NCBI GenBank assembly: GCA_943359595.1
Contig: CALRIA010000001.1
Coordinates: forward strand, 11,654-75,653
Length of the DNA stretch: 64,000 nt
Source of the DNA: Candidatus Magasanikiibacteriota bacterium
GTDB taxonomy: Bacteria; Patescibacteriota; Patescibacteriia; Magasanikbacterales; GWA2-37-8
Direction of reading: 5' to 3'
The notes below the pieces were generated by a model. The model saw nothing but the letters and a program-made list of their open reading frames with translations. It made no database searches and was not told the DNA's origin. Positions within the stretch are counted from its first letter, which is position 1, and each line of letters begins with the position of its first letter. Made by a program: the position numbers and the translations under genes. Below, in pieces: positions 1 through 64,000 of the stretch.

Positions 1-171
1 AATAAAGGTGAAATTTTGACGGAAAGATACTACCATCATTTTACCAATGATGAACTGAAAGGTTTGCTCGAAAAAGTTGGTTTCAAAAATATAGAACTTT
101 TTTATGATGATATAAAAAATAACACAGATGGTCGAGGCGGGCGAAATTTGATTGCGATTGCGGAGAAATAA
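1..171 (+). CDS. 3' end of a class I SAM-dependent methyltransferase-like protein (5' partial)
   Basis: Frame 1 is open from the window edge to TAA at 169-171. The C-terminal peptide ...HFTNDELKGLLEKVGFKNIELFYDD... resembles the C-termini of SAM methyltransferases. Confidence 0.45.
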   Translation, partial: NKGEILTERYYHHFTNDELKGLLEKVGFKNIELFYDDIKNNTDGRGGRNLIAIAEK

Positions 172-177
172 TCTTAT

Positions 178-216
178 TAAAAAAAGTAGTGCACATAATG
201 TGCACTACTTTTTTTA
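178..216. terminator. Bidirectional rho-independent terminator
   Basis: Perfect ~11-bp stem (agtagtgcaca / tgtgcactact) with a 3-nt loop, flanked by an A5 run on one side and a T6 run on the other. It lies between the 3' ends of the converging genes 1..171(+) and 227..592(-). Confidence 0.7.
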
Positions 217-226
217 AATATTCTAT

Positions 227-592
227 TTAAATGTTTGCTTCTAACAGTGCTACTCTGTGGTCAAGATTTTTATGATTGTAAGCCAGCACTGTTATTTCTT
301 CTTCGTTTTTATTATTTAGCCCTACAATTTTATCAAGAGTATTCATTATTTGAACGATATCATTTTTGGTAGCCATCCCGTCTAATTTTTCTTCCATTCG
401 ATCAAAACGTTCAGTGTGTTCGGCCACAGTACGAGCAATGATATCAAGCTGACTGTCATGTTCTTCAAGTTTTTTGTTTATGGTGTCAAACTGATTGTCA
501 TGTTCTTTCAGTTTTTTGATGATTTCCTCCATAAAATATATGTTAATTTTTCTAATAACTAGTATACAAAATTCTTGCATTATAGTCAACAA
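227..592 (-). CDS. Coiled-coil repeat protein (L-x-E-H-D-x-x-F 14-residue repeats), paralog of 13277..13714
   Basis: 121-aa ORF. Repeats KKLKEHDNQFDTINKKLEEHDSQLDII match the KKLGEHDVEFKEVRKKLTDHDTEFKEI repeats of the second paralog. Charged, heptad-like composition. Confidence 0.6.
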   Translation of the reverse strand: MLTIMQEFCILVIRKINIYFMEEIIKKLKEHDNQFDTINKKLEEHDSQLDIIARTVAEHTERFDRMEEKLDGMATKNDIVQIMNTLDKIVGLNNKNEEEITVLAYNHKNLDHRVALLEANI

Positions 593-646
593 TAAACAAA
601 AAATACTCGAAATTAATCGAGTATTTTTACATTTAAGCGTTTAGGT

Positions 647-714
647 CACTCGCACAATCTGAAAACAAATTTTATTTTCAAATTGCGAGGCGAGTGATAA
701 TTAAAATTTTCCAA
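647..714. repeat. Imperfect ~60-bp inverted repeat
   Basis: tcactcgcacaatctgaaaa...ttttcaaattgcgaggcgagtga; the arms are complementary with a few mismatches or an insertion. It lies between the 3' end of the lipoprotein gene and the upstream region of the coiled-coil gene. Confidence 0.4.
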
Positions 715-778
715 CCTCACACCCGACCGCTTTTTGTCAGATGTGAGGTTTGTATGTGGCGACCAGTAAATGGACACT

Positions 779-1315
779 TCAGATCTTGGCTACAACGTAG
801 TGCAAGACGACACCCATGATGAAGCATCGCTCCCAGTTGATAACCTTGCAAACTTGATCGACGCCAACGTTGACATCGTAGCCGAGCAGATAGGCCAACT
901 TCACCGCTTCGCCGTCCACGTAGAGGCTATGCTGTCGTTCGAGGTCAGGCCCTTTTTCCGAGAGGATAACCGCGTGCGCCAGTAGGATAGCTAGTCCGTC
1001 GTTGGAGACTTCTCCTAGGATGCCTTTGTTGATGCCGGCCATAATCAAGCCGTTCTTATCTGCCATATACAAAGTCGCATTGCTTGCCATCGATGACGTA
1101 AAGACGAAGGTGGTAATGTCGTACTTTGGTTTGGATCTATCCATAATTTGCCGAGTAATCGCGTCGAGTCGCGAATCACCATGAATAAAGACAAAGCCAC
1201 CATTGCTACCATCACTGGTCCTTTCAAAGCTTTCGCCTTTGCATTCGACGAACGAACCACCACAAGCCGAGATCAGGATTGTCAGAAACAGATACAGAAC
1301 GCGAATGTTGGACAT
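779..1315 (-). CDS. Putative lipoprotein; the central region weakly resembles a ClpP/S49 peptidase fold
   Basis: 178-aa ORF. N-terminal signal peptide with a lipobox-like LISAC. The segment SSMASNATLYMADKNGLIMAGINKGILGEV resembles SppA/S49-type motifs. The gene is distinctly GC-rich relative to its flanks. The overlapping + strand ORFs are taken to be antisense artefacts. Confidence 0.5.
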   Translation of the reverse strand: MSNIRVLYLFLTILISACGGSFVECKGESFERTSDGSNGGFVFIHGDSRLDAITRQIMDRSKPKYDITTFVFTSSMASNATLYMADKNGLIMAGINKGILGEVSNDGLAILLAHAVILSEKGPDLERQHSLYVDGEAVKLAYLLGYDVNVGVDQVCKVINWERCFIMGVVLHYVVAKI

Positions 1316-1439
1316 GGTAACCTCCGAAAAAAGTTGAGAAACACCGGTATCTCTCTAAATCATCTCTATTTTATACAATAAAGATGATAATTGAAAGTAG
1401 ATGTTTATAACAAAAACTACACTATTTTTAGTAGTGTAG

Positions 1440-2600
1440 TTAAGCACGCATCGTTTTTAAACGAGCGATTTTTATTTTTTCTTTAGAAGTATAAACTGCT
1501 AAAGTTTGTTTACTAAGATTTGTCCAGTTGAAACTTTTTTTAGTGAGTGTTTTATTTTCCACACCAGATACAGCGCGTAAATTTTCATCCTTAATTAGTT
1601 TGATTATTTTTTCAGCTAAGTCAACAATACTGGCATTACGGAATAAGAAATTTCGATCACTAATTAATTCTTGATGTTCTGGAATATCAGATAATAATAC
1701 TGGTCGGCCATAAGCCATGGCCTGTAATACCGTGATCGGCATCCCTTCATTTTCTGAGGGGTTGATATACAAGGCGCAGTTGGCATAAGTTTCTTCCAAA
1801 ATTTGTCCGTGCATCCAACTGGTAAAAATAATACTTTTATCGCCACGAGCAATATAATGTAATTCATCCAAATAATCATCAGTGAAAGTACTGCCGCCAA
1901 CGATAGCCAATTTATAATCTTTCAATAACTCTGGATTTTGTGCACGAGCCATTTGCCAAGCTTCCAATAAATAATGAGCACCCTTATGACGCACCAAGCG
2001 TGAAACCATCAAAATGTATTTGTTTGGTTCTAGTTTGTATTTTTCCAATAAGTTGGCGCCGGTATTTTTGGAAACAACTACACCATTTGGAATATATTCT
2101 ACTTTAGTATGATATTCATTCAAACAATAACTTTGAATTGTTTTGGATACGGTGATAGTTTGATGAGCAAAAGTACAAGCGGCTTTTTCACCGAGCCACA
2201 ACATGAGCTTGGCTACTACACCCCATTTTTGGTGGTAACGATCGATACAATGAAAAGTAACTATTACTTTAGTTTTTGGAGAAAAGATTCTTGGAATCCA
2301 AGCTAATAATGCTGGCCCTACTCCGTGATAATGAATGATATCACAATTTTGATTCAAGGCATTTAAGGTAGAAATAAAGGTGTGAGAAATTGTATCCAAA
2401 TGTTTGGTATAAATAGTAGGAGTATGGACGATTCTTACACCGTGATAGTTTTTTAAAGCTTTAGAAGTGTACCAAGCACGGGCGTATACCAAAACGTCGT
2501 GACCTTGTTTGGCCAGTTCACGCGACAAATCTTCCACGTGACGTTCAACGCCACCGTAGATAGCCGGTATCCCTTTTTGTCCGATCATAGCGATCCGCAT
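1440..2600 (-). CDS. Glycosyltransferase family 4 (GT-B, retaining)
   Basis: 386 aa. N-terminal MRIAMIGQKGIPAIYGGVERHVEDLSRELAKQGHDV. C-terminal E-x7-E-type motif NPSENEGMPITVLQAMAYGRPVLLSD. Confidence 0.85.
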   Translation of the reverse strand: MRIAMIGQKGIPAIYGGVERHVEDLSRELAKQGHDVLVYARAWYTSKALKNYHGVRIVHTPTIYTKHLDTISHTFISTLNALNQNCDIIHYHGVGPALLAWIPRIFSPKTKVIVTFHCIDRYHQKWGVVAKLMLWLGEKAACTFAHQTITVSKTIQSYCLNEYHTKVEYIPNGVVVSKNTGANLLEKYKLEPNKYILMVSRLVRHKGAHYLLEAWQMARAQNPELLKDYKLAIVGGSTFTDDYLDELHYIARGDKSIIFTSWMHGQILEETYANCALYINPSENEGMPITVLQAMAYGRPVLLSDIPEHQELISDRNFLFRNASIVDLAEKIIKLIKDENLRAVSGVENKTLTKKSFNWTNLSKQTLAVYTSKEKIKIARLKTMRA

Positions 2601-2662
2601 ATTTGGCTTGGCTTACATAATTAAAACTCTAAATAATAGCACAAATCACCGTTTTTGTCAAG

Positions 2663-3886
2663 GTGTATATCGGTTTTTGGCTAGGGTGTGGTATACTAAC
2701 GGTAGTTAATATAATAAAAATTGGTAATATGAATAAAAATGGGTTGCTATGGAAGTGGTTAATTATTGGTTTGCCATTAACCTGGTTGGCTATTTTTTCG
2801 ATATTTTTTTATTCTGATTGGTCGCTCAAAGCACAAGCGGTTGGTTTAATGCCTGAGATTTTGATTAAGAACGTATCTAGTAGTGTAGCTGTTGTACCAA
2901 TCGTTTTGTCACCCCGTATAAAAGCGTTACGTCAGGTGGCGAAGGGGATTTATCTGACAGCCAGTTCAGCTAATAATAGTAAAAAGATGGATGAGATCAT
3001 TCGTTTGATTGATAGAACCGAATTAAACGCAGTAATAATTGATATTAAAGATTATACTGGTTATATTTTGTATGATAGTCAGATACCAATGATTAAAGAA
3101 TTAAAAACAAAACGAATTGTTTTAAAGAACGTTCCGGCATTGATTGCCAAACTTCACGAACATAATATTTATGTGATAGCACGTCAGACAGTTTTTCAAG
3201 ATCCAATTTTGGCTGAAAAAAAACCAGAATGGGCAATTAAAAATAAACAAGGTGGAATTTGGCATGATCGAAAAGGTTTGTCTTGGGTGGATGTTACGCG
3301 CAAAGATTTATGGAAATATGATATTTCAATTGCCAGAGAGGTGATTGGTCTAGGTTTTGATGAAATCAATTTTGATTATGTTCGTTTTCCAACCGATGGT
3401 AATATTTCCAATGCGGTGATTCCAGCATCTAAAGAGCGCAATGGTGTGATGACTGGCTTTTTTAGTTTTTTGTCTGAACAGTTGAAAGATGAACCAGCCT
3501 ATATTTCTTTAGATTTTTTTGGATTAGTAATGGAAGATCATACCGGCATGAATATAGGGCAGAAAATTGCCAACGCTTCTGATCAAGTAGATTATATTTC
3601 TCCGATGATGTATCCGTCGCACTATGCCAAAGGACATTTGGGATTAGCCAATCCGGCCGCTAGCCCGGGAAAAGTGATTGATAATGGTATGAAAAAAGGT
3701 TTGTCATTATTTGTAGATAAACGGGCACAATTACGACCGTGGTTGCAAGCGTTTAATATGGGAGCGCAATATGGCGCAAAAAATATTCGAGCACAGATTG
3801 ATATGGTAGAAAAATATCCTAATGCCGGTTGGTTGCTCTGGAATGCGGCCAATCGCTATACTGAGGCTGGTTTAAAGTCGGAGTAA
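2663..3886 (+). CDS. Putative membrane-anchored glycoside hydrolase (DUF4015/GHL-like TIM barrel)
   Basis: 407 aa with an N-terminal TM segment. Motif GFDEINFDYVRFPTDGN is characteristic of the predicted glycosyl-hydrolase-like family (COG1306/DUF4015). The start may be the internal Met at ~2728. Confidence 0.55.
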   Translation: MYIGFWLGCGILTVVNIIKIGNMNKNGLLWKWLIIGLPLTWLAIFSIFFYSDWSLKAQAVGLMPEILIKNVSSSVAVVPIVLSPRIKALRQVAKGIYLTASSANNSKKMDEIIRLIDRTELNAVIIDIKDYTGYILYDSQIPMIKELKTKRIVLKNVPALIAKLHEHNIYVIARQTVFQDPILAEKKPEWAIKNKQGGIWHDRKGLSWVDVTRKDLWKYDISIAREVIGLGFDEINFDYVRFPTDGNISNAVIPASKERNGVMTGFFSFLSEQLKDEPAYISLDFFGLVMEDHTGMNIGQKIANASDQVDYISPMMYPSHYAKGHLGLANPAASPGKVIDNGMKKGLSLFVDKRAQLRPWLQAFNMGAQYGAKNIRAQIDMVEKYPNAGWLLWNAANRYTEAGLKSE

Positions 3887-4149
3887 AAATTTTATGGGGA
3901 TAACTTTATTGACAGTTGAATAATAGTTTGAGAACATATATCTACTATGCAGAATAATTATATTCACAATTTGACTATTAAGAGCTTCACAATCTTGTGT
4001 CGTTCTTTGGTATGGTCAACGGGTGATTATAATAATGTCTAATAGAAATTAAAAAAGCATTATCAAATCACCCTGGCCATCTGGTTAGGGTGATTTTATA
4101 TATAATGGTTCTTTTACAACATAGAGTAGTGTGTATTTAAAATAACGTT

Positions 4150-4620
4150 TTCTGTTGTGGTGTAAAGATTATCTAAAATTTGGATGATGTTTACGCCACA
4201 ACAGTTCGTTGTTGGCTAACCCCACTGTTTATCATACATACGATAAACAGTACTGTTTTGGCAGAGATATCTGCCAATGCTAATTTGGAGTTTACCCATG
4301 TCAAAGTCCATCGTCGAGCCTCCGCTGTCTAACGTTCCAGTTCCGCATACTGCGCCTCACTTCTGTGGTCAGGCGCCGGTTCCTACTGCGATTTCGCTGC
4401 CCCTGACTTTGCCGGGCACGGAGGCGGTTCTGGGCGGTCGTCGTAATTCGTCGAACCGCCACCGGATTTCTCGCCAGTTCGGGCCTCATCAGGCCGGTCT
4501 CGCTGAGCAGGCGAAGTACGACGGTAATTGACGTTTGGCCTCTGGGGTTGGTAGTTACGCACTACTCTCCAAGCTATTGCTTATTTTTTAAAATAGTCAG
4601 TAGCTTGGTTTTTCTAAACA
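4150..4620. other. Non-coding GC-rich, hairpin-dense region (candidate structured RNA or degraded foreign fragment)
   Basis: In an 810-bp gap free of ORFs. The core 4277-4531 is ~60% GC against a ~30% background. Hairpins found by eye include ctgttgtggtgtaaa/tttacgccacaacag, ctgtttatc/gataaacag, ttggcag/ctgccaa, ggcggttc/gaaccgcc and ccaagcta/tagcttgg. The ORFs in this region (84 aa +, 62 aa -) are proline/arginine-rich and look like translation artefacts. Confidence 0.3.
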
Positions 4621-4697
4621 CTCTAATTCAATTAGGGTGTTTTTTATGTTATAATTATAGAAGTTAATATTAATGAGGCGAAAAAACAGATTAAAAT

Positions 4698-5621
4698 ATG
4701 TGGTTAATACTTTCAATAGTCGGTTATTCTATTCTAGCGGTAGTAGCAATAATGGATAAATATTTATTATCATCAGCCAAAGTTCAACCGGTATTATATA
4801 CTTTTTATTCGACTATTTTTGTTTTACCGCTGTTATTGTTAATTCCATTTGGAGTAAATTTTTTACACACTCCGTTTGATTGGATAATGGCGGCGTTATC
4901 CGGCATCTCTTTTGCGTTGGCATTATGGACAATGTTTTTAGGTTTTGAAAAAAGTGAAGTTAGTCATGTTGGCCCGTTAGTGGGGGCAGCGACACCTTTG
5001 TTTGTGTTGTTGTTTAGTAACTTATTTTTATTCGAAATTTTAACTACGCGACAATTAGTAGCTTCTGGGTTGTTGATCGTTGGTTCGTTGTTAGTTTCTT
5101 TTGAAAAAAGCAAACAACATTCTGGCTGGCATTTGGGGATGTTGTGGGGTGTTTTAGCGGGTATTTTATTTGCCGCCTCGCATGTTAGCGCAAAATATAT
5201 TTATGGGCATTATAATTTTTTTAGTGGTTTTGTTTGGACGAGAGTCGCGACTGGTTTAGTGGGATTGGTTCTGTTACTGCACCCAATCGTGTATCGCTCA
5301 CTTTTTAAAAATACTATTTTAGATAAAGTAAAAAATAAAGTTTTATCTGCTCGGACAAAAAAGGATAATATTATTTTGGTAATAATAAATAAAGTTTTAG
5401 GTTCCGTTGCTGTAATAGTGATACAATATGCGGTAGCAATTGGCAGTGTATCACTGGTCAATGCTTTAAATGGTTTGGAATATGCTATTTTGATTATTTT
5501 AGTTTTATTACTGAGTAGATTTTGGCCAAATAAATTTAAAGAGGATTATGCATTGGGAGAAATACTGCTTGAATCATTGGCTATAATAGTGATTGCTACT
5601 GGTTTAATTTTATTAGTTTAG
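4698..5621 (+). CDS. Polytopic membrane protein (~10 TM, DMT/EamA-like)
   Basis: 307 aa, highly hydrophobic, with two halves of similar TM organisation. Separated by only 2 bp from the downstream hydrolase gene. Confidence 0.6.
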   Translation: MWLILSIVGYSILAVVAIMDKYLLSSAKVQPVLYTFYSTIFVLPLLLLIPFGVNFLHTPFDWIMAALSGISFALALWTMFLGFEKSEVSHVGPLVGAATPLFVLLFSNLFLFEILTTRQLVASGLLIVGSLLVSFEKSKQHSGWHLGMLWGVLAGILFAASHVSAKYIYGHYNFFSGFVWTRVATGLVGLVLLLHPIVYRSLFKNTILDKVKNKVLSARTKKDNIILVIINKVLGSVAVIVIQYAVAIGSVSLVNALNGLEYAILIILVLLLSRFWPNKFKEDYALGEILLESLAIIVIATGLILLV

Positions 5622-5622
5622 T

Positions 5623-6633
5623 ATGTATTTAAATAAAAAAATACAGAAAAATATTTTACTATCTTTTGGAATATTTTTCTTAATTGTGGCTAGTATTTGT
5701 TATCTGTATTCTGATCTGGCTAATCCGAAAAATGAAAAAATTATTTGGGGTACGTCGTTTAGTCCGGGATATACTCGCTATTTAGGTTTAGATGTCGGCG
5801 AAGTTTATAAAGTAATTTTGGATGATTGGAAATTTCGTTATTTGCGTTTAACTGCACGGTGGGATGAGGTTGAACCAGAAAGAGGTAAGTTTAATTTTAC
5901 AGAAGTTGATTATTTAATGAATGAAGCGGCTAAGCGTAATGCTAAAGTAGTCTTGGTAGTTGGACAAAAAACACCGCGCTGGCCGGAATGTAATGTCCCT
6001 GATTGGACAAAAAATTTATCCGATGATGAGTATCATGCGGCATTAAATAATTATTTAAAAATTGCCGCTGAACGTTATAAAAATAACCTAGCCCTCGAAA
6101 CTTGGCAGGTTGAAAACGAAGCTTTTTTGGCATTTGGCAATAAATGTCATCCATTGAATATCGCAAAATTAAAAACTGAAATTAGCACTATTAAGAGCAT
6201 AGATCCAAATCATTTGGTGATAATCACCGATAGTGGTGAATTAAGTTTTTGGAACAAAACAGCTAGAGCCGCTGATCTTTTTGGTAGTACTGCTTATCGT
6301 GTTGTATGGAATAAACGTAGTGGCTATTTCAATTATGATTGGTTGCCGGCAGTTTTTTATCGCTTGCATGCTTTGTTGTATGGTTTGAATTTGAACAATG
6401 TTTATGTTTCTGAGTTACAAGCTGAGCCGTGGATGCCTGATTATCCAATTACTGTTAATAATGTGTCTGAACAGTTGAAATCAATGAATCTGGATCGGTT
6501 ACAGAAACAATTGGATTTTGCTCAGAGAACTGGGTTTAGTCGAGCTTATTTGTGGGGAGCGGAATGGTGGTATTGGTTAAAAATTAATGGATATAGTGGA
6601 TTATTTGATTATATAAAATACTTACCAAAGTAA
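5623..6633 (+). CDS. Membrane-anchored glycoside hydrolase, clan GH-A TIM barrel (mannanase/cellulase-like)
   Basis: 336 aa with an N-terminal TM. WQVENEAF matches the clan A acid/base NEP-type motif. Other elements: RWDEVEP...GKFNF and a later conserved Glu region (YVSELQAEPW). Confidence 0.55.
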   Translation: MYLNKKIQKNILLSFGIFFLIVASICYLYSDLANPKNEKIIWGTSFSPGYTRYLGLDVGEVYKVILDDWKFRYLRLTARWDEVEPERGKFNFTEVDYLMNEAAKRNAKVVLVVGQKTPRWPECNVPDWTKNLSDDEYHAALNNYLKIAAERYKNNLALETWQVENEAFLAFGNKCHPLNIAKLKTEISTIKSIDPNHLVIITDSGELSFWNKTARAADLFGSTAYRVVWNKRSGYFNYDWLPAVFYRLHALLYGLNLNNVYVSELQAEPWMPDYPITVNNVSEQLKSMNLDRLQKQLDFAQRTGFSRAYLWGAEWWYWLKINGYSGLFDYIKYLPK

Positions 6634-6694
6634 ATTTAATTATTTGTCCCATTGACTAAAATTTTGTTTTTAGGTATATTACGGCTATTCATTT

Positions 6695-6768
6695 GGGTGA
6701 TTAGCTCAGTTGGTTAGAGCGTCTCGTTTACACCGAGAAGGCCAAAGGTTCGAATCCTTTATCACCCA
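6695..6768 (+). tRNA. tRNA-Val (anticodon UAC)
   Basis: 74-nt cloverleaf. Acceptor GGGTGAT/ATCACCC, D-arm GCTC-AGTTGGTTA-GAGC, anticodon stem TCTCG/CGAGA with loop TTTACAC (TAC at 6729-6731), T-arm AAAGG-TTCGAAT-CCTTT, discriminator A. CCA is not encoded. Confidence 0.9.
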
Positions 6769-6785
6769 CTTAGAAAATTTTTTGT

Positions 6786-6812
6786 AAACAGAGATTACAC
6801 TCTGTTTTTTTA
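6786..6812 (+). terminator. Rho-independent terminator downstream of tRNA-Val
   Basis: Stem aacagag/ctctgtt, loop attaca, followed by a T7 run. Confidence 0.7.
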
Positions 6813-6879
6813 TTTATAGATACTTGACTTTTTTATATAAAACATTTAGTCTTTTATCACTATCTCGTTGTGAGATAGA

Positions 6880-7683
6880 TTGGAAAAAGTTATGACAAAG
6901 CGTCTAATCAAGGCAGATCGTCCTACTTCAAAAGACGGTCGCGCCTACCATCTACACACTCGGCTGGGCAGTCTTTCCGAGTTGTGTCTATTAGTCGGTT
7001 CACCAGAACGAGCCACAATGATCGCCAAGAATTTTTTTGACAACCCTAAGCTTGTCGGCAATTATCGTGGATTCAAGTGTTACACCGGATTTCATCTAGG
7101 AATTCGAATGTCCGTTGTGACTTGCGGTATGGGGGGGCCAAGCATCGGCATTGTTTTGCGGGAAGCCGTGGAGTCCGGCGCGCGGATTTTTATTCGCGTC
7201 GGTTCTTGCGGTACACTTCAACCAGAGCCGAATGTGGGAGATTCGGTGATTTGTACCGGAGCGGTTCGTTTGGATGGTGCTACAAAAAACTGGGCGCCAA
7301 TCGAATACCCGGCTATTGCTGACTACCGGATTGTGGCTGCACTGGTGCAATCGGCCAAAGAGCTCGACCTGCCTTACCATGTTGGAATTGGGGCAACCAC
7401 CGATTGTTTTCGAGAAGGTCAAGCTCGTCCGGACGTCGACGGCTATATCCCTCCTCGGCTGCAAGCTCAACATGAAGAACTCACACACTGCGGTGTGCTT
7501 TTCTACGCGATGGAAGAAGCTGCGTTGTTTGTGTGGTGTAGCACTCACGGGAATCTGCGCGCCGGTGTGATTGACGCAATTTACGCGAACCGCGTAACTG
7601 GTGATTTCAAAGTCACCGGTGATGAACAAGCGGCAAAGATTGCTATTCACGCTATGTGCTTGATCGCTCAAGGAAAATTCTAA
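6880..7683 (+). CDS. udp: Uridine phosphorylase (PNP/UDP phosphorylase family 1)
   Basis: 267 aa. CGMGGPSIGIVLRE, IRVGSCGTLQPEPNVGDSVICTGAVRLDGA, APIEYPAIADY and LRAGVIDAIYANR align closely with E. coli Udp motifs. GC-rich gene. Start is TTG at 6880 or ATG at 6892. Confidence 0.85.
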   Translation: MEKVMTKRLIKADRPTSKDGRAYHLHTRLGSLSELCLLVGSPERATMIAKNFFDNPKLVGNYRGFKCYTGFHLGIRMSVVTCGMGGPSIGIVLREAVESGARIFIRVGSCGTLQPEPNVGDSVICTGAVRLDGATKNWAPIEYPAIADYRIVAALVQSAKELDLPYHVGIGATTDCFREGQARPDVDGYIPPRLQAQHEELTHCGVLFYAMEEAALFVWCSTHGNLRAGVIDAIYANRVTGDFKVTGDEQAAKIAIHAMCLIAQGKF

Positions 7684-7790
7684 AGTGTCTGTCCTTTCGT
7701 GTCGGGGGCACACGAAATTTCTCCTCAGCCCTCTCCATTAGTACATAATATTTTGTGTATTAATGGAAGCTGAGAAGGAAGTATAAATTA

Positions 7791-7826
7791 AAAACACACC
7801 AATTAAATTTGGTGTGTTTTATTTTT
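7791..7826. terminator. Bidirectional rho-independent terminator between convergent genes
   Basis: Stem aaacacacc/ggtgtgttt flanked by A and T runs. Sits between the 3' ends of udp(+) and the oxygenase gene(-). Confidence 0.7.
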
Positions 7827-7835
7827 AATTTTTTT

Positions 7836-7892
7836 ATCAAGCTACTCGTCAATATTATATACCATATAATACTCACGAGTAGGTAGCTTGAT
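7836..7892. repeat. 57-bp imperfect palindrome
   Basis: atcaagctactcgt...acgagtaggtagcttgat with an AT-rich palindromic centre (caatattatata/atataatactc). One arm carries an extra gtag. Confidence 0.5.
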
Positions 7893-7957
7893 AAATCATG
7901 CCCCTTGTTCGCTTCGTTAAGACGAAGAAAAGAAACACAAATTTTTCTGTCCGTTTG

Positions 7958-8863
7958 CTAGAAGTCAACTTCGTAGGGGTGACGGTTCGGATCGTTGAGC
8001 AGCTTGATTACGCGCAGGCGATGACGCAGGAAGGCATCGGAATTCTCGAGAGAAACACTGGTTGGATGTACGAACAGTGGAATCGAGAAGCGATCTCCAC
8101 AGGCCGCTTGCGGATTGACCACCCGATGCTTGGTGGATTTGAGAACGCCGTGCGTGTGGACGGCCAACATGTCGCCAATGTTTACAACCAGAGCCCCAGG
8201 AGGGTTGGTTGCATCCACCCAGCGATTCTGCCGGCTCTTCACCTGCAAGCCCGGCACGGTAGCCGGAACGAGCAAAGTGATCAGATTGATGTCAAAGTGA
8301 GCGCCGGAGCGATTCACCTTTTCATCTCCCTGCATTGCCGGGTAGTGAATGGGGCGCAACAGATTGCGACCATTCTCGATCCAAGCAACGAAGAACTCCG
8401 GATCACGCCGCAGATGGACGGCAATTGCCCGTAACACCTGTTTGCCCGTCTCCTTGAGGGCACTGTGCAATTCCAGCATCGTCGAACCGAACTCCGGGAC
8501 TTCAGTCGGGAACTCATTCCCAACGTTGGCCAGAGGGTCGTTGACATGCCAGAAACGCATGTTATTGGGCTGTTTGTGTCCCGCCGAGGTTTCCGTTCGG
8601 GGGGGGGTGTAGCCGTATTGGCGCCCAATTTCTTTGAACTCGTACACCAGACGCTGTTCCTCAGTCATGTCGGTCAGGTAGACCTGCTTTGCGACTTTGA
8701 ACGCCCGCTGTACCAACTCGTCGTCCACGCCATGACCGGTTACCGAGGCGAACCCAGTATTCCGAAAGGCGAGACCGAGCATGTCGGCGATGCGAAGATC
8801 ATTGTCGTTGCCGTGTTTTCCAAACCCGTTCATGTTTACTACAGGAATACCCTGTGGTTTCAT
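7958..8863 (-). CDS. 2-oxoglutarate/Fe(II)-dependent dioxygenase (isopenicillin N synthase-like family)
   Basis: 301 aa. H-x-D...H facial triad (AHFDINLITLL ... KSTKHRV) and an R-x-S 2OG-binding motif (GDRFSIPLF). The GLQV element is typical of the family. GC-rich; the overlapping + ORFs are treated as artefacts. Confidence 0.8.
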   Translation of the reverse strand: MKPQGIPVVNMNGFGKHGNDNDLRIADMLGLAFRNTGFASVTGHGVDDELVQRAFKVAKQVYLTDMTEEQRLVYEFKEIGRQYGYTPPRTETSAGHKQPNNMRFWHVNDPLANVGNEFPTEVPEFGSTMLELHSALKETGKQVLRAIAVHLRRDPEFFVAWIENGRNLLRPIHYPAMQGDEKVNRSGAHFDINLITLLVPATVPGLQVKSRQNRWVDATNPPGALVVNIGDMLAVHTHGVLKSTKHRVVNPQAACGDRFSIPLFVHPTSVSLENSDAFLRHRLRVIKLLNDPNRHPYEVDF

Positions 8864-9046
8864 GGCCTACCTCACATTTGCGCAATATTTCAGCGCGTGT
8901 TAAGAGGCTATACTAATAAATAAGTATATAATTGTCAAATTAAATTAAAAACAAATAATTATTATTGGTTAGTATAGCAAGTATGATTGGCAACTTTTTA
9001 TTTTAGTTATTTTATGATAAACTAAAGAGACTTTAAATATTTTTTT

Positions 9047-10225
9047 ATGTTAAAAAAAGAACCGACAGTGGTTTTGCATCAGGGTGTTTACAAAAAAACC
9101 ATAGGTATCAATAATGCAGTTTTTATGATTACCGGCATGACGATTGGTGCCGGTATTTTGGGGATCCCTTATGTGGTGGCACAAGTAGGAATTTGGATTG
9201 GAGTGACGTATATTTTAGTTCTTGGGATGATGATGTTGTTTTTGAATTTGATGATTGGTGAGATTACTGTACGCACTAGAGAAAGTTTTCAACTGCCTGG
9301 TTTAGTAGGAAAATATTTAGGTGGTCCCGCTAAAATCTTGATGTCAGTGATTATTATATTTAGTGGTCTGGGTACACTGTTGGCCTATTTGGTAGGAGAA
9401 GGTGAATCTTTGGCTGGTATTTTTGGTGGTTCTCCTGCTTGGTGGACGGTGATGTTTTGGACTGTTGGAAGTGTATTGGTGTGGCGGGGGTTACAAACGG
9501 TCAAAGTAATTGAAAAAATTTTAAGTATTTTAGTGATTGCTATTATTTTGGGCTTATCGATGGCTTTTTTACCCCATCTACAAGTGATAAATTTTAGTTA
9601 TTTAAATTGGGGTAAAATTTTTCTACCCTACGGTATAATTTTATTTGCTCTTCATGCGGCTCCGTCTATCGCTGAAGCGCATGCTTTATTGCCAAATAAT
9701 CAACAACAATTTAGAAAGGCGTTGATTGTTGGCACTTTGATTCCAATTTTTGTATATATTATCTTTGCTTTCGCGGTTGTTGGGGTCATGGGAAAAGAAA
9801 CTACCGAAATAGCTACTTTGGGTTTAGGAAACAAATTTGGTTCTTGGGTCAGGATATTTGCCAATATTTTTGCTGTGTTTGCGATGGGGACTGGGTTTAT
9901 GGGTTTGGGAATAGCCTTAAAACAAAGTTTGATATGGGATTGGAAAATATCATCATTTTTAGCCACTTTCTTAGTTATTTTGACTCCGTTGACTTTTTTT
10001 ATGGCTGGCTGGAGAAATTTTGTAGATATTTTAGGGATAGTCGGGGGATTATTTTTGGGTATTGAAGCAATACTGATGACTTTAGTATATTGGAAAGCCA
10101 AGGAAAATGGTGACTTACCAATAGATAATTATAAATTACCTTGGGCTGGTTTATTGACAATTTTGGTATTTGTGGTATTTACAATTGTTACACTAGTTAG
10201 TATAATTCAACTTATTCATTTTTGA
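9047..10225 (+). CDS. Amino-acid permease (APC/Trp-Tyr permease-like, ~11 TM)
   Basis: 392 aa. NAVFMITGMTIGAGILGIPY is a typical N-terminal motif of amino-acid transporters; polytopic. Confidence 0.65.
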   Translation: MLKKEPTVVLHQGVYKKTIGINNAVFMITGMTIGAGILGIPYVVAQVGIWIGVTYILVLGMMMLFLNLMIGEITVRTRESFQLPGLVGKYLGGPAKILMSVIIIFSGLGTLLAYLVGEGESLAGIFGGSPAWWTVMFWTVGSVLVWRGLQTVKVIEKILSILVIAIILGLSMAFLPHLQVINFSYLNWGKIFLPYGIILFALHAAPSIAEAHALLPNNQQQFRKALIVGTLIPIFVYIIFAFAVVGVMGKETTEIATLGLGNKFGSWVRIFANIFAVFAMGTGFMGLGIALKQSLIWDWKISSFLATFLVILTPLTFFMAGWRNFVDILGIVGGLFLGIEAILMTLVYWKAKENGDLPIDNYKLPWAGLLTILVFVVFTIVTLVSIIQLIHF

Positions 10226-10303
10226 CGGTGTTAGTTGTTGCTATGTGTAAGGTCGGTTACTTATCAACAACTTCCTTCTGTCGTTAATTTTTTTAAATAA
10301 ACT

Positions 10304-11455
10304 ATGTCTAATAATTTTGTTTTTACCTCAGAATCCGTAACCGAAGGTCATCCAGATAAAATCTGTGATCAGATTTCTGATGCAGTTTTAGATAAATTGA
10401 TTGGTCAGGATCCAAAATCACATGTCGCTGTCGAATGTTTTACTACTACTGGTTTGGTAATTGTTGGCGGTGAAGTCACTACTAATGGTTATGCCGATGT
10501 GCAACAAATCGTTCGTGGTGTCTTGACTGATATCGGTTATACCGATCCAGCTTATGGAATTGATGGGGAACATGCTGGCGTACTAGTTTCTATCCATGAA
10601 CAATCTCCAGATATTGCTCAAGGTGTGGATAAAACTGCTATTGAAGAACAAGGTGCCGGAGATCAAGGCTTGATGTTTGGTTACGCTTGTAATGAAACTG
10701 AAGAGCTGATGCCGTTGCCAATTTCTTTGGCGCACAAATTGGCCAAACGTTTGGCTGAAGTGCGTAAAAGTGGTGAGATTCCATATTTGCGTCCTGATGG
10801 CAAATCTCAGGTGGCTGTTGAGTATGTGGATGGAAAACCAACCCGTTTGCAAAATGTAGTAATTTCTACTCAACATCACGATTCTGCTACCAATGAGCAG
10901 ATCCGTGCCGATGTCACTGAAAAGGTAATCAAACCAGTTTGTGAAAAATATATGGATGACAAAACTGATCTATTTATCAATATGACTGGTCGTTTTGTTA
11001 TCGGCGGTCCTCAAGGTGATACTGGTCTGACTGGTCGTAAAATTATCGTTGATACCTACGGTGGGATGGGTCGTCATGGTGGGGGATGTTTTTCTGGTAA
11101 AGATCCAAGTAAAGTAGATCGTTCAGGTGCTTATATGGCTCGTTATGTGGCCAAAAATATCGTGGCTGCGGATTTGGCTGATAGATGTGAGGTACAGGTG
11201 GCTTATGTTATCGGTCGCGCTGAACCAACTAGTATTCGTGTGGATAGTTTTGGTACTGGAAAAGTAGCTGATGAAAAATTGGAAGAAGCGGTAAAAGCAG
11301 TGTTTGATTTCCGTCCTGGTAAAATTATCGAAAAACTTGATCTGCTCAAGCCAATTTATCGCGCTACTTCGGCCTATGGGCATTTTGGTCATGCTGAATT
11401 TCCTTGGGAAAAAACTGATAAAGTTACTGATCTGAAAAAAGCCGCTGGCGTATAA
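10304..11455 (+). CDS. metK: S-adenosylmethionine synthetase
   Basis: 383 aa. [36 protein letters not shown] and [27 protein letters not shown] are canonical MetK signatures. Confidence 0.95.
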
Positions 11456-11469
11456 AATAAAGGTATAAA

Positions 11470-11503
11470 AAAAGACAGGTATAAAATACCTGTCTTTTTT
11501 TAT
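11470..11503. terminator. Rho-independent terminator shared by convergent genes
   Basis: Stem agacaggtat/atacctgtct, loop aaaa, T7 tail. Sits between metK(+) and the 583-aa gene(-). Confidence 0.8.
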
Positions 11504-11510
11504 CGTATTT

Positions 11511-13262
11511 TTATTTTACCAAATTTCCTTTTTTGCTTCCCAAATCATTAACCGATAAAATATTGTTTATTGCAGCTTTATTTAACATAAATAATTTACC
11601 AGTAGTTTTGTCATTAGCGGTGAATCTAATATCATTTATTAGATTGATATTTTTTCCAATTTGTTCTGGTGTTGGTATTGTGACCACTTCAAAATATAAT
11701 CCGGTTTGGCTGTTTGGTGGAAGCTCGCGGTAATTCCAATTCATCGTGTGAGAACTTTCGTTAAAAGTTAAACTTGGACCGATAGAAACACTTTGTTTGC
11801 CAGTAAAATTTATACCATTAGATAAAGTAGCGGAAAAAACTGCATCGCGAACTGGATTGGTAGTATTTTTTATACTGACAAAAATCCAATATTTGGTAGC
11901 TTCGCCAATTTGTGGTGGTAGTGGACCACGTCCCAATTGATCACCTTCATTGGAGAAATATCGAGCTTCAGATATTAAACTCAATTCGGTAGACAGAATA
12001 ATTTTTGCTGATTCACCAGAGGATGAAAATCGTTGTCCTGGAATATTTTTTAATTCGGAGTTAAACGACGGTTTTATTTCTAGTATAGCATTTTCTACGG
12101 CGCCAACGTTAAAAGTTGGTAATAGATAGATTTTAAAATCAAATTGATTTGTGGATTTTGTTTGGCTGTTGGCTAGGGCAGTGCGTTCGTTAGCGCTAAT
12201 CAATAGGTCATTACCGTCGATTTTAAATCCATTTTCTTTAGCAGTAATTTTGAGATCGACAACACCAGGAGTAAAAGCAATTCGTATATAAGAGTTTCGT
12301 AATTCATATTGCCCATTATTTTGCCAGCTAACACTAGCGTTAAGCACCTGGTTTGGTTGAGCAAAAGTAAGGTTGTCTGTCAATTTACTTGATATACTGA
12401 CATCGTGAGAAAAAGACTTTACTGTTATTTGGTTGTTTAATATATCTATTGGTTGATTGTTGATTTTGGCATTTACTAAAACATTTAGATTATATTCACC
12501 AGATTTGGCTGGCATAATAATTTCGCCAGTAATTAATTTTTCAGCATTTTTTTCTAAAGTAATATTTTGCAAATCAGTGTCTTTTAAATTGATAATTTTT
12601 CCAGGAAAATTAATATTAAAATTTAATCCTTCAAGCTTGGAATCCGAAGTATTTACTATTTTATAGACAAATGGTACGTGGTTGTTTGCAAAAGAAGTAG
12701 TAGCCATTTCTAATGAGGCTTTTAAAATACTATCGGATAGGTTTACTAAAAATGATCCGAGTTTTTGTTCGCGATATTTGGATTTTTCTGGTAGATAGGA
12801 AAATAGGGCAGAAATTTTTTCATCTTGTTTTGGTAATATCCAAAGATGACCGTATATCTCCACTTGACTGCTGGCACCTGGACGCAATTCTTTGAGTTCA
12901 AAAGTGGAGTCATCTCTAAATGTAGTAGTTGGTGTAAGATCGCGATCCACTATAAAACCATCTGGTAGATGTAGAGCTAGAATTGGTTCAGATAGATAAT
13001 ATTTACTCCTATTTTTATAATTGATTGTTATTTTAGTTAGCTCACCACTTTTGATTCGATTTGAGCCTAAAGATATCTTTATGTCAATTTGATCAGTTAA
13101 ACCAGGGTTCCAAAAAAAGAAAAAAAGCGTAGATCCTAGCATTGTAGTGGCTACGGCTAACAAAAATAGATCAAACGCAAAAAGTTTTTTGGCATGATTG
13201 TAAACCTTGTGATAGTGTAAGTGATAATGTCTATGGAAAAAGTTGTAAATTATTTTAAACAT
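11511..13262 (-). CDS. Hypothetical membrane-anchored, beta-rich extracytoplasmic protein
   Basis: 583 aa. N-terminal His/Tyr-rich tail followed by one TM (LFAFDLFLLAVATTMLGSTLFFFFW), then a long Asn/Ser/Thr-rich domain. Lies 14 bp downstream of the coiled-coil paralog on the same strand, so likely an operon. Confidence 0.55.
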   Translation of the reverse strand: MFKIIYNFFHRHYHLHYHKVYNHAKKLFAFDLFLLAVATTMLGSTLFFFFWNPGLTDQIDIKISLGSNRIKSGELTKITINYKNRSKYYLSEPILALHLPDGFIVDRDLTPTTTFRDDSTFELKELRPGASSQVEIYGHLWILPKQDEKISALFSYLPEKSKYREQKLGSFLVNLSDSILKASLEMATTSFANNHVPFVYKIVNTSDSKLEGLNFNINFPGKIINLKDTDLQNITLEKNAEKLITGEIIMPAKSGEYNLNVLVNAKINNQPIDILNNQITVKSFSHDVSISSKLTDNLTFAQPNQVLNASVSWQNNGQYELRNSYIRIAFTPGVVDLKITAKENGFKIDGNDLLISANERTALANSQTKSTNQFDFKIYLLPTFNVGAVENAILEIKPSFNSELKNIPGQRFSSSGESAKIILSTELSLISEARYFSNEGDQLGRGPLPPQIGEATKYWIFVSIKNTTNPVRDAVFSATLSNGINFTGKQSVSIGPSLTFNESSHTMNWNYRELPPNSQTGLYFEVVTIPTPEQIGKNINLINDIRFTANDKTTGKLFMLNKAAINNILSVNDLGSKKGNLVK

Positions 13263-13276
13263 AAATCGCTGAAAAT

Positions 13277-13714
13277 TTAAATGGCCATTTGCAATTTACT
13301 TTTTATACCAACGATATTTTCTTCGCATTTTTCTATACGACCATCTTGCTCCAAATTTTTGTTGGTGTGAACTTTTGAATTAGAATTTACTGCGTATAAT
13401 TCTTGAAGAGTTGTGTTGGCAGTAACAGTTAACATATCGATAGCAGTTTTGAGATCGGTAATATCACTACGAACATCTTTGATTTCTCCACGAATATCCT
13501 TGATTTCTTCATGAACATCTTTAATATCACCTTTGGTGGCTGATTGTTCTACTAAAATATCAAGCATGGTTTTTTGTTCATCCAATTGTTTGCCGTGTTC
13601 ACCAAGTACTTTTCTTATTTCTTTAAATTCTGTATCGTGATCGGTAAGTTTTTTTCTTACCTCTTTAAATTCTACATCATGTTCGCCAAGTTTTTTTAGA
13701 ATTGTTTCCTCCAT
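13277..13714 (-). CDS. Coiled-coil repeat protein (LxEHDxxF repeats), paralog of 227..592
   Basis: 145 aa. KKLGEHDVEFKEVRKKLTDHDTEFKEIRKVLGEHGKQLDEQ repeats, then IKDIRGEIKDVRSDITDLK repeats. Confidence 0.6.
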   Translation of the reverse strand: MEETILKKLGEHDVEFKEVRKKLTDHDTEFKEIRKVLGEHGKQLDEQKTMLDILVEQSATKGDIKDVHEEIKDIRGEIKDVRSDITDLKTAIDMLTVTANTTLQELYAVNSNSKVHTNKNLEQDGRIEKCEENIVGIKSKLQMAI

Positions 13715-13780
13715 ATTTTATAATTATTTAGTATACTTTTATGTTACCCCTATATTACCCCAAAAACCATATTTGGTCAA

Positions 13781-13812
13781 ACAAAAAACTCGACCATTTT
13801 AGTCGAGTTTTG
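13781..13812 (-). terminator. Terminator hairpin overlapping the stop codon of the HTH gene
   Basis: Stem aactcgac/gtcgagtt with the TAA stop inside the loop. The T-run follows on the minus strand. Confidence 0.55.
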
Positions 13813-14203
13813 TAGTTATTTTTTCTTCGGTTGGTTGTTTGGTAATCGATTTGGGGTTGGGGGAGTAGAGCGGATTTTTAATCTTCCATTTTTCTACGAA
13901 TTGCCCGATGCCTTTGTTGGCTAGTTTGTTTTTTACGGTGGTGTGGTGCTGAGACCATTTTACCAGACTTTCAAAATTTACCTTATAACGACCAGCCACT
14001 ATTACATAAGTGATTTCTTGAGCTGAGATGGCGCGACGAATGGTTTGGGAGTTTACTCCAAAAAGACGGGCAGCTTCAGAAATAGATACTCTGATCATTT
14101 CTTTTGGTTTTTGGTCGATATTAGTGAGAGTTGTTTTTGAGTCTTCCACAAGATTTGTATACACTAGTCTATACAAATTACTGGATTTTTGTGTTTTTGT
14201 CAA
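13799..14203 (-). CDS. HTH DNA-binding protein (excisionase/MerR-like HTH_17)
   Basis: 134 aa. VSISEAARLFGVNSQTIRRAI is a typical helix-turn-helix segment. Transcribed divergently from the ECF sigma gene. Confidence 0.6.
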   Translation of the reverse strand: MTKTQKSSNLYRLVYTNLVEDSKTTLTNIDQKPKEMIRVSISEAARLFGVNSQTIRRAISAQEITYVIVAGRYKVNFESLVKWSQHHTTVKNKLANKGIGQFVEKWKIKNPLYSPNPKSITKQPTEEKITTKLD

Positions 14204-14275
14204 GTTTAATTGTTGATTTGGGAGAGATTTTTTATTAGCGGTGATTTAACGATTAAATAGACGATATTTACGTAT

Positions 14276-14304
14276 TTGACCAATGTTATCATTTTTGCTA
14301 TCAT
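14276..14304 (+). promoter_or_regulatory. Candidate sigma-70 promoter for the ECF sigma operon
   Basis: TTGACC, 17-nt spacer, TATCAT. Its position argues that the sigma CDS starts at the downstream ATG 14382, not at 14283. Confidence 0.4.
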
Positions 14305-14381
14305 ATGCTTTATCGCTTTTGGCAGACTCGACCATATTCGAAGGTAAGTGTAACACTTTTAACTTTCTCTCGTCTTCTATA

Positions 14382-14939
14382 ATGTCAAACGTGATTAAAG
14401 AGAAAATTCTTCTCTACAAGATATATACAAAGAAAGATACGGACGCTTACGCTGAACTCTACGATCTGTATGTTAAACGAATTTATCGGTTCGTTTTTTT
14501 TAAGGTTGGCAGTCATGAGAACGCCGAAGATGTAACATCAGAAGTGTTTTTGAAAGTTTGGCAATATTTGATTGGTGGTACCGATTCAGTATCAGATATC
14601 AAAAGTTTTAGCGGCCTGCTCTATCGGATCGCGCGCAACAGTATTATCGATTTTTATCGCGCCAGAGCTGTCCAAAATGAAGTACCAATAAATGAAGATA
14701 CCGATCTAAGTGATAGTGGAAGTTGGTATGGGCAACTAGGTGATAAGATTGAAACTGAAAAAATTATTCAAACAATCAAAAAATTGAAACAAGAGTATCA
14801 GGAAGTTTTGACATTAAAGTATGTTGATGAGCTCGAGATAAGAGAAATTGCTGAAATTACTAGCAAAGGACAGATTGCGGTTCGAGTTACACTCCATCGC
14901 GCCTTAAAAAAATTAAAAGAAATATTGGGGAAAAATTAA
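14382..14939 (+). CDS. ECF-type RNA polymerase sigma factor (sigma-70 family, regions 2 and 4)
   Basis: Region 2: YAELYDLYVKRIYRFVFFKVGSHENAEDVTSEVFLKVW. Region 4: EVLTLKYVDELEIREIAEITSKGQIAVRVTLHRALKKLK. The ORF is open from 14283, but the upstream residues look non-native. Confidence 0.8.
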   Translation: MSNVIKEKILLYKIYTKKDTDAYAELYDLYVKRIYRFVFFKVGSHENAEDVTSEVFLKVWQYLIGGTDSVSDIKSFSGLLYRIARNSIIDFYRARAVQNEVPINEDTDLSDSGSWYGQLGDKIETEKIIQTIKKLKQEYQEVLTLKYVDELEIREIAEITSKGQIAVRVTLHRALKKLKEILGKN

Positions 14940-14943
14940 GTAT

Positions 14944-16251
14944 ATGTCGCAAGATTTAATTGCACAACTTAAACAGCTCAAGCACGGGGAAGTGAAGCCT
15001 CGACAAGAGTGGTTGAACAACAACCGCGCGCTTTTGCTATCCCAAATAAAAAATACCGTTATTCCAGAAGTACAAAAACTAAATTTTGATAGTATTTGGA
15101 ATACCATGTCATTGTTTGTTCCTCGCACTTTAGTCTTCAATGTATTTCGTCCAGTGGCTGTTCTGTTGGTAGTTTCAATCGTTGCGACTAGTGGTTGGGT
15201 GGCCAGCGTGGACGCTTCTTACAATGCTTTGCCAGGTGATTGGTTGTATCCAGCCAAACGGGCGGGTGAAAAAACTCAGGTAGCGGTGGCTGGTATGATT
15301 GGCTCGAAAAAAACCGAAACTATTTTACATTCTGAATTTGCCAAACGTCGTGCTAGTGAGACTAAGCAGCTGGTGGCTAGTAAAGATCCGCAAAAACAAG
15401 AAAAAGTAAAAGAATCTATCCAAGATTTAAAAAATGAAATTGCAAATGTTAACCAAAATTTGGAAGAAATAAAAATTGCGTCTGCTAGCAATTCAGTTTC
15501 AGCCAATATAGTTAAAGATATAAAGCAAGATTCTGAGCAGGTAAAAAATACTTTAGAAGAAGTGAAGGCGACTTTACTCATTACTTCCAATATTAACGAT
15601 ACTAGCTCTACCAAAGAAAATGCTGTGGCTATCAACGAAGTGAAAGATTTGGCCAAAGATATTTCGGTTAAAGCGGTAGAAGTGATCGTTACAAAGCACT
15701 TAGAAGGGGACAAAACAGTATCTTCGGAAGAAGTGAAGCAGGAGATCAACAATACTCTACAAACAGCATCTTCTGACGCTCAGCAGTCCAAACAAAGCGT
15801 AATCGACGTACAAGCAGTGGTAACTGCGGCCAAAGTAGGAGCCAAAGATTTGGCTACTCAGCCGACAGTCCTTGCGAGTACGACTGCTGCTCTTAACCAA
15901 AAGATTTCAGACGTGGCTATTATCACCAATAATGCAGCCGCTCAAAATAAAACGGTAACTGATAGTGTAAATAAGAAAGTGACTGAAGCAGTTGACGCAC
16001 TTAGCAAAGGTGACCTTTCCAAAGTGATGGAAAAAATGAAAGAAGCTAATACTGCTACCAAAGAGGCTGAAAAAATTTCAGATCAAATGGTTAATAATGT
16101 TCAACAATTGGTGCCGGTTGCCCCAATTATTGCCGTAACTGATCTTAAAAAAGATGCAATAGATTCAAAAGATATCAAAGTGATTCTTGATACATCTACA
16201 TCAGCTATGTCACCAATTATAAAAGTTGTTTTTCCCACAGACAAGAAATAA
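14944..16251 (+). CDS. Putative anti-sigma factor/membrane protein with a long extracytoplasmic coiled-coil domain
   Basis: 435 aa. Starts 5 bp after the sigma gene. Cytoplasmic N-terminus, single TM (VAVLLVVSIVATSGWVASV), then a Lys/Glu/Thr-rich helical domain. The arrangement is typical of sigma/anti-sigma pairs. Confidence 0.5.
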   Translation: MSQDLIAQLKQLKHGEVKPRQEWLNNNRALLLSQIKNTVIPEVQKLNFDSIWNTMSLFVPRTLVFNVFRPVAVLLVVSIVATSGWVASVDASYNALPGDWLYPAKRAGEKTQVAVAGMIGSKKTETILHSEFAKRRASETKQLVASKDPQKQEKVKESIQDLKNEIANVNQNLEEIKIASASNSVSANIVKDIKQDSEQVKNTLEEVKATLLITSNINDTSSTKENAVAINEVKDLAKDISVKAVEVIVTKHLEGDKTVSSEEVKQEINNTLQTASSDAQQSKQSVIDVQAVVTAAKVGAKDLATQPTVLASTTAALNQKISDVAIITNNAAAQNKTVTDSVNKKVTEAVDALSKGDLSKVMEKMKEANTATKEAEKISDQMVNNVQQLVPVAPIIAVTDLKKDAIDSKDIKVILDTSTSAMSPIIKVVFPTDKK

Positions 16252-16351
16252 ATTTCTTTTTCCGGGAATGACCGAGTCAATAAAGTGACGTTGTTATCCC
16301 CGGAGAGAGAAAACAAAAAATACAGTTTTGCCCCAGGTCGAGGGTTCGTAA

Positions 16352-16376
16352 TGAACTTGCAAAACTTTGGTACGTT
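16352..16376 (+). promoter_or_regulatory. Candidate ECF-type promoter (GAAC-N16-CGT) upstream of the giant surface protein gene
   Basis: tGAACtt at 16352-16358 and CGTtt at 16373-16377 with a 16-nt spacer. The perfect hairpin gtttcgac-atta-gtcgaaac (16374-16393) overlaps the -10. Confidence 0.25.
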
Positions 16377-16464
16377 TCGACATTAGTCGAAACAAAATCT
16401 CATTGCGTTTGACCGTTGTATTTATATGACGCGCGCAAAACAATGAGGTATATTAATTATATTT

Positions 16465-19400
16465 ATGACAAATTTATTAAAATTAGGTAAAAAGATCTTT
16501 ACCGTTGGCGTTGTCGCCACAACTATCTTTTGGTCCTTGGGTGTTGCCGCATTGGTACCAGCTGTAGCTAACGCTGCAACTGAAACTGATTGTGCTACAT
16601 TGATGGCCGGAGATTTGGTAAAAACTTCAGTTTCCCCAGTTATCTACGCTGTTAACGCTGACAAGACAAAATCTTATTTCCCACAAGGTGATAGTTTCAA
16701 ATCTTGGACTGCTGATAATAAATATACATACAAACTTATCGCTCAATCATGTTTGTCTTCTTTGAAGTCTGCAACTGCAGTTTTACCTCGTCCAGGTACT
16801 TACTTGGTAAAGGAACAAGCTGCTGATGCTGTATACATGGTATTGCCAGGCAACAAATTGGCAGAATTATCTGCTGAAGCTGCCAAAGCTTTATATGGTA
16901 CAAATTACATGGCTATGCCAGCAAAAGGTGGCCATACTATTACTATGGATGACCCATCTTGGACTTTTTATTCTCAGCTCCAGGTTGGTGGTTTCGGTGT
17001 TAAAATCACTGAATCTCTACCTACTGCCGGCGCTTTGGTAAAAGTTGGTGCTACTTACTATGTGGTTGGTGCTAACAAAGTTTTGAGTGAAGTAACTGCA
17101 ACTGGTTTGACAGCTAACCGCTTCCAAACTAAGTTTGCACATGTTTTGACTGCTACTACTGGTTTCACAATGAGTGCTGCTAAAGTAGAAGCTCAAGATG
17201 CTGTTTTAACTGATCGCACACAGGGTGCTGCAGGTCCTGTAGGAGGAACTTCTACTACACCAGCTGTTCCAGCTGGCGCATTGACTGTTTCTTTGTCTGC
17301 TGATACTGCTGCTGCTACTACTTTATCTGCTTCTACTGTTTACAACAATGTCTTGACTATCAAGCTTTCTGCTGGAAGTGAAGGCGCAACTGTAAATGGT
17401 TTGACAGTAAAGAAAGCTGGTTTGGTTCTTAACTCCAATATCAGTGGTGTTAGTGTTTGGGTAAACGGATATCGCAAAGGTGATGTAATGTCATCTTTCA
17501 ATTCTGACAACAAAGTGTCTGTTGGTTTTACAAATTCTGCTATCGTTATCCCAGCCAACGGCTTTGTATTGGTGTCTGTTGCTTTCAACTTGGGTAGTGG
17601 TGCTACTGGTGGTACTGTTGCCGCTCAGATCGCTGCTGCTACTGATATTGATACCAAGGCTTCTGTGGGTGGTACTTTCCCAATAACTGGGAATACCTTT
17701 GGTTTAACTGACGGTTCTGCAACTTTGGCTTCTGTCACAATTGTAGGTCAATCTGTTGGTGGTCAATCTGCTGAGCCAGTGTCTGGTGATACTGGTCAGA
17801 TGGAAATTGGTCAAACCAAAGAAGTTGCCAAATTCAAATTTACTGAAGCTGGTACTAACGATGCTACTATTGAGAAATTAACTTTCTTCGTAGCAGGTAC
17901 TGTTAAAGAGAAAGATCTCCAAAATTTTGAGCTCTATGCTCCAGATAACAGTTTGTTAGGTTCAGCCGCTTCAGTTTCTGATCGTTATTTGACTATAAAT
18001 TTGAAGGCTCCATATAAACTACCAAAAGGTACTAATCGTACTTTGACTTTGAAGGCTACCGCAATGGATGGTTCTGGAAACTGGTTCCAACTACAATTGC
18101 AGAGTGATTCAGATGTAATGGTAAAAGATGGTGGAAATTCTTTCTATGTATTGCCACTTGATTCTGATGGTGGTGCATGGTCTGCTGCAACTTCTACCAC
18201 TGGTTATTTCAAATTGAAATCCGGTGCTTTAACTGTAACAAAGAGCACTGATTCTCCATCAGCAAATTTGGCTAAAGGTTCTACTAATGTATTACTTGCT
18301 AAATTTGACGTCAAAGCTGTCGGTGAAGCTGTAGAAGTACGTAAATTACAAGTTACTGTTGTAACTACTACAGCTACTGCTACTAAATTAGCAGGAAACT
18401 TGAAAGTGGTTGTAGATGGTTCTACGATTTTGACTCAAGCTGCTTCAGCTGCTAGTTTGTATTCTGGCTTGTCTGGTCCTACTCAATATACTCTGTCTCA
18501 ATATGTGACTATTAAATCTGGAGAGACCAAAGTATTTGAAGTATATGGTGATATTGATGCAGCTGCTGCAGCTACTTCAGCATATCAAATCAAGATCGGT
18601 AAGGCTTATGTTAAGAGATTATCCACTTTGGATTTCCAAGACAACCAACCTAACGATATTTATGCTGCTAATTCTTTGTCTCTTGGTGGTAACACTCCAA
18701 GTATTGCCAAAGATACTTCTTTAGGTAATAAAACACTTGCTCCAGGTGGAAGTGCACAGGTTCTTGGCCGTTGGGTAATAAAAGCTCCAGAGGCTGAAGA
18801 AATTGATGTAACTGCTTTGAACATTTCTTTTGCAAATAGTGGCTTGACTGTAGCTACATATTTGCAGAATCTTGCTCTATATAGCGGTGACGTTCAACTC
18901 GGTGCCTCTGTTAGTGTAGTTGCTTCTACTTCAAATTCATTCACCTTTACTTTGAATGTTCCAAAGAACGTTACTAAAGATTTGACTTTGAAAGGTACTA
19001 TTATTGGTTCTGCTTTAACTGATAAAACCGTTTCAACTACTATTTCTAGTTTGACCTATGTTGGTAAAACTTCAAATAGTTCAACTGATGATACTACTGG
19101 TTATGCAGGTCAACAGAACACTATCAATAGTGCTACTGTTGCTATGACTGCAGCTTCTGATGGTACTACACAATCAAAAGTGTTGTTACCATCTGCCTCT
19201 CAGGTTCAACTTGGTAAATGGAAAGTAACTGTTACTAACCAAGATGTTGTATATAACAAATTAAGATTATATACGGTTGAGTCCACAACTACTCTTGATA
19301 CATCTGCTGGTAACTTTGGTTCTTTGTCTCTCTACGAAGCAGGCAAGGAAACTACTCCTTTGGCTACAGGATCCTACTTGCCAGGTTCTGGTAACGGTTA

Positions 19401-20250
19401 TGTAGAATTTACTGGTATGAACTGGACTGTTCCAGCTGATTCTGTAAAATATCTAGTATTAAAAGGTCCAGTTAATGGTTCTGGTACTATGGATACAGCT
19501 AGCTACAATGCATGGACATTGGGTGCTACTAGTACAACCAACTTGGATATACTTGCCGGTGGTAGTAATATCTCCACTAATGTTACTGTCACTAGTCCAA
19601 CTTCTACTTTCTACTTGTTCCACAATTCTTCTCCAAAGATTGTTAAGAATAATATTGGTACAAGTTTGGGTTTAAACAGTCAAGCACAAATATTCTCTTA
19701 CACTGTTTATAACAATGGTGATCGTGAATTAACTCTTGCTACTTCTTCTGTATATGTGAGTGTTAGTGGTTTGACAGGTACTGCTTCTGCTACTGGTACT
19801 ATTAGCTCATTCAAATTATGGAATGCTGATGCTGCTGGTGTGATGGGAACAAACCTAGCTTCCGCTAGTACAGCTTTTGGTCAGATGTGTTTGGGTGGTC
19901 AAGTTGATCTTACTGCTGGTTGTGCTGCACAAAATTCTACTACTACTGTTTTTGGTGGTTTTAGTGAAACTGTCACTGTACCTGCTGGTGGTTCTCGATC
20001 CTTCGTTGTTACTGCTGATACTACTGATGTATTAGATGGTAAATCACAAGGTACTGTATCTGTATCCGCTATGTTTGATGGCGCTATTGGATATAGTAAC
20101 GCAGTTACATCTGGTCAAAGTGAAACTCATTGGGGTGTTGGTAAGTTATTATACTTCTACACACCAGTTGGTGGATCTGTAAATGGCACTGCTTATGGTG
20201 CTTCTGACTCTTATGATGTAGTAGGCGATACCTTGACTCGCTCTGCATAA
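16465..20250 (+). CDS. Giant secreted surface protein (S-layer/adhesin-like, Thr/Ser/Ala/Gly-rich)
   Basis: 1261 aa. Signal peptide ending AVANA-ATE. No TM segment after it. Strong low-complexity T/S/A/G/V bias, beta-rich, repetitive. Confidence 0.75.
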   Translation: MTNLLKLGKKIFTVGVVATTIFWSLGVAALVPAVANAATETDCATLMAGDLVKTSVSPVIYAVNADKTKSYFPQGDSFKSWTADNKYTYKLIAQSCLSSLKSATAVLPRPGTYLVKEQAADAVYMVLPGNKLAELSAEAAKALYGTNYMAMPAKGGHTITMDDPSWTFYSQLQVGGFGVKITESLPTAGALVKVGATYYVVGANKVLSEVTATGLTANRFQTKFAHVLTATTGFTMSAAKVEAQDAVLTDRTQGAAGPVGGTSTTPAVPAGALTVSLSADTAAATTLSASTVYNNVLTIKLSAGSEGATVNGLTVKKAGLVLNSNISGVSVWVNGYRKGDVMSSFNSDNKVSVGFTNSAIVIPANGFVLVSVAFNLGSGATGGTVAAQIAAATDIDTKASVGGTFPITGNTFGLTDGSATLASVTIVGQSVGGQSAEPVSGDTGQMEIGQTKEVAKFKFTEAGTNDATIEKLTFFVAGTVKEKDLQNFELYAPDNSLLGSAASVSDRYLTINLKAPYKLPKGTNRTLTLKATAMDGSGNWFQLQLQSDSDVMVKDGGNSFYVLPLDSDGGAWSAATSTTGYFKLKSGALTVTKSTDSPSANLAKGSTNVLLAKFDVKAVGEAVEVRKLQVTVVTTTATATKLAGNLKVVVDGSTILTQAASAASLYSGLSGPTQYTLSQYVTIKSGETKVFEVYGDIDAAAAATSAYQIKIGKAYVKRLSTLDFQDNQPNDIYAANSLSLGGNTPSIAKDTSLGNKTLAPGGSAQVLGRWVIKAPEAEEIDVTALNISFANSGLTVATYLQNLALYSGDVQLGASVSVVASTSNSFTFTLNVPKNVTKDLTLKGTIIGSALTDKTVSTTISSLTYVGKTSNSSTDDTTGYAGQQNTINSATVAMTAASDGTTQSKVLLPSASQVQLGKWKVTVTNQDVVYNKLRLYTVESTTTLDTSAGNFGSLSLYEAGKETTPLATGSYLPGSGNGYVEFTGMNWTVPADSVKYLVLKGPVNGSGTMDTASYNAWTLGATSTTNLDILAGGSNISTNVTVTSPTSTFYLFHNSSPKIVKNNIGTSLGLNSQAQIFSYTVYNNGDRELTLATSSVYVSVSGLTGTASATGTISSFKLWNADAAGVMGTNLASASTAFGQMCLGGQVDLTAGCAAQNSTTTVFGGFSETVTVPAGGSRSFVVTADTTDVLDGKSQGTVSVSAMFDGAIGYSNAVTSGQSETHWGVGKLLYFYTPVGGSVNGTAYGASDSYDVVGDTLTRSA

Positions 20251-20297
20251 TGGGTGAACGTTCACTTTTAGTGCATTTCGGTTAACACAATCGAAGC

Positions 20298-20327
20298 AAA
20301 ACCCACCCTTTCCGGGGTGGGTTTTTG
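20298..20327 (+). terminator. Rho-independent terminator after the surface protein gene
   Basis: Stem acccaccc/gggtgggt, loop tttccg, T5 tail, preceded by an A-run. Confidence 0.8.
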
Positions 20328-20331
20328 TTTG

Positions 20332-20360
20332 TTGACGTCTTTATCCAATAATAGTATACT
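20332..20360 (+). promoter_or_regulatory. Candidate sigma-70 promoter at the head of the glycan supercluster
   Basis: TTGACG, 17 nt, TATACT; 35 bp upstream of the ATG at 20395. Confidence 0.5.
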
Positions 20361-20394
20361 TTGTAGGTATAAAAATTATATCTTACTATAAATT

Positions 20395-22467
20395 GTGTTT
20401 ATGAAAGAAAAAATTGAACAGCTCATTAAGTGGTTGATTTATGCGGTTTTCTTTGTACCGTTGCTTGTTTTTCCAAGCTCTTATATTTTTCCATTTATTG
20501 TACCAAAGATTATTTTTTTTCGCTCCTTAGTAGAAATAATGACAGTATTGTATGTTTTGTTGTTGATCATTAATTGGCAGCAATATAAACCAAAATTTAA
20601 CTACTTAAACGTTGCAGTGTTTTTATTTTTATTAAGTTTTGCGGTCTCTACGTTTGTTGGTACGGATATATATCATAGTTTCTGGGATAACCATGAACGT
20701 ATGTTAGGGTTGTTTACTTTGTTGCATTACGTTGCTTTTTATTTTATTTGTGCGGGTGTTTTAAGAAATTGGAAAGATTGGAAATGGGCTAGTAGAATAT
20801 TTTTGATAGGTGGTTTTTTTGTAATGTTTATTGCCTGGTTACAAACTCAGATATCTGACCTGCTGTTAAATGGTGGAGCAACGCGTGTGAGTAGTACTTT
20901 AGGAAATCCAATTTACGTTGGTGGTTATGGTTTGTTTTTACTTTTCCTATCTGTGCTATTGTTGAGTTGCGAAAAAAATAATTTTTGGAAATGGTTTTAT
21001 GGGGTAGTTGGTTTTTTTGGTTTCATGGGAATGTTTTGGAGTGGGAATCGCGGTACTATGCTAGGGTTGGTTGCTGGGGTAGCTTTTGCTTTAGTTGCCT
21101 ATATTATAGTATTAAAAAAATATCCTAAAATACGATATGGTTTGTTGACACTAACGATGCTAGGAATATTATCTATTTCTTTGTTATATACTTTTAAACA
21201 TACATCTTTTGTGCAAAATTTACCGGCTATTGGTAGAGCAGTTAACACTTCTTTTGAAGATATAAAAACCAGTCCTAGATGGATTGCTTGGGAAATAGCT
21301 ATAGAAAGCTGGGAAGAAAAGCCAATTTTTGGTTGGGGTCCAAATAATTATTTCTATGCTTTTAATGAACATTACCAATCCAAGTCACTAGATTTTGGGT
21401 ATGGTGAAACCTGGTTTGATAATGCACATAATATTGTATTAAATACTTTGGCAGTACAGGGTGCTTTTGGGTTATTGACTTATTTTAGTGTGTTTATAGT
21501 AGCGCTTGTTGGTTTGGTTATGGCGTATCGCAAAAAATCAATTGATTTTAATTTTATGATAATTGGTGGTGCGTTTGTGGTGGCGCATTTTATTAGTGTT
21601 GTTACTGTGTTTGAAGATCCAACTTCTTATATTTATTTAATGTTTTGGTTAGCGTTAATTAGTGTTTTGTCATTTAATCCAAATGGTGCTTTAGTTGAAC
21701 CTGTTAAAAAAATGGCCTCAACTATTATAAATCAGGATAATAAAATTGGTAATGGTTTAATTATTGGAACTGTAGTGTTTGGTATTTTTGTAGTTTTTAT
21801 TTTTAATATTCAGCCAGCTCGTGCTAACCAAAAAACTTTAGATGCTATACGTACTTTGATGTCTGATCCAGTAATTGGTATGCCTGTGGCAAAAGAGGCT
21901 TTGGAGTTTACATCTCCTCACATAGATGATATTCGCAATGATATTGGTCGTACGGTGTCGCAGTCATTAAATGCTGGGTGGCAGAAGATAGGCAAAGAAA
22001 AATCAAATGAGCTGTTATCGTTAGCTACCGATAATGTAGAAAAAAATTTGATTTTACATCCTTTAGATATTCGCAATCAATTGGCATTAGCTCAGATGTA
22101 TCAGTTGGGGGCGATTATGAACAATAACGCTATGTATGCTATTAAGGCTGAAAGTGTGCTTGAGGATGCTTTAAAAAAATCACCAAAAAGACAGCAGATT
22201 ATTTATAGTTTATCTGGTATAAAACTGCAATTAAACAAATCTGCTGAAGCGATAAAAATGTTGGAAGAGGCCATATCAGACAATCCTAGAATAGGTGAAA
22301 GTTATTGGAGATTGGCCTATGCATATAAGGTAAGTGATCAGGAACAAAAAGCTGTAGAATTAATAAAAATATCTCAAGACAGAGGTGTCAAATTTACTGA
22401 GCAAGAACAAGGAATTATCAGTCAATTTAATTTGGTGGTTAGTACTAGTAGCATAAAAAAGAGGTAA
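20395..22467 (+). CDS. O-antigen ligase-like (Wzy_C/WaaL/PglL-type) polytopic membrane protein with C-terminal TPR repeats
   Basis: 690 aa, ~12 TM. The loop region FFGFMGMFWSGNRGTMLGLVAGVAF resembles the SRG/NRG motif of O-antigen ligases. The C-terminal ~230 aa are TPR-like. Confidence 0.6.
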   Translation: MFMKEKIEQLIKWLIYAVFFVPLLVFPSSYIFPFIVPKIIFFRSLVEIMTVLYVLLLIINWQQYKPKFNYLNVAVFLFLLSFAVSTFVGTDIYHSFWDNHERMLGLFTLLHYVAFYFICAGVLRNWKDWKWASRIFLIGGFFVMFIAWLQTQISDLLLNGGATRVSSTLGNPIYVGGYGLFLLFLSVLLLSCEKNNFWKWFYGVVGFFGFMGMFWSGNRGTMLGLVAGVAFALVAYIIVLKKYPKIRYGLLTLTMLGILSISLLYTFKHTSFVQNLPAIGRAVNTSFEDIKTSPRWIAWEIAIESWEEKPIFGWGPNNYFYAFNEHYQSKSLDFGYGETWFDNAHNIVLNTLAVQGAFGLLTYFSVFIVALVGLVMAYRKKSIDFNFMIIGGAFVVAHFISVVTVFEDPTSYIYLMFWLALISVLSFNPNGALVEPVKKMASTIINQDNKIGNGLIIGTVVFGIFVVFIFNIQPARANQKTLDAIRTLMSDPVIGMPVAKEALEFTSPHIDDIRNDIGRTVSQSLNAGWQKIGKEKSNELLSLATDNVEKNLILHPLDIRNQLALAQMYQLGAIMNNNAMYAIKAESVLEDALKKSPKRQQIIYSLSGIKLQLNKSAEAIKMLEEAISDNPRIGESYWRLAYAYKVSDQEQKAVELIKISQDRGVKFTEQEQGIISQFNLVVSTSSIKKR

Positions 22468-22471
22468 TGAT

Positions 22472-23251
22472 ATGAAATTTAGTGATTTACTTAGATTGCC
22501 AGAAACAAAAACAATATTAAGTTTGAACGACGTGTCAACTACTTTGTTGCATGCAAAGATTATTAAAAATAAAGTATTCCTTAAACGAATATATACAGAT
22601 TTTTATCAATATTTTAATAATCTAGTTTCTAGCAATACAGGGGAAAGATGTTTGGTTGAATTAGGAAGTGGAGGTGGGTTTATTAAAGAAATTATTTCAG
22701 ATGTAATTACCTCTGATATTATTGCTCTGCCCAATATAGATAGACAATTTTCCGCATTAAAAATGCCTTTTGAAAAAAATACGGTTGATGCATTTCTAAT
22801 GATCAATGTGTTGCATCATGTGGATGATTCTATGTCGTTTTTCAAAGAGGTGGATAGATGTCTTAAGATTGGGGGTAAAATAATCATGGTAGAGCCTGCC
22901 AATACTTTGTTTGGACGTTTCATTTATAAAAATTTTCATCACGAATTATTTGATCCTTCTGGTGATTGGGGTTTTGAAAGTGGGGGGCCGCTTTCTTCGG
23001 CAAATGGAGCGATTCCTTGGATAATTTTTTATCGTGATAGACAAAAATTTGAAAAAGAGTTTCCAAATTTAAAAATCAAACAATTAGTTTCTCACACACC
23101 TTTTAGGTATCTAATAAGTGGCGGAATTTCGATGCGGCAACTACTACCATCTTTTATGTATAATTTTGTAAAAATATTTGAAAGCATCTTAACTCCTCTT
23201 AATAATTATTTAGGTATGTTTGTTAGCATTGAAATAGAGAAAGTTGCTTGA
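22472..23251 (+). CDS. Class I SAM-dependent methyltransferase
   Basis: 259 aa. Glycine-rich SAM motif VELGSGGGF, then LKIGGKIIMVEP. Confidence 0.65.
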   Translation: MKFSDLLRLPETKTILSLNDVSTTLLHAKIIKNKVFLKRIYTDFYQYFNNLVSSNTGERCLVELGSGGGFIKEIISDVITSDIIALPNIDRQFSALKMPFEKNTVDAFLMINVLHHVDDSMSFFKEVDRCLKIGGKIIMVEPANTLFGRFIYKNFHHELFDPSGDWGFESGGPLSSANGAIPWIIFYRDRQKFEKEFPNLKIKQLVSHTPFRYLISGGISMRQLLPSFMYNFVKIFESILTPLNNYLGMFVSIEIEKVA

Positions 23252-23300
23252 ATAATTCATTGTATATAGGATTATTTTGGTAAGTTGTAAAATTTTTTTT

Positions 23301-24329
23301 ATGAAAAAAGCATTGATTACAGGTATTACCGGCCAAGATGGCTCATATTTAACAGAGTTTTTAATGGCAAAAGGCTATGAAGTTCATGGTATAATTCGTC
23401 GTTCCAGTAGCTTTAATACCGCTCGATTGGAGCATATTTATAGGGATCCGCATGAAGTTGGTGTACGTTTAAAGATGCATTATGGTGATCTAACAGATGG
23501 TAGTAATTTAGATCGCATTTTAGACAAAGTTCAGCCAAATGAAATTTATAATTTGGGTGCACAAAGCCATGTAAAAGTCAGTTTTGAAATTCCTGAATAT
23601 ACGGCTGATACAGACGGACTTGGTACTTTGCGTTTATTAGATGCAATTCGTGGTACTGGATTAAAAACAAAATTTTATCAAGCTGGTTCATCAGAAATGT
23701 TTGGAAAAGTTCTGGAGACTCCACAAAAAGAAACGACACCGTTTTACCCACGAAGTCCATATGCCTGTGCCAAAGTTTTTGCACACAATATTGCGATAAA
23801 TTATCGCGAGGCTTACAACATGTTTGTATGTAATGGTATTTTATTTAATCATGAATCTTCACGTCGCGGTGGTACATTTGTAACAAAAAAAATCATTGAT
23901 TCTTTTGCTAAAATTAAAACTGGGCAACAAGAAAAATTATATCTCGGCAATCTAGACGCTAGACGTGATTGGGGTTATGCAAAAGATTATGTCGAAGTAA
24001 TGTGGTTAATGCTGCAACAAGAAAAACCAGATGATTTTGTGATTGCCACAGGTGAAACGCATAGTGTGCGTGAATTTGCCGAAGAATCTGCGAATTATTT
24101 TGGTTTTGATCTGATTTGGGAAGGTAGTGGGTTGGAAGAAAAAGGCAAAGATAAAAAAACTGGTAAAATTTTAATTGAGATAGATCGTGAATACTTTCGT
24201 CCAGCAGAGGTGGAATTTTTGCTTGGAGATGCAAGCAAGGCAAAGAAAATCTTGGGATGGAGTCCAAAAGTAAAGTTCCATGAATTGGTCAAAATAATGG
24301 CCGAAGAAGGACTAAATGTTTTTAAATAA
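23301..24329 (+). CDS. gmd: GDP-mannose 4,6-dehydratase
   Basis: [46 protein letters not shown], ...[37 protein letters not shown]. The ORF is open from 23277; ATG 23301 is preferred. Confidence 0.9.
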
Positions 24330-24337
24330 ATGGAATA

Positions 24338-25300
24338 ATGTTTATGATAGCCAAGACAGCTAAAATATTTATCGCTGGACACAAGGGGTTGGTGGGGTCT
24401 GCTTTAGTTCGTTGTTTGCAAAATCAAGGATATAATAATTTGGTTTTACGCACGCACGCAGAATTGGATCTGCTTCATCAATCAGCAGTGTCGAATTTTT
24501 TTACTATAGAAAAACCAGAGTACGTTTTTTTAGCTGCGGCTAAAGTTGGTGGTATTTTGTCTAACAATACTTATCCTGCGGACCATATTTATGAAAATTT
24601 AGAAATTCAAAATAACATTATCCATCAGTCATATAAAAATGGTGTTAAAAAGTTATTATTTTTGGGATCTTCTTGTATTTTTCCGCGCCTTTGCCCACAA
24701 CCTATGAAAGAGGAATATTTATTGACAGGACTATTAGAACCAACTAATGAACCGTATGCATTGGCCAAGATTGCTGGAATAAAAATGTGTCAGAGCTATA
24801 ATCGTCAGTATGGTACAAATTTTATCGCGGCCATGCCTACCAATTTATATGGTCCAAATGATAACTTTGATCTAGATACTTCACACGTTTTCCCAGGGTT
24901 TGTTAGAAAATTTCTTGAAGCCAAAGAACATGAAGATAAACAAATAATCATTTGGGGTACAGGAGTAGCTAGAAGAGAATTTTTGCATGTTGATGATATG
25001 GCAGATGGTTGTTTGTTTTTGATGAATAATTTTGATCCTACGAAAGAGCAGAATGAAAAAGGTGAAATTTTTTTTAATTTAGGTACCGGTAATGATATTA
25101 GTATAAAAGAACTGGCGGAGTTGTTTAAAAAAATCATTGGATATAATGGGGAGATTACTTGGGATAAATCCAAACCAGACGGCATGCCTCAAAAATTACA
25201 GGATATGACAAAAATGCATGCACTTGGTTGGAAACACAAAGTTGATTTAGAAGAGGGAATTAAATTAATGTATGATTGGTTTAAAGATAACCATAAATAA
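24338..25300 (+). CDS. fcl: GDP-L-fucose synthase (GDP-4-keto-6-deoxymannose 3,5-epimerase/4-reductase)
   Basis: IFIAGHKGLVGSALVRCL, YVFLAAAKVGGILSNNTYPADHIYENLEIQNNII and LLFLGSSCIFP are canonical Fcl/WcaG motifs. Confidence 0.9.
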   Translation: MFMIAKTAKIFIAGHKGLVGSALVRCLQNQGYNNLVLRTHAELDLLHQSAVSNFFTIEKPEYVFLAAAKVGGILSNNTYPADHIYENLEIQNNIIHQSYKNGVKKLLFLGSSCIFPRLCPQPMKEEYLLTGLLEPTNEPYALAKIAGIKMCQSYNRQYGTNFIAAMPTNLYGPNDNFDLDTSHVFPGFVRKFLEAKEHEDKQIIIWGTGVARREFLHVDDMADGCLFLMNNFDPTKEQNEKGEIFFNLGTGNDISIKELAELFKKIIGYNGEITWDKSKPDGMPQKLQDMTKMHALGWKHKVDLEEGIKLMYDWFKDNHK

Positions 25301-25309
25301 ATTTATCTT

Positions 25310-26722
25310 ATGAATAAAGAATCAATTACTGAGCATTTCGACCTAACTGCCACTCGAAGAGATGAGTGGAGAAATAAAAATAAATACTATCATCAGGAAA
25401 TAAAATCTTTGTTAAAATTTTTAATTCCAGAAAATTCTAAAGTTTTGGAAATTGGATGTTCTACCGGCGATGTTTTGGCTGAGCTAAAACCTGTTTATGG
25501 CGTTGGTCTTGATATTAGTGCTGAAACCGTTTCTGTTGCCAGAAAAAAGTATCCACATCTAACTTTTTTAGTGGCTGATGCCGAACATTTTGATATGGCT
25601 GAAAAATTTGATTATGTAGTTTTAACTGATGTGGTTGGTTTTTTTAAAGATGTGCAGTCATCATTTGAACAATTACAAAAAGTTAGTCATAGTCGAACAA
25701 AAATAATTATTACTTATTATAATTTTCTTTGGGAACCAGTTATGATGGCGGCGGATAAATTGTCCTTGAAAATGAAAAATCCCGTACAAAATTGGTTGTC
25801 AAAAGAGGATTTGATCAATTTACTTTATTTAACTAAATTTGAAGTAATAAAAAGTGGAGAAAGATTGTTATTCCCAAAGTATTTTCCTCTGCTGTCTTCT
25901 TTTTTAAATCATTTTTTAGCAAAATTACCTTTATTTAGAAAATTATGTGTGGTAAATTTTTTAGTTGCTAGGCCAGTTCCGTTGATGCATCCTCTGCTGG
26001 CTGAACCTTCTGTTACGGTTGTTATACCTGCAAGAAATGAAAAGGGAAATATAGAAGCAGCCGTACAGCGATTGCCAAAATTAGGTTCACATACAGAAAT
26101 TATTTTTGTAGAAGGTCATTCTTCAGATAATACATTTTTAGAAATTGAAAGGGTTAAGAACGCTTATCCATCTTTAGATATTAAATCCATGATTCAAGAT
26201 GGTAAGGGCAAAGGTGATGCTGTCCGCAAAGGATTTGATGCGGCCACTGGCGATATTTTAATGATTTTAGATGCTGATCTGACAGTTAAACCGGAAGAAT
26301 TGCCAAAATTTTATAAAGCGATCACTTCTGGAGCTGGAGAATTCATAAATGGATCTAGATTAGTATATCAATTGGAAGATCAATCAATGCGCTTGTTGAA
26401 TATTTTTGGCAATAAATTTTTTAGTATAATGTTTAGCTGGCTTTTAGATCAGAGATTAAAGGATACTCTTTGTGGTACTAAAGTTATTTGGAAAGACGAT
26501 TATCAAAAAGTAAAAATTGGTAGGTCTTTTTTTGGTGATTTTGATCCTTTTGGTGATTATGATTTATTATTTGGGGCTTCGAAATTAAATTTAAAGATCA
26601 TTGATTTGCCAATTCGCTATCAAGCAAGAACATATGGCACCACCAATATTTCACGTTTTAGTCATGGTTGGTTGTTACTTAAAATGTGTTTTTTTGCCAT
26701 GAAAAAGATTAAATTTATTTAA
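25310..26722 (+). CDS. Fusion protein: N-terminal class I SAM methyltransferase + C-terminal GT2 (DPM1/polyprenyl-phosphate glycosyltransferase-like)
   Basis: 470 aa. N-terminal VLEIGCSTGDVLAEL...VGLDIS. C-terminal VTVVIPARNEKGNIEAAVQRL...ILMILDADLT (GT2 DxD region). Confidence 0.7.
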   Translation: MNKESITEHFDLTATRRDEWRNKNKYYHQEIKSLLKFLIPENSKVLEIGCSTGDVLAELKPVYGVGLDISAETVSVARKKYPHLTFLVADAEHFDMAEKFDYVVLTDVVGFFKDVQSSFEQLQKVSHSRTKIIITYYNFLWEPVMMAADKLSLKMKNPVQNWLSKEDLINLLYLTKFEVIKSGERLLFPKYFPLLSSFLNHFLAKLPLFRKLCVVNFLVARPVPLMHPLLAEPSVTVVIPARNEKGNIEAAVQRLPKLGSHTEIIFVEGHSSDNTFLEIERVKNAYPSLDIKSMIQDGKGKGDAVRKGFDAATGDILMILDADLTVKPEELPKFYKAITSGAGEFINGSRLVYQLEDQSMRLLNIFGNKFFSIMFSWLLDQRLKDTLCGTKVIWKDDYQKVKIGRSFFGDFDPFGDYDLLFGASKLNLKIIDLPIRYQARTYGTTNISRFSHGWLLLKMCFFAMKKIKFI

Positions 26723-26740
26723 TTTCTTTATTATAATTTT

Positions 26741-27706
26741 ATGAAAACTGCTCTAGTTTGTGGTGCCGGTGGATTTATTGGTAGCCACTTGGTAAAAAAA
26801 TTAAAAGGAGAAGGTTTTTGGGTTAGAGGAGTTGATTTAAAATTGCCGGAATATAGTGTGACTGTGGCTGATGAATTTGTTGTTGGTGATCTAAGAGATC
26901 AACTTTTTTGTCAAAAAATGTTAGATAGATCTTTTGATGAAGTCTATCAACTGGCAGCAGATATGGGTGGAGCTGGTTATATTTTTACAGGTAATCATGA
27001 TGCAGATGTGATGCATAATTCAGCGACCATAAATCTGAATATGGCATATTATAGTCAGAAAGTTGGTGTAAAAAAGATTTTTTATTCTTCTTCGGCTTGT
27101 ATTTATCCAGCTTATAATCAATTGGATCCAGATAATCCAAAATGTTCAGAGGATTCTGCTTATCCAGCTGAACCAGACAGTGAATACGGCTGGGAAAAAT
27201 TATTCAGTGAACGATTGTATTTGTCCTTTTATCGTAATTACAATCTAAATGTTCGCATCGCACGATTTCATAATATTTTTGGACCAGAAGGAACGTGGCA
27301 AGGTGGTAAAGAGAAGGCACCAGCGGCTATTTGTCGTAAAATCGCTGAAACTCCAGATGGGGGAGAAATTGAAGTGTGGGGAGATGGAAAACAGACCCGT
27401 TCTTTTCTATTTATAGACGAGTGTTTAGAAGGAGTAAGGCGATTGATGGATTCTGATTTTATCGGTCCAGTTAATGTTGGTTCGGAAGAAATGGTTTCAA
27501 TAAACCAACTAGCTGAAATGGTTATGAATATTGCTGGGAAAAAATTGTCGATTAAGCATGTAGAAGGTCCAAATGGTGTAAGGGGAAGAAATTCAGACAA
27601 CCATCTTATTGCCAAAAAATTGGGTTGGCAGCCAACTAGACCGCTAAGAATCGGTTTGGAGTTAATGTATAAGTGGATATTAGAGCAAGTTAGTGATAAA
27701 AAATAG
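26741..27706 (+). CDS. GDP-mannose 3,5-epimerase (GME-like SDR)
   Basis: 321 aa. LAADMGGAGYIF, FYSSSACIYPAY, RFHNIFGPEGTWQGGKEKAPAAICRK, WGDGKQTRSFLFIDECLEGV and EGPNGVRGRNSDN match plant/bacterial GME almost motif-for-motif. Confidence 0.8.
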   Translation: MKTALVCGAGGFIGSHLVKKLKGEGFWVRGVDLKLPEYSVTVADEFVVGDLRDQLFCQKMLDRSFDEVYQLAADMGGAGYIFTGNHDADVMHNSATINLNMAYYSQKVGVKKIFYSSSACIYPAYNQLDPDNPKCSEDSAYPAEPDSEYGWEKLFSERLYLSFYRNYNLNVRIARFHNIFGPEGTWQGGKEKAPAAICRKIAETPDGGEIEVWGDGKQTRSFLFIDECLEGVRRLMDSDFIGPVNVGSEEMVSINQLAEMVMNIAGKKLSIKHVEGPNGVRGRNSDNHLIAKKLGWQPTRPLRIGLELMYKWILEQVSDKK

Positions 27707-27724
27707 ATTTTAAATAATTATTTT

Positions 27725-27764
27725 TTGACACCTGTTGACACCTAATGATACTTGATGATATACT
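27725..27764 (+). promoter_or_regulatory. Promoter region with tandem direct repeats (2x TTGACACC, 2x ATGATACT-like)
   Basis: ttgacacc-tg-ttgacacc-ta-atgatact-tg-atgatatact. The second TTGACA, an 18-nt spacer and TATACT form a sigma-70-like promoter. This is the only sizeable intergenic gap inside the supercluster. Confidence 0.45.
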
Positions 27765-27790
27765 ATCTACATAATAGTTATTATTGTAAT

Positions 27791-28036
27791 ATGCTTGAGA
27801 TAAACCCAAACGAAGTTTATACACCAGTTGAAACTGAAAAATTATTAAAAATAAGCAAGAGCACAGTAAAACGCCTAATCAAGACGGGGTTGTTAAAGGC
27901 AAATAAAATTGGGAAACAATATCGCATTATGGGGCACAGTTTGCTTAAGATGCTTTCAGAAGATTTAGATAAAAGTGCAACCGATGTCTACCAAAAGATT
28001 AAGATAGATGCTATTCAAAAAACAAAGAATTGGTAA
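27791..28036 (+). CDS. Small HTH DNA-binding protein (excisionase-family HTH_17)
   Basis: LLKISKSTVKRLIKTGLLKANKIGKQYRI is a classic excisionase/MerR-type HTH. The ORF is open from 27752; ATG 27791 is preferred (81 aa). Confidence 0.6.
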   Translation: MLEINPNEVYTPVETEKLLKISKSTVKRLIKTGLLKANKIGKQYRIMGHSLLKMLSEDLDKSATDVYQKIKIDAIQKTKNW

Positions 28037-28040
28037 ATTT

Positions 28041-29576
28041 ATGAGTGATTTGGCTAACAGAACAATTAAAAATTCAATTTATAGTTTTGGAGGATTTTTG
28101 TGGGTGTTATTGTTGTCTTTTTTTTCTTTACCAATTTTGATTCGACATTTAGGTGCGGAACAATATGGAATATATATAACAATAAATGTTGTTTTGGGAT
28201 TATTTGCTTTAATGGAGTTGGGCTTTTCTTATTTACTCAACAAAAAACTTTCTGAAGATTTTTATAATAAAGACGTTGGTGAATTATCCGATTTATTTAG
28301 TGTTACATTTTGGTTTTATTTATTAGTTGGCTTACTTGCTGGTTTGACTGTCGCATTGCTAGGTTCTTTTGTTCCTTCTTTTTTTCATTTATCAGGCGTT
28401 ACAGCTCAGTCTAGCTGGCAATTGTCTACTTTGGCTGGCGCTATTCTTTTTTTACAAATTGCAGTCATGCCACTATCACAAATTCCAGCAGCTTCTCAAC
28501 GTTTTGATATTTTGACTAAAATTAATTTAATCAATCTTACAATCCTTCAATTATCAATGGTCCTCATGGTTTTGTTTGGCTTTGGTATTAGATCGTTGTT
28601 ATTTGTCCAGATGATTTCAGCCATTCTTTTGTTTTTGACCTACATTATAGTTTGGAAAAAATTTGCACCTAGGCTTCTATTATTATGGAATAGCAACTTT
28701 AAATTAGTTTTCATTGAAGCATTTAAAAATGGGCTACCTTTCTTTCTATGCAATGCTATGTTTAATATTCTGAGTCAATTTGACAAATATGTGTTAGGAA
28801 TTTTTTGGGGTCCATCAGCCGTTTCTTTTTATTCTTCCGCTCAGATGTTGCCTAATAAAATTCAAAATGTTTCTTTAAGTCTTTCTCCAGTGTTCTTTCC
28901 AGTTTTTTCCAACGCAGATTATTTACGACAAAAAGAAAAATTAGCAGATATTTTTCGAAGAGGAATTAAGTTTATAATTTATATAACTTCCGGATTGGTC
29001 ACTGTTGTTTTACTTTATGGTTGGGAGCTTCTTCGATATTGGTTGGGACCAGAGTTTGCACTAAACGCCTCATTTTCAATTAGAATTTTAGCCGTATGTT
29101 ATTTTTTTCTTGCCATTTATAGTTTTGTATACTATTTTTTAGGTGGCATAAGACGACCAAAGTTTGCTTTTTATAGTGTTACTCTTATGGCAGCAATTGA
29201 TATGACTATGATGTTTGTATTAATTCCGCGCTATGGGCTAAATGGTGCCTCTGTAGCTTATCTTATTAGTGTCATACCAATAATTGGATATATTTTTTAT
29301 ATTGAAAATAATATTTTTGGTGAGAAATTTATCAGTATATTCAAAAACTATTCAAAAATAGCAACTAAAATTGTTTTTGTAAATTTTTTAGTTGGGGTGG
29401 TTGGTTACTTTTGGTTTACAAAATTTATCAGTGGACTATGGAGTACATTGTTGATTGGCGGTATAACATATTTTATTTTTTTGATGGGCTATTGGATGTT
29501 AGGTTGTGTAGAGAAAAGTGATAGGGAATTGATTAAAAATTATTTTATTTTACAATTTAAAAAAATCATTATTTAG
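28041..29576 (+). CDS. wzx: Oligosaccharide/polysaccharide flippase (Wzx, MOP superfamily)
   Basis: ~511 aa, ~12-14 TM, with the hydrophobicity pattern and size typical of Wzx. Located in a glycan cluster. The ORF is open from 28008; ATG 28041 is preferred. Confidence 0.7.
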   Translation: MSDLANRTIKNSIYSFGGFLWVLLLSFFSLPILIRHLGAEQYGIYITINVVLGLFALMELGFSYLLNKKLSEDFYNKDVGELSDLFSVTFWFYLLVGLLAGLTVALLGSFVPSFFHLSGVTAQSSWQLSTLAGAILFLQIAVMPLSQIPAASQRFDILTKINLINLTILQLSMVLMVLFGFGIRSLLFVQMISAILLFLTYIIVWKKFAPRLLLLWNSNFKLVFIEAFKNGLPFFLCNAMFNILSQFDKYVLGIFWGPSAVSFYSSAQMLPNKIQNVSLSLSPVFFPVFSNADYLRQKEKLADIFRRGIKFIIYITSGLVTVVLLYGWELLRYWLGPEFALNASFSIRILAVCYFFLAIYSFVYYFLGGIRRPKFAFYSVTLMAAIDMTMMFVLIPRYGLNGASVAYLISVIPIIGYIFYIENNIFGEKFISIFKNYSKIATKIVFVNFLVGVVGYFWFTKFISGLWSTLLIGGITYFIFLMGYWMLGCVEKSDRELIKNYFILQFKKIII

Positions 29577-29577
29577 T

Positions 29578-30027
29578 ATGATAGAAGGTGTAATAATAAA
29601 ACAACTTGATAGAGTAATTGATGAGAGAGGTAGTGTCTTGCATATGCTTAAAATTACTGATTCAGAGTTCTTAAAATTTGGAGAAATTTATTTTTCAACT
29701 GCCTATCCTGGTGTAATTAAAGGCTGGCATTTGCACAAACAAATGACTTTAAATTATGCGGTTATTAAAGGATGTATTAAGTTAGTTCTCTATGATAATC
29801 GCGATGATTCACCAACAAAAGGTATTCTGCAACAGGTTTTTATGGGAGAAAAAAATTATTGTTTAGTTGTTATTCCACCTGGAGTATATAACGGTTATAA
29901 ATGTATTGGTACTGAAGAGGCGATTGTTGCCAACTGCGCGACTCATCCTCATACGTCAGATGAAATAGTTCGCCTTGAACCATTTTCAGATAAAATTCCT
30001 TATAATTGGGATATAAAATATGAATAA
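29578..30027 (+). CDS. Cupin-fold NDP-sugar epimerase/ketoisomerase (RmlC/FdtA/WxcM-like)
   Basis: 149 aa. RGSVLHML...KGWHLHKQMTLNYAVIKGCIKLVLYD is an FdtA-type cupin motif. Confidence 0.55.
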   Translation: MIEGVIIKQLDRVIDERGSVLHMLKITDSEFLKFGEIYFSTAYPGVIKGWHLHKQMTLNYAVIKGCIKLVLYDNRDDSPTKGILQQVFMGEKNYCLVVIPPGVYNGYKCIGTEEAIVANCATHPHTSDEIVRLEPFSDKIPYNWDIKYE

Positions 30028-30892
30028 AATTTTAATAACTGGTTCTGGTGGTTTTGTAGGTTCTTATCTCTACCACCTTTTGGCTGATTCTGGTTTCACA
30101 GTTTTTGGAGTAGATAGATCAAAAAAAAATACTGTTGATGAAGTGTTCGATTTGGCTAGCCCTAATAAGCTGGTTTCTGTGTTGAATGAGCTGCAGCCGG
30201 ACACTATTATACATTTGGCGGCATTCTCCGATGTCGAGTTGTGTGAGGTAAATAGCCAGTTAGCTTTTGATTGTAATATATTACCAGTTGCCTTAATTTC
30301 TGATTGGGCTGGTCGCACAGGGGCTAGAGTAATTTTTATTTCTTCGGATTATGTGTTTGATGGAACTAAAGGTGAATATTCTGAAGAAGATATAGAACGT
30401 CCGATTCAGAACTATGGCATGACAAAATTATTTGGTGAAAAATTAGTTTCTGCTTTGCCTAATGGTGTAATTCTGAGACCAACCGTTATTTATGGTTGGG
30501 ATCCTGACGGACTAAACTTCTTTATGCAATTGTTCAATGATCAAATGGGCAAGAAAGATAAAAAAATTCCGACAGATCAAATCAATAACCCAACTTACGT
30601 GAAAGATTTGTGCGAATTAATAAAAAAGATTATTCAGCGCCCAGATATTTCTGGTTTATTTTTAACGACAGGCAGCGAAAGTATGAGTAGATACGAATTT
30701 GCTGAGCGTATATGCGAACAAATGGGTTGGGATAAAAAAATATTAAAGCCGACTAAGACGGAATATTTAGGACAAATTGCCAAGCGTCCGTTGAATAATT
30801 CAACTGATTCTAAAAAAATTTGTGATTTGTTAGGATATAAATTTGATAGTTTGGAGGAAAATCTTAAAAAGATAAAGATGTTGATAGTATAA
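30020..30892 (+). CDS. NDP-4-keto-6-deoxyhexose reductase (RmlD-like SDR)
   Basis: 290 aa. ILITGSGGFVGSYL, SSDYVFDGTKGEYSEEDIERPIQNYGMTKLFGE; RmlD-type Y-x3-K context. Confidence 0.65.
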   Translation: MNKILITGSGGFVGSYLYHLLADSGFTVFGVDRSKKNTVDEVFDLASPNKLVSVLNELQPDTIIHLAAFSDVELCEVNSQLAFDCNILPVALISDWAGRTGARVIFISSDYVFDGTKGEYSEEDIERPIQNYGMTKLFGEKLVSALPNGVILRPTVIYGWDPDGLNFFMQLFNDQMGKKDKKIPTDQINNPTYVKDLCELIKKIIQRPDISGLFLTTGSESMSRYEFAERICEQMGWDKKILKPTKTEYLGQIAKRPLNNSTDSKKICDLLGYKFDSLEENLKKIKMLIV

Positions 30893-30899
30893 ATATTTT

Positions 30900-31841
30900 A
30901 TGTCTGAAAATAGATTAACATTGACTGTGGCTATACCGTCATACAATAAATCTTTATACATCAAAAGGTGTATTGAGAGTATTTTGCGTGATAAAAAATC
31001 AATTGATGAAATAATTTTAGTTGATAATGCATCAACAGATAGCACATATAAAATTGCTAAGGAGTTTGAAAATGATTTAAAATGCTATAAGAATGACAGC
31101 AACCTCGGCATGTCTGGTAATTGGAATAGATGTATTGAATTATGTAAAACTGACTTGTTGATGATATTTCATGCCGATGACGAATTGTTACCTGGTTCTA
31201 TCGATAAATACCGATATTTTTTTGACAAATATCCAAAAGTTGGTTTAGTGCATGCTGATGCAATTTTTATTAAAAATGGTGATTTTGCCTCTGCTATTTA
31301 TCAGAAAACTGATAAAAAAGAAATTAGAAATGCTGGTGAAGAAGCTATTGATATGCCTGGTAATTATTGTTCCACAGTGATAGTTAAAAAAGAAGTTTAT
31401 GATAATCTGAGTGGATTTATGTTAGAATCCTGTGCGTCTGATATAGAGATGTGGAGAAGAATCGGCTCTAAATACGATATTGGTCATATTGGTGAAGCTA
31501 CGGTATACTATCATTCAAATAATGATTCATATGGTTCTGTTTCGCTAGCAACAAGAACAGTGGAAGAGATTCTGAAAGATTGGGATTTGATCAACAAAAA
31601 GGTTATGAGTTATTATCCCGAAAATGTACGCACTAATAAGAAAGAACAGTTGGCCAAAGTGGCCAAGGCTCAGCTCACTAGTGGTTTGGCTGCAGTTTTA
31701 ATGGCAAATATTAAAGCTGGAAAATATAAAAAGTCACTCAAAATAATATTAATGATAATTTTTAAGTACGGTGGTTTTTTTCAATTAGTAAAATTATTTG
31801 GCGACTATTTTGTTTATCGATTTAAAAAATTATTAAAATAA
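30900..31841 (+). CDS. Glycosyltransferase family 2
   Basis: LTVAIPSYNKSLYIKRCIESIL...IILVDNASTDST, FHADDEL (DxD). Confidence 0.8.
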   Translation: MSENRLTLTVAIPSYNKSLYIKRCIESILRDKKSIDEIILVDNASTDSTYKIAKEFENDLKCYKNDSNLGMSGNWNRCIELCKTDLLMIFHADDELLPGSIDKYRYFFDKYPKVGLVHADAIFIKNGDFASAIYQKTDKKEIRNAGEEAIDMPGNYCSTVIVKKEVYDNLSGFMLESCASDIEMWRRIGSKYDIGHIGEATVYYHSNNDSYGSVSLATRTVEEILKDWDLINKKVMSYYPENVRTNKKEQLAKVAKAQLTSGLAAVLMANIKAGKYKKSLKIILMIIFKYGGFFQLVKLFGDYFVYRFKKLLK

Positions 31842-31869
31842 ATATCTAATAATTTCTAAAAATATATTT

Positions 31870-32664
31870 ATGAAAACTATAATTTTATGTGGCGGGACAG
31901 GTACTCGTATGAAAGAGGAAACAGAATTTAGACCAAAACCATTGGTACAGGTTGGAGATATGCCGATTATTTGGCATATCATGAAAATTTATGCTCACTA
32001 TGGGTATAATGATTTCATATTGGCGCTAGGGTATAAGGGAAGTATGATTAAAGATCATTTTTTAAATTGGAGAAATTTTTTAAGTGATTTTACAGTTAAT
32101 ACAAAAACTAATGAAATTACTTACCATAATAATGGTTGTGATGAATTTAAAATTACTTTTGTGGAAACTGGTGCAGATAGTTTGACTGGTGAACGCATTA
32201 GACGTTGTAAAAAATATTTGGATGATGATCAAGAAAATTTTATGGTTACTTATGGCGATGGTGTTGGAGATGTAGATATTAAAAGTTTGGTTGATTTTCA
32301 CAATAATCAAAATACAGTCGGCACTATTACTGGTGTACGTCCAAGCAACCGTTTTGGATTTTTGAATATCGATGAAACGACTAAAAAAGCTAAGGATTTC
32401 TATCAACACAAAATAACCATAAATGAAGCGGCAGAACAAGCCAAAGACCACGTTAATGGTGGATTTATGGTTTTTAAAAAAGAAGCCATTGATTTGATTC
32501 CTGAAAATAGTATGATTGAAAGTATATTCGCTCCATTGGCAGAAAAAGGGGAGATCTCTGTTTATGCCCATCCAGGTAAATGGAAGTGTATGGATACACA
32601 TAAAGAAGTTGAGGAATTAAACGAGTTGTGGATAAAGGATCCATTTTGGAAAACTTGGAATTAA
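31870..32664 (+). CDS. rfbF: Glucose-1-phosphate cytidylyltransferase
   Basis: MKTIILCGGTGTRMKEETEFRPKPLVQVGDMPIIWHIMKIYAHYGYNDFILALGYKG closely follows RfbF/DdhA. Length 264 aa. Confidence 0.9.
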   Translation: MKTIILCGGTGTRMKEETEFRPKPLVQVGDMPIIWHIMKIYAHYGYNDFILALGYKGSMIKDHFLNWRNFLSDFTVNTKTNEITYHNNGCDEFKITFVETGADSLTGERIRRCKKYLDDDQENFMVTYGDGVGDVDIKSLVDFHNNQNTVGTITGVRPSNRFGFLNIDETTKKAKDFYQHKITINEAAEQAKDHVNGGFMVFKKEAIDLIPENSMIESIFAPLAEKGEISVYAHPGKWKCMDTHKEVEELNELWIKDPFWKTWN

Positions 32665-33641
32665 ATTTATTTTACCATATGTCAAATTTATCTAATAAAA
32701 ATATTTTTGTTACTGGCGCCACCGGATTGGTCGGTTCGCACTTGGTGGAAAAATTACTGGAGTTAAAACCTAACAAAATCATTTGTTTATGCCGAAGCAA
32801 AGATCCTTCTTCTTTATTTTATCTAAATCAAACAGATTCACAAGTTGTTTCTGTGTATGGTGATTTAAAAGATAAAGAAAGAATTTTTGATTTAGTTTCA
32901 AAATATGAAATAAATTATATTTTTCATGTTGCCGCTCAGCCAATTGTTCCGACTGCGCTAATTAATCCTTATGAAACTTTAAATACTAATATCATGGGGA
33001 CAGTGAATGTTTTAGAGGCAGCAAGATTGTCACCTTGTATACAAGGTGTTGTGGTGGCATCTAGCGATAAAGCATATGGAAAAGATTGTTTAATGGCAAA
33101 GGAAAGTCATTCCTTGGCAGGGGACCATCCTTATGATGTCTCAAAATCTTGTACTGACCTAATATCACAAACTTATGCTAAAACTTATAATCTGCCAGTA
33201 GCTATAAGTAGGTTCGGTAATATTTACGGAGCAGGAGATTTAAATTTTAATCGAATTATTCCAGGAATAATGAAAGCGGTTGCTGAAAATTCAGTTTTAA
33301 AAATAAGAAGTAATGGACAATTTAAACGTGATTATGTTTACGTTAAAGATGTAGTAGATGGTTATATCTGTCTAGCTGAAAATATAGACAAGATTAAAGG
33401 AGAGGCTTTTAATTTTAGTTCTGGCCAGAATTATTCTGTTATTAATTTAATAGAAAAAATTTCTGAAATTACTAATGTCAAAGTAAAATACGAAATTGTT
33501 AATAATCAGGTAAATGAAATACCTGAACAGAGTTTGAATTTTGAAAAAGCAGAGAATATGCTGGGGTGGAAATCAAAGTTTAATTTTGATCAAGGGATGT
33601 TAGAAACTTTTGAGTGGTATAAAAATCACTTATCTAAATAA
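32628..33641 (+). CDS. rfbG: CDP-glucose 4,6-dehydratase-like SDR
   Basis: NIFVTGATGLVGSHLVEKL, FHVAAQPIV, NIMGTVNVLEA, SSDKAYG, YDVSKSCTDL. Sits directly after rfbF. Alternative non-overlapping start ATG 32679. Confidence 0.7.
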   Translation: MDKGSILENLELNLFYHMSNLSNKNIFVTGATGLVGSHLVEKLLELKPNKIICLCRSKDPSSLFYLNQTDSQVVSVYGDLKDKERIFDLVSKYEINYIFHVAAQPIVPTALINPYETLNTNIMGTVNVLEAARLSPCIQGVVVASSDKAYGKDCLMAKESHSLAGDHPYDVSKSCTDLISQTYAKTYNLPVAISRFGNIYGAGDLNFNRIIPGIMKAVAENSVLKIRSNGQFKRDYVYVKDVVDGYICLAENIDKIKGEAFNFSSGQNYSVINLIEKISEITNVKVKYEIVNNQVNEIPEQSLNFEKAENMLGWKSKFNFDQGMLETFEWYKNHLSK

Positions 33642-33645
33642 TAAT

Positions 33646-34455
33646 ATGGATTCAGCTGGGTTGGCTCTTGAGGCCAAGAAAATTCGTAAAAATATCTTAA
33701 AGATGATTGCAAAAACAAAAAGTTCACACGTTGGATCTTGCTTTAGTATCGTCGATATTTTAACAGTTTTATATAAAAATATTTTATCAATTTCAGATCC
33801 AAATGATCCAAACCGTGATATTTTTATATTGAGCAAAGGCCATGCTGTAGTCGCTCTATATTCTATTTTATTATCTTGTAATATTGTAGGACAAGAAATA
33901 GTGGAAACTTATGCTCAAGACGGGTCAAAACTAGCAGGGCACGCAATTCTTGGTTCCGTACCTGGGATAGAAGCAACCGCAGGTTCTCTTGGGCATGGTT
34001 TGTCATTGGTTGCCGGCTTGGCTTTGGCTAATAAGGGAAATGCAAGGAGTTTTTATTGTTTGCTCGGTGACGGTGAGTGTAATGAAGGGGCTGTTTGGGA
34101 AGCGGCTTCATTTTGTGGGCATTTTAAATTAAATAAAGTTATTGCGATAATTGATTGTAATAAACAACAAGGTCTAGGATACACAGACGATGTTATGAAC
34201 ATGAATAATATGGCAGAGCGTTGGAATGCTTTTGGTTGGGAAGCGATTGAAGTTGACGGTCATAATTATGATGATCTACAGAAAACTTTATTGTATAGTC
34301 ATAGTAATCGTGATTCTCTGAAGCCGTTGGCGATTATCGCACACACCATTAAAGGAAAAGGGGTTTCTTGGATGGAGGATAAACTTGAGTGGCATTATAA
34401 ATCACCAAATGAAGCCCAGCTGGATTTAGCTATTAATGAAATCGATGCTGTATGA
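33646..34455 (+). CDS. Transketolase N-terminal subunit (ThDP-binding half of a split transketolase)
   Basis: SHVGSCFSIVDILTVLY, GHA...LGSVPGIEATAGSLGHGLS, and GDGECNEGAVWEAASFCGHFKLNKVIAIIDCNKQQ (ThDP GDG...N motif). The ORF is open from 33610; ATG 33646 is preferred. Confidence 0.85.
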   Translation: MDSAGLALEAKKIRKNILKMIAKTKSSHVGSCFSIVDILTVLYKNILSISDPNDPNRDIFILSKGHAVVALYSILLSCNIVGQEIVETYAQDGSKLAGHAILGSVPGIEATAGSLGHGLSLVAGLALANKGNARSFYCLLGDGECNEGAVWEAASFCGHFKLNKVIAIIDCNKQQGLGYTDDVMNMNNMAERWNAFGWEAIEVDGHNYDDLQKTLLYSHSNRDSLKPLAIIAHTIKGKGVSWMEDKLEWHYKSPNEAQLDLAINEIDAV

Positions 34456-35369
34456 GGAATGCTATTATTAATGCAATCCATGCCGCCGCTCAAAAAAACA
34501 AAGATATAGTTTTTATAACTGGCGATTTAGGGTATTCTGTTATTGAACAGTTCCAAACAGAGTTACCAAACCAGTTTATTAATGCAGGCATTGCAGAACA
34601 AAATATGATTGGCGTTGCCGCAGGATTGGCTTTGGCAGGTAAGAAAGTTTTTGTATATAGTATTGTACCTTTTGTTACAATGCGTTGTTTTGAACAGATT
34701 AGAATTGATGTTTGTTATCAAAATTTAGATGTGACGTTGATTGGGGTTGGGGGTGGTTTTGCTTACGGTACTCTTGGTACGACCCACTTTGGTCTTGAAG
34801 ATTTGGCGTTGATGCGATCGTTGCCGAATATGAAAATAATAGCACCAGCTGATTCACTTGAGGCCACTAGTTTATTTGAAGAATTAATTAAAATTAATGG
34901 TCCGTGGTATATTAGATTAAATCGTGGTGGCGAAAAAGATATTACCAAACATGCTCTAGTACCGAAGGTTGGTATGGGTTCTGTTTTAAAAGTTGGCTCT
35001 AAGGTAACAATATTCTCAATTGGTGCTATTACAGAAGTTGCACTTGAAGCCGCCACTTTTCTTGAAAAAGATGGAATAGAGACAGAGGTCATTCATCTGC
35101 ACACCCTCAAGCCTCTTGATATTGAAATAATCAAAAATCGCATTGATAAACGAAAGGTCATAGTGACGATTGAGGAGCATACTGTTAATGGTGGGTTAGG
35201 TTCTGCAGTAGCGGAAGTAATCGCAGAAAATTCCATAGCAGTTTCGTTCTGCCGGTTAGGTGTAAATGATGAGTATTTATCTTTTGTTGGTAAGCAAGAT
35301 TTTTTACGAATGAAAGTTGGTTTGTCCGCAAATTTAGTGGCAGAAAAAATAAAAAAACTATGCAAATAA
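34452..35369 (+). CDS. Transketolase C-terminal subunit (pyrimidine-binding half)
   Basis: FINAGIAEQNMIGVAAGLALAGKKVFVYSIVPFV and GTTHFGLEDLALMRSLPNMKIIAPAD. Overlaps the N-terminal subunit gene by 4 bp. Confidence 0.85.
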   Translation: MRNAIINAIHAAAQKNKDIVFITGDLGYSVIEQFQTELPNQFINAGIAEQNMIGVAAGLALAGKKVFVYSIVPFVTMRCFEQIRIDVCYQNLDVTLIGVGGGFAYGTLGTTHFGLEDLALMRSLPNMKIIAPADSLEATSLFEELIKINGPWYIRLNRGGEKDITKHALVPKVGMGSVLKVGSKVTIFSIGAITEVALEAATFLEKDGIETEVIHLHTLKPLDIEIIKNRIDKRKVIVTIEEHTVNGGLGSAVAEVIAENSIAVSFCRLGVNDEYLSFVGKQDFLRMKVGLSANLVAEKIKKLCK

Positions 35370-36253
35370 ATAATAAAATAAAAGTGGCTATTATTGGCAC
35401 TGGCAATATAGGAAGTGACCTGTTGCTTAAGATTCAAAAATCCAACGTTATAACGTGTGGATTATTTGCTGGACGTAATGCTGATTCCGCTGGGATTAAA
35501 TTAGCCAAAGAAATTGGCGTGCCAACTTCTTTTGATTCTATCGGAGCTATAGAACAAGATCCAGATTGTTGCGAAATAGTTTTTGATGCTACCTCTGCTA
35601 AAAATCATATTGAACATGCTCCAATTTTAAAACAATTAGGAAAGTTTGTGATTGATTTGACTCCATCACGAATTGGTAAAATGTGTATTCCAGTTATCAA
35701 TGCAGAAGAAGCCCTTTGTTCTCAGAATATTAATTTGGTTACATGTGGTGGACAGGCATGTGTACCTCTAGCAAAGGTTATTATGGATACTCATCCGGAA
35801 ACTACGTATATTGAAATTGTTGGAAGTATTGCTTCAAAATCTGCCGGCGCTGGAACACGTGCTAATATTGAAGAGTATATGCAGACAACCAAGCAGGCTT
35901 TAGAAAAATTTTCCGGCGTTCCGGAAGCCAAAGTTATTTTAGTTTTCAATCCAGCTGAGCCGCCTGTTTTAATGCATAATACTATTTATGCTAGTATTGC
36001 TAACCCTAATATACAGTTGCTAAAAGAAAATATTGAGAAGATGGCGGAGCTTATAAGGAGCTATGTACCTGGTTATAGAATAACATATGGACCAATAGTT
36101 GATCGGGGAAGAGTGGTTATTACTGTACAAGTGATAGGAAGTGGAGATTTTTTGCCTTTCTATGCTGGCAATTTAGATATTATAACATGTGCGGCAGTAC
36201 AAATGGCCGAAGATTTTGCTAAGAAATCTTTAAAGAATAAATTATATGAATAA
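35360..36253 (+). CDS. Acetaldehyde dehydrogenase (acetylating), DmpF/MhpF family
   Basis: KVAIIGTGNIGSDLLLKI, IVFDATSAKNH, NLVTCGGQACVPL, IASKSAGAGTRANIEEY, LVFNPAEPPVLMHNTIYA, YVPGYR and FYAGNLDIITCAA align along the full length with MhpF. Confidence 0.85.
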   Translation: MQINNKIKVAIIGTGNIGSDLLLKIQKSNVITCGLFAGRNADSAGIKLAKEIGVPTSFDSIGAIEQDPDCCEIVFDATSAKNHIEHAPILKQLGKFVIDLTPSRIGKMCIPVINAEEALCSQNINLVTCGGQACVPLAKVIMDTHPETTYIEIVGSIASKSAGAGTRANIEEYMQTTKQALEKFSGVPEAKVILVFNPAEPPVLMHNTIYASIANPNIQLLKENIEKMAELIRSYVPGYRITYGPIVDRGRVVITVQVIGSGDFLPFYAGNLDIITCAAVQMAEDFAKKSLKNKLYE

Positions 36254-37268
36254 TATCAGATTTTTTGATTCAACTTTACGAGATGGTTCTCATGCTGTTT
36301 CACATAAAATTAGTGCTGAACAAATTCGTGAATATTGTGAAAATATAGATGGAGCTGGATTGTATACGGTTATAGTTGGTCATGGAAATGGGATTGGAGC
36401 CTCGTCTCATCAGGTAGGGTTTTCAGCTGTTAGCGATTTTGAAACTATTTCTATTGCTAAGCAAGCATTAAAAAAAACGCGTTTAGGTATATTTTTTATT
36501 CCTGGATTCGCTACTATTAAAGATGACTTAGAACCAGCGATTAAATTAGGTGTGGATTTGGTATGTGTAGCATCACATTGTACAGAAGCCGATACAACAG
36601 AACAATATATTCGTTATTTGAACACATGTGGTAAAGAGGTCTATGGAGTTTTGATGATGTATCATATGACCACTAAAGAGAGGTTGTTGGAGGAAGCAAT
36701 TAAGATGCAATCATACGGGGCACAAGGTGTAATTATTATGGATTCCGCTGGTGCCTCAATCCCATTATTAGTTTCAGATACAATAAAACATTTAGTTAAA
36801 AATTTGAAAATACCAGTAGGTTTTCATGCTCATAATAATTTGGGAATGGCTGTCGCCAATTCGCTTATAGCACTTGAAAATGGGGCGACAATTATCGACG
36901 GAACTCTGCGTGGATTTGGTGCTGGCGCTGGTAATTGTCAAATAGAAGCTGTTGTTACTGTTTTAAAAAAAATGAATATTGATGCTGGAATAGATTTATA
37001 CAAATTGATGGATGTAAGTGATAATGTTGTAACAAAAATAATGAAAAAGCCACAAGAAATTGATTCAATTGGTTTGATGGGAGGTCTGACTGGAGTATTT
37101 TCAGTTTATGCTTTACCTATTAAACGTGCAGCTGAAAAATATAATGTAGATGCTAGAGATATTTATGTTGAAGTTGGAAAAAGAAAAATAGTCGGTGGAC
37201 AAGAAGATATGATCGTCGAGGTAGCAATAGAATTAGCAAAGAAAAAACAATTATCTAATATTAATTAA
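36246..37268 (+). CDS. 4-hydroxy-2-oxovalerate aldolase-like (DmpG/MhpE family, DRE-TIM)
   Basis: FDSTLRDGSHAVSHKIS, VGHGNG, ASHCTEAD, LMMYHMTT, MDSAGA, GFHAHNNLGMAVANSL, GAGAGNCQIE. The C-terminal channelling domain VEVGKRKIVGGQEDMIVEVAIELAKKK is nearly identical in pattern to MhpE. Confidence 0.85.
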   Translation: MNNIRFFDSTLRDGSHAVSHKISAEQIREYCENIDGAGLYTVIVGHGNGIGASSHQVGFSAVSDFETISIAKQALKKTRLGIFFIPGFATIKDDLEPAIKLGVDLVCVASHCTEADTTEQYIRYLNTCGKEVYGVLMMYHMTTKERLLEEAIKMQSYGAQGVIIMDSAGASIPLLVSDTIKHLVKNLKIPVGFHAHNNLGMAVANSLIALENGATIIDGTLRGFGAGAGNCQIEAVVTVLKKMNIDAGIDLYKLMDVSDNVVTKIMKKPQEIDSIGLMGGLTGVFSVYALPIKRAAEKYNVDARDIYVEVGKRKIVGGQEDMIVEVAIELAKKKQLSNIN

Positions 37269-37272
37269 TATT

Positions 37273-39054
37273 ATGAATGTTGCAGAATATATTATTAAAT
37301 TTTTATCAGAAAAAGGCACTGACCAAGTGTTCATGGTGTCTGGTGGACAGGCAATGTATCTGATAGATGCTATTTATAAGAATGGCAAATTTAATGTTGT
37401 TTGTACTCACCATGAACAAACAACTGGCATGTCTGCTGATGCCTATGGAAGAATTTCTGGAAAACCGGCAATTGCGCTTGTCACAGCCGGTCCGGGGGCA
37501 GTTAATGTTATAAATGGTGTTGTTGGTGGTTGGACCGATTCGTCACCAATGATTGTTCTTTCCGGTCAATCCAATTTAGCCAATATAAAATATCAGGAGA
37601 AAAGTGGTATTAGACAATATGGTGTACAAGGTATAAATGTTAAACCACTGGTTGAAAGTGTGACCAAATTTTTTATAACCGTTGATGACCCGGCTAAAAT
37701 TTTGACTTATTTAGAAACTGCTTATTACTTATGTACCAATGGGCGTCCTGGTCCGGTTTGGATTGACGTTCCTTTGGATATTCAAAGATCCGAAGTTCCA
37801 GGAAATTTAGTATCGGAATTCAAAATTCCTGCAAAGATAAACGTTGATACAAATATTTTTAGCCAAGTAGATCTGGTTGTTAAAATGTTGGCTTGTTCAA
37901 AAAGACCTGTTTTGTTGGTCGGGCAGGGTGTTAGATTGGCTGGAGCTACTCTAGAATTTAACAATCTTATTTCAAAATTAAAAATTCCTATATTAACCGC
38001 TCGTCTTGGTATAGATTTAATTGAAAGTGATAACGATCTCTATATTGGACGACCAGGAACTTATGGAGAAAGATCCGCACATTTTGTAATACAAAATTCT
38101 GATTTGTTAATATCCGTTGGTTGTCGTTTGACAACGTCTTTGATCGGTCATAATGCAAAAGATTTTGCCAGAAATGCAAAAAAAATAGTGGTAGATATTG
38201 ACCAAGCGGAATTGGATAAACCAGGATTAGAAATTGATTTAAAAATTTTAACTGACGCAAAAATTTTTCTCAAATCTTTGTTTGAAAAATCAATTAATTT
38301 TGAGTCTTTAAATTTTGATTCATGGCTGGACAGATGTCGTGCTTGGAAGATCAAATATCCAGTTGTTCAACCGTCATATAAGAATGAAACACCAGTTAAT
38401 TCTTATTATTTCGCTGATAGACTTTCAATTTTATCTAGTTCTAAAGAAATGATATTGGTTGACACGGGCTCTTGTTTTCATGTGGCTAGTCAAACTTGGA
38501 AAATTAAAAAAGGTCAGCGATTTCTTACTACTGGCGGCCTCTCTTCAATGGGATATTGGGTGGCTGGTATCGGCGCATGCCGGGCCAACAACGGACAGAA
38601 AACGATTGTGATCACTGGAGATGGTAGTTTGCAGATGAACATTCAAGAATTTGCAACTATCAAACACAATAATTTGCCAATTAAAGTTTTTATTTTTAAT
38701 AATAACGGTTATTTGTTGATTAGACATACACAGAAGAATTTTATGGAGGGTCGGTTGCTTGGTGAAGGTCCTAAATCTGGTGTATGGTGTCCAGACTCAC
38801 TTAAAATTGCCGAGGCGTATGGCATAAAGGGTGTGAGGATAGATAAAGTTGCTGATGTGGATAAAAAAATAGAAGAGGTTTTAAATTATGATGGCCCAGT
38901 TATTTGTGATGTTATGACACCGGAATGGCAGTTATTAATGCCTCGAGTAGCATCAGAAAAAGATGCTAACGGTAATCTTGTCTCAAAACCATACGAAGAT
39001 ATGTTTCCTTATTTAGATCGTGATGAACTGGAAAAAAATATGATTAAGGATTAA
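37273..39054 (+). CDS. ThDP-dependent acetolactate-synthase-like enzyme (YerE-like candidate branching enzyme)
   Basis: 593 aa. N-terminal GTDQVFMVSGGQAMYLIDAIY...CTHHEQTTGMSADAYGRISGKPAIALVTAGPGAVNVINGVVGGWTDSSPMIVLSGQ. C-terminal ThDP motif ITGDGSLQMNIQEF...IFNNNGY. Confidence 0.85.
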   Translation: MNVAEYIIKFLSEKGTDQVFMVSGGQAMYLIDAIYKNGKFNVVCTHHEQTTGMSADAYGRISGKPAIALVTAGPGAVNVINGVVGGWTDSSPMIVLSGQSNLANIKYQEKSGIRQYGVQGINVKPLVESVTKFFITVDDPAKILTYLETAYYLCTNGRPGPVWIDVPLDIQRSEVPGNLVSEFKIPAKINVDTNIFSQVDLVVKMLACSKRPVLLVGQGVRLAGATLEFNNLISKLKIPILTARLGIDLIESDNDLYIGRPGTYGERSAHFVIQNSDLLISVGCRLTTSLIGHNAKDFARNAKKIVVDIDQAELDKPGLEIDLKILTDAKIFLKSLFEKSINFESLNFDSWLDRCRAWKIKYPVVQPSYKNETPVNSYYFADRLSILSSSKEMILVDTGSCFHVASQTWKIKKGQRFLTTGGLSSMGYWVAGIGACRANNGQKTIVITGDGSLQMNIQEFATIKHNNLPIKVFIFNNNGYLLIRHTQKNFMEGRLLGEGPKSGVWCPDSLKIAEAYGIKGVRIDKVADVDKKIEEVLNYDGPVICDVMTPEWQLLMPRVASEKDANGNLVSKPYEDMFPYLDRDELEKNMIKD

Positions 39055-39067
39055 TACTTTTATAGTT

Positions 39068-39970
39068 TTGATAATAAATAAAAATATGCAAAAAATTAAA
39101 GTTTTTTTAACGGGCGGAGGAGGCTTTATTGGTCGGAATATTTTAGAATTATTAAATGATAAATATTTTTTTCTTTCGCCTAGCAGCAATGAATTGGATC
39201 TAACAAATGCAGATTCAGTTCTAAATTTTATTAAAGAAAATAATGTAGATATTGTTTTGCATGCCGCCAATGTGGGAGGAAATAGAAATCCTAAATGGGC
39301 AGGTGTGGATTGGGCTTTGGAAAAAAATTTACAAATGTTTTTTAATTTAATTAGGTCCAAGGATTATTTTAAAAGAATGATAGTGCTTGGGTCTGGAGCA
39401 GAATATGATAAAAGACAAAATCTGGTTGGAATAAAAGAGGAAGATTTTGACAAATCGATGCCTGTTGATCAGTATGGTTTTGCAAAATATATAATGTCTA
39501 AATATGCACAAAATGTTGATTTCATAACGCATTTACGTTTGTTTGGGGTGTATGGTAAATATGAAGATTATAAAATTAGATTTATTTCTGAGGCAATCTG
39601 CAGAGCTATTTTAAATAAGCCAATAGTAATAAAACAAAATGTAAATTTTGATTACATATACATCAATGATGTGGTTGAAGTCATTGATGGTTTTATTAGT
39701 AATAAACCAACCAATAACTTTTTTAATGTAGGGCGTGGGACTACGATAGATCTTCTTTCAATTGCCAATAAAGTACTGTCTTTAACTGGAAAGAATCTAC
39801 CGATTATTGTAGAAAATCCTACATTAAATAAAGAATATTCATGCAACGTTGATAGGTTGTCAGAGGAGATTGGCGAGTATCCTATTACTGGTTTTGATCA
39901 GTCGTTGGTAGATATGATTACTTATTATCAATCTGTGTTGGTAAAATTAGATACTAGCTTTATATCTTAG
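39068..39970 (+). CDS. NAD(P)-dependent SDR epimerase/reductase (candidate CDP-4-keto-sugar reductase, YerF/RfbJ-like)
   Basis: KVFLTGGGGFIGRNILELL Rossmann motif, YGFAKYIMSKY (Y-x3-K); 300 aa. Confidence 0.6.
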   Translation: MIINKNMQKIKVFLTGGGGFIGRNILELLNDKYFFLSPSSNELDLTNADSVLNFIKENNVDIVLHAANVGGNRNPKWAGVDWALEKNLQMFFNLIRSKDYFKRMIVLGSGAEYDKRQNLVGIKEEDFDKSMPVDQYGFAKYIMSKYAQNVDFITHLRLFGVYGKYEDYKIRFISEAICRAILNKPIVIKQNVNFDYIYINDVVEVIDGFISNKPTNNFFNVGRGTTIDLLSIANKVLSLTGKNLPIIVENPTLNKEYSCNVDRLSEEIGEYPITGFDQSLVDMITYYQSVLVKLDTSFIS

Positions 39971-39999
39971 GGTATTAATTTTTTAGCTGTGTAGTATAT

Positions 40000-42777
40000 A
40001 TGTCATTAAATGAGTTAAAACTATTTAGCAACGATGCTATCGCATTTTTAAAGAAAAATATATTAGGAATTTTTTTGTCCTCATTTGTTATTTTTTCCGT
40101 TATTTGGTTAGGAAATATAATATCAGTTATTACTAGTCGTCAAATTTTGGATCCGTTGTCAGTAAAGGTAGAAGGGTTGGATGCACAAAATTTATCTTCT
40201 ATTAGAGTTTTGGCAACCTTGTCGCGTGCTGGCAATACTATGAATTTAACGAGGGTGTTGGAAGGAAATAAAAATGAATGGGATAACCCTAGTCAAACAT
40301 TTGTTAAAAAAATACTAGTTGGTTTTAATAATGGAAGTTTAAGTCAACTTTCGCAAATTACCGTTACTCTTGGACAGAGAGATTTTGTATATACAAAAAA
40401 ACAATTTTTGGATAATTGGAATAAAATAAATAAAAAAGATGATAGTTGGTATATGAGCGGTATAAATGACAGTTCTGGATATTTTGTATATGAAGCACCT
40501 GATAATATAAAAGTGAAACCATGGAATTTACGCGCACCAATCATTTCTAGTTTGTTATCTAGTATAAATTTCAGAGGCAGTGAATACTTAGTCTACGCTC
40601 CATTGGTCTCTAGTTTTAAAACTTTTTTGTTGGTGTTTGTAATTTTTATAGTTATTTTTTTCATTTTTTCATATTTTTGGCGTAAACATAATAAGGTATA
40701 TAACGATAATAATGATTTTTATAAAATTGAATTTATTACTTTTACTTTAGGAATTTTAGCTACTTCAGGTTCTATATTTTTGTTGTGTGTTTGTATTAAG
40801 TTTTTTTATAGGCCTGACACATCTAAAATAGTATTTGAAGCATCTAAAATTTATTTAGATAAACTTCTGCCGGCTTTTATACCTAAACCAGTGGAAAGAT
40901 TACAATTTGCACTGAGCGTATTATCAAGCCCTTTTTTATTATTTACTTTTTATAAATTATTTAGTAAATACATAAATACACTTAGTAAAGAAATAATTCC
41001 TCGTGTCTATTCAATTATAAGCACGATAGTTTTGTTGTTACTTTTTTCTGTTACTTATATAGGATTATCCGTTAGTAATTTTATGTATGTTGAGAAGAGC
41101 TATTTTTTTAATGGTGTAGGAAAATATTTATATAGTTTAGTTTTGTTTCCGTTAGGTGTTTATATTATTTTTTCATTAAAAAAAGAAAAATATTATAATT
41201 TAATTAATATTTTATTATATATATTTTCAGGAGTTTTATTAATGTCGATGTTTTTTGTTAGTATTATTGGCGTTGGTGAATCTAATTTAGATATGCTAAG
41301 TATCGTTAGCCACGCTAATCCAATTTTTTTTCCAATTTCACAAGTTGTGGCAGGCAAGACTTTGTTGGTAAATTTATCTAGTCAGTACGGTCTTTATCCA
41401 GTGTTTTTAGAGCCTATATTCAAGCTGTTTGGTTTAAACATGTTATCCCTTACATCTACAATGGGGGTATTATTAAGTTTAAGTTTTTTATTTATCTTTC
41501 TTTTTATTCATCGTTTAGTAAAAAATAAAATAATTTTGTTTCTTGGTTTTAGTACCATTATGTTTTATTTTTTGGATGGTTCTGCCAGTCCATATCCATA
41601 TTTTCAATATTGGCCAATTAGGACTTTGTTCCCATCTATACTTTTATTTCTTTCTTCTTTATATTTTAAAAGTAAAAATAAATTTCTTTATTATCTATTA
41701 TTTTTTATAAGTGCTTTAGCCATTTTATGGAATTTTGATTCTGGAATTATAGTGTTTTCTTCCTGGATAATAGCTTTGTTTTATATGGAAATGTTTAAGT
41801 CTGACATAAAAATTATTATTAGAAATATAATTTTCCATGTTATCCGTGGGGCATTAGCTATTTGCCTAGTTTCATCAGGGTATGTTGTTTATTCTTTTTT
41901 GAGATCTGGTCAGATGCCGAATTTATCTTTGTTTTTCTTGTATCAAAAATTATTTTACGATGGTTTTATGATGATTGCCATGCCTTTTCCTCACATTTGG
42001 ATTCTCATAATGTTGATTTTTCTCTCTGGGTTGCTATGGTCAATTAGAAATTTGATTATTAAAGATGATAATTATAAAAATATTTCTATTTTTCTCTTAT
42101 CTATTTTAGGTATTGGTCTTTTTAGCTATTATGAAGGTAGGTCTCATGATGCTACCTTGTATACTCCACTATATTTGGTTTTAATGCTTTTGCCAATAAT
42201 GGCGGACAATATTTTTGATATTCTTGTAAAGAATTCTAAATTATACGGGCATACTTTATTATTTTTATTTATTATTTTTATTCTTTTTGCGTCTCCTTTA
42301 AGTATTATTCACAACAGTCATAGATACTTCAGTTCAGTTAAAGCTGGTTTTAATTCTTTTTCTAATCATTCAGAAACAACGTTGTCAAATAATGTCAATT
42401 TTATAAAAAGAAATACTAAGGAATGGGAAGGTGTAATAATGTTGACAGGACCATTTGACGGTGCATATTTTGGAGAAACTCACACGCGTTCGATATTGGA
42501 CATACCATCATTTACGGAAGTATTTTATAAACGAGAGGCGGATTATATTATTAATTTTTTAAGGTGTAATAAAACGGTCAAAGTGTTTGTGTATCCTTTT
42601 AGTAAATTTTATGATCAATTTGGGAATGATCTTGTTGATATAAGGATTAATCAATTAATAAAAAGTAATTATTCAGTGGTGACAGAAAGCGGTGATGATA
42701 TGGTTGTGATGATGAATAATTATAATAATTCTGGGGGTTGTTTTTATACCAATATTAGTAAATTAATTATTAAATAA
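40000..42777 (+). CDS. Large polytopic membrane protein (925 aa), candidate GT-C-type glycosyltransferase or polymerase
   Basis: N-terminal TM + ~170-aa loop, then >14 TM helices and a ~150-aa C-terminal soluble domain. No recognisable catalytic motif. Embedded in the sugar cluster. Confidence 0.6.
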   Translation: MSLNELKLFSNDAIAFLKKNILGIFLSSFVIFSVIWLGNIISVITSRQILDPLSVKVEGLDAQNLSSIRVLATLSRAGNTMNLTRVLEGNKNEWDNPSQTFVKKILVGFNNGSLSQLSQITVTLGQRDFVYTKKQFLDNWNKINKKDDSWYMSGINDSSGYFVYEAPDNIKVKPWNLRAPIISSLLSSINFRGSEYLVYAPLVSSFKTFLLVFVIFIVIFFIFSYFWRKHNKVYNDNNDFYKIEFITFTLGILATSGSIFLLCVCIKFFYRPDTSKIVFEASKIYLDKLLPAFIPKPVERLQFALSVLSSPFLLFTFYKLFSKYINTLSKEIIPRVYSIISTIVLLLLFSVTYIGLSVSNFMYVEKSYFFNGVGKYLYSLVLFPLGVYIIFSLKKEKYYNLINILLYIFSGVLLMSMFFVSIIGVGESNLDMLSIVSHANPIFFPISQVVAGKTLLVNLSSQYGLYPVFLEPIFKLFGLNMLSLTSTMGVLLSLSFLFIFLFIHRLVKNKIILFLGFSTIMFYFLDGSASPYPYFQYWPIRTLFPSILLFLSSLYFKSKNKFLYYLLFFISALAILWNFDSGIIVFSSWIIALFYMEMFKSDIKIIIRNIIFHVIRGALAICLVSSGYVVYSFLRSGQMPNLSLFFLYQKLFYDGFMMIAMPFPHIWILIMLIFLSGLLWSIRNLIIKDDNYKNISIFLLSILGIGLFSYYEGRSHDATLYTPLYLVLMLLPIMADNIFDILVKNSKLYGHTLLFLFIIFILFASPLSIIHNSHRYFSSVKAGFNSFSNHSETTLSNNVNFIKRNTKEWEGVIMLTGPFDGAYFGETHTRSILDIPSFTEVFYKREADYIINFLRCNKTVKVFVYPFSKFYDQFGNDLVDIRINQLIKSNYSVVTESGDDMVVMMNNYNNSGGCFYTNISKLIIK

Positions 42778-42795
42778 TTCATTAATTAAATCTAT

Positions 42796-44106
42796 ATGAT
42801 AGATGAAAATCTTAGAGCCGAAATAATAAAATACTATAATTTAAAATTTCCTCAGAAAAAATTTGAGCCTGGTATTTCCAGCGTGCTTGTCACTGGGAAG
42901 GTATTTGATGAAAATGAAATGTTAAAAATGGTGGAAGCAGTATTAGATGGTTGGTGGACAGAGGGCCATTTTAGTGATGAATTCGAAAGAAAATTAGCTC
43001 ATTGGTTAGGTATTAATTTTGTGGCTTTGACCAATTCAGGTTCGTCGGCAAATCTATTGGCGGTTACTGCTTTAACCTCAAAGAAGTTGGGTGATAAAAG
43101 ATTAAAAGCGGGAGATGAGGTAATAACTGTGGCTGCTGGTTTTCCTAGCACAGTTAATCCGATTATTCAGAATAATTTAATCCCAGTTTTTGTAGATGTA
43201 GAATTAGGTACATATAATGCTAGTGTAGATGAGATTAAAAAAGCGATTAGTCCTAAGACTCGTGCAATTATGATCGCGCATACTTTGGGTAATCCTTTTG
43301 ATTTGGAACAGATTAAAAAATTATGTATTGATCATAATTTGTGGCTAATAGAAGATAACTGTGATGCTTTAGGTTCTTTATATAATGGAAAAAAGACTGG
43401 GACATTTGGTCATATCGCTACTTGTAGTTTTTACCCAGCCCATCATATCACTATGGGTGAAGGAGGCGCTGTATTTACTAACGACGCTACACTAAATTCT
43501 ATTGTAAGGTCGGTACGAGATTGGGGAAGAGATTGTTATTGTAAGACAGGAGCGGATAATACTTGTGGCATGCGTTTTGGTTGGCAATTAGGTGATTTGC
43601 CTTATGGCTATGATCATAAATATATTTATTCAGAAATGGGATATAATTTAAAAATAACTGAAATGCAGGCTGCTTTGGCTGTGGCACAATTTGATAAATT
43701 GGATGGATTTGTTGAAAAACGTCGCGCTAATTTTAACAAACTTTTTGAAGGATTAAAAAAATATGAAGAATATTTTATATTGCCAATGTGGCAAACTCAA
43801 GCTGAACCAAGTTGGTTTGGTTTCCTTTTAACTGTGAGAGAAGGTGCTCCTTTTGAGCGTAATGATATTATCCAATATTTGTTGAGTCAGAATATCCATA
43901 CCCGCTATTTATTCGCTGGCAATTTAACGAAACAACCATATTTTGTCGATAATGATATTAATTATAAGATATCAGGAGAACTTAAAAATACAGATTTGAT
44001 AATGGATAATACTTTTTGGATAGGAGTATTTCCAGGTCTCAATGATGAAATGGTTGAATATACAATAAGTTGTTTCGATAAATTTTTGGAAGTATATAAA
44101 AAATAG
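42796..44106 (+). CDS. rfbH: CDP-6-deoxy-D-xylo-4-hexulose-3-dehydrase (E1; DegT/DnrJ/EryC1 fold, PMP-dependent)
   Basis: 436 aa, DegT-family fold. The position normally holding the PLP-binding Lys carries His instead (SFYPAHHITMGEGG), which is the diagnostic feature of E1/DdhC. Same cluster as rfbF/rfbG. Confidence 0.8.
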   Translation: MIDENLRAEIIKYYNLKFPQKKFEPGISSVLVTGKVFDENEMLKMVEAVLDGWWTEGHFSDEFERKLAHWLGINFVALTNSGSSANLLAVTALTSKKLGDKRLKAGDEVITVAAGFPSTVNPIIQNNLIPVFVDVELGTYNASVDEIKKAISPKTRAIMIAHTLGNPFDLEQIKKLCIDHNLWLIEDNCDALGSLYNGKKTGTFGHIATCSFYPAHHITMGEGGAVFTNDATLNSIVRSVRDWGRDCYCKTGADNTCGMRFGWQLGDLPYGYDHKYIYSEMGYNLKITEMQAALAVAQFDKLDGFVEKRRANFNKLFEGLKKYEEYFILPMWQTQAEPSWFGFLLTVREGAPFERNDIIQYLLSQNIHTRYLFAGNLTKQPYFVDNDINYKISGELKNTDLIMDNTFWIGVFPGLNDEMVEYTISCFDKFLEVYKK

Positions 44107-44116
44107 TTATTATATT

Positions 44117-45055
44117 ATGAATAATAAATTAATTAGCATTGTTACCCCTTGTTATAATGAGGAGGAAAACGTTGTTGAGGTTTATAATCAGACGAAAAAA
44201 ATATTGGTAGAATCTGGATATAAATATGAACATATATTTATTGATAATGATTCCTCAGATAAGACGGTCGTAATCTTAAAAGAAATAGCTGAGAATGATA
44301 AATGCGTAAAGATAATCGTTAATGCTCGTAATTTTGGACAATTAAAGTCTCCTTATTATGCAATTTTACAAACAAAAGGGGACGCAGTAATTTTGCTTTA
44401 TGCGGATTTGCAAGACCCACCTATTCTTATAAAAGATTTTATTAAAAAATGGGAAGATGGTTATAAGATAGTGGTTGGAGTAAAAAAGAAAAGCATGGAA
44501 AATCCTATAATGTTTGCAATCAGAAAATTGTATTATAGCTTAATTAAATTAATGGCTGAGACAGAACAAATTAAAAATTTTAATGGTTTTGCATTATATG
44601 ATAGACAATTTATTGAGACGATGAGAAAAATTGATGATCCAGATCCATATTTGCGAGGTTTAATTAGTGAATTTGGTTTTTCTTGTGCAAAAATTGAGTA
44701 TACTCAATTTAAGCGAAAAAATGGAAAGAGTAAAAATAATTTTTATACTCTATATGATGTGGCCATGCTCGGCTTTGTTAATCATTCCAAAGTTCCGTTG
44801 CGCCTTGCTGTTTTTATAGGCTTTGGAATGTCGATTCTTAGCTTGATTGTTGGTATGGTTTATTTGATATATAAACTGCTTTACTGGGATAGATTTCAGG
44901 CTGGGCTAGCTCCAATTACAATTGGTATTTTCTTTTTTTCCTCAGTCCAATTATTTTTTGTGGGTATTTTAGGAGAATATATTGGAGCAATTTACACTCA
45001 AGTTAAACGTCGTCCTTTGGTGGTGGAAAAAGAACGTATCAATTTTGATAAATAA
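44117..45055 (+). CDS. GT2 polyprenyl-phosphate glycosyltransferase (GtrB/ArnC-like, C-terminal TM pair)
   Basis: LISIVTPCYNEEEN...IFIDNDSSDKT, YADLQDPP (DxD region), two C-terminal TM helices. Confidence 0.8.
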   Translation: MNNKLISIVTPCYNEEENVVEVYNQTKKILVESGYKYEHIFIDNDSSDKTVVILKEIAENDKCVKIIVNARNFGQLKSPYYAILQTKGDAVILLYADLQDPPILIKDFIKKWEDGYKIVVGVKKKSMENPIMFAIRKLYYSLIKLMAETEQIKNFNGFALYDRQFIETMRKIDDPDPYLRGLISEFGFSCAKIEYTQFKRKNGKSKNNFYTLYDVAMLGFVNHSKVPLRLAVFIGFGMSILSLIVGMVYLIYKLLYWDRFQAGLAPITIGIFFFSSVQLFFVGILGEYIGAIYTQVKRRPLVVEKERINFDK

Positions 45056-45077
45056 TTTCCAGTTTGATTAGATAAAT

Positions 45078-46025
45078 ATGGTTAATCAAAAACTATTAAG
45101 TATCTGTATCCCCACATTTAATAGGCGAGATTTTTTACGATACAATTTATTGAGTCTAACTGATCAATTTGATGTAGAACCATCATTGCTGGATATGGTG
45201 GAAGTTATAATTTCTGATAACGCCAGTTCTGATGGAACAAAAGAAATGGTAGCTGGTTTTATTGAAAAATATCCAAATATCGTATATAATTATAACGAAA
45301 CTAATCTAGGCTTTGATCGTAATCTTAATAAAACAATAAAATTAGCAAGTGGTAAATATTGTTTTTCCTTAGGCGATGATGATGCTATATTTTCTGGAGC
45401 GTTAAAAATATTAGTACAGAAAATTTTAGATACCAATGTTCCTTATTATATAGTTAATCATGTCGGTTATTCGCGTGATATGCAGTGTGCTTATAAAAAT
45501 GAACATAATACGGATTTTCATGAAGACTGTTTATATGATAGTTTGCAGGAGTATGTTCGATCTCTTGGTGGTTATGTCAAGGTTATTGGAATTTTTGGTG
45601 GTATGTCTACCCATATTTTTTTGAGAGACGTATGGCTATCTTTTGAAGATTTAGAAAAATATATCGGCACGTTGCAGATTCACACCCACGTTTTTTTGAG
45701 AGCTTTTAAAAATGCTCAATTTATGTTTCTGTGTGATATTGTAGTTAAAACTCGTGGTGACAATATGAGGTGGGAAGATATTGTTGGGTTGGAAACAACG
45801 CAACGACGTAGTATGGCGGCCTTTAAAGGTTTTGTATGGATAAAGCATCTGTATAATTTGCCGCAATCAATTGTTGGGGCGTTCATATATTTTGTATGTA
45901 GGGGTTATTGGATAGCAGTGAAACAAATGATAAAATTTTTTTTAGTATCTATTAAATATAAAAAATATTTTACCAATCGCAATAGATATCAAGAAAGGCC
46001 AATTATTGAAGATTCTATAAAATAA
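45078..46025 (+). CDS. Glycosyltransferase family 2
   Basis: LSICIPTFNRRDFL...VIISDNASSDGT...GDDDAIF. Confidence 0.7.
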   Translation: MVNQKLLSICIPTFNRRDFLRYNLLSLTDQFDVEPSLLDMVEVIISDNASSDGTKEMVAGFIEKYPNIVYNYNETNLGFDRNLNKTIKLASGKYCFSLGDDDAIFSGALKILVQKILDTNVPYYIVNHVGYSRDMQCAYKNEHNTDFHEDCLYDSLQEYVRSLGGYVKVIGIFGGMSTHIFLRDVWLSFEDLEKYIGTLQIHTHVFLRAFKNAQFMFLCDIVVKTRGDNMRWEDIVGLETTQRRSMAAFKGFVWIKHLYNLPQSIVGAFIYFVCRGYWIAVKQMIKFFLVSIKYKKYFTNRNRYQERPIIEDSIK

Positions 46026-46030
46026 AAAGT

Positions 46031-46870
46031 ATGAATAACTCTAATATAGCGTTTATTATTTTTACTTTAAACGAAGAAAAACGCATAGAATATCCTGTGC
46101 GTAATTTTGTTAAATACGGTGAGGTAATTATTTTAGATGGTGGTAGTACTGATAAAACCGGTGAAATAGCCCAGAAATATGGTGCCAAGTTTTTGCAACG
46201 ACCCAATATGGGAACAATGTGTGGAGAAACTCAAGAAATGCTAAATTTTGTTTTGGCAAATACAGACAAGAAATGGTTTTTTTGGCAGTATGTTGATGAT
46301 TTAGCTCCTAGGTCTTTGTTGGAAAAGATGACAAAAATTTCAAAACAGAATAAATATAAAAAAGTAATTGTTCCTTTATATACGTATCTTTGGGGGAAGA
46401 CTAAATTTCCAGCGTTAAAGGGATCTGTCGGCTGTTTTTTTGAAAGGGGTAGTGTGGATTTCTCCAATAATAAAATTCATCAAATGGGTCGTTTCCTAGG
46501 TAAAAAAGAAGAAATTTTATATCTGCCTATTTGTGATAAATATGCCATTAGACATTTTAGTTTGTACAATATTTCAAAGTTTGCTACGAATCATTTGGCA
46601 TATGCTGAAGCGGAGGCGGAGCAAAAATATGTAAGCGGCAAAAAATATTCTATAATAAAGATGTTTGCAGCAATGCTTCGTTATTTTTGGCTGTTTTATA
46701 AAAATAATTGGAAGAATGGCGCCGTTGGTTTTATGGCTGCTTTGGCATATTCATATTTTAGATTACTTACATATTTCCGACTTTACGAAAAAGAAAAAGG
46801 AATTACTTTGGAAATGATTGAATCACAGTTCGTAGTTGAAAAGAAAAAAATTATTGATTCACTTGCTTAA
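46031..46870 (+). CDS. Glycosyltransferase family 2
   Basis: IAFIIFTLNEEKRIEYPVRN...VIILDGGSTDKT. Confidence 0.7.
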   Translation: MNNSNIAFIIFTLNEEKRIEYPVRNFVKYGEVIILDGGSTDKTGEIAQKYGAKFLQRPNMGTMCGETQEMLNFVLANTDKKWFFWQYVDDLAPRSLLEKMTKISKQNKYKKVIVPLYTYLWGKTKFPALKGSVGCFFERGSVDFSNNKIHQMGRFLGKKEEILYLPICDKYAIRHFSLYNISKFATNHLAYAEAEAEQKYVSGKKYSIIKMFAAMLRYFWLFYKNNWKNGAVGFMAALAYSYFRLLTYFRLYEKEKGITLEMIESQFVVEKKKIIDSLA

Positions 46871-46876
46871 GACATT

Positions 46877-47599
46877 ATGATATCCATTGTTATTTCAGCT
46901 TATAATTCCGACCGTCATATCAATAATTTTTTTATTCGTCTTTTAAAAGTTGCCGAAGCTCTTATTAATAAAAGTGTTAGTTTTGAAGTAATTATAGTAT
47001 TTAATAGTCCAACACAAAACGAACTTAGATCTATAAAAAAATTTGGTGGTAAGCCTTGGTTTAAATATGTTACGGTTGACAGAGAAACCGTTTTTGCTAG
47101 TTGGAATCGCGGTGTGAATATGGCCAAGGGTGAAGCCATCGCTTTTTGGAATGTTGATGATATAAGATTTGCTGACGCAATTATCGATGGTTCAGATTTA
47201 ATCAAAGCTGGTGCTGATTTAGTTTATTTCCCTTTTTACATTGTGTGGTTTTTGAAGTTTGGACCAATTTTTTTACCTGTAAAATATAAGCATATTTTGC
47301 CGCCAATATATAGCAAGAAAGAATTCACCAGGTCAATGCACTGCGGTCCATTTTTTATGATTAGTAAGGAATTTTTTAATCAAGTCGGGCTTTTTGACGA
47401 ACAATTTAATATTTCTGGTGATTTTGATTGGTGTGTAAGAGCGTCCATTAAATCTGAAAAATTTATTTTATCAAAAAAGAATGCTGGGATTTTTAGAGTT
47501 GATGGCAGTGGCTTGAGTGCTAGAACAAAAAAGAACCTTGTTGCTGAGAATAATATTGTTTGCAAGCGGTATAATATTATGGATAAAATTATCAATTAG
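46877..47599 (+). CDS. GT2-like glycosyltransferase
   Basis: MISIVISAYNSDRHI...FWNVDDIRF (DxD-like). Confidence 0.5.
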   Translation: MISIVISAYNSDRHINNFFIRLLKVAEALINKSVSFEVIIVFNSPTQNELRSIKKFGGKPWFKYVTVDRETVFASWNRGVNMAKGEAIAFWNVDDIRFADAIIDGSDLIKAGADLVYFPFYIVWFLKFGPIFLPVKYKHILPPIYSKKEFTRSMHCGPFFMISKEFFNQVGLFDEQFNISGDFDWCVRASIKSEKFILSKKNAGIFRVDGSGLSARTKKNLVAENNIVCKRYNIMDKIIN

Positions 47600-47600
47600 T

Positions 47601-48566
47601 ATGTTATTGGTTATTCTGACTAAGTCAATTCAAGGTTTTAATATTTTTTCGATTAGTGGGATTTTAGATATAATTAAACGATATGCTAGATATTGGCTAG
47701 GTAAATATCGTGGGCCACAAGCAGTAACTAGTAGTTTAATTTCAGGTCTTAAAGAGCTTAAGGTTGATTTTAAATTGAACCCTAAAACAAAAGAGATAGA
47801 TAGCAATGCGATTATATATATAAATGAAAGTGCTGAGGCGCTACGCTACGCCATTGGTTTAAAGAAACAAGGAAAAATAAATAAAATTGTTGCTGGTCCG
47901 GTTATCTCGATTTTACCTGAGACAGAAGGCGGTATTATGCTTGATCCAAATATTGATTTATTTTTAGTTCCGTCTGATTGGACTAAAGATTTCTGGTTAT
48001 CATGTGCGCCGCAGTTGGTTAATAAAATTGTGGTCTGGGCGGCAGGAATCGAGAATGTTTATGGCAACAAGAAAAAAAGAGATTTAGTTTTAGTATATTA
48101 TAAAAATGGGCCTAAAGCCCAGCTTAATTATATAGTAAATTTTTTAAAGTCAAAAAGTATTAAATGCAAGGTGGTTTATTATGGTCATTATAAAAAGAAA
48201 GATTATTATGCCATGTTAGATGATTCTTATTGTATGATTTATTTATCAGAATCAGAAAGTCAGGGGTTATCATTATGTGAATCGTGGATGCATGATGTGC
48301 CAACATTGGTGTGGAATAGGGGTTTTTGGAAGTATTGCGGTCATCAATGGTTTAATGATAAAATAAGTGCGCCATACTTAACAAATGAATGTGGCATGTT
48401 TTTTTCTGGATTAGAAGATTTTGGTATTAAATGGCAAAAATTCAATATTAAAATCAATACCTATAAATCACGAGATTACGCCCTTAAAAATTTTACTAAT
48501 AAATTATCAGCCAAAAAGTTTATTGATTTAATCAAAATATGTTTTCCAAATATTTCCTCCGTTTAA
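47601..48566 (+). CDS. GT-B/GT4-like glycosyltransferase (weak)
   Basis: C-terminal SESESQGLSLCESWMHDVPTL resembles the GT4 E-x7-E region. The ORF is open from 47517, overlapping the upstream gene; ATG 47601 is preferred. Confidence 0.4.
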   Translation: MLLVILTKSIQGFNIFSISGILDIIKRYARYWLGKYRGPQAVTSSLISGLKELKVDFKLNPKTKEIDSNAIIYINESAEALRYAIGLKKQGKINKIVAGPVISILPETEGGIMLDPNIDLFLVPSDWTKDFWLSCAPQLVNKIVVWAAGIENVYGNKKKRDLVLVYYKNGPKAQLNYIVNFLKSKSIKCKVVYYGHYKKKDYYAMLDDSYCMIYLSESESQGLSLCESWMHDVPTLVWNRGFWKYCGHQWFNDKISAPYLTNECGMFFSGLEDFGIKWQKFNIKINTYKSRDYALKNFTNKLSAKKFIDLIKICFPNISSV

Positions 48567-49237
48567 GTAGACCTTTCAACCTTTTACGTAGCTTTAGTTT
48601 TTTTAAACAGTTTATTGGTCCAAATAAGTTGTTCTTTGATATTGGAGCAAATGTTGGTAATCGTACCAGAATCTTTACTAAATTAGGGGTAAAAGTGATA
48701 GCCGTTGAACCGCAACCTGATTGTGCGAATGTGCTAGAAAAAGAATTTTTAGGCCGTGATGTTATTTTAGTACGTAAGGGAGTAGGCCGGGAAATGGGTG
48801 TAATGAAAATGAGTATTTGTGATACCGAAAATGGCCTTTCTACTTTTTCAGATAAGTGGAAAACTGGACGTTTTAAAGATTTTAAGTTTGATCGGGAGAT
48901 TTCTGTGCCAATGACTACGCTTGATGAATTAATTAACCAGTTTGGTCAGCCAGATTTTTGCAAGGTTGATGTTGAAGGGTTTGAACTTGAGGTTTTTAGT
49001 GGTTTAACAAAAAAAATAGGTTGTGTTAATTTTGAATTTACTAGTGAATTTTTTGATAATGCTAAAAAATGTATTGCAAGATTAATATTAATTGGATTTA
49101 AAGAATTTAATTTTACACTTGGAGAAAGGCCTCAGTTTGTTCTAAATAGTTGGAAAAATCAAGAAGAGCTATTGGTGGAGTTAAATAAGCGGTTGAAAAA
49201 AAATAATGATTTGTGGGGAGATATTTACGCTAGGTAA
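48539..49237 (+). CDS. FkbM-family methyltransferase
   Basis: FDIGANVGNRTRIFTKLGVKVIAVEP matches the FkbM-domain motif. Confidence 0.75.
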   Translation: MFSKYFLRLSRPFNLLRSFSFFKQFIGPNKLFFDIGANVGNRTRIFTKLGVKVIAVEPQPDCANVLEKEFLGRDVILVRKGVGREMGVMKMSICDTENGLSTFSDKWKTGRFKDFKFDREISVPMTTLDELINQFGQPDFCKVDVEGFELEVFSGLTKKIGCVNFEFTSEFFDNAKKCIARLILIGFKEFNFTLGERPQFVLNSWKNQEELLVELNKRLKKNNDLWGDIYAR

Positions 49238-49260
49238 TTTATAATTTTAATATTTATTAT

Positions 49261-49854
49261 ATGAAGATACATCTTGGTTGTGGTGGAACTTATTTAGAAG
49301 GTTATGTGAATATTGATTTTCCACCAGACAGTAAAACTATCATGAGTGTTAAAGCTGATATTTATACAGATATTAATACTTTGGAATATCCTGATAATTC
49401 ATTAGACGAAATAAGAAGCCACCACCTTTTTGAGCATTTCAATCGTGTTGATGCGTTAAAATTACTGGCTAAATGGCGCCGTTGGCTAAAACCAAGTGGT
49501 AGATTGGTTATTGAGACTCCTGACTACTTTTGGTCTAGTGTTTTGTTGCCGTTAGTACCATTTTTTTTCAAAATGCGATTAGGGCGGCATCTATTTGGTA
49601 CTCAGGAAGCGGGTTGGGCCAATCATCTAGATTTTTGGGACAAAGGAAAATTTAAACGAGTGTTAAAATTATTTGGATTCAATAAAATGAAGTTTTCTCA
49701 CCCGCTTTATCGTAATTTTATGCCAAATATTAAAGTAATTTGTCAAAAAAACGATAAGGCTATAAACGATAAAGAGATTATTAGAGAAATATTGCAGTGG
49801 TATATTTTGCCCCTAGAGGATAAAGATAAATTTTTAAGTAATTGGTTAAATTAA
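49261..49854 (+). CDS. Class I SAM methyltransferase-like protein
   Basis: IHLGCGG...LDEIRSHHLFEHF...LKPSGRLVIETPD. Confidence 0.55.
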   Translation: MKIHLGCGGTYLEGYVNIDFPPDSKTIMSVKADIYTDINTLEYPDNSLDEIRSHHLFEHFNRVDALKLLAKWRRWLKPSGRLVIETPDYFWSSVLLPLVPFFFKMRLGRHLFGTQEAGWANHLDFWDKGKFKRVLKLFGFNKMKFSHPLYRNFMPNIKVICQKNDKAINDKEIIREILQWYILPLEDKDKFLSNWLN

Positions 49855-51794
49855 TTATGTTTTCACAATACTGGGTAGCATTTTTTTGGGGGATAATAGT
49901 ATTATTTTCATTCGTAGGCTACGGACGGTTACTTAATATTATTTTGTTGCCGAAGAAAAATTTTGATCTTGGCGTGTGGGCAGCCTTAGGTTTGAGTTTT
50001 TTCGTCACCGTAGGCGGCTTCTTAAATTTTGCCGGTGTTATTTCTTTGTTTTCTATTAGAATGTTTGTTGGTTTAGGGGTGTTGTTGTGTCTGATTTTTT
50101 GGTTAAAAAATTATCGTGCTTGGCCTTTGTTTTTTCGTCAAGCAATCGAGTATATTAAAAAAAATAAACTGTTCGTTTTCGTCGCTATTTTTGTATTGTT
50201 AATTATTTTGGTTCGCTACTGTTTTGCGGTGGCCTTCTTTAGTTTTCACGGCGCTGACGACCAACATGGTTATCTGGCTTTTCCTGCTAAAATGCTTCAA
50301 ACTGGATCTCTTGGTAATGATCCATTTAGCGAGCGTCGGGTAGAGTCATCTCTTGGTGGTCAGTATTTTTTACATACGATTATTTTGGCTTTGACTTCTT
50401 TCAAAAATTTACATTTAGCAGACAATGGTTTAGGTTTTTTGATATTGGTATTATTAATAGTCGGTTTTCTTCGAGAAAAAAAGATTTATCGTTATAGTAG
50501 TCTTGGGGTAGTTTTTTTGATGGCGATAGTCGTTTCACCGGTAGGTAATATCACCGCCGCTTATACTGCTGCTGCCATTTTTTTTCTTTTTTTTAGATTA
50601 TCATATTATATTATCGAGTCTAATAGTACATCAACTTGGCGTAATGCTTTGATAATTGCTCTACCCCTATCTACAATTTGTTCTCTGAAAAGCACTTTTA
50701 TTTCAGTATCGGTAATATTGTTTATGGGGCATTATTTCTTTTACTATCGTCGTCTTGGGGATTATCGATCTTTAGCTAAAGAATTTTGTTTAACAGTACT
50801 AGTTGTTTTTGCTTTTCTCTTACCGTGGATGTTGTCCATGTATGCATCTTCTGGGACGTTGCTCTATCCAATTTTTGGTAAAGGCTATCAGGGGACTGCA
50901 TATGGTGACTTTAAACATATTATTACTTTTGATTTGTATAGTTTATTGCGTTTGTGTTTTGTAATTTTTGAAAGCTTGATCACCCTCGTACCGTTGATAG
51001 TAATAGGATTTGTGATCTATGGCTTGATGGCGAGTAAAGAAAGAAATTTTCTGTTGTTAATCTTTTCCAGTTCTTTTTTTGGGGTACTAGCGTTAATTGT
51101 TTTACTTGGTGGTTATAGCTTATATTATTATAGTTTTCCGTATCTTTTGCCAAGTATTATGTTTGCTATAGTTTTGCTACTTTCTGGTGGCCTATCTTTT
51201 CGTAGTTGGGTTAATTTTGACGAAAAATTGGTTGGAATAATACTAGTTGTTTTCTTATTTGGTTCATTTTTACAGAGGAATTTGCCAATGTTTCAAGATG
51301 TAAAAGATAGTTTAAATATTGATAGTGGTAAAATTAAAATTGGCTTAATGAATTCAGACTTCGTGAGCGAAGGTGAATTGAACCAGTATAGTGCTTTACA
51401 ACAGTCTGTTCCAATAGGGGAAACTATTATTTCTCGATTAGATAGGAATTTTTTGTATGATTTTACACGTAACAATGTTTACGTTAATGATACTCCAGGA
51501 GGTTCTAGTTTGCCACCGGGAGTACCTTTAAAAAGTGGTAGCGAAGCGATGTCTGATTATTTTTTGTCGCATCATATTAAATACATCGCTTATTCCTACG
51601 GAAATGAGGCGAATTTTTCTCGAGGGTCAGTTTCTGGCATGCTTCTTGCCCATGTAAACCCTTTGTTGCGAGCTATAGCAGAAAATGGCTTGGCTTTCCA
51701 GGATTATACGGTGGAGTTAAGTAAGACCAGAAAAATAATTTATAATGATGGAAAAAATTTTGTTTTAGATATATCAATAAAAATAAAGAAATAA
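49842..51794 (+). CDS. Large polytopic membrane protein (650 aa), candidate polymerase/GT-C
   Basis: ~14 TM helices and a C-terminal ~170-aa soluble domain. No known motif recognised. Confidence 0.6.
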   Translation: MVKLIMFSQYWVAFFWGIIVLFSFVGYGRLLNIILLPKKNFDLGVWAALGLSFFVTVGGFLNFAGVISLFSIRMFVGLGVLLCLIFWLKNYRAWPLFFRQAIEYIKKNKLFVFVAIFVLLIILVRYCFAVAFFSFHGADDQHGYLAFPAKMLQTGSLGNDPFSERRVESSLGGQYFLHTIILALTSFKNLHLADNGLGFLILVLLIVGFLREKKIYRYSSLGVVFLMAIVVSPVGNITAAYTAAAIFFLFFRLSYYIIESNSTSTWRNALIIALPLSTICSLKSTFISVSVILFMGHYFFYYRRLGDYRSLAKEFCLTVLVVFAFLLPWMLSMYASSGTLLYPIFGKGYQGTAYGDFKHIITFDLYSLLRLCFVIFESLITLVPLIVIGFVIYGLMASKERNFLLLIFSSSFFGVLALIVLLGGYSLYYYSFPYLLPSIMFAIVLLLSGGLSFRSWVNFDEKLVGIILVVFLFGSFLQRNLPMFQDVKDSLNIDSGKIKIGLMNSDFVSEGELNQYSALQQSVPIGETIISRLDRNFLYDFTRNNVYVNDTPGGSSLPPGVPLKSGSEAMSDYFLSHHIKYIAYSYGNEANFSRGSVSGMLLAHVNPLLRAIAENGLAFQDYTVELSKTRKIIYNDGKNFVLDISIKIKK

Positions 51795-51887
51795 ACACAA
51801 TATTATCTTGACAAACGATACCGCTTTAGATACCATATCATGGTTATACACTCTTACATAATTTGTAATTAAAATTATAAAATAATT

Positions 51888-52859
51888 ATGAAAACAGCGA
51901 TTATTAGTGGGGTAACTGGACAAGATGGTTCATACTTGGCCGAACTGTTACTTTCTAAAGGATATGAAGTGCATGGAATAATGCGCAGACTTTCTTCTTT
52001 TGCATCGGGTAGAATTGATCATTTGGTTAATTCAAATCCTAATTTTCATACATATTATGGTGATTTATGTGATGGAACTTCGATAACCGGCATTATTTCA
52101 GACATTCAACCGGATGAATTTTACAATCTTGGAGCGATGTCTCATGTAAAGGTATCATTTGAAATTCCTCAATATACACTCGAAGCAAATGCAGTTGGGG
52201 TTCTTATAGTTCTTGAAGCTATTAGAAAGTTTTCTCCGCATACAAAGTTTTATCAGGCATCTAGTTCAGAAATGTTTGGAGTACCAGGAGTTCCTGCTCC
52301 ATACAATGAAAATACTCCTATGATTCCGCAGAGTCCATATGGAGTGGCCAAACTCGCTGCGTATCATCTCACAAGGCAGTATCGTGAAGGCTATGGTCTG
52401 TTTGCTACTACAGGAATATTGTTTAATCATGAATCACCACGTCGTGGTGGTACTTTCGTGACTAAAAAAATTTCTCAGGCTGTGGCGCGAATTAAAAATG
52501 GCATGCAAGATTCTTTGGTGTTGGGTAATTTGGATGCTAAGCGCGATTGGGGTTGGTCACCAGAGTTTGTGGAAGCAATTTATCTTATAATGCAACAAGA
52601 GAAGCCTGGGGTGTTTGTTGTCGCAACTGGAGAAACTCACACTATAAGAGAATTTGTCGAAGAAGCATTTTCTTATGTGGGTCTTGATTCGAAAGATTAT
52701 GTCAGGATAGATGATAAATACAAAAGACCAAACGAAGTTCCGTTGCTTATTGGTGACGCCTCATCATCAAAAAAAATAGGATGGGAACCAAAAATGAAAT
52801 TTCATGAGATAGTTCATGCGATGATAGACTATGATATGGAGCATTTAAATGATAAATGA
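51888..52859 (+). CDS. gmd: GDP-mannose 4,6-dehydratase, second copy
   Basis: [56 protein letters not shown] and [18 protein letters not shown] are canonical Gmd motifs; paralog of 23301..24329. Confidence 0.9.
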   Translation: MKTAIISGVTGQDGSYLAELLLSKGYEVHGIMRRLSSFASGRIDHLVNSNPNFHTYYGDLCDGTSITGIISDIQPDEFYNLGAMSHVKVSFEIPQYTLEANAVGVLIVLEAIRKFSPHTKFYQASSSEMFGVPGVPAPYNENTPMIPQSPYGVAKLAAYHLTRQYREGYGLFATTGILFNHESPRRGGTFVTKKISQAVARIKNGMQDSLVLGNLDAKRDWGWSPEFVEAIYLIMQQEKPGVFVVATGETHTIREFVEEAFSYVGLDSKDYVRIDDKYKRPNEVPLLIGDASSSKKIGWEPKMKFHEIVHAMIDYDMEHLNDK

Positions 52860-53250
52860 AATGATAACTGAAATTAAATCAGAAAACAAAATTTTTGCTC
52901 TCGTTTTTGATCTTTCTTTTACAAAAGAAGGCACATTTCCAGTGACTGACCCTTCGTGGCCTATTCAAATACTTTTAATGAACCGAAAGCAGGGTCATGT
53001 TGTTGTAAAACACATGCATAAAAAAATCGAGAAAATTACAAAACAGCCACAAGAAGCAATTGTTGTTATAAAAGGCGAGATAGAAGCCAGCATTTTTGAT
53101 AGAAAGGGAAAAATTATTGCAAAAAAAAATATTTTGTCTGGTCAGTGTCTTCTTATAGTAGATGGAGCACACGAGGTGAAAATAATAAAAGATGCTTTGA
53201 TTTTTGCATTCAAGGATGGGCCATATGTAGATGATAAAATATTTTTATGA
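52849..53250 (+). CDS. Small cupin-like protein (FdtA/WxcM-like, degenerate)
   Basis: QGHVVVKHMHKKIEK...IVVIKGEIEASIFDRKGKII...LLIVDGAHEV follows the R/KG-x-H-x-H-K cupin pattern of sugar 3,4-ketoisomerases. Confidence 0.4.
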   Translation: MINEMITEIKSENKIFALVFDLSFTKEGTFPVTDPSWPIQILLMNRKQGHVVVKHMHKKIEKITKQPQEAIVVIKGEIEASIFDRKGKIIAKKNILSGQCLLIVDGAHEVKIIKDALIFAFKDGPYVDDKIFL

Positions 53251-54452
53251 AAGTTGTACAATGCCATTTATGCGCCTCAAAAAATCTCACAACGGTCCTT
53301 GACTTAGGATTTCATCCGTTGGCAGATTTTTTTATGAAAGAGAACCAACTCCAAGAGCCGGAAAGAAGATATCCTCTCGCTGTACTTCTTTGTCAAAATT
53401 GCGGACATGGGATGAATAGCTTTATTGTACCCGCAGAAGTTCGTTATCAAGAAAATGACTATAGTTATGATTCTGGTAATTCTAAAATTTCAGTACAACA
53501 TTTTACAGAAATGGCAGAAGAAGTGGTGAAGCGGGCAAATGTTAAAAAAGGTGATCTTGTAGTAGATATAGGTAGTAATATCGGGACACTTCTCAATGCG
53601 TTTAAAAATCTTGGATCAGAAATTCAAGGAGTTGATCCAGCACACAATATTGCTAAACTTGCCGAAAAAAATGGTATTCCAACTATAAACGATTTTTTTA
53701 ATGCCTCTTCTTGTGAAAAAATATTAAAAAAAGGGAAAGCAAAAGTTGTTACTATTACCAATGCTTTTAATCATATTTCTCCGCTCGATGAGTTCATGGA
53801 GTGTATTGTCTCTATTTTAGACAAAAACGGTAGTTTTATAATTGAACTTCCATATTTTCTAGAAATCATACGAAAGAAGCATTTTGATGTGATATATCTG
53901 GAACATGTATCTTATATTGCCATAAAACCGCTTGTCTCTTATTTCAAAAAATTTGGTCTTTCGATTACGCATGTTGAAGAAAACAATTACATGAGCGGAT
54001 CCATAAGAATTTTTGTAGGATATGGTCAAGAAAGTGAATTGGTAGAAAAACAAATTTCTCTGGAAGAAAAATCCGGTCTTTATAATTTAGCTATTTGGAA
54101 TACATTTAGAGAGAATGTAAAAAAATGCAAAATTAATTTATTAAAGGAATTAGTAAACGTACGAGTTGATGGAGGAAAAATAGTTGCTATCGGTGCGGCA
54201 GCCAAGGGTAACACTCTTCTAAATTATTGTGGAATTGACACTACTATTATTGATTTTGCAACGGATGCCTCACCTCTCAAAATCGGCAAATATACCCCAG
54301 GCTCGCATTTACCAATTCTTTCTGACGATGCTATAGATAGAAGTGTTACCCACGCATTAATACTCGCCTGGAATATTGCGGACTTTTTAAAGGCAAAAAT
54401 TTCGCCAAAATTTCCTCATCTTAAATTTATCACCCTACATATTATAGAATAA
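53247..54452 (+). CDS. NDP-hexose C-methyltransferase (TylCIII-type: Zn-ribbon + SAM MT + C-methyltransferase C-terminal domain)
   Basis: N-terminal CHLCASKN...LLCQNCGH zinc-binding Cys4, SAM-binding DIGSNIGTL, and a C-terminal domain architecture typical of sugar C3/C5 methyltransferases. Confidence 0.75.
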   Translation: MKVVQCHLCASKNLTTVLDLGFHPLADFFMKENQLQEPERRYPLAVLLCQNCGHGMNSFIVPAEVRYQENDYSYDSGNSKISVQHFTEMAEEVVKRANVKKGDLVVDIGSNIGTLLNAFKNLGSEIQGVDPAHNIAKLAEKNGIPTINDFFNASSCEKILKKGKAKVVTITNAFNHISPLDEFMECIVSILDKNGSFIIELPYFLEIIRKKHFDVIYLEHVSYIAIKPLVSYFKKFGLSITHVEENNYMSGSIRIFVGYGQESELVEKQISLEEKSGLYNLAIWNTFRENVKKCKINLLKELVNVRVDGGKIVAIGAAAKGNTLLNYCGIDTTIIDFATDASPLKIGKYTPGSHLPILSDDAIDRSVTHALILAWNIADFLKAKISPKFPHLKFITLHIIE

Positions 54453-54479
54453 TAATTAATAAGGATAAAAATTTATTTT

Positions 54480-54929
54480 ATGAAAAGACAAAAAAGGAAA
54501 GTAGATTTTAAGGATAGGCGAGGTACTATTATGGACATCTTCGTAAAAGAGCCCTATGAGCATTGCGTTATTATCTACTCCAACAAGGGGGCGGTTCGTG
54601 GTAGTCATTTTCATAAACGTTCGGAGCAGTCAGATTTTATGCTTTTTGGTAAAATGATGGCTTATAGTAGAAAACAGGGAAGTAAAAAAATAGAAAAGTT
54701 TGTCGTTTCTCAAAATGATTTTACCACTTGGGATAAAGGGGAAGCACATGAATTTATCGCCCTTGAAAAATGTGCCTTTTTAAGCTTTGTAAATGGCCCG
54801 CGCGGAGGTGATCAATACGAAAGCGATACATATCGCCTTAAAATTCCTCTTCACGAACAATTGAAAAAAAAGATAACCGATTGGACTTTGTTGGAAGCCG
54901 GAAAATTTAGCCAAGTAGTTTTAAAATAA
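54480..54929 (+). CDS. NDP-4-keto-6-deoxyhexose 3,4-ketoisomerase-like cupin (FdtA/WxcM family)
   Basis: RRGTIMDIF...RGSHFHKRSEQSDFMLFGKMMAY...GEAHEF is the FdtA RG-x-H-x-HK signature. Confidence 0.7.
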   Translation: MKRQKRKVDFKDRRGTIMDIFVKEPYEHCVIIYSNKGAVRGSHFHKRSEQSDFMLFGKMMAYSRKQGSKKIEKFVVSQNDFTTWDKGEAHEFIALEKCAFLSFVNGPRGGDQYESDTYRLKIPLHEQLKKKITDWTLLEAGKFSQVVLK

Positions 54930-54931
54930 TT

Positions 54932-55615
54932 ATGCCCTCAATAGCTGTAATTGGCTCAAATGGATATGTTGGGATCGCATTCTACCAAGAGCTACTCAGT
55001 TCTTCAAAGTATTCTGTTGTCGGGGTCACAAGAGAAAATTATTCTGCTATGAAGGAGCGGGATTTTGATATAATCATCAATTGTGCAATGCCGTCTGCTC
55101 GTTTTTGGGCAAAGAATCATCCGGGAGAAGACTTCGTTGAAACAGTAAAAAAGACAGCAGATTTATTATATGGATGGAAATTTAAAAAATTCGTACAAAT
55201 AAGTAGTGTCTCAGCTCGCTGCCAACTGGATACGATTTACGGAAGACACAAGGCTGCAGCAGAGTCACTTTGTAATTTTAGTAATAATTTAATTGTTCGT
55301 CTTGGAGCACTTTACGGTGAAAATATGAAGAAGGGTGTGCTCGTTGATATCTTAGAAGGTAAAAAAGTTTTTGTGGATAAAATGAGTCGTTATTCTTTTA
55401 TTTCAGTTTCGTTTTGTGCTTCTTGGGTAATATCAAATCTAGATCGTCAGGGTGTTGTTGAATTAGGCGGAAAGAATGCAATTACTTTAGAATGTGTTGC
55501 TAAACACATTGAAGCAGATGTGGAATTCGAGGGAGAAATAAATCATCAAGATATTGAAAATACAGATGAAAATCTTCCAGAAGCTGCATGCGTTATAGAT
55601 TTTATTAATAAATAA
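54932..55615 (+). CDS. Short NAD(P)-binding SDR-like protein
   Basis: IAVIGSNGYVGIAFYQEL Rossmann motif; 227 aa. Confidence 0.45.
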   Translation: MPSIAVIGSNGYVGIAFYQELLSSSKYSVVGVTRENYSAMKERDFDIIINCAMPSARFWAKNHPGEDFVETVKKTADLLYGWKFKKFVQISSVSARCQLDTIYGRHKAAAESLCNFSNNLIVRLGALYGENMKKGVLVDILEGKKVFVDKMSRYSFISVSFCASWVISNLDRQGVVELGGKNAITLECVAKHIEADVEFEGEINHQDIENTDENLPEAACVIDFINK

Positions 55616-55698
55616 AATTGGTTTATCTTTTAGTGATAGTTTTGAAAAAATAATAAAAATATACTTTAACCCGATTTATAACGAATATTAGTAGTTAT

Positions 55699-56592
55699 AT
55701 GGGAAAAAATAAAACAATTTTATTAACCGGTAGCACAGGATATCTAGGTAGTAATATTTTAAAAGTATTGCTTAGTAAAGGGTATGAAGTAAAAATATTA
55801 AAGAGATCCTTTAGTAATACTTTTAGAATTAATCAATATTTGGGGCACATAGTTGCTTATGACGTTGATAAAATTGAGTTTAGAGATATCTTTATTAATA
55901 ATAAAATAGATATTATTTTGCATTGCGCAACCGATTATGGTCGTAAAAATTCTAATTCAATTCAAATTATTGAAGCTAATTTGCTACTTCCGCTGAGGTT
56001 ATTAGATTTAGGTAGGGAATATGGCGTAAAATGTTTTATTAATACAGATACTATTTTAGATAAAAGAATTAGTAATTACTCTTTATCAAAAAAACAATTT
56101 AACGATTGGCTGGTTAGCTATAAAAATGATCTAATTTGTGTTAATATTGCTTTAGAGCATTTCTATGGTCCTGGTGACGATAAGACAAAGTTCGTTTCAT
56201 ATATATTGCGTAATTTAATTCTAAAGTCGGATAAGATCGATCTTACTATGGGAGAACAGAGAAGAGATTTTATTTATATTGACGATGTAGTGGATGCTTT
56301 TATGTTAATCTTAGAAAATGTGGATAAATATAGTAATAAGTTTTATAATTTTGAAATAGGCAGCAAAGAAACACGATCAATTAAAGAACTCGTCGAATTA
56401 ATGAAAAACATGCTCAACAATACTAAAACTATTTTGAATTTTGGGGTGTTACCCTATAGAGATAACGAAGTGATGGAGTGTGTCGTGGACACATCAGAAA
56501 TAACAAAGCTAGGTTGGTCTAGTAAATATTCTCTTGAAGAAGGTCTTAAAAAAACAATTGATTTTGAATTGGTAAATACTAACAATCTTTAG
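55699..56592 (+). CDS. NAD-dependent sugar epimerase/reductase (SDR)
   Basis: [32 protein letters not shown] (Y-x3-K). Confidence 0.65.
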
Positions 56593-56593
56593 T

Positions 56594-57613
56594 ATGAAAT
56601 ATCTGATAACTGGAGGGTGTGGTTTCTTGGGTTCCAACTTGGCTTGTGAAATAATTAAAGCCGGTGATGATTTGGTAATTTTTGATGATCTTTCTCGTCT
56701 TGGTTCGAAAGAAAATTTATTATGGTTAGAAAGTTTAGGAACATTTACGTTTGTTAAAGCTGATATAAGAAATTACAATGATGTGGAAAAGATGATAATT
56801 TCAGTAAAACCAGATACAATTTTTCATTTGGCTGGCCAGGTAGCAATGACAACATCATTACAAAATCCGAAATTAGATTTTGAAATAAATGCTTTAGGGA
56901 CTTTTAATTTACTGGACGCTGTTAGAAAATATTCTCCAGATTCGACTATTATTTATTCTTCAACCAATAAAGTCTACGGTGATTTAGAATGGTTAGGTTA
57001 TGAAGAAAAAGAAAAAAGATACGAAATTAAAGATTTTCCGGTTGGTTTGCCTGAATCAATTCCGCTTAATTTTACTTCTCCTTATGGATGTTCTAAAGGA
57101 GCGGCTGATCAATATGTATTAGATTTTTCACGTGTTTTTGGTTTAAAAACTATCGTATTTAGACATTCTTCAATGTATGGCGGAAGACAATTTTCAACTG
57201 CTGATCAAGGTTGGATAGGTTGGTTTTGTGAGCAGGCTTTAAATACTCTGAAAAACAAACAATTACCACTTTTTACAATCTCAGGTAATGGTAAACAAGT
57301 CAGAGATGTTCTCTATGCTGATGATATGGTGAATTTATATCTGTCTGCTGCAAAAAAGGCGGATGCTTTAAAAGGAGAAGTTTTTAATATTGGCGGAGGA
57401 GTAGCCAATAGCCTTTCTTTATTAGAATTGTTTGATATCTTAGAAAGTGAATTAAGTGTAAAATTAAAATTTATTAATTTACCACCCAGATTCAGTGACC
57501 AAAAAGTTTTCATTGCAGATATTAGAAAAGCGAAAAAACTAATTGGCTGGAGTCCTAAAATTGATGCACATGCTGGCATAAAAAAAATGATAGAATGGAT
57601 TACTAAAAAATAG
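56594..57613 (+). CDS. CDP-paratose 2-epimerase-like (tyvelose epimerase family, RfbE-like)
   Basis: [72 protein letters not shown] and [12 protein letters not shown] match RfbE motif-for-motif; 339 aa. Confidence 0.8.
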
Positions 57614-58317
57614 TGTATATGAAAAATAAAGAATTGAGCATAATAATCCCAGCTTATTTGGAAGAAGAAAACTTAAAAATTATTCTACCACGTCTTAAAG
57701 ACGTGTTAAAAACAATAAGTGATAATTGTGAAATTTTAGTTGTTGATACTATTGAACCTAAGGATAATACAAAGAAAGTATGTAACGATAACGAAGCAAT
57801 TTATGTTAATAGAACTGGAGGTAATGATTATGGAGATGCGATCAGAACTGGGATTAAAAGTGTTAATGGTGAGTATACTATTTTTATGGATGCGGATGGT
57901 TCACATGATCCCGAATTTGTTAAAGTTTTATATGATAATAAAGAAAACCAAGATGTTGTCGTTGCTTCAAGATATATAAAAGGTGGTAATACAGAAAATA
58001 GTAAAATCTTGATTTTTATGAGTTTGATAGTTAATGTTATATATTCTTTAGTGTTGGGGATTAAATGTAATGATATTTCCAATAGTTTCAAATTATATAA
58101 AACAGCAGACTTAAAAGATTTGAAGTTAAATTGCAATAATTTTGATGTGGTTGAAGAAATAATATTTAAATTAAAAAAGAAAAAAAAGATTTTAAAAATA
58201 AAGGAAATTCCTTTTCTTTTTAAAAAAAGGATGTTTGGTAATACAAAAAGGAATTTATTTTTATTTATGTTGTCGTATATTGTTACTATTATTAAATTGC
58301 GATTTATCAAAGAATGA
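57613..58317 (+). CDS. GT2 glycosyltransferase (DPM1/polyprenyl-phosphate type)
   Basis: LSIIIPAYLEEENL...ILVVDT...FMDADGSHDP (DxD). Confidence 0.75.
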   Translation: MYMKNKELSIIIPAYLEEENLKIILPRLKDVLKTISDNCEILVVDTIEPKDNTKKVCNDNEAIYVNRTGGNDYGDAIRTGIKSVNGEYTIFMDADGSHDPEFVKVLYDNKENQDVVVASRYIKGGNTENSKILIFMSLIVNVIYSLVLGIKCNDISNSFKLYKTADLKDLKLNCNNFDVVEEIIFKLKKKKKILKIKEIPFLFKKRMFGNTKRNLFLFMLSYIVTIIKLRFIKE

Positions 58318-58341
58318 TAAATATTTATTAATATTATTTTT

Positions 58342-59610
58342 ATGAAAATATTGCTGAATAATAAAATTATTGAAAATTTTAAAAAATTGATTAAGCCGGT
58401 TTGTTTATTTTATGCCGTTGTTGCTTCTTTTCTAGTAGCGAATTTTCCAACAGTAAAATTCGCTTATGCTTTAAATATTAGCAGGGACAATGCTGTGTTA
58501 ATGCGCGGATTTATCTTTTTTATCGCTATAATTATTTTATTTTATTTTACTTTCAAAAATTTTTATAAATTAAAAGAATATTTGCTATGGGATGTATTTT
58601 TTCGTTCTGTAGCCGTCTTTTTATTTTTAGCAATCCTAGTTTCTACCCTGCGAGCTACTTATATGGGAGAAGTGTATGCAAACATTTCTTTATCACCTTT
58701 TGACCAAGATGTTGGTTTTTTTTATAGAAGAATATTGGAACCGGCAGTAGCATTTTTTTTACAATTAAAAGGTCAATTTTTGTATAGTTGCTTGCATTTT
58801 TTGATTACTTTTTCATCTATTTACATGATTATTTTGTGGTTAGAGAAAAAAGTATTGGTAAATTTTAAAATTTGGCAGTTGGTGAGTATAATGACGGCTG
58901 GAATGATAATACATCAATTTGAGGCGCCTGGTTATCCGGATCAGATAATTTTATTGCTAGCTTTATTGTCGTTCTTTGTTCCACTTAATAAATATGGAAG
59001 AATTAGTCTGTTGGCATTAATGTTTTTATCTCATGAGTCTGCAGCATTATTTCTTGGTTTTATTTTTAGCTGGTTTTATTTTCCTAAGGAAGAACGTTGG
59101 TATTACTTTTTATTACCGGTTAGCTATTATTTTTTATGGTTAGTCAATTATGATTTTAATTTTACCAATTTATTTTTGGGTCACTTATCATTAACTAATG
59201 AAAATGCTATAACTTTATTTTTTAAAAATATTAATTTAGCAGTACTGTCGGTATTTTTTGCCTATAAATTTTTGTGGATTTTGGTATTTATTGGTTGTTA
59301 TTTTTATTTTAAAGAAAAAAATTATAAACTCTTTTATCAAATCATTGTGATGGTTTTTGCTCCATTGGCACTTGTTATAGTTCCAGACACTTCTCGCGTT
59401 GTGGCTTGGGGTAATATTGGTGTTTTTTTAGCAATCGCTTGTTCTTCCAAACATTTAAGCGCTAGGGCATTTAATTTAATTTTAGTGTTAAATCTATTGT
59501 TACCTAGTGTTGCTGTTGGCACAGCTAGTGGTGGAGCTGTTTCTTATGCTGGTTTGTATGGTTTTGTAATTTATTTGTTTAAGTTATTGGTCAAGAATTA
59601 TTTAATGTAG
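58342..59610 (+). CDS. Polytopic membrane protein (422 aa), unknown function
   Basis: ~12 TM helices, aromatic-rich, no soluble domain. Confidence 0.6.
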   Translation: MKILLNNKIIENFKKLIKPVCLFYAVVASFLVANFPTVKFAYALNISRDNAVLMRGFIFFIAIIILFYFTFKNFYKLKEYLLWDVFFRSVAVFLFLAILVSTLRATYMGEVYANISLSPFDQDVGFFYRRILEPAVAFFLQLKGQFLYSCLHFLITFSSIYMIILWLEKKVLVNFKIWQLVSIMTAGMIIHQFEAPGYPDQIILLLALLSFFVPLNKYGRISLLALMFLSHESAALFLGFIFSWFYFPKEERWYYFLLPVSYYFLWLVNYDFNFTNLFLGHLSLTNENAITLFFKNINLAVLSVFFAYKFLWILVFIGCYFYFKEKNYKLFYQIIVMVFAPLALVIVPDTSRVVAWGNIGVFLAIACSSKHLSARAFNLILVLNLLLPSVAVGTASGGAVSYAGLYGFVIYLFKLLVKNYLM

Positions 59611-59624
59611 GTATAATTAATTTT

Positions 59625-60476
59625 ATGATAATAACAAAAATAAAATGCGGACTAGGGAATCAAATGTTTCAATATGCACTTGGCAAACGCTTGTCTTTGG
59701 ATTGGCACGATGAATTAAAGGTTGATCTAGCTTGGTTTAAAAATATTAAAGCTGGTGACATACCAAGAGATCTAGAAATTAATAGTTTTAACGTTGTTTT
59801 AAACGAAGCCAGTGAAACGGAGATTTATCGTTCAACGCCGTCCATTTTTTTTAGGGCGGTTGATAGAATTCTTGGACGTTTAAACAGAAATCATTTTTAT
59901 CGCTTTTACCCACAATTGTTAAGAAAGAAAAAAAATGTATATTTAGACGGGTATTATCAGAATTATAGATATTTTGAATCAATTAGAAATGTGTTATTAT
60001 CTGAATTTATATTAAAATTTGGATATAATCAAATAGTTGATGAAATAAAATCAAAAATTGAAATGGCTGGTGAATCGGTGGCTATTCATATTCGTCGCGG
60101 CGATTTTGCTACCACACGCAAAGGATATAACGGTCTTTGCGATTTGGCTTATTATCAAAAAGCACTGGATGTAATAAATAATAAATATTCAGAAGTTAAG
60201 TTGTTCGTTTTTTCTGATGATATTGAATGGGCTAAATTAAATTTAAAATTTTCTAGTCCGATGGTGTTTGTTTCTCGGCCTATTTTGAAACCAGCCGAAG
60301 AGTTATTTTTAATGAGTTTGTGTAAGCATCAAATTATTGCCAATAGTACGTTTAGCTGGTGGGCGGCGTGGCTAAATAAAAATTCTCAAAAAATTATTGT
60401 GTCTCCTAGCGTTTGGTTGGTGGCTCAAGATATTAACATTGATTATTTGTTGCCACCAGATTGGGTAAGATTGTAA
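59625..60476 (+). CDS. Alpha-1,2-fucosyltransferase (GT11)
   Basis: N-terminal IKCGLGNQMFQYALGKRLS is the GT11 hallmark. Later HIRRGDF and a C-terminal SxFSWW-type motif (STFSWWAAWL). Confidence 0.85.
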   Translation: MIITKIKCGLGNQMFQYALGKRLSLDWHDELKVDLAWFKNIKAGDIPRDLEINSFNVVLNEASETEIYRSTPSIFFRAVDRILGRLNRNHFYRFYPQLLRKKKNVYLDGYYQNYRYFESIRNVLLSEFILKFGYNQIVDEIKSKIEMAGESVAIHIRRGDFATTRKGYNGLCDLAYYQKALDVINNKYSEVKLFVFSDDIEWAKLNLKFSSPMVFVSRPILKPAEELFLMSLCKHQIIANSTFSWWAAWLNKNSQKIIVSPSVWLVAQDINIDYLLPPDWVRL

Positions 60477-60508
60477 ATTGAATATAATTTATTGGTTAAT
60501 AAAAAATT

Positions 60509-61285
60509 ATGCCAAAAATTAGTGTTGTAATCATAACTTATAATCGAGCTCCATATATTTGTGCTGCAATTGATAGTGTTGTTTGCCAAACTAATTCAGA
60601 TTGGGAGTTGTTAATTATTGATGATGCTTCAACCGATAATACAAAGTTGTTGATTGATAGTTATATTAATCGTGATTCTAGAATTAAATATATTAAAAAT
60701 CTTAATAATATTGGAATTAGTGCGTCACGTAATAAAGCTCTGCACGCAACTAGTGGAAAGTATGTGGCTATTCTGGACAGTGATGATATTTGGGCGGATG
60801 AAGAAAAACTACAAAAACAATGTAACTTTCTTGAAAATAATGTGGAATATGTAGTAGTTGGCGGGGCTGTGATAGTCTTAAATGAAAGAGGGGCTGTGAT
60901 ATTTCATTATAAAAATCCAATCACTGATATGGCAATCAGAAAAATAATATTATTACGGAATCCTTTTATAAATTCATCGGTCATGTTTGTTAGAGAAGTG
61001 GCTATAAAATGTGGTGGGTATGAAGATTATGTGGTAGGTGAAGATTATGATTTATTTTTAAAAATGGGACAACTTGGTAAAATGTACAATTTAAACGATT
61101 TTCTGGTTAGATATAGAAAGCATGATGCAGGAATTACCTGGTCTAAACGGGTTCGGGCGGCGCAAGATCATTTGGACATAATTAATAAATTTAAACAGGC
61201 ATATCCCAATTATTTTTTTGCTTTGATTAAAGGGTATGTGAGATTATTTTTGGCTAAATTTTTGTTTTGTAGTGATCATTGTTAA
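60509..61285 (+). CDS. Glycosyltransferase family 2
   Basis: ISVVIITYNRAPYI...LLIIDDASTDNT...ILDSDDIW. Confidence 0.8.
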   Translation: MPKISVVIITYNRAPYICAAIDSVVCQTNSDWELLIIDDASTDNTKLLIDSYINRDSRIKYIKNLNNIGISASRNKALHATSGKYVAILDSDDIWADEEKLQKQCNFLENNVEYVVVGGAVIVLNERGAVIFHYKNPITDMAIRKIILLRNPFINSSVMFVREVAIKCGGYEDYVVGEDYDLFLKMGQLGKMYNLNDFLVRYRKHDAGITWSKRVRAAQDHLDIINKFKQAYPNYFFALIKGYVRLFLAKFLFCSDHC

Positions 61286-61286
61286 T

Positions 61287-62390
61287 ATGAAAATATTATA
61301 TTTAATAACTAAATCAGAGATTGGTGGCGCCCAAACGCATGTAGGGCAGTTGGTTAAATTTTTTGTTCAAAATAACCACGAAGTCGTCGTGATGAGTCTG
61401 CCGGGTGGTTGGCTAGAAAATGAGGTAAAAAATATAGGGGCAAAGTTTGTTCCTAATATTTATTTTTCTAATAATTTAAATCCTGTTCGTTTTTTTTATG
61501 CAATTAGAATTATCAAAGAATTGGTCGAGGAGTTTAAGCCTGATTTAGTGGCTTGCCACAGCACTGCCGCAGGTTTTATTGGAAGAATCACAATTAGAAA
61601 TAGCGTGCCGACAATTTATACTGCTCACGGTTGGTCCTTTGAACCAGGTACACCTTTTTGGCGAAGGTTTCCGGGGATTTTGGCAGAAAAGTATGCCGCT
61701 AATTTTTGTAAAAAAATTATTTGTGTTTCAAAGAACACTCGTCGTATTGGCATAAAATTTAGAATTGCCAACCAAGATAAAATGGTGGTAATTTATAATG
61801 GTATTGAAAAATCAGATCTACAGAAGAATGTTGAAAACAGTAAACTTAAAATAATTTTTGTAGGAAGATTTTCAAAGCAAAAAAATCCAGAATTATTAAT
61901 AAGGGCGGCATCACGCTTACCAAATAATTTATTAAAACAAATTGAAATATTATTAATTGGTAATGGTCAAAAGACATATTTGATTAATAATTTAATCAAA
62001 CTAAATAAAAATTTATTTGTTAAAATTTTCCCAAGCGTTAACCGTGATGGTATAATTCAATTGTTACAAGATTCAGACATATTTGTACTTTCTACCAATT
62101 GGGAGGGGCTTCCTTATTCAATCTTGGAGGCCATGAGCGTTGGTTTGCCGGTGATAGCTACGGACGTTGGTGGAATAAATGAATTAGTAGACAGTAGTTG
62201 TGGTTTTTTGATAGAACGTGGTGATGTGGAGGGGCTGCAAAAGGCATTAGTCAATCTAATTTTAGATAAGGAGTTGAGGAAAAAAATGGGTGAAAATGCA
62301 AAAAAAATTATTGAAGATAAATTTTCTATGGATAAAATGCTGTTAGAAACAGAAAAAGTTTATAATGCAGTAATGAAAAATAAAATATGA
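61287..62390 (+). CDS. Glycosyltransferase family 4
   Basis: KILYLITKSEIGGAQTHV at the N-terminus. C-terminal STNWEGLPYSILEAMSVGLPVIATDVGG (E-x7-E). The ORF is open from 61272. Confidence 0.8.
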   Translation: MKILYLITKSEIGGAQTHVGQLVKFFVQNNHEVVVMSLPGGWLENEVKNIGAKFVPNIYFSNNLNPVRFFYAIRIIKELVEEFKPDLVACHSTAAGFIGRITIRNSVPTIYTAHGWSFEPGTPFWRRFPGILAEKYAANFCKKIICVSKNTRRIGIKFRIANQDKMVVIYNGIEKSDLQKNVENSKLKIIFVGRFSKQKNPELLIRAASRLPNNLLKQIEILLIGNGQKTYLINNLIKLNKNLFVKIFPSVNRDGIIQLLQDSDIFVLSTNWEGLPYSILEAMSVGLPVIATDVGGINELVDSSCGFLIERGDVEGLQKALVNLILDKELRKKMGENAKKIIEDKFSMDKMLLETEKVYNAVMKNKI

Positions 62391-63790
62391 AATTACTTTA
62401 CCTGGGTGCCGGTTTTGTCGGAACATGTTCTGCAGCAGTAATGGCTGATAGTGGTCATGATATTTTGATTTATGATATTGATCAAATAAAAATTAAAATG
62501 CTTGGCTCTGGCGATCGTGATTTGATCCAGAATTGTCTGTTTGAAGATGGGTTAGGTGATCTGTTGGTTCAAAATAAAGATCAAATAAAATTTTCTTCTG
62601 ATTATAATGACGTAGTAAAAAATCTGGATACATTAGATGCCGTCTTTATGTGTCTACCAACTCCAGAAAAGAAAGGTTCAAAAGGAGAATCTGACTTGTC
62701 TTATTATTATTTGGCCGCCGAAGAATTAGCTAAAAATTTAGCCAAAAGAAATGGTGAGGCACAAAATAAATATATAGTGATAATTAATAAAAGTACCGTG
62801 CCGATTGAAATGATTGATGAGACGGAAAAAATAATGAAAAAACATGGCGTCAAAAATTTTGGTTTAGCTTCTAACCCAGAATTTTTGGTAGAAGGCAAGG
62901 CAATTTATGGTTCTTTGAAACCAGATCGCATTGTTATTGGGGCTTGGACTGAGGAAGATTTTAAAATTATTCGTAATATCTACCAGAGATTTTATTCTTC
63001 ACCAACAGTAAAATATATTGAAGTCAATCCTAAAGAAGCGGCCGCTGGAAAACTATTGGCTAATTATTATTTATTTAGTAAGTTAGCGATTTGTTACGAT
63101 GTGATTGGCCGCACTTGTGAGACGTTTGATAATTTGCAATTTGAAAATTTAAGAAAAATTATTAGTACTGATCCTCGTCTAGGTAGTTGGGGGTTATTTG
63201 ATAGTTTTTTTGCTGGCGGTAGTTGCTTTATTAAAGATACTGCTTCGTTGGCCTATCAATTGGAGGAAAAGGGTGTGGACGTATCCTATATTAAGGAAAG
63301 TTTGCGTATAAATAATTTCCAATGTGATAATTTCTATAATCGCGCTGGTAGCGAAGCCCAATTTAGTTTTAAAAATAAAGCAGTAGCGATTTTGGGCGTG
63401 GCTTTTAAAAGAGATACTAATGATGTGCGTAATTCTGGAGCGATAGAAATAGTTAATAAGTTGTTAGATGATCAAGTAAAAGAAATAAAAATTTATGATC
63501 CAGCTGCTATGTGGATGTTTAAAAAAGTTTTTGATGTCGAGAAAGATTCGCGATACAAGGTCATTAATTATTATAATTCTGAAAAAGATTCTTTGTCTGG
63601 AACAAGTGCTTGTATGATTTTAACTGATTGGCCAAAATTTAGAGAAATTGGCAGCGTTATTAAACAAAAATGCCCCGCTCCATATTTAATTATGGATGGT
63701 CGTCGAATGCTGTCGGCTCAATTTGATGAATTACAGAATTTAGGTTATGATATCATCGCAGTCGGTAGTCCATTTTTAAAAGGAAAATAA
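62387..63790 (+). CDS. Nucleotide-sugar 6-dehydrogenase (UDP-glucose/GDP-mannose dehydrogenase family)
   Basis: [21 protein letters not shown]-terminal NAD motif. Catalytic-Cys region GGSCFIKDT. 467 aa. Confidence 0.85.
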
Positions 63791-63795
63791 AATAT

Positions 63796-64000
63796 ATGTC
63801 AAAATTAGTAGTTACTGGCGGAGCCGGATTTATCGGCTCACATTTAGTAGATAGATTAATCGAACTTGGTCATCAGGTTGTGGTGATTGATAATTTATTG
63901 CTAGGTAAAAAAAGTTTTGTAAATAAAAAAGCAAAATTTATTAAGGCAGATATTAGAGATTTTAATAAAATTAAAAAATGTTTTTCTGGTGCTGAAGCAA
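63796..64000 (+). CDS. NAD-dependent nucleotide-sugar epimerase/dehydratase (GalE-like), 3' truncated by the window edge
   Basis: [35 protein letters not shown]. Confidence 0.7.

Follow-up and report, generated by a model that had tools for sequence, protein, structure and literature searches.

Does the long run of sugar-related genes in this stretch of DNA constitute a single surface-glycan locus, a row of separate pathways, or an artifact of assembly? We found the dense single-strand array proposed in an earlier sequence-only reading: from 20395 to the edge of the window (the whole analysed stretch of 64,000 nucleotides) there are 42 complete genes and one cut gene, all on the + strand. Of the 43,606 nt in 20395-64000, 615 are non-coding, a coding share of 98.6%. 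A domain or family was assigned to 39 of the 43 genes, and the nearest homologues bear the names Patescibacteria or Ca. Magasanikbacteria. The 44-kb, 43-gene array is a real locus for the biosynthesis of a complex surface glycan in a tiny-genome, low-GC, Magasanikbacteria-like member of the Patescibacteria. Its features, and the gene preceding it, are the following.

16465-20250, +: secreted S-layer-like protein of 1261 aa, rich in Thr, Ala, Ser and Gly; candidate acceptor, outside the operon
20395-22467, +: membrane protein with a Wzy_C domain (O-antigen ligase / O-oligosaccharyltransferase family) and C-terminal TPR (Pfam)
22472-27706, +: GDP-sugar block with a methyltransferase (22472), Gmd (23277), Fcl (24338), a methyltransferase-GT2 fusion (25310) and a GDP-mannose 3,5-epimerase homologue (26741) (Pfam, and scores below)
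27791-31841, +: HTH_17 regulator (27791), Wzx flippase (28041), RmlC-like cupin (29578), RmlD-like reductase (30020) and GT2 (30900) (Pfam, NCBIfam)
31870-33641, +: glucose-1-phosphate cytidylyltransferase (rfbF/ddhA-like) and CDP-glucose 4,6-dehydratase (rfbG/ddhB-like) (NCBIfam)
33610-35369, +: split transketolase, N- and C-terminal subunits (Pfam Transketolase_N; Transket_pyr and Transketolase_C)
35360-39970, +: ErwJ-like acylating acetaldehyde dehydrogenase, ErwI-like 4-hydroxy-2-oxovalerate aldolase, ErwE/YerE-like ThDP carboligase and ErwF-like SDR reductase
40000-42777, +: 925-aa GT-C-fold (GtrC-like) membrane protein, predicted from AF2 and Foldseek, with about 15 TM segments and an N-terminal beta-rich extension
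42796-44106, +: RfbH/DdhC (E1) CDP-6-deoxy-4-hexulose 3-dehydrase (NF011936, 698.5 bits, cut-off 423)
44117-45055, +: GtrB/ArnC/PgfS-type polyprenyl-phosphate glycosyltransferase, GT2 with two C-terminal TM segments (NCBIfam, TM prediction)
45078-49854, +: three GT2 (45078, 46031, 46877), a possible GT-B-like protein (about 47601-48566), an FkbM methyltransferase (48539) and a methyltransferase (49261) (Pfam)
49857-51794, +: 645-aa GT-C-fold membrane glycosyltransferase with a DD motif, predicted from AF2 and Foldseek
51888-55615, +: second Gmd, WbuC-like cupin, NDP-hexose 3-C-methyltransferase, cupin and short SDR
55699-59610, +: two SDR sugar enzymes, a DPM1/AglJ/ArnC-like polyprenyl-phosphate sugar synthase (57613) and an orphan 422-aa protein with 11 TM segments (58342)
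59625-64000, +: GT11 fucosyltransferase-family enzyme, GT2, GT4, NDP-sugar (UDP-glucose-type) dehydrogenase and the start of a GalE-like SDR (Pfam)

With gene starts adjusted to those called on near-identical contigs, the junctions comprise 12 overlaps, 26 gaps of 0-30 nt, one gap of 32 nt and three gaps above 40 nt (27707-27790, 51795-51887 and 55616-55698). The sequence-only reading had these three as well, but the 62-bp gaps that it placed on both sides of the small HTH gene were not reproduced, as this gene has 84 nt before it and 4 nt after it. Promoter-like sequences had been ascribed to all three gaps, which holds for the first (TTGACA-18-TATACT, 27735-27764) and the second (TTGACA-17-TACCAT, 51808-51836) but not for the third, where a -10-like TATACT lacks a properly spaced -35. 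Total counts of promoter-like sites in comparison with shuffled controls gave no excess. The 20 kb that precede the array in the window have genes on both strands, and by arithmetic the chance of 43 same-strand genes in a run is below 1e-5, even with 75% of the genes on the + strand; part of the bias is nevertheless a leading-strand effect, since the GC skew is positive over the entire window. Terminator-like hairpins lie on both flanks. The upstream one (12-bp stem, 20298-20325) is followed by a promoter-like site (20332-20360) just ahead of the array start, while the downstream end is revealed by a longer contig, L081, 99.97% identical to 50509-64000. There, the cut gene encodes a GalE-like SDR of 301 aa and runs to about 64701 in window numbering, beyond which are a hairpin with T9, a 169-aa gene, a gene for a 1196-aa secreted protein and, on the other strand, rpmA.

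A rival reading takes the array for a chimera created in assembly, or for several foreign islands gained recently. The tree of ErwE, which is incongruent with taxonomy and has Patescibacteria in at least seven positions, would suit such an origin. Against it, independent assemblies are colinear with the window over 16762-33251 (L086, 100% identical) and 50509-64000 (L081 and L082, 99.94-99.97%), and one 217-kb contig holds both the gene at 22.5 kb and the gene at 60.5 kb. GC3 is also uniform, with 0.20-0.30 in the cluster except for the 246-nt HTH gene (0.35) and the 149-aa cupin at 54480 (0.33), and is comparable to that of housekeeping genes on the flanks (0.23-0.34); a true foreign islet at 6880-8863 has values of 0.47 and 0.66. 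A recent origin of this kind is effectively refuted by the colinear assemblies and GC3, and we regard it as highly improbable. Differing phylogenetic affinities among the sub-clusters do occur in part, though they reflect no more than old exchange of cassettes whose composition has since ameliorated.

Firm annotations cover 23 nucleotide-sugar enzymes, which belong to six or more routes (at least four pathways had been proposed), together with ten Leloir glycosyltransferases, two GT-C-fold enzymes, one Wzx, one ligase-like Wzy_C and TPR protein, and the expected NDP-sugar dehydrogenase (TIGR03026, 261 bits, cut-off 190) and five methyltransferase domains. By Pfam, the Leloir enzymes are GT2 at 25310, 30900, 44117, 45078, 46031, 46877, 57613 and 60509, GT4 at 61272 and GT11 at 59625. 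The earlier figure of at least 14 glycosyltransferases is not firmly reached: the count is 13 (ten Leloir, two GT-C and the Wzy_C protein) and becomes 15 only with the two candidates 47601-48566 and 58342-59610. Both anticipated Gmd copies are present, the one at 23277 with 572.6 bits (TIGR01472, cut-off 415) and the second with 415 bits, at the cut-off itself. The GDP-fucose route has the Gmd at 23277 and Fcl (NF047922, 468 bits, slightly below the cut-off of 500). The GDP-L-galactose/L-gulose route likewise has its GME-like enzyme (PDB 2c59, E = 2.6e-100), and the C-methyl route its 3-C-methyltransferase, which matches TylC3 (4rv9, E = 1.3e-72). Following the pathway logic of PMC3539893, the 51888-55615 block, which includes the second Gmd, is predicted to make a GDP-6-deoxy-3-C-methyl-hexose of the virenose/evalose type. 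By homology, cytoplasmic enzymes would yield six or more activated sugars, namely GDP-L-fucose, a GDP-L-galactose/L-gulose type, a 6-deoxy-L-hexose via the RmlC/RmlD-like enzymes, the C-methyl hexose, a UDP-uronic acid and an erwiniose-type CDP-linked 3,6-dideoxy-4-C-acyl-branched sugar; all product structures in the array are to be read as predictions.

The last of these concerns the module at 31870-44106, earlier taken for a CDP-dideoxyhexose module. The rfbF, rfbG and RfbH homologues are indeed present (the first two reach 261 bits with TIGR02623 and 202 bits with TIGR02622, their best NCBIfam matches, and stay under the equivalog cut-offs), but the additional ErwJ, ErwI, ErwE and ErwF homologues and the split transketolase make it an erwiniose-type cassette for a 4-C-acyl-branched sugar. 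Carbon-branched sugars of this type are rare. ErwJ (TIGR03215, 365 bits, cut-off 282) and ErwI (TIGR03217, 384 bits, cut-off 286) score above their thresholds, and the top PDB match of the carboligase at 37273 is the YerE-like JanthE (8rph, E = 9e-125), with acetolactate synthases at 1e-74. Among 60 related loci, 59 retain the ErwJ-ErwI-ErwE triad, and homologues at 48% identity or less (YerE-like) occur without ErwJ and ErwI; the cassette has its own cross-phylum phylogeny. Gene for gene it matches the erwiniose pathway model of P. atrosepticum (PMC9306805). If this model applies, ErwJ would make acetaldehyde, which ErwI would join to pyruvate, giving 4-hydroxy-2-oxovalerate; the ErwE-like ThDP enzyme would decarboxylate this and attach it at C4 of CDP-4-keto-3,6-dideoxyglucose, supplied by rfbF, rfbG and RfbH, and the ErwF-like SDR would reduce the branch. 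A second, hydroxyacetyl-type branch may come from the split transketolase, a candidate second ThDP-dependent sugar-branching enzyme whose position matches in L002 and in a JGI relative; split-gene transketolases have been proposed as the source of such a branch on keto sugars (PMC12247030).

Three giant membrane proteins had been described, and two of them appear from structure models to be GT-C-fold glycosyltransferases partnered with polyprenyl-phosphate sugar synthases. For 40000 (AF2 pLDDT 81, pTM 0.83), the top 18 Foldseek PDB matches are all GT-C, e.g. PglB, STT3, DPY19, ArnT and AftA, and for 49857 (pLDDT 86.8, pTM 0.90) so are the top 20 Foldseek matches (STT3, AftA, AglB, PglB and ALG3 among them). 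The DD motif of the latter (D134 and D135) is invariant in 34 sequences. Homologues of 40000 show a GtrA fusion or the order GT2, GtrA, 40000-like, the latter with a GtrB-like GT2 in a Magasanikbacteria contig. The GT2 at 44117 matches PgfS (187 bits) and ArnC (127 bits) best, and has a homologue (at least 45% identity) near an ErwE homologue in 28 of 74 loci. The 422-aa protein at 58342 has only 13 homologues, all from Magasanikbacteria-like genomes.

Comparison with related genomes shows that the gene set is largely retained while blocks are permuted and sugar cassettes swapped, with identities of about 62% and 45-78% in spite of the permutation. The order HTH, Wzx, RmlC-like, RmlD-like, GT2 is repeated in one relative (about 62%), block 45078-49854 has syntenic counterparts in L003, L083, L085 and the JGI relative, and the four genes of 55699-59610 are kept in L084 (65-78%). 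Since the relatives permute blocks, and one of them, Magasanikbacteria CG10, has the backbone and block 55699-59610 without the erwiniose cassette, the array appears to be a lineage-conserved backbone with exchangeable sugar cassettes. These same observations would also fit two or more independent, separately expressed glycoconjugate pathways lying side by side, i.e. a Wzx-dependent heteroglycan and GtrB/GT-C systems acting on a different polymer. So would the C-methyl block of L051, shared at 84-87% identity when its ErwE reaches only 60%, the two polyprenyl-phosphate sugar synthases with two or three GT-C candidates, and the promoter-like sites at 27735 and 51808, which may allow sub-blocks to be expressed separately. 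We consider this arrangement rather unlikely, as the array has a single flippase and a single ligase-like gene, no strand switch interrupts its densely coding run, and the blocks are co-inherited in all close relatives examined. Sugar-supply genes and matching transferases, moreover, sit in different blocks: the GDP-fucose genes at 23-25 kb are far from the GT11 at 59.6 kb, their likely user, and rfbF/rfbG at 32 kb are far from RfbH at 42.8 kb, a spread that favours the array functioning as one unit. One integrated assembly locus, further supported by the uniform GC3 and the hairpin bounds, is therefore the probable reading. Counting against it, no priming phosphoglycosyl transferase (Bac_transf/WecA type), Wzz or recognisable Wzy polymerase was found in the window or 7 kb beyond, nor a GtrA gene in the cluster; the E3 reductase (DdhD/AscD), the usual RfbH partner, is not encoded in the window, an ORF of its size is also missing between GT2 and the second Gmd in L051, and rfbF, rfbG and Fcl fall below their equivalog cut-offs.

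In an integrated locus, the ten Leloir enzymes and the methyltransferases would assemble an oligosaccharide on a polyprenyl carrier and decorate it, after which Wzx would flip it over the membrane. The synthases 44117 and 57613 may supply single sugars to the GT-C enzymes 40000, 49857 and perhaps 58342, which would decorate the glycan at the outer face, and the Wzy_C protein would move the product onto its final acceptor. This protein (Wzy_C 69 bits, cut-off 31.7; TPR_19 also matched by Pfam) spans the membrane about 12 times, and by hydropathy parity its TPR domain would face outside; homologues at 54% identity stand at the head of related loci L051 and L058. Members of the Wzy_C family include the O-oligosaccharyltransferases PglL, PilO and WsaB. 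LPS is generally reported absent from Patescibacteria, and if this holds here, the acceptor would not be lipid A-core.

O-glycosylation of an S-layer by this locus, within a general protein O-glycosylation system, was raised as one possibility in the sequence-only reading and is plausible, with the Wzy_C protein glycosylating the 1261-aa and perhaps the 1196-aa protein, although we hold it only tentatively. The family, the probably extracytoplasmic TPR domain and the unlikely lipid A-core acceptor are consistent with it, as is the PgfS match of 44117, PgfS being part of the surface-protein glycosylation machinery of S. mutans. Both flanking giant proteins are secreted and Ser/Thr-rich; the 1261-aa one has an N-terminal signal-like segment, 45% T+A+S+G and no Pfam family, and the 1196-aa one a linker of about 130 aa, mainly Thr, Ser, Ile and Val. 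The two are, however, mutually unrelated, and the cluster's link to the 1261-aa protein is weak because the strong upstream hairpin sets its gene apart as a separate transcription unit and because the adjacency is lost in L050, L051 and L058, where an amino-acid permease gene directly precedes the ligase-like gene. The Wzy_C domain, furthermore, does not discriminate between ligase, O-oligosaccharyltransferase and polymerase. Such domains also occur on Wzy polymerases, and no family could be assigned to any other polymerase candidate, so that the product might instead be a wall-linked or capsular polysaccharide, which we judge unlikely: the window contains neither a Wzz/PCP chain-length regulator nor a gene for export or attachment (LCP), and the TPR domain points to a macromolecular partner being recognised.

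Lastly, O-antigen and capsule loci are likewise composed of a backbone with exchangeable sugar cassettes, and the present locus is an unusually large member of a known system type, not a new type.

By combining an ORF map with refined start codons, we found an unbroken series of plus-strand genes from 20395 to the edge of the window, comprising 42 complete genes and one cut gene. Some of the starts were refined by employing gene calls on near-identical public contigs, namely:

27791, plus strand, HTH gene
28041, plus strand, wzx
32679, plus strand, rfbG
about 47601 (probable), plus strand, the protein listed at 47517
49857, plus strand, 645-aa membrane protein

Twelve of the junctions are overlaps and 26 are gaps of 0-30 nt; only three gaps, at 27707-27790, 51795-51887 and 55616-55698, exceed 40 nt, and the coding share of the array is 98.6%. 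This confirms the single-strand array of glycan genes described in the sequence-only reading. As strands are mixed upstream of 20395, the same-strand run goes far beyond chance, and as GC skew is positive over the whole window, part of the strand bias is a leading-strand effect. Between the array and the upstream gene of a 1261-aa S-layer-like secreted protein (16465-20250) lie a terminator-like hairpin with a 12-bp stem (20298-20325) and a promoter-like site (20332-20360). The other end was read from the public contig L081, which is 99.97% identical to 50509-64000. Here, the cut gene encodes a 301-aa GalE-like SDR ending at about 64701, followed by a hairpin with T9, a 169-aa gene, a gene for a 1196-aa secreted protein and then rpmA on the opposite strand, which brings the full array to about 44.3 kb and 43 genes.

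Promoter-like sites within the array were found at 27735-27764 (11 of 12 matches, with TG) and at 51808-51836 in the gap 51795-51887, and the gap 55616-55698 holds only a -10-like TATACT. As promoter-like sites in total were not above shuffled controls, the promoter evidence is weak. The -10-like TATACT is common to 20332-20360, 27735-27764 and 55616-55698, among the few intergenic gaps of the array. The small HTH_17 gene (27791-28036) is situated 3' of a methyltransferase-GT2 fusion and directly 5' of wzx, also in a relative of about 62% identity with permuted gene order, and a second HTH_17 protein is encoded on the minus strand at 13799-14203.

A chimeric contig, raised as a caveat in the sequence-only reading, is contradicted by all assemblies compared. 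An independent Logan assembly (L086) is 100% identical to 16762-33251, L081 and another contig (L082) agree with the window across 50509-64000, and a single 217-kb contig bears both the 22472 and the 60509 gene (genes are labelled by start coordinate). GC3 is even, with values of 0.20-0.30 for the cluster genes save two short ones, the 246-nt HTH gene (0.35) and the 54480 cupin gene (0.33); the flanking housekeeping genes have 0.23-0.34, and the cluster genes lie broadly within that range. The nearest homologues of the cluster-specific membrane proteins carry the labels 'Patescibacteria group' or Candidatus Magasanikbacteria.

Outside the array, the two genes of an islet at 6880-8863, beside tRNA-Val (6695-6769), differ in GC (0.51 and 0.55, compared to about 0.33 elsewhere) and in GC3 (0.47 and 0.66, compared to about 0.25), and the islet looks like a recent foreign insertion next to a tRNA gene. 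It holds two genes:

6880-7683, plus strand, PNP_UDP_1 nucleoside phosphorylase
7958-8863, minus strand, 2OG-Fe(II) oxygenase

A structured RNA in this GC-rich segment was considered and dropped, as no Rfam family was found and the two genes there are ordinary protein genes. Other glycan-related genes outside the array encode a GT4 (1440-2600, minus strand), a DUF4015 glycoside-hydrolase-like protein (2663-3886) and, further within 1440-6633, an EamA transporter and a GH5/10/42-like protein (5623-6633).

Genes were assigned by Pfam, NCBIfam and PDB comparisons. The array holds 23 genes for nucleotide-sugar enzymes, ten for Leloir glycosyltransferases (eight GT2, one GT4 and one GT11), one for a Wzx flippase (Pfam Polysacc_synt_3, 63.9 bits; Polysacc_synt, 47.3 bits), one for a Wzy_C+TPR protein, five methyltransferase domains and one HTH_17 protein. 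Four proteins (40000, 47517, 49842 and 58342) had no family at the usual thresholds, 49842 being the first-called start of the 645-aa protein at 49857. The nucleotide-sugar enzymes, all encoded on the plus strand, are:

Gmd (first): NCBIfam, 572 bits against a cut-off of 415
Fcl: full-length match, 468 bits against a cut-off of 500
GDP-mannose 3,5-epimerase homologue: PDB 2c59, E = 2.6e-100
RmlC-like and RmlD-like pair
rfbF: best match glucose-1-phosphate cytidylyltransferase, 261 against an equivalog cut-off of 300
rfbG: best match CDP-glucose 4,6-dehydratase, 202 against an equivalog cut-off of 278
Split transketolase: two genes, N-terminal and C-terminal
ErwJ-like acylating acetaldehyde dehydrogenase: TIGR03215, 365.1 bits against a cut-off of 282
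ErwI-like 4-hydroxy-2-oxovalerate aldolase: TIGR03217, 383.6 bits against a cut-off of 286
ThDP enzyme 37273 and an SDR of the Erw cassette
RfbH: 698 bits against a cut-off of 423
Gmd (second): 415 bits, at the cut-off
TylC3-like 3-C-methyltransferase, Methyltransf_13/14 type: PDB 4rv9, E = 1.3e-72
Two cupins and a short SDR adjoining the 3-C-methyltransferase
Two further SDRs, an NDP-sugar dehydrogenase and the GalE-like SDR

The GDP-L-fucose route (Gmd and Fcl) is present along with a fucosyltransferase-family enzyme, the GT11 (Glyco_transf_11, 118 bits), and the parts of an NDP-hexose 3-C-methyl route of the TylC3/virenose type (4,6-dehydratase, C-methyltransferase, cupins and SDR) are present. 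No Bac_transf, Glycos_transf_4 or Wzz domain was found in the window, i.e. neither a priming phosphoglycosyl transferase nor Wzz, and also no recognizable Wzy polymerase or GtrA. The E3 reductase (DdhD/AscD) that partners RfbH was likewise not found, as neither the array nor the following 7 kb gave a flavodoxin-reductase or 2Fe-2S protein; its gene could lie elsewhere in the genome. All five functions must be encoded elsewhere or be dispensable.

The array also holds an erwiniose-type cassette at 31870-44106. In Pectobacterium atrosepticum, the neighbors of the gene for the YerE homologue ErwE encode an aldolase of the BphI type (ErwI), an acetaldehyde dehydrogenase of the BphJ type (ErwJ) and a reductase (ErwF); ErwE itself rejects pyruvate and uses 4-hydroxy-2-oxovalerate to form the C4 branch on CDP-4-keto-3,6-dideoxyglucose, giving erwiniose (PMC9306805). 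Counterparts of all four follow one another in the window as ErwJ, ErwI, ErwE and a putative ErwF, with rfbF and rfbG upstream and RfbH downstream. The ThDP enzyme 37273 matched the YerE-like JanthE (PDB 8rph) at E = 9e-125, compared to E = 1e-74 for acetolactate synthases; all three TPP_enzyme domains are present, and the GDG...NN ThDP motif starts at residue 449. Directly 3' of this gene is an epimerase-family SDR, the candidate NAD(P)H-dependent branch reductase (ErwF/YerF), whose position is kept in relatives at 43-71% identity. Genes for making CDP-4-keto-3,6-dideoxy-D-glucose (DdhA, DdhB and DdhC) are present, those for DdhA and DdhB scoring below the equivalog cut-offs.

Homologues of the ErwE-like enzyme were surveyed with one genome per species, giving 480 related stretches, the best 80 of which were analyzed. 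Among these 80, ErwJ and ErwI were found directly upstream in 59 out of the 60 homologues of at least 50% identity with enough flanking sequence, and the six homologues of at most 48% identity had neither. The cassette occurs under more than 25 taxonomic labels in the same set, and the Patescibacteria fall in at least seven places in an unbootstrapped neighbor-joining tree of ErwE, a scatter indicating old cross-phylum transfer. The wide spread of YerE-like clusters is not in itself new, as a review (PMC12247030) already cites an in-silico survey with more than 200 such clusters. One patescibacterial locus (L011; 10001-13540 and 20046-21761) encodes three YerE/ErwE-like ThDP paralogues within 12 kb, 67%, 41% and 41% identical to the window enzyme, which suggests several branched sugars in one genome. 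Seven further loci (L001, L007, L029, L047, L050, L052 and L053) stem from metagenome-assembled genomes labelled 'uncultured Gammaproteobacteria', with ErwE homologues that cluster with those of Patescibacteria. Five of them (all but L007 and L029) also bear neighbors such as the 925-aa GT-C protein, the GtrB-like GT2, RfbH or the Wzy_C+TPR protein; the labels may be wrong, or the transfer recent.

The split transketolase is situated between rfbG and ErwJ, also in the closest relatives (L002 and a JGI contig), and a few other YerE/ErwE homologues have it nearby, at lower identity. [quoted passage not shown]

Two of the four proteins without family were given a predicted role by structure modeling. 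The AlphaFold model of the 925-aa protein 40000, built from 25 homologues, has a pLDDT of 81 and a pTM of 0.83, and its top 18 Foldseek matches in the PDB are all GT-C structures (e.g. PglB, STT3, DPY19, ArnT and AftA), with probability 1.00, followed by a sharp drop. The model of the 645-aa protein (49857-51794; pLDDT 87, pTM 0.90) likewise has only GT-C structures among its top 20 matches, again with a sharp drop after them; probabilities over both models are 0.94-1.0. Both proteins are predicted to be GT-C-fold enzymes, an assignment that holds at the fold level only, as the TM-scores are only 0.3-0.5. Invariant acidic residues occur in both families, namely E299 in that of 40000 and D134-D135 in that of 49857.

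The assignment is supported by context, since polyprenyl-phosphate glycosyltransferases are the best family matches of two GT2 proteins in the array (PgfS and ArnC for 44117; AglJ, ArnC and DPM-like enzymes for 57613), a GtrA domain is fused to two 40000 homologues, and a Magasanikbacteria contig has a GT2 (60% identical to 44117), GtrA and a 40000 homologue (49% identity) in that order. An initial impression of 40000 as an ultra-rare family (30 members in a word-indexed search) was discarded when a full HMMER scan with the core domain gave 2952 representatives. The family is thus widespread and unannotated, only the form of about 900 aa with an N-terminal extension being uncommon. When profiles were compared, the 40000 family proved unrelated to 49842 and to 58342, so the three represent separate membrane-protein families; a PDB sequence search with 49842 gave no match, and 58342 (422 aa) has 11 transmembrane segments and 13 homologues.

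Related loci reveal which parts of the array travel together. Two contigs from Patescibacteria H51-bin093_1 (L002 and L003) are colinear with 31870-48566 at 60-86% identity. In the JGI contig, these genes are about 62% identical and lie on one strand in permuted order: the transketolase-Erw-GT-C block, a block from the four GT2 genes to the 643-aa protein, a block with methyltransferase-GT2, HTH, Wzx, RmlC/RmlD-like, GT2, rfbF and rfbG, and then RfbH. Magasanikbacteria CG10 retains a backbone at 43-78% identity, consisting of RfbH, 55699-58342, 44117, 40000, 45078-49854, 49857, 60509 and 61272, and is without ErwJ and ErwI, with a ThDP enzyme only 38% identical. On the CG10 contig L084 (1361-5526 and 11277-13232), the place of the Erw cassette is taken by a fusion of NeuB with a cupin, a HAD hydrolase, a B12-binding radical SAM protein and a ThDP enzyme that is shorter. 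This replacement suggests that the shared backbone bears another unusual sugar in CG10. The Erw cassette comes directly after the Wzy_C+TPR gene in L050, L051 and L058, where that gene is 43-54% identical, and in L051 the C-methyl block is 84-87% identical and ErwE only 60%.

What emerges is a backbone that is kept and sugar cassettes that can be exchanged and evolve independently, as in O-antigen and capsule loci. That the sub-clusters might instead be independently acquired islands, another caveat of the sequence-only reading, is borne out in part by the separate phylogeny of the erwiniose-type cassette, but only as old cassette exchange that composition no longer shows, GC3 being even. The initial interpretation is supported in part and gains precision from three results: the cassette of the erwiniose type, the pairing of GT-C enzymes with GtrB-like ones, and an architecture of backbone plus cassettes.

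Assembly on polyprenol is the most economical model. Leloir glycosyltransferases and methyltransferases would build the glycan on polyprenol at the cytoplasmic face, Wzx would flip it, the GT-C enzymes, fed by the two polyprenyl-phosphate sugar synthases, would decorate it at the outer face, and the Wzy_C+TPR protein would perform the final transfer. That the array works as a unit is argued by the long distances between genes that probably cooperate, those for GDP-fucose (23-25 kb) being far from GT11 (59.6 kb) and rfbF/rfbG (32 kb) from RfbH (42.8 kb), and by the single Wzx and single Wzy_C genes. Hydropathy parity suggests that the TPR domain of the Wzy_C+TPR protein lies outside the cell, and a PDB sequence search with this ligase-like protein matched its TPR part only.

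A protein acceptor, i.e. O-glycosylation, is attractive, given that LPS is reportedly absent from the group, that Ser/Thr-rich giant secreted proteins flank the array on both sides and that 44117 resembles PgfS. However, the 1261-aa gene is a separate transcription unit whose adjacency is not kept, being absent in L050, L051 and L058, and the Wzy_C domain alone cannot tell an O-OTase, a WaaL ligase and a Wzy polymerase apart. The 1196-aa protein just 3' of the cluster (L081 14897-18487, corresponding to about 65.4-69.0 kb in the window frame) is a second candidate glycoprotein. Thr, Ser, Ile and Val account for most of its linker of about 130 aa, an LTD domain is weakly matched, and its C-terminus resembles a beta-helix; no homology was found between the two flanking proteins. 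Directly 5' of the 1261-aa gene are an ECF-type sigma factor (14283-14939) and an anti-sigma-like DUF5667 membrane protein (14944-16251), followed by a 213-nt leader with GC-rich hairpins, and the pair may provide dedicated regulation of the surface protein. We regard as rather unlikely the full combination of these elements, i.e. a Magasanikbacteria-type general surface-protein O-glycosylation system in which an erwiniose-like 4-C-acyl-branched sugar, possibly doubly branched by the split transketolase, would reach the cell exterior in polyprenyl-phosphate-linked form through a hitherto unannotated GT-C family and be attached to giant S-layer-like proteins by the TPR-bearing Wzy_C protein. 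If this full combination holds, the candidate phyla radiation would have its first defined glycosylation machinery, and acyl-branched sugars would be installed in a new manner.

Since Patescibacteria, with their tiny genomes, spend their life attached to other cells, the surface is central to their biology. To our knowledge, almost nothing is known of its chemistry, and a literature search for patescibacterial glycan or S-layer glycosylation loci found nothing specific. Based on typical genome sizes in the group, about 44 kb corresponds to roughly 4-7% of the genome. The predicted surface sugars are fucose, a 3-C-methyl-6-deoxyhexose and an erwiniose-type C-branched sugar, and two GT-C families without Pfam models, one of them with about 3000 cluster representatives, gain a predicted role and partners. 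Encoded next to an ErwE-type enzyme, the split transketolase may have a new sugar-branching activity, which would be of interest for biocatalysis. The known logic of polyprenol-based glycan assembly is unchanged. The main value lies in testable predictions on the surface chemistry of Patescibacteria and in the co-occurrence of the transketolase with ErwE.

With about 44 kb and 43 genes, this locus is a large instance of an already known kind of system and roughly double the size of the S-layer glycan (slg) clusters of Geobacillus and Paenibacillus and of the general O-glycosylation locus of Tannerella forsythia. Shared with these (PMC2943079, PMC6120980) are co-directional nucleotide-sugar, glycosyltransferase, methyltransferase, flippase and Wzy_C genes, the gene of a surface-layer-like protein nearby and a host that lacks classical LPS; here, however, the cluster is without a priming transferase, the neighbor's adjacency is not conserved and its glycosylation is putative. 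With O-antigen and capsule loci it has in common a retained backbone and differing, permuted sugar cassettes with their own phylogeny, but it has no flanking conserved 'anchor' genes, Wzz or export genes, and the host is not a diderm with LPS. The GtrA/GtrB/GtrC, ArnC/ArnT and Streptococcus mutans PgfS/PgfM1/PgfM2 systems likewise pair a GT2 polyprenyl-phosphate synthase (here 44117 or 57613) with a large GT-C protein, with GtrA fused or adjacent in relatives of the window. The window itself differs in being without GtrA, in GT-C proteins from families without a Pfam model, in the extra N-terminal transmembrane segment and beta-rich domain of the 925-aa protein, and in a donor that is probably a CDP-derived branched sugar. 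As in the miharamycin and amipurimycin clusters (PMC12247030), separate N- and C-terminal transketolase genes lie within a deoxy-sugar gene set, but the pair in the window, whose activity is inferred, is found beside a YerE/ErwE-type enzyme in a cell-surface glycan locus and not in an antibiotic cluster.

Lastly, the closest counterpart of the cassette is the P. atrosepticum SCRI1043 cluster (Steitz et al. 2022, PMC9306805), the likeness being one of gene content and not of alignment to ErwE, ErwF, ErwI and ErwJ themselves. Both have a YerE-like ThDP carboligase, a pyruvate aldolase of the BphI/DmpG type, an acetaldehyde dehydrogenase of the BphJ/DmpF type, an SDR that in the window is a putative branch reductase, a cytidylyltransferase, a CDP-glucose 4,6-dehydratase and RfbH. 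In contrast, the window belongs to a Patescibacteria genome without LPS context, has the split transketolase inserted between rfbG and ErwJ and has no E3 (DdhD). After its cassette come a GT-C enzyme and a GtrB-like GT2, whose presence suggests that the branched sugar is delivered as a polyprenyl-phosphate sugar and not by a Leloir transferase.

Follow-up and report, generated by a model that had tools for sequence, protein, structure and literature searches.

A Patescibacteria CDP-dideoxyhexose locus that combines an erwiniose-type gene set with a split transketolase-like pair

The closest described system is the erwiniose cluster of Pectobacterium atrosepticum, in which ErwE (a ThDP enzyme), ErwF (NAD(P)H reductase), ErwI (BphI-like aldolase) and ErwJ (acetaldehyde dehydrogenase) accompany genes for CDP-4-keto-3,6-dideoxyglucose (Steitz et al. 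2022, PMC9306805). In the published scheme, the aldolase product is (R)-4-hydroxy-2-oxopentanoate, and the ThDP enzyme attaches a C4 branch; ErwE accepts this keto acid and rejects pyruvate (PMC9306805). In the CDP-yersiniose A pathway of Yersinia pseudotuberculosis, YerE, a member of the ThDP decarboxylase superfamily, acylates C-4 of CDP-4-keto-3,6-dideoxyglucose, after which the reductase YerF acts. A different kind of ThDP enzyme, the split transketolase, has been proposed to transfer hydroxyacetyl units to keto sugars in miharamycin and amipurimycin biosynthesis (PMC12247030).

Here we describe a locus within a 64-kb stretch of Patescibacteria DNA (64,000 nucleotides, hereafter the window). 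Judged by sequence, its aldolase, ThDP enzyme and reductase match the erwiniose-type route. An earlier note on this DNA had held that DmpF/DmpG enzymes are known only from meta-cleavage and that no described pathway has this gene combination. ErwI and ErwJ are counterexamples to the first statement, and the erwiniose cluster, with DmpF, DmpG, a YerE-like enzyme and a reductase beside CDP-dideoxyhexose genes, is one to the second, so most of the claimed novelty was already published (PMC9306805). What is new here is a split 'transketolase' in a CDP-dideoxyhexose locus; that such enzymes are absent from characterised deoxysugar pathways, as the note also stated, still holds, the miharamycin and amipurimycin cases being proposals only (PMC12247030). 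Our main reading, to which we assign a probability of about 0.6, is that of an operon for a C-4 acyl-branched 3,6-dideoxyhexose of the erwiniose type that carries the transketolase-like (TK) pair as a second, alternative branching cassette.

The operon and its CDP-4-keto-3,6-dideoxyglucose genes

The block from 31870 to 45055 is one translationally coupled operon segment of a surface-glycan locus. All open reading frames lie on the plus strand, at the coordinates given in the earlier note, with neighbours overlapping or no more than 31 nt apart. Pfam and NCBIfam profile matches confirmed the gene calls and domain assignments made previously. The number of genes between rfbG and rfbH rises from six to seven, since a 925-aa reading frame (40000–42777) had been overlooked, and the module extends past its former end at 44106 into a GT2 gene (44117–45055). 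Compared with locus L002, all ten genes have dN/dS values of 0.03–0.18, indicative of purifying selection, and the same gene block was found again in independent metagenomic contigs. Together, this recurrence and the selection on all ten genes argue that the arrangement is not due to chance.

The first gene (31870–32664) encodes a glucose-1-phosphate cytidylyltransferase-like protein of the RfbF/DdhA type. Its best family match is TIGR02623 (261 bits; cutoff, 300 bits), and its best PDB match, 1TZF, scores 209 bits, against 54 bits for the runner-up. Next comes an NDP-hexose 4,6-dehydratase of the RfbG/DdhB type (32679–33641, with the ATG at 32679 as the probable start codon), which scores 202 bits with TIGR02622 (cutoff, 278 bits). 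Its top PDB match is the CDP-glucose 4,6-dehydratase 1RKX (127 bits), a dTDP-type enzyme reaches 120 bits, and gene context points to CDP specificity. We counted the scores of RfbF and RfbG, both under the NCBIfam equivalog cutoffs, against the main explanation. The CDP-6-deoxy-L-threo-D-glycero-4-hexulose-3-dehydrase (E1, RfbH/DdhC/AscC; 42796–44106) exceeds the 423-bit cutoff of NF011936, at 698 bits, and scores 558 bits with Yersinia E1 (3BCX). Its motif YPAHHITMGEGG is identical to that of the Yersinia enzyme and H216 aligns with E1 H220, so the diagnostic His-for-Lys substitution had been called correctly. All four [2Fe-2S] cysteines (E1 C193, C251, C253 and C261) are conserved. By homology to characterised enzymes, RfbF would produce CDP-glucose, RfbG would convert it to CDP-4-keto-6-deoxyglucose, and RfbH would remove the 3-hydroxyl to yield CDP-4-keto-3,6-dideoxyglucose.

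Profile searches detected no gene for an E3 reductase (AscD/RfbI) in the 64-kb window, and the compact locus L087 (RfbF-RfbG-TKN-TKC-SDR-GT2-RfbH) has none either. One explanation for the TK pair would be that it replaces E3, oxidising a ThDP-bound enamine and passing the electrons to the [2Fe-2S] cluster of RfbH, the ligands of which are retained. However, locus L057, which has an ErwE-like enzyme and no TK pair, also lacks a recognisable E3 gene (it holds two small ORFs without a Pfam match), and hence TK presence does not track E3 absence. Moreover, the TK subunits have no Fe-S or flavin domain, and TK pairs are also found in loci without RfbH, such as L089. We therefore consider electron supply a very unlikely role for the pair. 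Given that the window contains no E3 gene, electrons for RfbH must come from a general cellular reductase.

Genes of the erwiniose-type branch

The acylating acetaldehyde dehydrogenase of the DmpF/BphJ/ErwJ type (35360–36253) scores 365 bits with TIGR03215, above the 282-bit cutoff, and retains the catalytic Cys motif NLVTCGGQA of 1NVM_B. The overlapping class II pyruvate aldolase, of the DmpG/BphI/ErwI type (36246–37268), has HMGL-like and DmpG_comm domains and scores 384 bits with TIGR03217 (cutoff, 286 bits). BphI L87, L89 and Y290 correspond to F83, I85 and F285 in this protein. Among homologues from sugar clusters, the Y290 position is Phe in 72/72; at the L87 position, 71 could be aligned, of which 70 carry Phe or Tyr and one His. 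In four solved catabolic enzymes, the Y290 and L87 positions are Tyr and Leu, respectively. Engineered BphI carrying Y290F with L87W or L87N is 4R-specific (PMC3962088). Because Phe is found at both stereo-determining positions, the window aldolase is predicted to be 4R-specific, with (R)-4-hydroxy-2-oxopentanoate as its product.

The YerE/ErwE-like ThDP carboligase (37273–39054; TPP_enzyme_N/M/C) scores 368 bits with the IlvB model TIGR00118, well short of the 538-bit cutoff, and its closest solved structure is that of the YerE-like JanthE (8RPH, 420 bits), as compared to 255 bits for AHAS. Both results support the earlier suggestion that this enzyme and the SDR after it form a sugar-branching pair of the YerE/YerF type. 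The extended SDR (39086–39970; Epimerase-family match, 1e-24) lies in the YerF/ErwF position and is presumed to reduce the side-chain ketone. Orthologous SDR genes also come after the branching enzyme in two other loci, L057 (51% identity) and L005, which has the TK pair only (48%).

Loci encoding ErwE-like relatives (at least 54% protein identity to the window enzyme) contain RfbH in 38 of 46 cases and RfbF in 37 of 46. In 58 of 59 related loci, the ErwE-like gene is immediately preceded by DmpF-DmpG in the same orientation, and loci with DmpF-DmpG-ErwE occur in Patescibacteria, Clostridia, Omnitrophota, Elusimicrobiota, Gammaproteobacteria and other groups. The neighbourhood check that the earlier note had called for thus shows a conserved block linked to RfbF/RfbH across phyla, and the near-constant triad indicates that DmpF/DmpG are dedicated to the sugar pathway rather than stray catabolic copies. 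A dedicated aldolase and dehydrogenase fixed beside the ThDP gene point to a C5 keto acid as donor. Following the published erwiniose scheme, the DmpF-like enzyme would reduce acetyl-CoA to acetaldehyde, the aldolase would join acetaldehyde and pyruvate into (R)-4-hydroxy-2-oxopentanoate, the ErwE-like enzyme would decarboxylate this keto acid and add a 3-hydroxybutanoyl unit to the C-4 ketone, and the SDR would then reduce the new side-chain ketone. This is at odds with the idea that the pair feeds C2 units to a YerE that uses pyruvate: the aldolase would build the ThDP donor itself, for a C4 branch, and ErwE does not take pyruvate (PMC9306805).

The split transketolase-like pair

The N subunit (PP domain, 33646–34455; Transketolase_N, 1e-38) and C subunit (Pyr and C domains, 34452–35369; Transket_pyr and Transketolase_C) have the split transketolase 6YAJ/6YAK as their best solved-structure matches, at 194 bits (N subunit, 6YAK) and 208 bits. 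Purifying selection acts on both TK genes (dN/dS about 0.10 versus L002). Among 120 homologues of the N subunit, H28, H66, H99 and H250 are present in all of the 119–120 aligned residues, and the GDG aspartate, D142, is invariant. At position 117, 119 of the 120 have His in place of the Gln found in the C. hydrogenoformans and human transketolases. The C subunit keeps R2 and R158, but G100 stands at the phosphate-binding His (human H416, E. coli H461) and L108 at the acceptor Asp (human D424, E. coli D469). The corresponding motif is GVGGGFAYGTLGTTHF, where canonical enzymes have THAG..GEDGASHQ. Hence one of the four phosphate-binding residues, the His, is lost, while the donor-side histidines are invariant. 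All 94 C-subunit relatives examined lack both this His and the Asp contacting the C2-OH of the acceptor. Judged by sequence, the pair is no metabolic transketolase. Of 23 TK-pair metagenomic loci with long flanks, 17 contain a gene resembling RfbF or RfbH within 9 kb. The family, uncharacterised and mostly found in CDP-hexose loci, may represent a second way to add carbon branches to sugars.

These substitutions also bear on whether the TK, DmpF and DmpG genes are copies from central or catabolic metabolism inserted by chance into a glycan locus. Their best family matches are indeed to transketolase and meta-cleavage enzymes. However, chance insertion is effectively refuted by the 58/59 linkage of DmpF-DmpG to the ThDP gene across phyla, the specific stereo-determinant substitutions in the aldolase, and the non-canonical TK acceptor site in every relative examined; in addition, the genes overlap one another and all are under purifying selection. 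More generally, we found none of the outcomes that the earlier note had named as fatal to its proposal, namely chance insertion, a genuine IlvB or a wrong E1 call.

Comparison across loci places the TK pair in a defined slot. L057, L005/L087 and the window have a common scaffold (Wzy-like, RfbF, RfbG, cassette, SDR, GT2 ... RfbH), in which flanking genes are 57–75% identical between loci, except for the Wzy-like (42–54%) and SDR (48–57%) genes. This cassette consists of DmpF-DmpG-ErwE in L057 and of TKN-TKC in L005 and L087; the window has both. TK-only loci include L005, L087 and 18 of the 23 metagenomic loci with long flanks, and RfbF, RfbG, RfbH, SDR and GT2 accompany the pair in L005, L087 and most metagenomic loci. 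Conversely, 43 of 46 loci are ErwE-only. Of the proposals in the earlier note, a second ThDP-mediated C-C bond formation is the one favoured by this cassette slot and the altered acceptor site. Most likely, the pair serves as a further ThDP carboligase, with the same keto sugar as its acceptor. In the least certain step of the scheme, the pair would add a C2 group (probably hydroxyacetyl), and it would share its upstream and downstream enzymes with the ErwE route. If so, C2-branched and C4-branched sugars could both be made by the cell.

A rather less probable arrangement, though one to be taken seriously and also suggested in the earlier note, is that the TK-like and ErwE-like enzymes act in turn on one sugar, giving an undescribed doubly C-extended or doubly branched product; for example, a new ketone or aldehyde in the TK product could be the next acceptor. 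The five genes TKN-TKC-DmpF-DmpG-ErwE stand side by side not only in the window clade (L002, L004, L008) but also in two distant loci, L050 (Selenomonadales) and L075 (Clostridiales). Where a locus has an ALS-like gene as well, its C subunit tends to be most closely related to C subunits from other loci of this kind; those of L050 and L075, from different orders, are mutual nearest neighbours. Such recurrence and kinship are explained by cooperation between the ThDP enzymes no less well than by their acting in parallel. Furthermore, two SDR genes follow ErwE in L050 and L075, and TK-like genes occur with ALS-like genes, without the aldolase, in L081, L082, L084, L092 and L093. The GT2 shares 66–67% identity with its counterparts downstream of the SDR in L005 and L057; the window has no other such orthologue, suggesting a single final sugar. 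On the other hand, TK-only and ErwE-only loci are each self-sufficient on the same scaffold, and the GT2 enzymes of one locus of each kind are 75% identical, so one GT2 could serve both products. A second addition beside a quaternary carbon would also be sterically demanding, and we know of no natural sugar with this feature. One caveat for parallel branching is that a single ErwF-like SDR and a single scaffold GT2 would have to serve two proposed branching enzymes.

The first suggestion of the earlier note was precursor supply, in which the TK-like enzyme acts on small metabolites and delivers or recycles C2 units (glycolaldehyde, or an altered aldehyde or keto acid) for use by the aldolase and ErwE, leaving the nucleotide sugar untouched. 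The TK genes lie directly upstream of DmpF-DmpG and overlap them. By analogy with E. coli transketolase D469 variants, loss of the Asp469/His461 equivalents may favour non-hydroxylated, non-phosphorylated aldehyde acceptors such as acetaldehyde. Nevertheless, L005, L087 and most metagenomic loci have the TK pair but no aldolase, DmpF or ALS-like gene, the ErwE-only loci need no such supply, and a TK product would be a ketone and hence unusable as an acceptor for a DmpG-type aldolase. These data weaken the suggestion, and we regard it as improbable.

Delivery of the sugar and comparison with described systems

The GT2 (Glycos_transf_2) has two C-terminal membrane segments (residues 226–257 and 262–287) and is presumed to be an ArnC/GtrB-like polyprenyl-phosphate sugar synthase. 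The 925-aa polytopic membrane protein has no Pfam match, no detectable sequence similarity to known families and only 30 homologues; from its modelled GT-C fold, we presume it to be a transferase that moves the polyprenyl-phosphate-linked branched sugar to a surface acceptor. The two proteins probably work as a pair: as fold and topology suggest, the GT2 would load the sugar onto polyprenyl phosphate and the GT-C enzyme would transfer it, outside the membrane, to a cell-surface glycan. Compared to ArnC/ArnT and GtrB/GtrA/Gtr(type) systems, the GT-C protein lacks detectable sequence similarity, the window has no recognisable gene for a separate GtrA, and the donor would be a CDP-activated branched dideoxyhexose.

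The window shares with the erwiniose cluster of P. atrosepticum SCRI1043 the same enzyme set plus ddh genes, ErwE/F/I/J being compared by their published description (PMC9306805), and would follow the same logic, in which the aldolase product is the ThDP donor and a C4 branch is added at C-4. It differs in having a TK pair, whereas no transketolase-like genes are reported for erwiniose (PMC9306805), in gene order, in the absence of an E3 gene, and in delivery, apparently via the ArnC-like GT2 and GT-C enzyme. The host is an uncultured low-GC bacterium rather than an enterobacterium. Acylation of C-4 followed by reduction would be common to YerE/YerF and the window; however, YerE uses pyruvate for a C2 branch and has no aldolase, while here an aldolase/dehydrogenase pair adjoins the ThDP gene.

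Relative to the catabolic DmpFG, BphIJ and HsaFG, the window pair matches in fold, in the DmpG communication domain and in catalytic residues (Arg/Asp/His, the His-x-His metal site and the dehydrogenase Cys), and exceeds the equivalog cutoffs. Its use would be biosynthetic, outside any meta-cleavage context, and its aldolase has Phe/Phe with a predicted 4R product, in contrast to Tyr/Leu and a 4S product in the catabolic enzymes. The TK pair, for its part, retains the ThDP/Mg motif, cofactor Glu (IAEQN) and donor-side histidines of canonical transketolases (Carboxydothermus hydrogenoformans 6YAJ/6YAK, human, E. coli). It has lost the phosphate-binding His and acceptor Asp, replaces the SKST loop with GYSV, has a GSLGHG motif of its own family, scores far under the NCBIfam transketolase cutoffs, and sits in a nucleotide-sugar rather than a pentose phosphate context. 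Likened by description, the Streptomyces split transketolases are also two-subunit enzymes of this family in sugar-modifying clusters, with a ketone as the proposed acceptor. Those cases all come from Streptomyces secondary-metabolite clusters and are proposals without in vitro proof, whereas the present family is found in Patescibacteria, Clostridia and many environmental bacteria, within glycan loci of the CDP-dideoxyhexose type.

Gene content of the locus

A single long plus-strand polysaccharide locus spans positions 20395–63790 of the window, with a GC content of ∼32%, and belongs to an uncultured low-GC bacterium. The loci nearest to it come from MAGs of Patescibacteria and related groups, and for this reason an initial reading as a Leptospira rfb locus, prompted by the long one-strand operon and the low GC, was abandoned. 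Within this locus, a run of closely packed plus-strand genes, overlapping or separated from their neighbors by ≤31 nt, encodes a glucose-1-P cytidylyltransferase-like protein (31870–32664), an NDP-hexose 4,6-dehydratase (32679–33641), a Transketolase_N subunit (TKN; 33646–34455), a Transket_pyr plus Transketolase_C subunit (TKC; 34452–35369), an acylating acetaldehyde dehydrogenase (35360–36253), an HMGL-like aldolase with a DmpG_comm domain (36246–37268), a TPP_enzyme_N/M/C protein (37273–39054), an extended SDR (39086–39970) and RfbH (42796–44106), as assigned with Pfam and NCBIfam. Both databases upheld all domain calls of the earlier note. The genes listed there are real, but the inventory overlooked a 925-aa plus-strand ORF without a Pfam match (40000–42777) and left outside a plus-strand GT2 gene (44117–45055) that is part of the module. 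No intergenic terminator lies within the block; the promoter and terminator scan was otherwise indecisive.

The two added genes suggest an export arm. The GT2 resembles ArnC and GtrB in having two C-terminal hydrophobic segments. The 925-aa protein is polytopic, remains without a match in a relaxed Pfam search and shows no similarity to the MptA/B-family protein of the related locus L005. A set of 5.8 billion proteins contains just 30 homologues, and two of them are fused to a GtrA-like domain. Its AlphaFold2 model (pLDDT 79, pTM 0.81) predicts a polytopic membrane domain with a GT-C fold of the ArnT/PglB/Pmt type, and residue E299, a candidate for the acidic catalytic motif expected in the first extracytoplasmic loop of such enzymes, is invariant in a 25-sequence alignment. 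The protein would add a GT-C family that lacks sequence-level annotation. On this basis, the branched sugar would be loaded onto polyprenyl phosphate and then transferred outside the membrane. GC content falls to 27% over positions 40001–42000, within this gene, versus 32–38% in adjoining sequence, as would fit a membrane protein with many Phe, Ile and Leu residues.

Several other features of the glycan locus deserve mention. A dTDP-glucose 4,6-dehydratase-like gene (51888–52859) and an NDP-hexose C-methyltransferase gene with a Zn-binding N-domain (Methyltransf_13/14; 53247–54452) lie in a second, downstream branched-sugar route (51888–54929). Small ORFs flank the C-methyltransferase gene (52849–53250 and 54480–54929), one with a weak Polysacc_synt_C match in Pfam; at a guess, their products may be sugar isomerases or epimerases. 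Genes for a GDP-mannose 4,6-dehydratase and a GDP-fucose-synthase-like SDR (23277–25300) are present, as is, further downstream, a GT11 fucosyltransferase-family gene (59625–60476), and a 6-deoxyhexose such as fucose is probably a further constituent of this glycan. The head of the locus (14283–22467) is conserved and comprises genes for an ECF sigma factor (14283–14939), a DUF5667 protein (14944–16251), a 1261-aa protein without a Pfam match (16465–20250) and a 690-aa Wzy_C/O-antigen-ligase-like protein (20395–22467). This order recurs in L005; in L088, a Magasanikbacteria-like contig, it holds for the 1261-aa and Wzy_C proteins. A small HTH/excisionase-looking ORF (27752–28036) lies a short way upstream of the gene for the Wzx flippase, and the region has its best sigma-70-like promoter match at 27735–27764. 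An HTH_17 ORF likewise precedes the Wzx gene directly in L088 and, with one methyltransferase gene between, in the related locus L002. Four more ORFs have no significant Pfam match: 11511–13262 (minus strand), 47517–48566, 49842–51794 and 58342–59610. The third and the last encode polytopic membrane proteins, each with >10 hydrophobic segments, that could act as glycan polymerases or transferases.

A probable erwiniose-type core

The earlier note had presented this gene combination as new, but most of it has already been published. In Pectobacterium atrosepticum, the erwiniose cluster reported by Steitz et al. (2022; PMC9306805) encodes CDP-4-keto-3,6-dideoxyglucose synthesis together with ErwE (a YerE-like ThDP enzyme), ErwF (a reductase), ErwI (a BphI-like pyruvate aldolase) and ErwJ (a BphJ-like acetaldehyde dehydrogenase). 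ErwE rejects pyruvate; its donor is (R)-4-hydroxy-2-oxopentanoate, the aldol of pyruvate and acetaldehyde, and the result is a C4 branch (PMC9306805). The presence of a DmpF/DmpG pair is then no longer puzzling, since in the erwiniose scheme such a pair supplies the donor of the ThDP enzyme. The interpretation offered in the earlier note is partly supported, with the amendment that the dehydrogenase, aldolase, ThDP enzyme and reductase probably form a further member of a published, erwiniose-type pathway.

The set of genes for CDP-4-keto-3,6-dideoxyglucose is incomplete in the window: RfbF-like, RfbG-like and RfbH proteins are encoded. Against PDB, RfbF scores 209 bits with 1TZF and 54 bits with the runner-up, which marks it clearly as a cytidylyltransferase at the sequence level; the CDP specificity of the 4,6-dehydratase is assigned mainly from gene context. 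RfbH matches Yersinia E1 (3BCX) with 558 bits and exceeds the NF011936 cutoff (698 versus 423 bits). Its H216 corresponds to H220 of E1, the His that takes the place of the PLP lysine, within a motif (YPAHHITMGEGG) identical to that of E1, and the [2Fe-2S] motif C-x57-C-x-C-x7-C supplies the equivalents of E1 C193, C251, C253 and C261. The His-for-Lys call was thus correct. The expected partner of RfbH, E3 (an AscD/RfbI-type [2Fe-2S] flavoprotein, a ferredoxin-NAD(P) reductase), is absent from the entire 64-kb window, and a recognizable E3 gene is likewise absent from three related loci, L005, L057 and L087. One might suppose that the transketolase-like pair stands in for it. This is unlikely, because L057, a Parcubacteria locus with the ErwE-type genes only, has neither a recognizable E3 nor the pair. 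A 183–188-aa protein without a Pfam match is encoded directly upstream of RfbH in L005 and L057 (49% identity); the window has no counterpart.

The ThDP enzyme is closest, among solved structures, to the YerE-like carboligase JanthE (8RPH; 420 bits, versus 255 for AHAS). It scores 368 bits with the IlvB model, for which the cutoff is 538, and neither ilvN nor ilvC was found near its gene. These data argue against the objection that it is a genuine IlvB. The extended SDR, encoded 31 nt downstream, is by position the candidate reductase in the ErwF/YerF role.

Both the aldolase (TIGR03217, 384 bits) and the dehydrogenase (TIGR03215, 365 bits) score over the cutoffs of their families. The catalytic residues and the DmpG communication domain of the former are intact, as is the catalytic Cys of the latter. 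At the positions of BphI Leu87 and Tyr290, the aldolase has Phe83 and Phe285. Phe occupies the Tyr290 position in all 72 homologues from sugar clusters, and Phe or Tyr the Leu87 position in 70 of the 71 that align there; the four catabolic aldolases of known structure carry Leu and Tyr, respectively, at the Leu87 and Tyr290 positions. In BphI, the Y290F substitution abolishes 4S control, and L87W/Y290F is 4R-specific (PMC3962088). The sequence of the window aldolase agrees with a predicted 4R product, the enantiomer needed by ErwE, and the Phe/Phe-type positions would separate the sugar-cluster aldolases from meta-cleavage DmpG. Natural Phe/Phe enzymes offer ready candidates for class II pyruvate aldolases with 4R selectivity, a property until now obtained via engineering. 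In L088 (13340–16819), a HpcH/HpaI-family aldolase gene lies between the DmpG-like and ErwE-like genes; two aldolases upstream of the ThDP enzyme would permit a branch that is longer or carries more hydroxyl groups.

A genome scan with the ThDP protein as query retrieved 80 loci, with all relatives ≥46% identical. Where the ThDP protein was ≥54% identical, 58 of 59 loci had DmpF-DmpG genes immediately upstream in the same orientation; RfbH was present in 38/46 and RfbF in 37/46 such loci. Hosts include Patescibacteria, Clostridia, Omnitrophota, Elusimicrobiota, Gammaproteobacteria, Planctomycetota, Spirochaetia and Gastranaerophilales. The acyl-branched-sugar scheme of 2022 was worked out with three or four cultured bacteria, and the erwiniose-type core is far wider spread than the literature shows. 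Dehydrogenase, predicted 4R-aldolase and ThDP carboligase appear to form a fixed, mobile three-gene module, and its spread over candidate phyla, Clostridia, Omnitrophota, Elusimicrobiota and others suggests that rare branched sugars may be common on the cell surface of uncultured bacteria.

The split transketolase-like pair

The remaining new part is the non-canonical split transketolase-like enzyme, which makes the operon a variant and points to an uncharacterized family. TKN keeps the ThDP/Mg site (GDG) and the donor-side residues H28, H66, H99 and H250, all invariant in 120 homologues, and the cofactor-activating Glu motif IAEQN is conserved in the pair. On the acceptor side, TKC has G100 in place of the phosphate-binding His (H461 in E. 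coli) and L108 in place of the Asp that binds the acceptor C2-OH (D469 in E. coli). Both residues are lost in all 94 relatives examined, and the substrate loop differs from that of canonical transketolases. Scores with NF004559 are 251 bits for TKN and 202 bits for TKC (cutoff 488). By these features, the pair is predicted not to be a metabolic transketolase. A dN/dS of ∼0.10 indicates purifying selection on its genes.

To assess genomic context, we considered 23 dereplicated metagenomic loci that contain the pair and have long flanks. An RfbF-like gene was present in 15 of these, an RfbH-like gene in 13 and either one in 17, compared to only five with an ALS-like gene and two with an aldolase gene. 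The family is therefore tied to CDP-hexose chemistry. The idea of an SDR gene beside every pair was set aside and carries no weight here: just 27 of 51 loci had one by a homology-limited test, and the dehydratase itself confounds this count.

A common scaffold (Wzy-like, RfbF, RfbG, [cassette], SDR, GT2 ... RfbH) carries DmpF-DmpG-ErwE as its cassette in L057, TKN-TKC alone in L005 and L087, and TKN-TKC-DmpF-DmpG-ErwE in the window. Flanking proteins are 57–75% identical across the three arrangements, except for the Wzy-like protein (42–54%) and the SDR (48–57%); between the TK-only and ErwE-only loci, the GT2 proteins share 75% identity. In the TK-only loci, the pair is the sole candidate for C–C bond formation, and the SDR gene behind it is of the type that comes after ErwE. 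The simplest reading is that the pair is itself a keto-sugar branching enzyme. We put at about one in two the probability that this family is a widespread, uncharacterized class of NDP-keto-sugar C2-branching enzymes, analogous to YerE and making tertiary alcohols. Because the donor histidines are retained, transfer of a hydroxyacetyl group (as dihydroxyethyl-ThDP) is favored as the predicted reaction.

The chemistry has a possible parallel in the steroid desmolase DesAB, reportedly a split transketolase that cleaves the side chain of cortisol. The bond cut is an alpha-ketol at a tertiary carbinol, which places tertiary-carbinol chemistry within reach of the transketolase fold. Hydroxyacetyl transfer has been proposed, though never demonstrated, for the Streptomyces split transketolases of miharamycin and amipurimycin biosynthesis (PMC12247030). 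According to a 2025 review, transketolase-type tertiary-alcohol formation on keto sugars has never been demonstrated, and the candidates all come from Streptomyces; the present family offers many non-actinobacterial ones. The acceptor it is presumed to use, CDP-4-keto-3,6-dideoxyglucose, is a well-defined compound accessible by enzymatic synthesis, and the occurrence of one scaffold with TK only, ErwE only or both provides a built-in comparison. A literature search for transketolase genes in O-antigen, CDP-sugar, spore-sugar or Coxiella contexts found nothing relevant.

Two further loci touch on the range of the family. In L089, from Clostridium sporogenes (3982–9758), a pair that shares the non-canonical motif comes after RfbF-like, dehydratase, C-methyltransferase and SDR genes, with no RfbH in the 16.8 kb retrieved; this brings the family into a cultured Clostridium, where genetics could be done. 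In L090, from Bacillus thuringiensis (8001–16747), a member occurs in a non-sugar context, near PEP-mutase-like, HpcH aldolase and amidohydrolase genes, in a possible cluster for a phosphonate or another small molecule.

Possible modes of action of the two cassettes and relation to known systems

In the window, the two cassettes have in common a single set of precursor genes, a single ErwF-like SDR and a single scaffold GT2. In the most economical model, both ThDP enzymes would work in parallel, and one precursor would yield both a C2-branched and a C4-branched sugar. This model is favored because either cassette suffices on its own elsewhere and, in relatives, the SDR and GT2 shared here serve one cassette or the other. 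A version with two paralogous GT2 genes, one for each sugar, was rejected, as the window has a single scaffold-type GT2. Ranked somewhat below parallel action, and on the whole improbable, is sequential action, in which the TK-like and the ErwE-like enzyme would act successively on one nucleotide sugar to give a higher sugar by way of two ThDP-dependent C–C bonds. Recurrence of the five-gene block in distant lineages, in L050 (Selenomonadales) and L075 (Clostridiales), speaks for this; the TKC subunits of these two loci are mutual nearest neighbors, and in both, two SDR genes follow ErwE. So does the joint occurrence of TK-like and ALS-like genes without an aldolase in five loci (L081, L082, L084, L092 and L093). 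If true, sequential action would mean a branched-sugar class and pathway logic not yet described. Well below both models stands the proposal that the pair only supplies small C2 precursors to the aldolase: it is disfavored by the TK-only loci, which have no aldolase.

Compared to known systems, the module matches the erwiniose cluster in its types of enzyme, as judged by family assignment. With catabolic DmpFG, the dehydrogenase–aldolase pair shares catalytic residues, communication domain and family thresholds; however, the aldolase lacks the 4S-determining Tyr290/Leu87 (BphI numbering), and its neighbors in the window are all sugar and glycan genes, with no meta-cleavage or steroid-degradation context. 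The TK-like pair, in turn, has the cofactor and donor side of transketolase (EC 2.2.1.1) but lacks the sugar-phosphate acceptor site and falls below the curated score threshold of that family.

Follow-up and report, generated by a model that had tools for sequence, protein, structure and literature searches.

The second gmd gene in a 64,000-nucleotide stretch of Candidatus Magasanikiibacteriota DNA (the window) is followed on the same strand by genes for cupins, a methyltransferase and short-chain dehydrogenases/reductases (SDRs), which raises the question of how many of these genes belong to one pathway and which sugar they would make. A first-pass annotation had read the seven genes of 51888-57613 as a single sub-pathway. 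All seven open reading frames were found on the plus strand with unchanged coordinates, but that reading had joined two distinct units, unit 1 (51888-55615) and unit 2 (55699-59610). Our analysis indicated that unit 1 is probably a self-contained, translationally coupled five-gene module for the synthesis of a GDP-activated, C-methyl-branched 6-deoxyhexose, and that unit 2 is a separate, ordinary and mobile CDP-tyvelose-type cassette. The intergenic distances in unit 1, from gmd2 to the mini-SDR gene, were 1, -4, 27 and 2 bp, and the gaps flanking the module were 93 bp before and 83 bp after it.

Table 1 Features of the five-gene module and its surroundings (window coordinates)
Feature	Position	Strand	Basis
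Candidate promoter gap	51795..51887	+	93-bp intergenic, sigma-70-like hexamers
Gmd2, GDP-mannose 4,6-dehydratase, short type, 323 aa	51888..52859	+	Pfam, TIGR01472, solved GMDs
Cupin A, DUF6016/WbuC-like metallocupin (by sequence), 129 aa	52861..53250	+	homologues, metal motif, AF2 model
SAM-dependent NDP-hexose C-methyltransferase (by sequence), TylC3/MtmC/TcaB9 family, 401 aa	53247..54452	+	Pfam domains, MtmC 4rv9
Cupin B, nucleotide-sugar cupin, CapF/RmlC/FdtA type, 149 aa	54480..54929	+	AF2 model, Foldseek, family profile
Mini-SDR, 227 aa, proposed 4-ketoreductase	54932..55615	+	Pfam Epimerase, SDR motifs
CDP-paratose-synthase-like SDR (SDR297), 297 aa; outside module, opens inserted cassette	55699..56592	+	homologues
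CDP-tyvelose 2-epimerase homologue (TyvE), 339 aa; outside module	56594..57613	+	9RL0, 1ORR
GT2, polyprenyl-phosphate sugar synthase type, 234 aa; outside module, third of trio	57613..58317	+	Glycos_transf_2
Polytopic membrane protein, 422 aa; final gene of 4-kb insertion, specific to window	58342..59610	+	family search blank
GT11 (fucosyltransferase-family) glycosyltransferase	59625..60476	+	Glyco_transf_11, 118.5 bits

Enzymes of the five-gene module

The family scores confirmed that the first gene is a second gmd. Gmd2 reached 397.7 bits against Pfam GDP_Man_Dehyd and 415.0 bits against TIGR01472, which was exactly at the cutoff of 415, and solved GMDs matched it at E values from 1e-94 down to 4.5e-106. 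It was 52% identical to the product of gmd1 (23277-24329), and no mannose-1-phosphate guanylyltransferase was identified within the window. The gene had been credited with its own candidate promoter, and the gap before it does hold TTGACA (51808-51813), a 17-nt spacer and TACCAT (51831-51836), but the promoter scan overall was at chance level (59 sites against 54 ± 7 expected). TTGACA and the -10 position (TAATAT) were kept 5' of gmd2 in the sister contig L003 despite a different upstream gene, and no terminator-like site was found in the 93-bp gap. We regard the candidate promoter as plausible but weak.

The assignment of the third gene to the TylCIII-type sugar C-methyltransferases held. Pfam found Methyltransf_13 (59.8 bits), Methyltransf_14 (122.4 bits) and also Methyltransf_23, and MtmC (4rv9) matched at 248 bits (E 1.3e-72, 35% identity over 383 columns), with 178 bits for KijD1-type and 165 bits for TcaB9 among the other solved sugar 3-C-methyltransferases. 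The translation has four N-terminal cysteines (C6, C9, C49, C52), and its Y217-x-E219-H220 aligned with the YHEH of MtmC. Judged from these residues and domains, it is a genuine TylC3-family C-methyltransferase with a Zn-Cys4 domain, a C-terminal domain and a YxEH motif. Its gene begins before that of cupin A ends, with a 4-bp overlap of start and stop codons. The solved relatives all use dTDP-sugars, and for none of the module's enzymes has a close relative been characterised that acts on a GDP-sugar.

Two FdtA/WxcM-type cupins had been proposed to flank the methyltransferase. Both cupins were indeed there, one on each flank, but the FdtA label had no support from sequence: a Pfam search as permissive as E ≤ 10 matched neither to FdtA (PF05523). 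An hhalign comparison (E 6e-5) showed the two to be distantly related paralogues. Cupin A truly starts at 52861, which gives the length seen in all homologues; 102 homologues at 58-84% identity carried precomputed PF19480, and its score against TIGR04366 (WbuC) was 32.6 bits, under the cutoff of 42. The AF2 model (pLDDT 84) was all-beta and gave only weak Foldseek matches (E 0.01, TM 0.4-0.5) to FdtD/FdtA/RmlC/WbcA. Of 149 superfamily representatives, 137-148 retained each of H51, H53, E65 and H104, the canonical His-His-Glu-His metal motif; by sequence cupin A belongs with the DUF6016/WbuC-like cupins. The expected cupin fold and an HxH pair were both found, but the pair is part of a full metal motif, unlike the situation in FdtA and QdtA, which are metal-free.

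The AF2 model of cupin B (pLDDT 92) gave better matches in Foldseek (E 3e-8 to 6e-7, TM 0.55-0.75), namely RmlC homologues, the CapF cupin domain, StrM, FdtA/QdtA and GDP-heptose epimerases. At the fold level it is about equally close to CapF, RmlC and FdtA/QdtA, whereas sequence favours CapF and RmlC-like proteins: the family profile searched against PDB gave E 3e-5 for CapF and 5e-5 for RmlC-like, against 0.002 for QdtA and 0.015 for FdtA, and among 42 family members WbuC was matched by 23, WbjC/CapF-type by 16 and RmlC by 15. Distant relatives of cupin B (42-58% identity) also lie directly 3' of a C-methyltransferase in three unrelated loci (L025, L026, L027).

The mini-SDR matched only Epimerase in Pfam (30.4 bits); its single sequence matched no solved structure at E ≤ 1, and its family profile gave weak extended-SDR matches only. 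GxxGxxG, S91, Y103 and K107 were invariant across 11 orthologues, of which 9 weakly matched GDP-fucose synthase, 7 RmlD and 3 WbjC/CapF-type proteins. The Ser-Tyr-Lys triad and these weak but consistent matches to Fcl, RmlD and WbjC argue for a 4-ketoreductase.

Conservation of the module and the proposed pathway

In each of the 20 related loci (L001-L020) the gene immediately 5' of cupin A was gmd2. The gmd-cupin-methyltransferase string was kept in 12 other genomes (loci L001-L015 and L020), where stop and start codons frequently overlap, and the full set of five genes occurred in 10 other genomes, nearly all of them Patescibacteria MAGs. The earlier view of the second gmd as the head of a dedicated, GDP-based sub-pathway for a C-methyl-branched sugar was supported. 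Three SDRs do follow the methyltransferase, as annotated, but the mini-SDR is the only one that travels with the module (seen in 10 other genomes). In L008 and L010 an fcl gene (epimerase/reductase) immediately precedes the string, and cupin B and the mini-SDR are both missing, which fits these two serving as the epimerase/reductase pair.

In the pathway that we propose, Gmd2 would convert GDP-D-mannose to GDP-4-keto-6-deoxy-D-mannose, a step resting on the tested family assignment. Cupin A would then act on this keto-sugar via an enediolate, most likely epimerising C-3 and/or C-5 and less likely carrying out 3,4-keto-isomerisation. The TylC3/MtmC-type enzyme would transfer the SAM methyl group to a carbon beside the keto group, most probably C-3; its family was tested, and methyl position and GDP specificity are predicted. 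Cupin B, a conserved partner encoded 3' of such methyltransferases, would epimerise the methylated keto-sugar, probably at C-5, like TylK, EryBVII and EvaD, which do so following TylC3, EryBIII and EvaC. Finally, the mini-SDR would use NAD(P)H to reduce the 4-keto group, and a neighbouring glycosyltransferase may place the sugar onto a surface glycan. GT11 is the candidate because it directly adjoins the module in the sister genome, where its orthologue (83% identical) lies 17 bp after the mini-SDR gene. Regio- and stereochemistry of the product are not derivable from sequence, and the C-3 and C-5 positions stay predictions. C-3 methylation would make a C-3 epimerase stereochemically redundant, so the role of one cupin is left unexplained.

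Both cupins would gain a non-redundant role if cupin A were a GDP-4-keto-6-deoxymannose 3,4-ketoisomerase, FdtA-like in function; the methyl group would then go to C-2 or C-4, beside a 3-keto group, with the mini-SDR as 3-ketoreductase. We consider this reading rather unlikely. The HxH pair and the top (weak) Foldseek matches of cupin A, FdtD and FdtA, are consistent with this, and in L017, L018 and L019 gmd2-cupin A is directly followed by a DegT-family aminotransferase gene, the classical ketoisomerase-aminotransferase arrangement; if true, gmd2-cupin A plus the DegT enzyme would yield GDP-3-amino-3,6-dideoxyhexoses. But the DegT-linked cupins form a diverged subfamily (40-45% identical to the window protein, with H104-E105 replaced by Y-K) whose function may differ, and the match of the DegT enzyme to QdtB is no better than that to perosamine (4-amino) synthase. 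The absent PF05523 match and the metal motif around HxH also argue against ketoisomerisation and, to our knowledge, all characterised TylC3-family enzymes act beside a 4-keto group.

The redundancy of cupin A as C-3 epimerase would likewise disappear if the methyltransferase acted at C-5 to give a 5-C-methyl (gem-dimethyl) 6-deoxyhexose. In noviose synthesis NovW is a 3-epimerase, NovU a 5-C-methyltransferase of the same family as the module enzyme, and NovS a reductase, and the module has the same gene logic, with a cupin epimerase 5' and a reductase 3' of the methyltransferase. However, the nearest solved relative is the 3-C-methyltransferase MtmC, and cupin B would become the redundant cupin; we consider this reading unlikely.

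A separate CDP-tyvelose-type cassette

The limit of the module was set by comparison with the collinear sister contig L003, relative to which 55620-59612 is an insertion of about 4 kb. The blastn breakpoints matched window 51869-55619 to L003 9023-12754 and window 59613-63991 to L003 12756-17153. SDR297 is missing at this site in the sister contig, and an SDR297-TyvE-GT2 trio lies about 28 kb upstream of the module site on that same contig. SDR297 was always followed by a TyvE-like gene and GT2; the trio co-occurs in L021-L024 and adjoins CDP genes in L023.

JGI annotates SDR297 homologues (57-62% identity) as "CDP-paratose synthetase". The next SDR had been likened closely to CDP-paratose 2-epimerase, which was correct: it gave 535.6 bits and 68% identity over 338 aa against the CDP-tyvelose 2-epimerase TaTyvE (9RL0), and 460.8 bits against Salmonella 1ORR. 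GT2 scored 79.9 bits against Glycos_transf_2, and its best NCBIfam matches (AglJ, ArnC, dolichyl-phosphate hexose transferase) were all under cutoff. The membrane protein had no match in Pfam or NCBIfam, and none by tblastn in any fetched locus. Upstream, the window encodes a bona fide RfbH (42796-44106; 698.5 bits, cutoff 423) besides cytidylyltransferase and CDP-glucose dehydratase homologues, and the cassette would complete the CDP-3,6-dideoxyhexose branch that these three begin. Since the trio is separate from the module and RfbH is present upstream, the "cross-talk" between CDP and GDP branches once suggested by the RfbE-like epimerase is unneeded.

A single pathway of all seven genes, with two FdtA-type ketoisomerases, three reductases/epimerases and the RfbE-like enzyme working on a GDP-sugar, is therefore improbable. 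The genes are contiguous on one strand, and in vitro CDP-tyvelose 2-epimerases can accept other nucleotide sugars, GDP-glucose among them (PMC12188384; PMC7851689). But synteny contradicts it: the sister contig lacks the insertion between mini-SDR and GT11, SDR297 and TyvE accompany the module in 0 of the 20 related loci and form their own trio with GT2 elsewhere, and the 83-bp gap and the early CDP genes with RfbH upstream point the same way. Very improbable indeed is the reading in which other pathways of the locus supply the methyltransferase with a CDP- or dTDP-keto-sugar and Gmd2 is a mere neighbour: solved relatives of the methyltransferase use dTDP-sugars, CDP and RmlD-like genes occur in the locus and a different C-methyltransferase adjoins RfbH in L023, but that enzyme is of another lineage (no tblastn match to the window enzyme at 38% identity or more), and the string was adjacent in the 12 other genomes with no CDP-pathway genes detected within 8-10 kb flanks.

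We know of no biochemical study of a module of this kind. The five-gene module was found repeatedly in uncultured ultra-small Patescibacteria, in many of them, and the destination of its sugar is most likely a cell-surface glycan.

The module and the inserted cassette

The whole of the window beyond about 20 kb is a single long surface-glycan locus with all genes on one strand, and the seven ORFs that the first-pass annotation had read as a single C-methyl-sugar pathway are present as described. Blastn against the collinear sister contig L003 (GCA_900206355.1, OBEQ011383186.1) indicated that window 51869-55619 corresponds to L003 9023-12754, and that the match resumes from window 59613-63991 at L003 12756. 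These breakpoints are clean, so 55620-59612 (3,993 bp) is an insertion, which carries the CDP-paratose-synthase-like SDR297, the TyvE homologue, a GT2 gene and a membrane protein gene. The first three of these form a trio that the sister contig also has, about 28 kb further upstream and with 76% nucleotide identity; in another MAG a CDP-glucose/RfbH gene string precedes the trio by a few genes. Ahead of the insertion stands a five-gene module (51888-55615) of gmd2, cupin A, the C-methyltransferase (MT), cupin B and a mini-SDR, with intergenic distances of 1, -4, 27 and 2 bp inside it and gaps of 93 bp ahead of gmd2 and 83 bp past the mini-SDR. The promoter/terminator scan found no terminator between the module and the inserted cassette.

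Features of the module, the inserted cassette and other sugar genes in the window
Feature	Position	Length or remark
metK (methionine adenosyltransferase)	10304-11455	
gmd1	23277-24329	canonical, followed by fcl
RmlC-like cupin and RmlD-like reductase	29578-30892	cupin 149 aa, overlapping genes
CDP-sugar branch	31870-44106	ends at RfbH
Split transketolase	33610-35369	
Acetaldehyde dehydrogenase and DmpG-type aldolase	35360-37268	
Acetolactate-synthase-like ThDP enzyme	37273-39054	
Protein of no family	40000-42777	925 aa
gmd2	51888-52859	323 aa
Cupin A (small ORF)	52849/52861-53250	true start 52861, 129 aa
MT	53247-54452	401 aa
Cupin B ORF	54480-54929	149 aa
Mini-SDR, first of three SDR-type proteins downstream of cupin B		227 aa
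SDR297, second SDR-type protein	55699-56592	297 aa
TyvE-like, third SDR-type protein	56594-57613	339 aa
Polyprenyl-phosphate-type GT2, then membrane protein	57613-59610 region	membrane protein 422 aa
GT11 fucosyltransferase-family gene	59625-60476	

The TyvE-like protein matched TaTyvE (9RL0), a characterised enzyme (PMC13098431), with 535.6 bits (68% identity over 338 aa) and the Salmonella enzyme 1ORR with 460.8 bits, while the next-best family, UDP-glucose 4-epimerase, reached merely 144 bits; the earlier reading of the last SDR as close to CDP-paratose 2-epimerase is thus borne out. SDR297 lies immediately upstream with a 1-bp gap, and JGI calls its 57-62% identical homologues ‘CDP-paratose synthetase’, third-party names on which its putative role as paratose synthase rests. 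The order rfbS-rfbE is that of Salmonella, and the pair at 55699-57613 resembles RfbS-RfbE of Salmonella and Yersinia in gene order and in having RfbH and early CDP genes in the locus: the window RfbH scored 698.5 bits against a cutoff of 423, and cytidylyltransferase-like and CDP-glucose-dehydratase-like genes are also upstream. Unlike in Salmonella and Yersinia, the pair is followed by the GT2, and the window gave no E3 reductase. An ordinary rfbS-rfbE-type pair serving the CDP branch thus accounts for the RfbE-like gene. The cross-talk between CDP and GDP branches that had been proposed from this gene is not upheld, with the pair inside an insertion, its trio elsewhere in the sister and RfbH upstream; the position of the gene reflects cassette shuffling. 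The three SDRs placed in one pathway do exist, but only the mini-SDR goes with the module, and tblastn found neither SDR297 nor the TyvE-like SDR in any of the 20 related loci described below. Both are ordinary enzymes.

The GT2 also follows the TyvE homologue in four other loci that carry the trio (L021-L024). Large polytopic or unannotated proteins stand behind it, of 422 aa in the window and 904 aa in L023, with comparable proteins of 913 aa elsewhere in L021 and of 925 aa at 40000-42777 of the window. This suggests that the dideoxyhexose travels as a lipid-linked monosaccharide and is attached outside the cytoplasm. The CDP-sugar branch itself has unusual partner genes: glucose-1-phosphate cytidylyltransferase-like and CDP-glucose 4,6-dehydratase-like genes are followed by the split transketolase, acetaldehyde dehydrogenase and DmpG-type aldolase, the ThDP enzyme, an SDR, the 925-aa protein and finally RfbH (698 bits). 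The gene set resembles a pathway leading to a carbon-branched (yersiniose-like) 3,6-dideoxyhexose, and its cytidylyltransferase-dehydratase-split-transketolase string recurs in L021 and L023. In L003 (7246-8955) a carbamoyltransferase gene (569 aa), absent from the window, is inserted between a 645-aa membrane protein gene and gmd2, a further sign of cassette turnover at the locus.

The enzymes of the five-gene module

That gmd2 encodes a second GDP-mannose 4,6-dehydratase beside gmd1 was confirmed by family models and solved GMDs. The protein matched PF16363 over its full length (397.7 bits, cutoff 27) and TIGR01472 at exactly the cutoff of 415 (415.0 bits, borderline), solved GMDs matched with E 1e-94 to 1e-106 (best 4.5e-106), and the translation carries the catalytic Ser/Thr-Glu, the YxxxK and the 14-residue GMD signature (motif definitions from PMC3539893), which puts it in the GMD family by sequence. 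Gmd1 and Gmd2 are 52% identical, an identity too low for gmd2 to be a recent duplicate of gmd1, and this origin was rejected. Even in gammaproteobacterial MAGs (L017, L019) the short-type Gmd2 keeps 79-80% identity, and its gene stands ahead of cupin A there too. For the promoter proposed in the 93-bp gap, TTGACA-17-TACCAT is present there, and upstream of gmd2 in L003 the -35 hexamer is kept, as is the -10 (TAATAT there) in its position, behind a different preceding gene (the carbamoyltransferase), which is modest support from one relative; but such sites occur at chance level in the region (59 found, 54 ± 7 expected from shuffles).

The MT was annotated earlier as a sugar C-methyltransferase, and this identification held. 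Domain search found PF08421 (Methyltransf_13, Zn-ribbon; 59.8 bits), PF13489 (SAM domain; 47.9 bits) and PF08484 (Methyltransf_14; 122.4 bits), all above cutoff, and the N-terminal Cys6, Cys9, Cys49 and Cys52 and the YxEH motif are present, the same architecture as in TylC3, EryBIII, MtmC, TcaB9 and KijD1. All ten solved-structure matches were sugar 3-C-methyltransferases, led by MtmC (248 bits, 35% identity) and including KijD1-type 5t64 (178 bits) and TcaB9 (165 bits), whereas O-methyltransferase models scored low (UbiG, for example, merely 29 bits), which argues against an O- or N-methyltransferase. The conserved operon with gmd2 is the one observation that points to a GDP-sugar as its presumed substrate. 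Divergent Methyltransf_13/14 C-methyltransferases also occur in related glycan loci, at L023 4959-6239 (GCA_018657365.1), adjoining RfbH in a CDP pathway, and at L001 17110-18372, where the enzyme is 28% identical to that of the window and adjoins a GT2 and a GtrA-like gene. Several kinds of C-methyl sugars seem to be common in these uncultured bacteria. The glycan locus of the window, which encodes at least six methyltransferase domains, begins about 9 kb downstream of metK (604.6 bits).

The two small proteins flanking the MT had been called cupins of FdtA/WxcM type, and the two parts of this description fared differently. Both have cupin folds in AF2 models and they are distant paralogues (hhalign E 6e-5); neither, however, gave an FdtA (PF05523) or RmlC match in Pfam at E<=10. 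Cupin A belongs to DUF6016, with WbuC TIGR04366 as nearest model (32.6 bits, under the cutoff of 42), and its AF2 model (pLDDT 84) matched sugar-nucleotide cupins weakly (E 0.01, TM below 0.5). Its wider family comprises 1,693 clusters at E<=1e-3, and in the 149 cluster representatives in which the motif was counted, H51, H53, E65 and H104 were kept in 148, 147, 144 and 137, respectively. In cupin B, H43, H45, Q50 and H90 were invariant in 42 sequences. Both proteins thus carry a His-His-Glu/Gln-His cupin metal-ligand motif and are putative metal binders. The His pair expected of 3,4-ketoisomerases (H49/H51 in FdtA) was found as an invariant HxH in both (H51/H53 and H43/H45), but HxH is also motif 1 of metal cupins and therefore cannot separate ketoisomerases from epimerases.

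The cupin B model (pLDDT 92) could be superposed about equally well on RmlC-type epimerases, the CapF cupin domain, StrM, GDP-heptose epimerases and FdtA/QdtA (E 3e-8 to 6e-7; CapF cupin domain Foldseek E 5e-8), so that its TM of 0.6-0.7 on FdtA/QdtA (query-normalised; 0.64-0.75 when normalised to the FdtA, QdtA and HCAN_0198 chains) is equalled by RmlC and CapF. The family profile was closer to CapF (E 3e-5) and an RmlC-like protein (E 5e-5) than to QdtA (E 0.002) and FdtA (E 0.015), which also speaks against the FdtA label. WbuC (TIGR04366) was matched by 23 of the 42 relatives, WbjC/CapF (NF047837) by 16 and RmlC by 15, and cupin B itself scored 26.9 bits against PF14667, under the cutoff of 28.7. 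The window cupins share with FdtA, QdtA and WxcM the small size (about 135 aa) and HxH on the same strand, and some distant cupin B relatives have weak PF05523 matches, but the window proteins keep the third His and the Glu/Gln of the metal site, and the module has no aminotransferase. CapF/WbjC/FnlB combines a cupin-domain 3-epimerase with a short SDR-domain 4-reductase, and the cupin beside an unusually short SDR mirrors these two domains, although here cupin and SDR are separate proteins in reverse order, the scores are all under the family cutoffs and the presumed substrate is a GDP-sugar instead of a UDP-2-acetamido sugar.

A Rossmann motif is present in the mini-SDR, and its Ser-Tyr-Lys triad is invariant. 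A PDB search with the single sequence gave no solved relative at E<=1, and the family profile gave weak extended-SDR matches and nothing stronger. Its orthologues weakly but consistently matched 4-ketoreductases: Fcl in 9 of 11, RmlD in 7 and WbjC/CapF in 3.

Conservation and proposed chemistry

Twenty loci (L001-L020) were taken around cupin A homologues, mostly from Patescibacteria MAGs and from two gammaproteobacterial MAGs, and were searched by tblastn with the window proteins. Gmd2 was directly upstream of cupin A in all 20, and gmd2-cupinA-MT-cupinB with the mini-SDR, the latter sometimes upstream or on the opposite strand, recurred in 10 other genomes. Outside this set, cupin B relatives at 42-58% identity directly follow a Methyltransf_13/14 enzyme in three unrelated loci (L025-L027); that of L025 is shorter, with Methyltransf_14 only, and one of the three also has a short SDR adjoining the cupin. 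TylC3-TylK, EryBIII-EryBVII and EvaC-EvaD are methyltransferase-epimerase pairs, which the MT-cupin B adjacency parallels. In L008 and L010, fcl is directly upstream of gmd2-cupinA-MT and both cupin B and the mini-SDR are absent. This arrangement and the MT-cupin B adjacency support a division of the module into Gmd2 with cupin A, MT with cupin B, and a reductase. Relative to L003 9040-12750, protein identity is a mosaic (Gmd2 99%, cupin A 74%, methyltransferase 82%, cupin B 93%, mini-SDR 80%), which suggests recombination within the module.

What the analysis showed is the family membership of Gmd2 and MT, the folds and motifs of both cupins, the triad of the SDR and the conservation of the operon; the route built on it is proposed. 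Gmd2 would make GDP-4-keto-6-deoxymannose, on which cupin A, never found apart from Gmd2, would act. MT would then methylate the carbon next to the keto group; as its nearest relative is MtmC, C-3 is the most probable position. Cupin B would epimerise the methylated keto-sugar and the mini-SDR would reduce C-4. With methylation at C-3, a C-3 epimerase role for cupin A would be redundant. The orthologue of the window GT11 gene starts 17 bp past the module in the sister genome. GT11 is a family using GDP-L-fucose, and this adjacency fits an L-configured GDP-6-deoxyhexose product without proving it.

Cupin A could instead be a 3,4-ketoisomerase, for which gmd2-cupinA followed by a DegT aminotransferase in three loci (L017-L019) gives the classical arrangement. 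However, the DegT-linked cupin A subfamily shares only 40-45% identity with the window protein, its residues at His104-Glu105 being Tyr-Lys, the DegT beside it is no closer to QdtB than to perosamine synthase (the best match in L017 is PDB entry 7B0M), and in L016 the gmd2-cupinA pair is flanked by ordinary SDRs, as in epimerase-reductase routes. We therefore consider a ketoisomerase unlikely, and noviose-type methylation at C-5 by MT, to which the kinship with MtmC does not point, more improbable still. The gmd2-cupinA-DegT triplets have overlapping genes (about 7040-9360 in each locus) and come from two gammaproteobacterial MAGs and one Patescibacteria MAG; they are possibly a route to a GDP-amino-dideoxyhexose needing a cupin step. 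A bolder reading, to which we give low probability, is that Gmd2 and the DUF6016 cupin form a unit in which the cupin is an unrecognised metal-dependent isomerase or epimerase on GDP-4-keto-6-deoxymannose, feeding either a C-methyltransferase, the case of the window, or an aminotransferase, the case of L017-L019. One possibility for the cupin in such a unit is a GDP-sugar 3,4-ketoisomerase; to our knowledge, none has been assigned for mycosamine-type sugars. If this were true, the methyl branch could sit at C-2 or C-4, positions not known for the MT family, and Patescibacteria surfaces would be decorated with a new class of GDP-derived branched sugars.

Relation to known branched-sugar routes

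The route with C-3 methylation, cupin B as epimerase and the mini-SDR as 4-ketoreductase has the pathway logic of the mycarose and epivancosamine dTDP routes, which run from a 4,6-dehydratase through C-methylation and a cupin epimerase to a 4-ketoreductase. Unlike in the actinomycete dTDP pathways, MT is operon-coupled to a GDP-mannose dehydratase and not to dTDP-glucose enzymes, there are no 2-deoxygenation or amination genes, the cupins and reductase are of other families, and the surface-glycan locus that holds the module comes from uncultured bacteria, probably Patescibacteria. An origin in Leptospira, which low GC and a weak LIC_10190-family match (28.6 bits, cutoff 100) might suggest, is not supported: the closest relatives that bear names are Patescibacteria MAGs, and a literature search turned up no rfb-linked C-methyltransferase in Leptospira. 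A second cupin-plus-reductase pair in the window consists of the RmlC-like cupin (dTDP_sugar_isom 43 bits, Polysacc_synt_C 28 bits) and the RmlD-like reductase (196 bits, under the 224 cutoff); no dTDP-glucose synthase or dehydratase is among the annotated window genes.

In the searched literature, the one GDP-based C-methyl route was the unvalidated proposal for virenose (6-deoxy-3-C-methylgulose) of Coxiella burnetii, an in-silico scheme with Gmd CBU_0689, TylCIII-like CBU_0691 and GMER CBU_0688 (PMC3539893) that as late as 2026 was described as not yet fully characterised (PMC13252051, PMC13552124). The module shares with it Gmd, a TylC3-type MT and an epimerase/reductase function in an LPS/glycan locus, and the fcl-gmd2-cupinA-MT genes of L008 and L010, with fcl as 3,5-epimerase/4-reductase, contain the enzyme set proposed for Coxiella virenose. 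The Coxiella route differs in that a single bifunctional GMER takes the place of cupin B plus mini-SDR; a DUF6016 cupin is not described for it.

The pathway logic is therefore that of branched deoxysugar routes already known, and MT is a clear family member. What is new is the presumed GDP scaffold, the pairing of MT with two WbuC/CapF-like metal-type cupins, the minimal SDR that has no close solved relatives, and a distribution mainly in Patescibacteria. For annotation, the lesson is that contiguous same-strand sugar genes can be independent cassettes in loci like this one. C-methyl branched sugars are understood almost solely from the dTDP pathways of antibiotic-producing actinomycetes, and virenose of the Q-fever agent, the one prominent case based on GDP, has yet to be proven. 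From this module of five small genes one could learn how such a sugar is assembled on a GDP scaffold; it includes three essentially uncharacterised families: the DUF6016/WbuC cupins, a free-standing CapF-like cupin partnering C-methyltransferases, and the 227-aa SDR. It is most common in genomes of Patescibacteria/CPR, whose surface chemistry is almost unknown.
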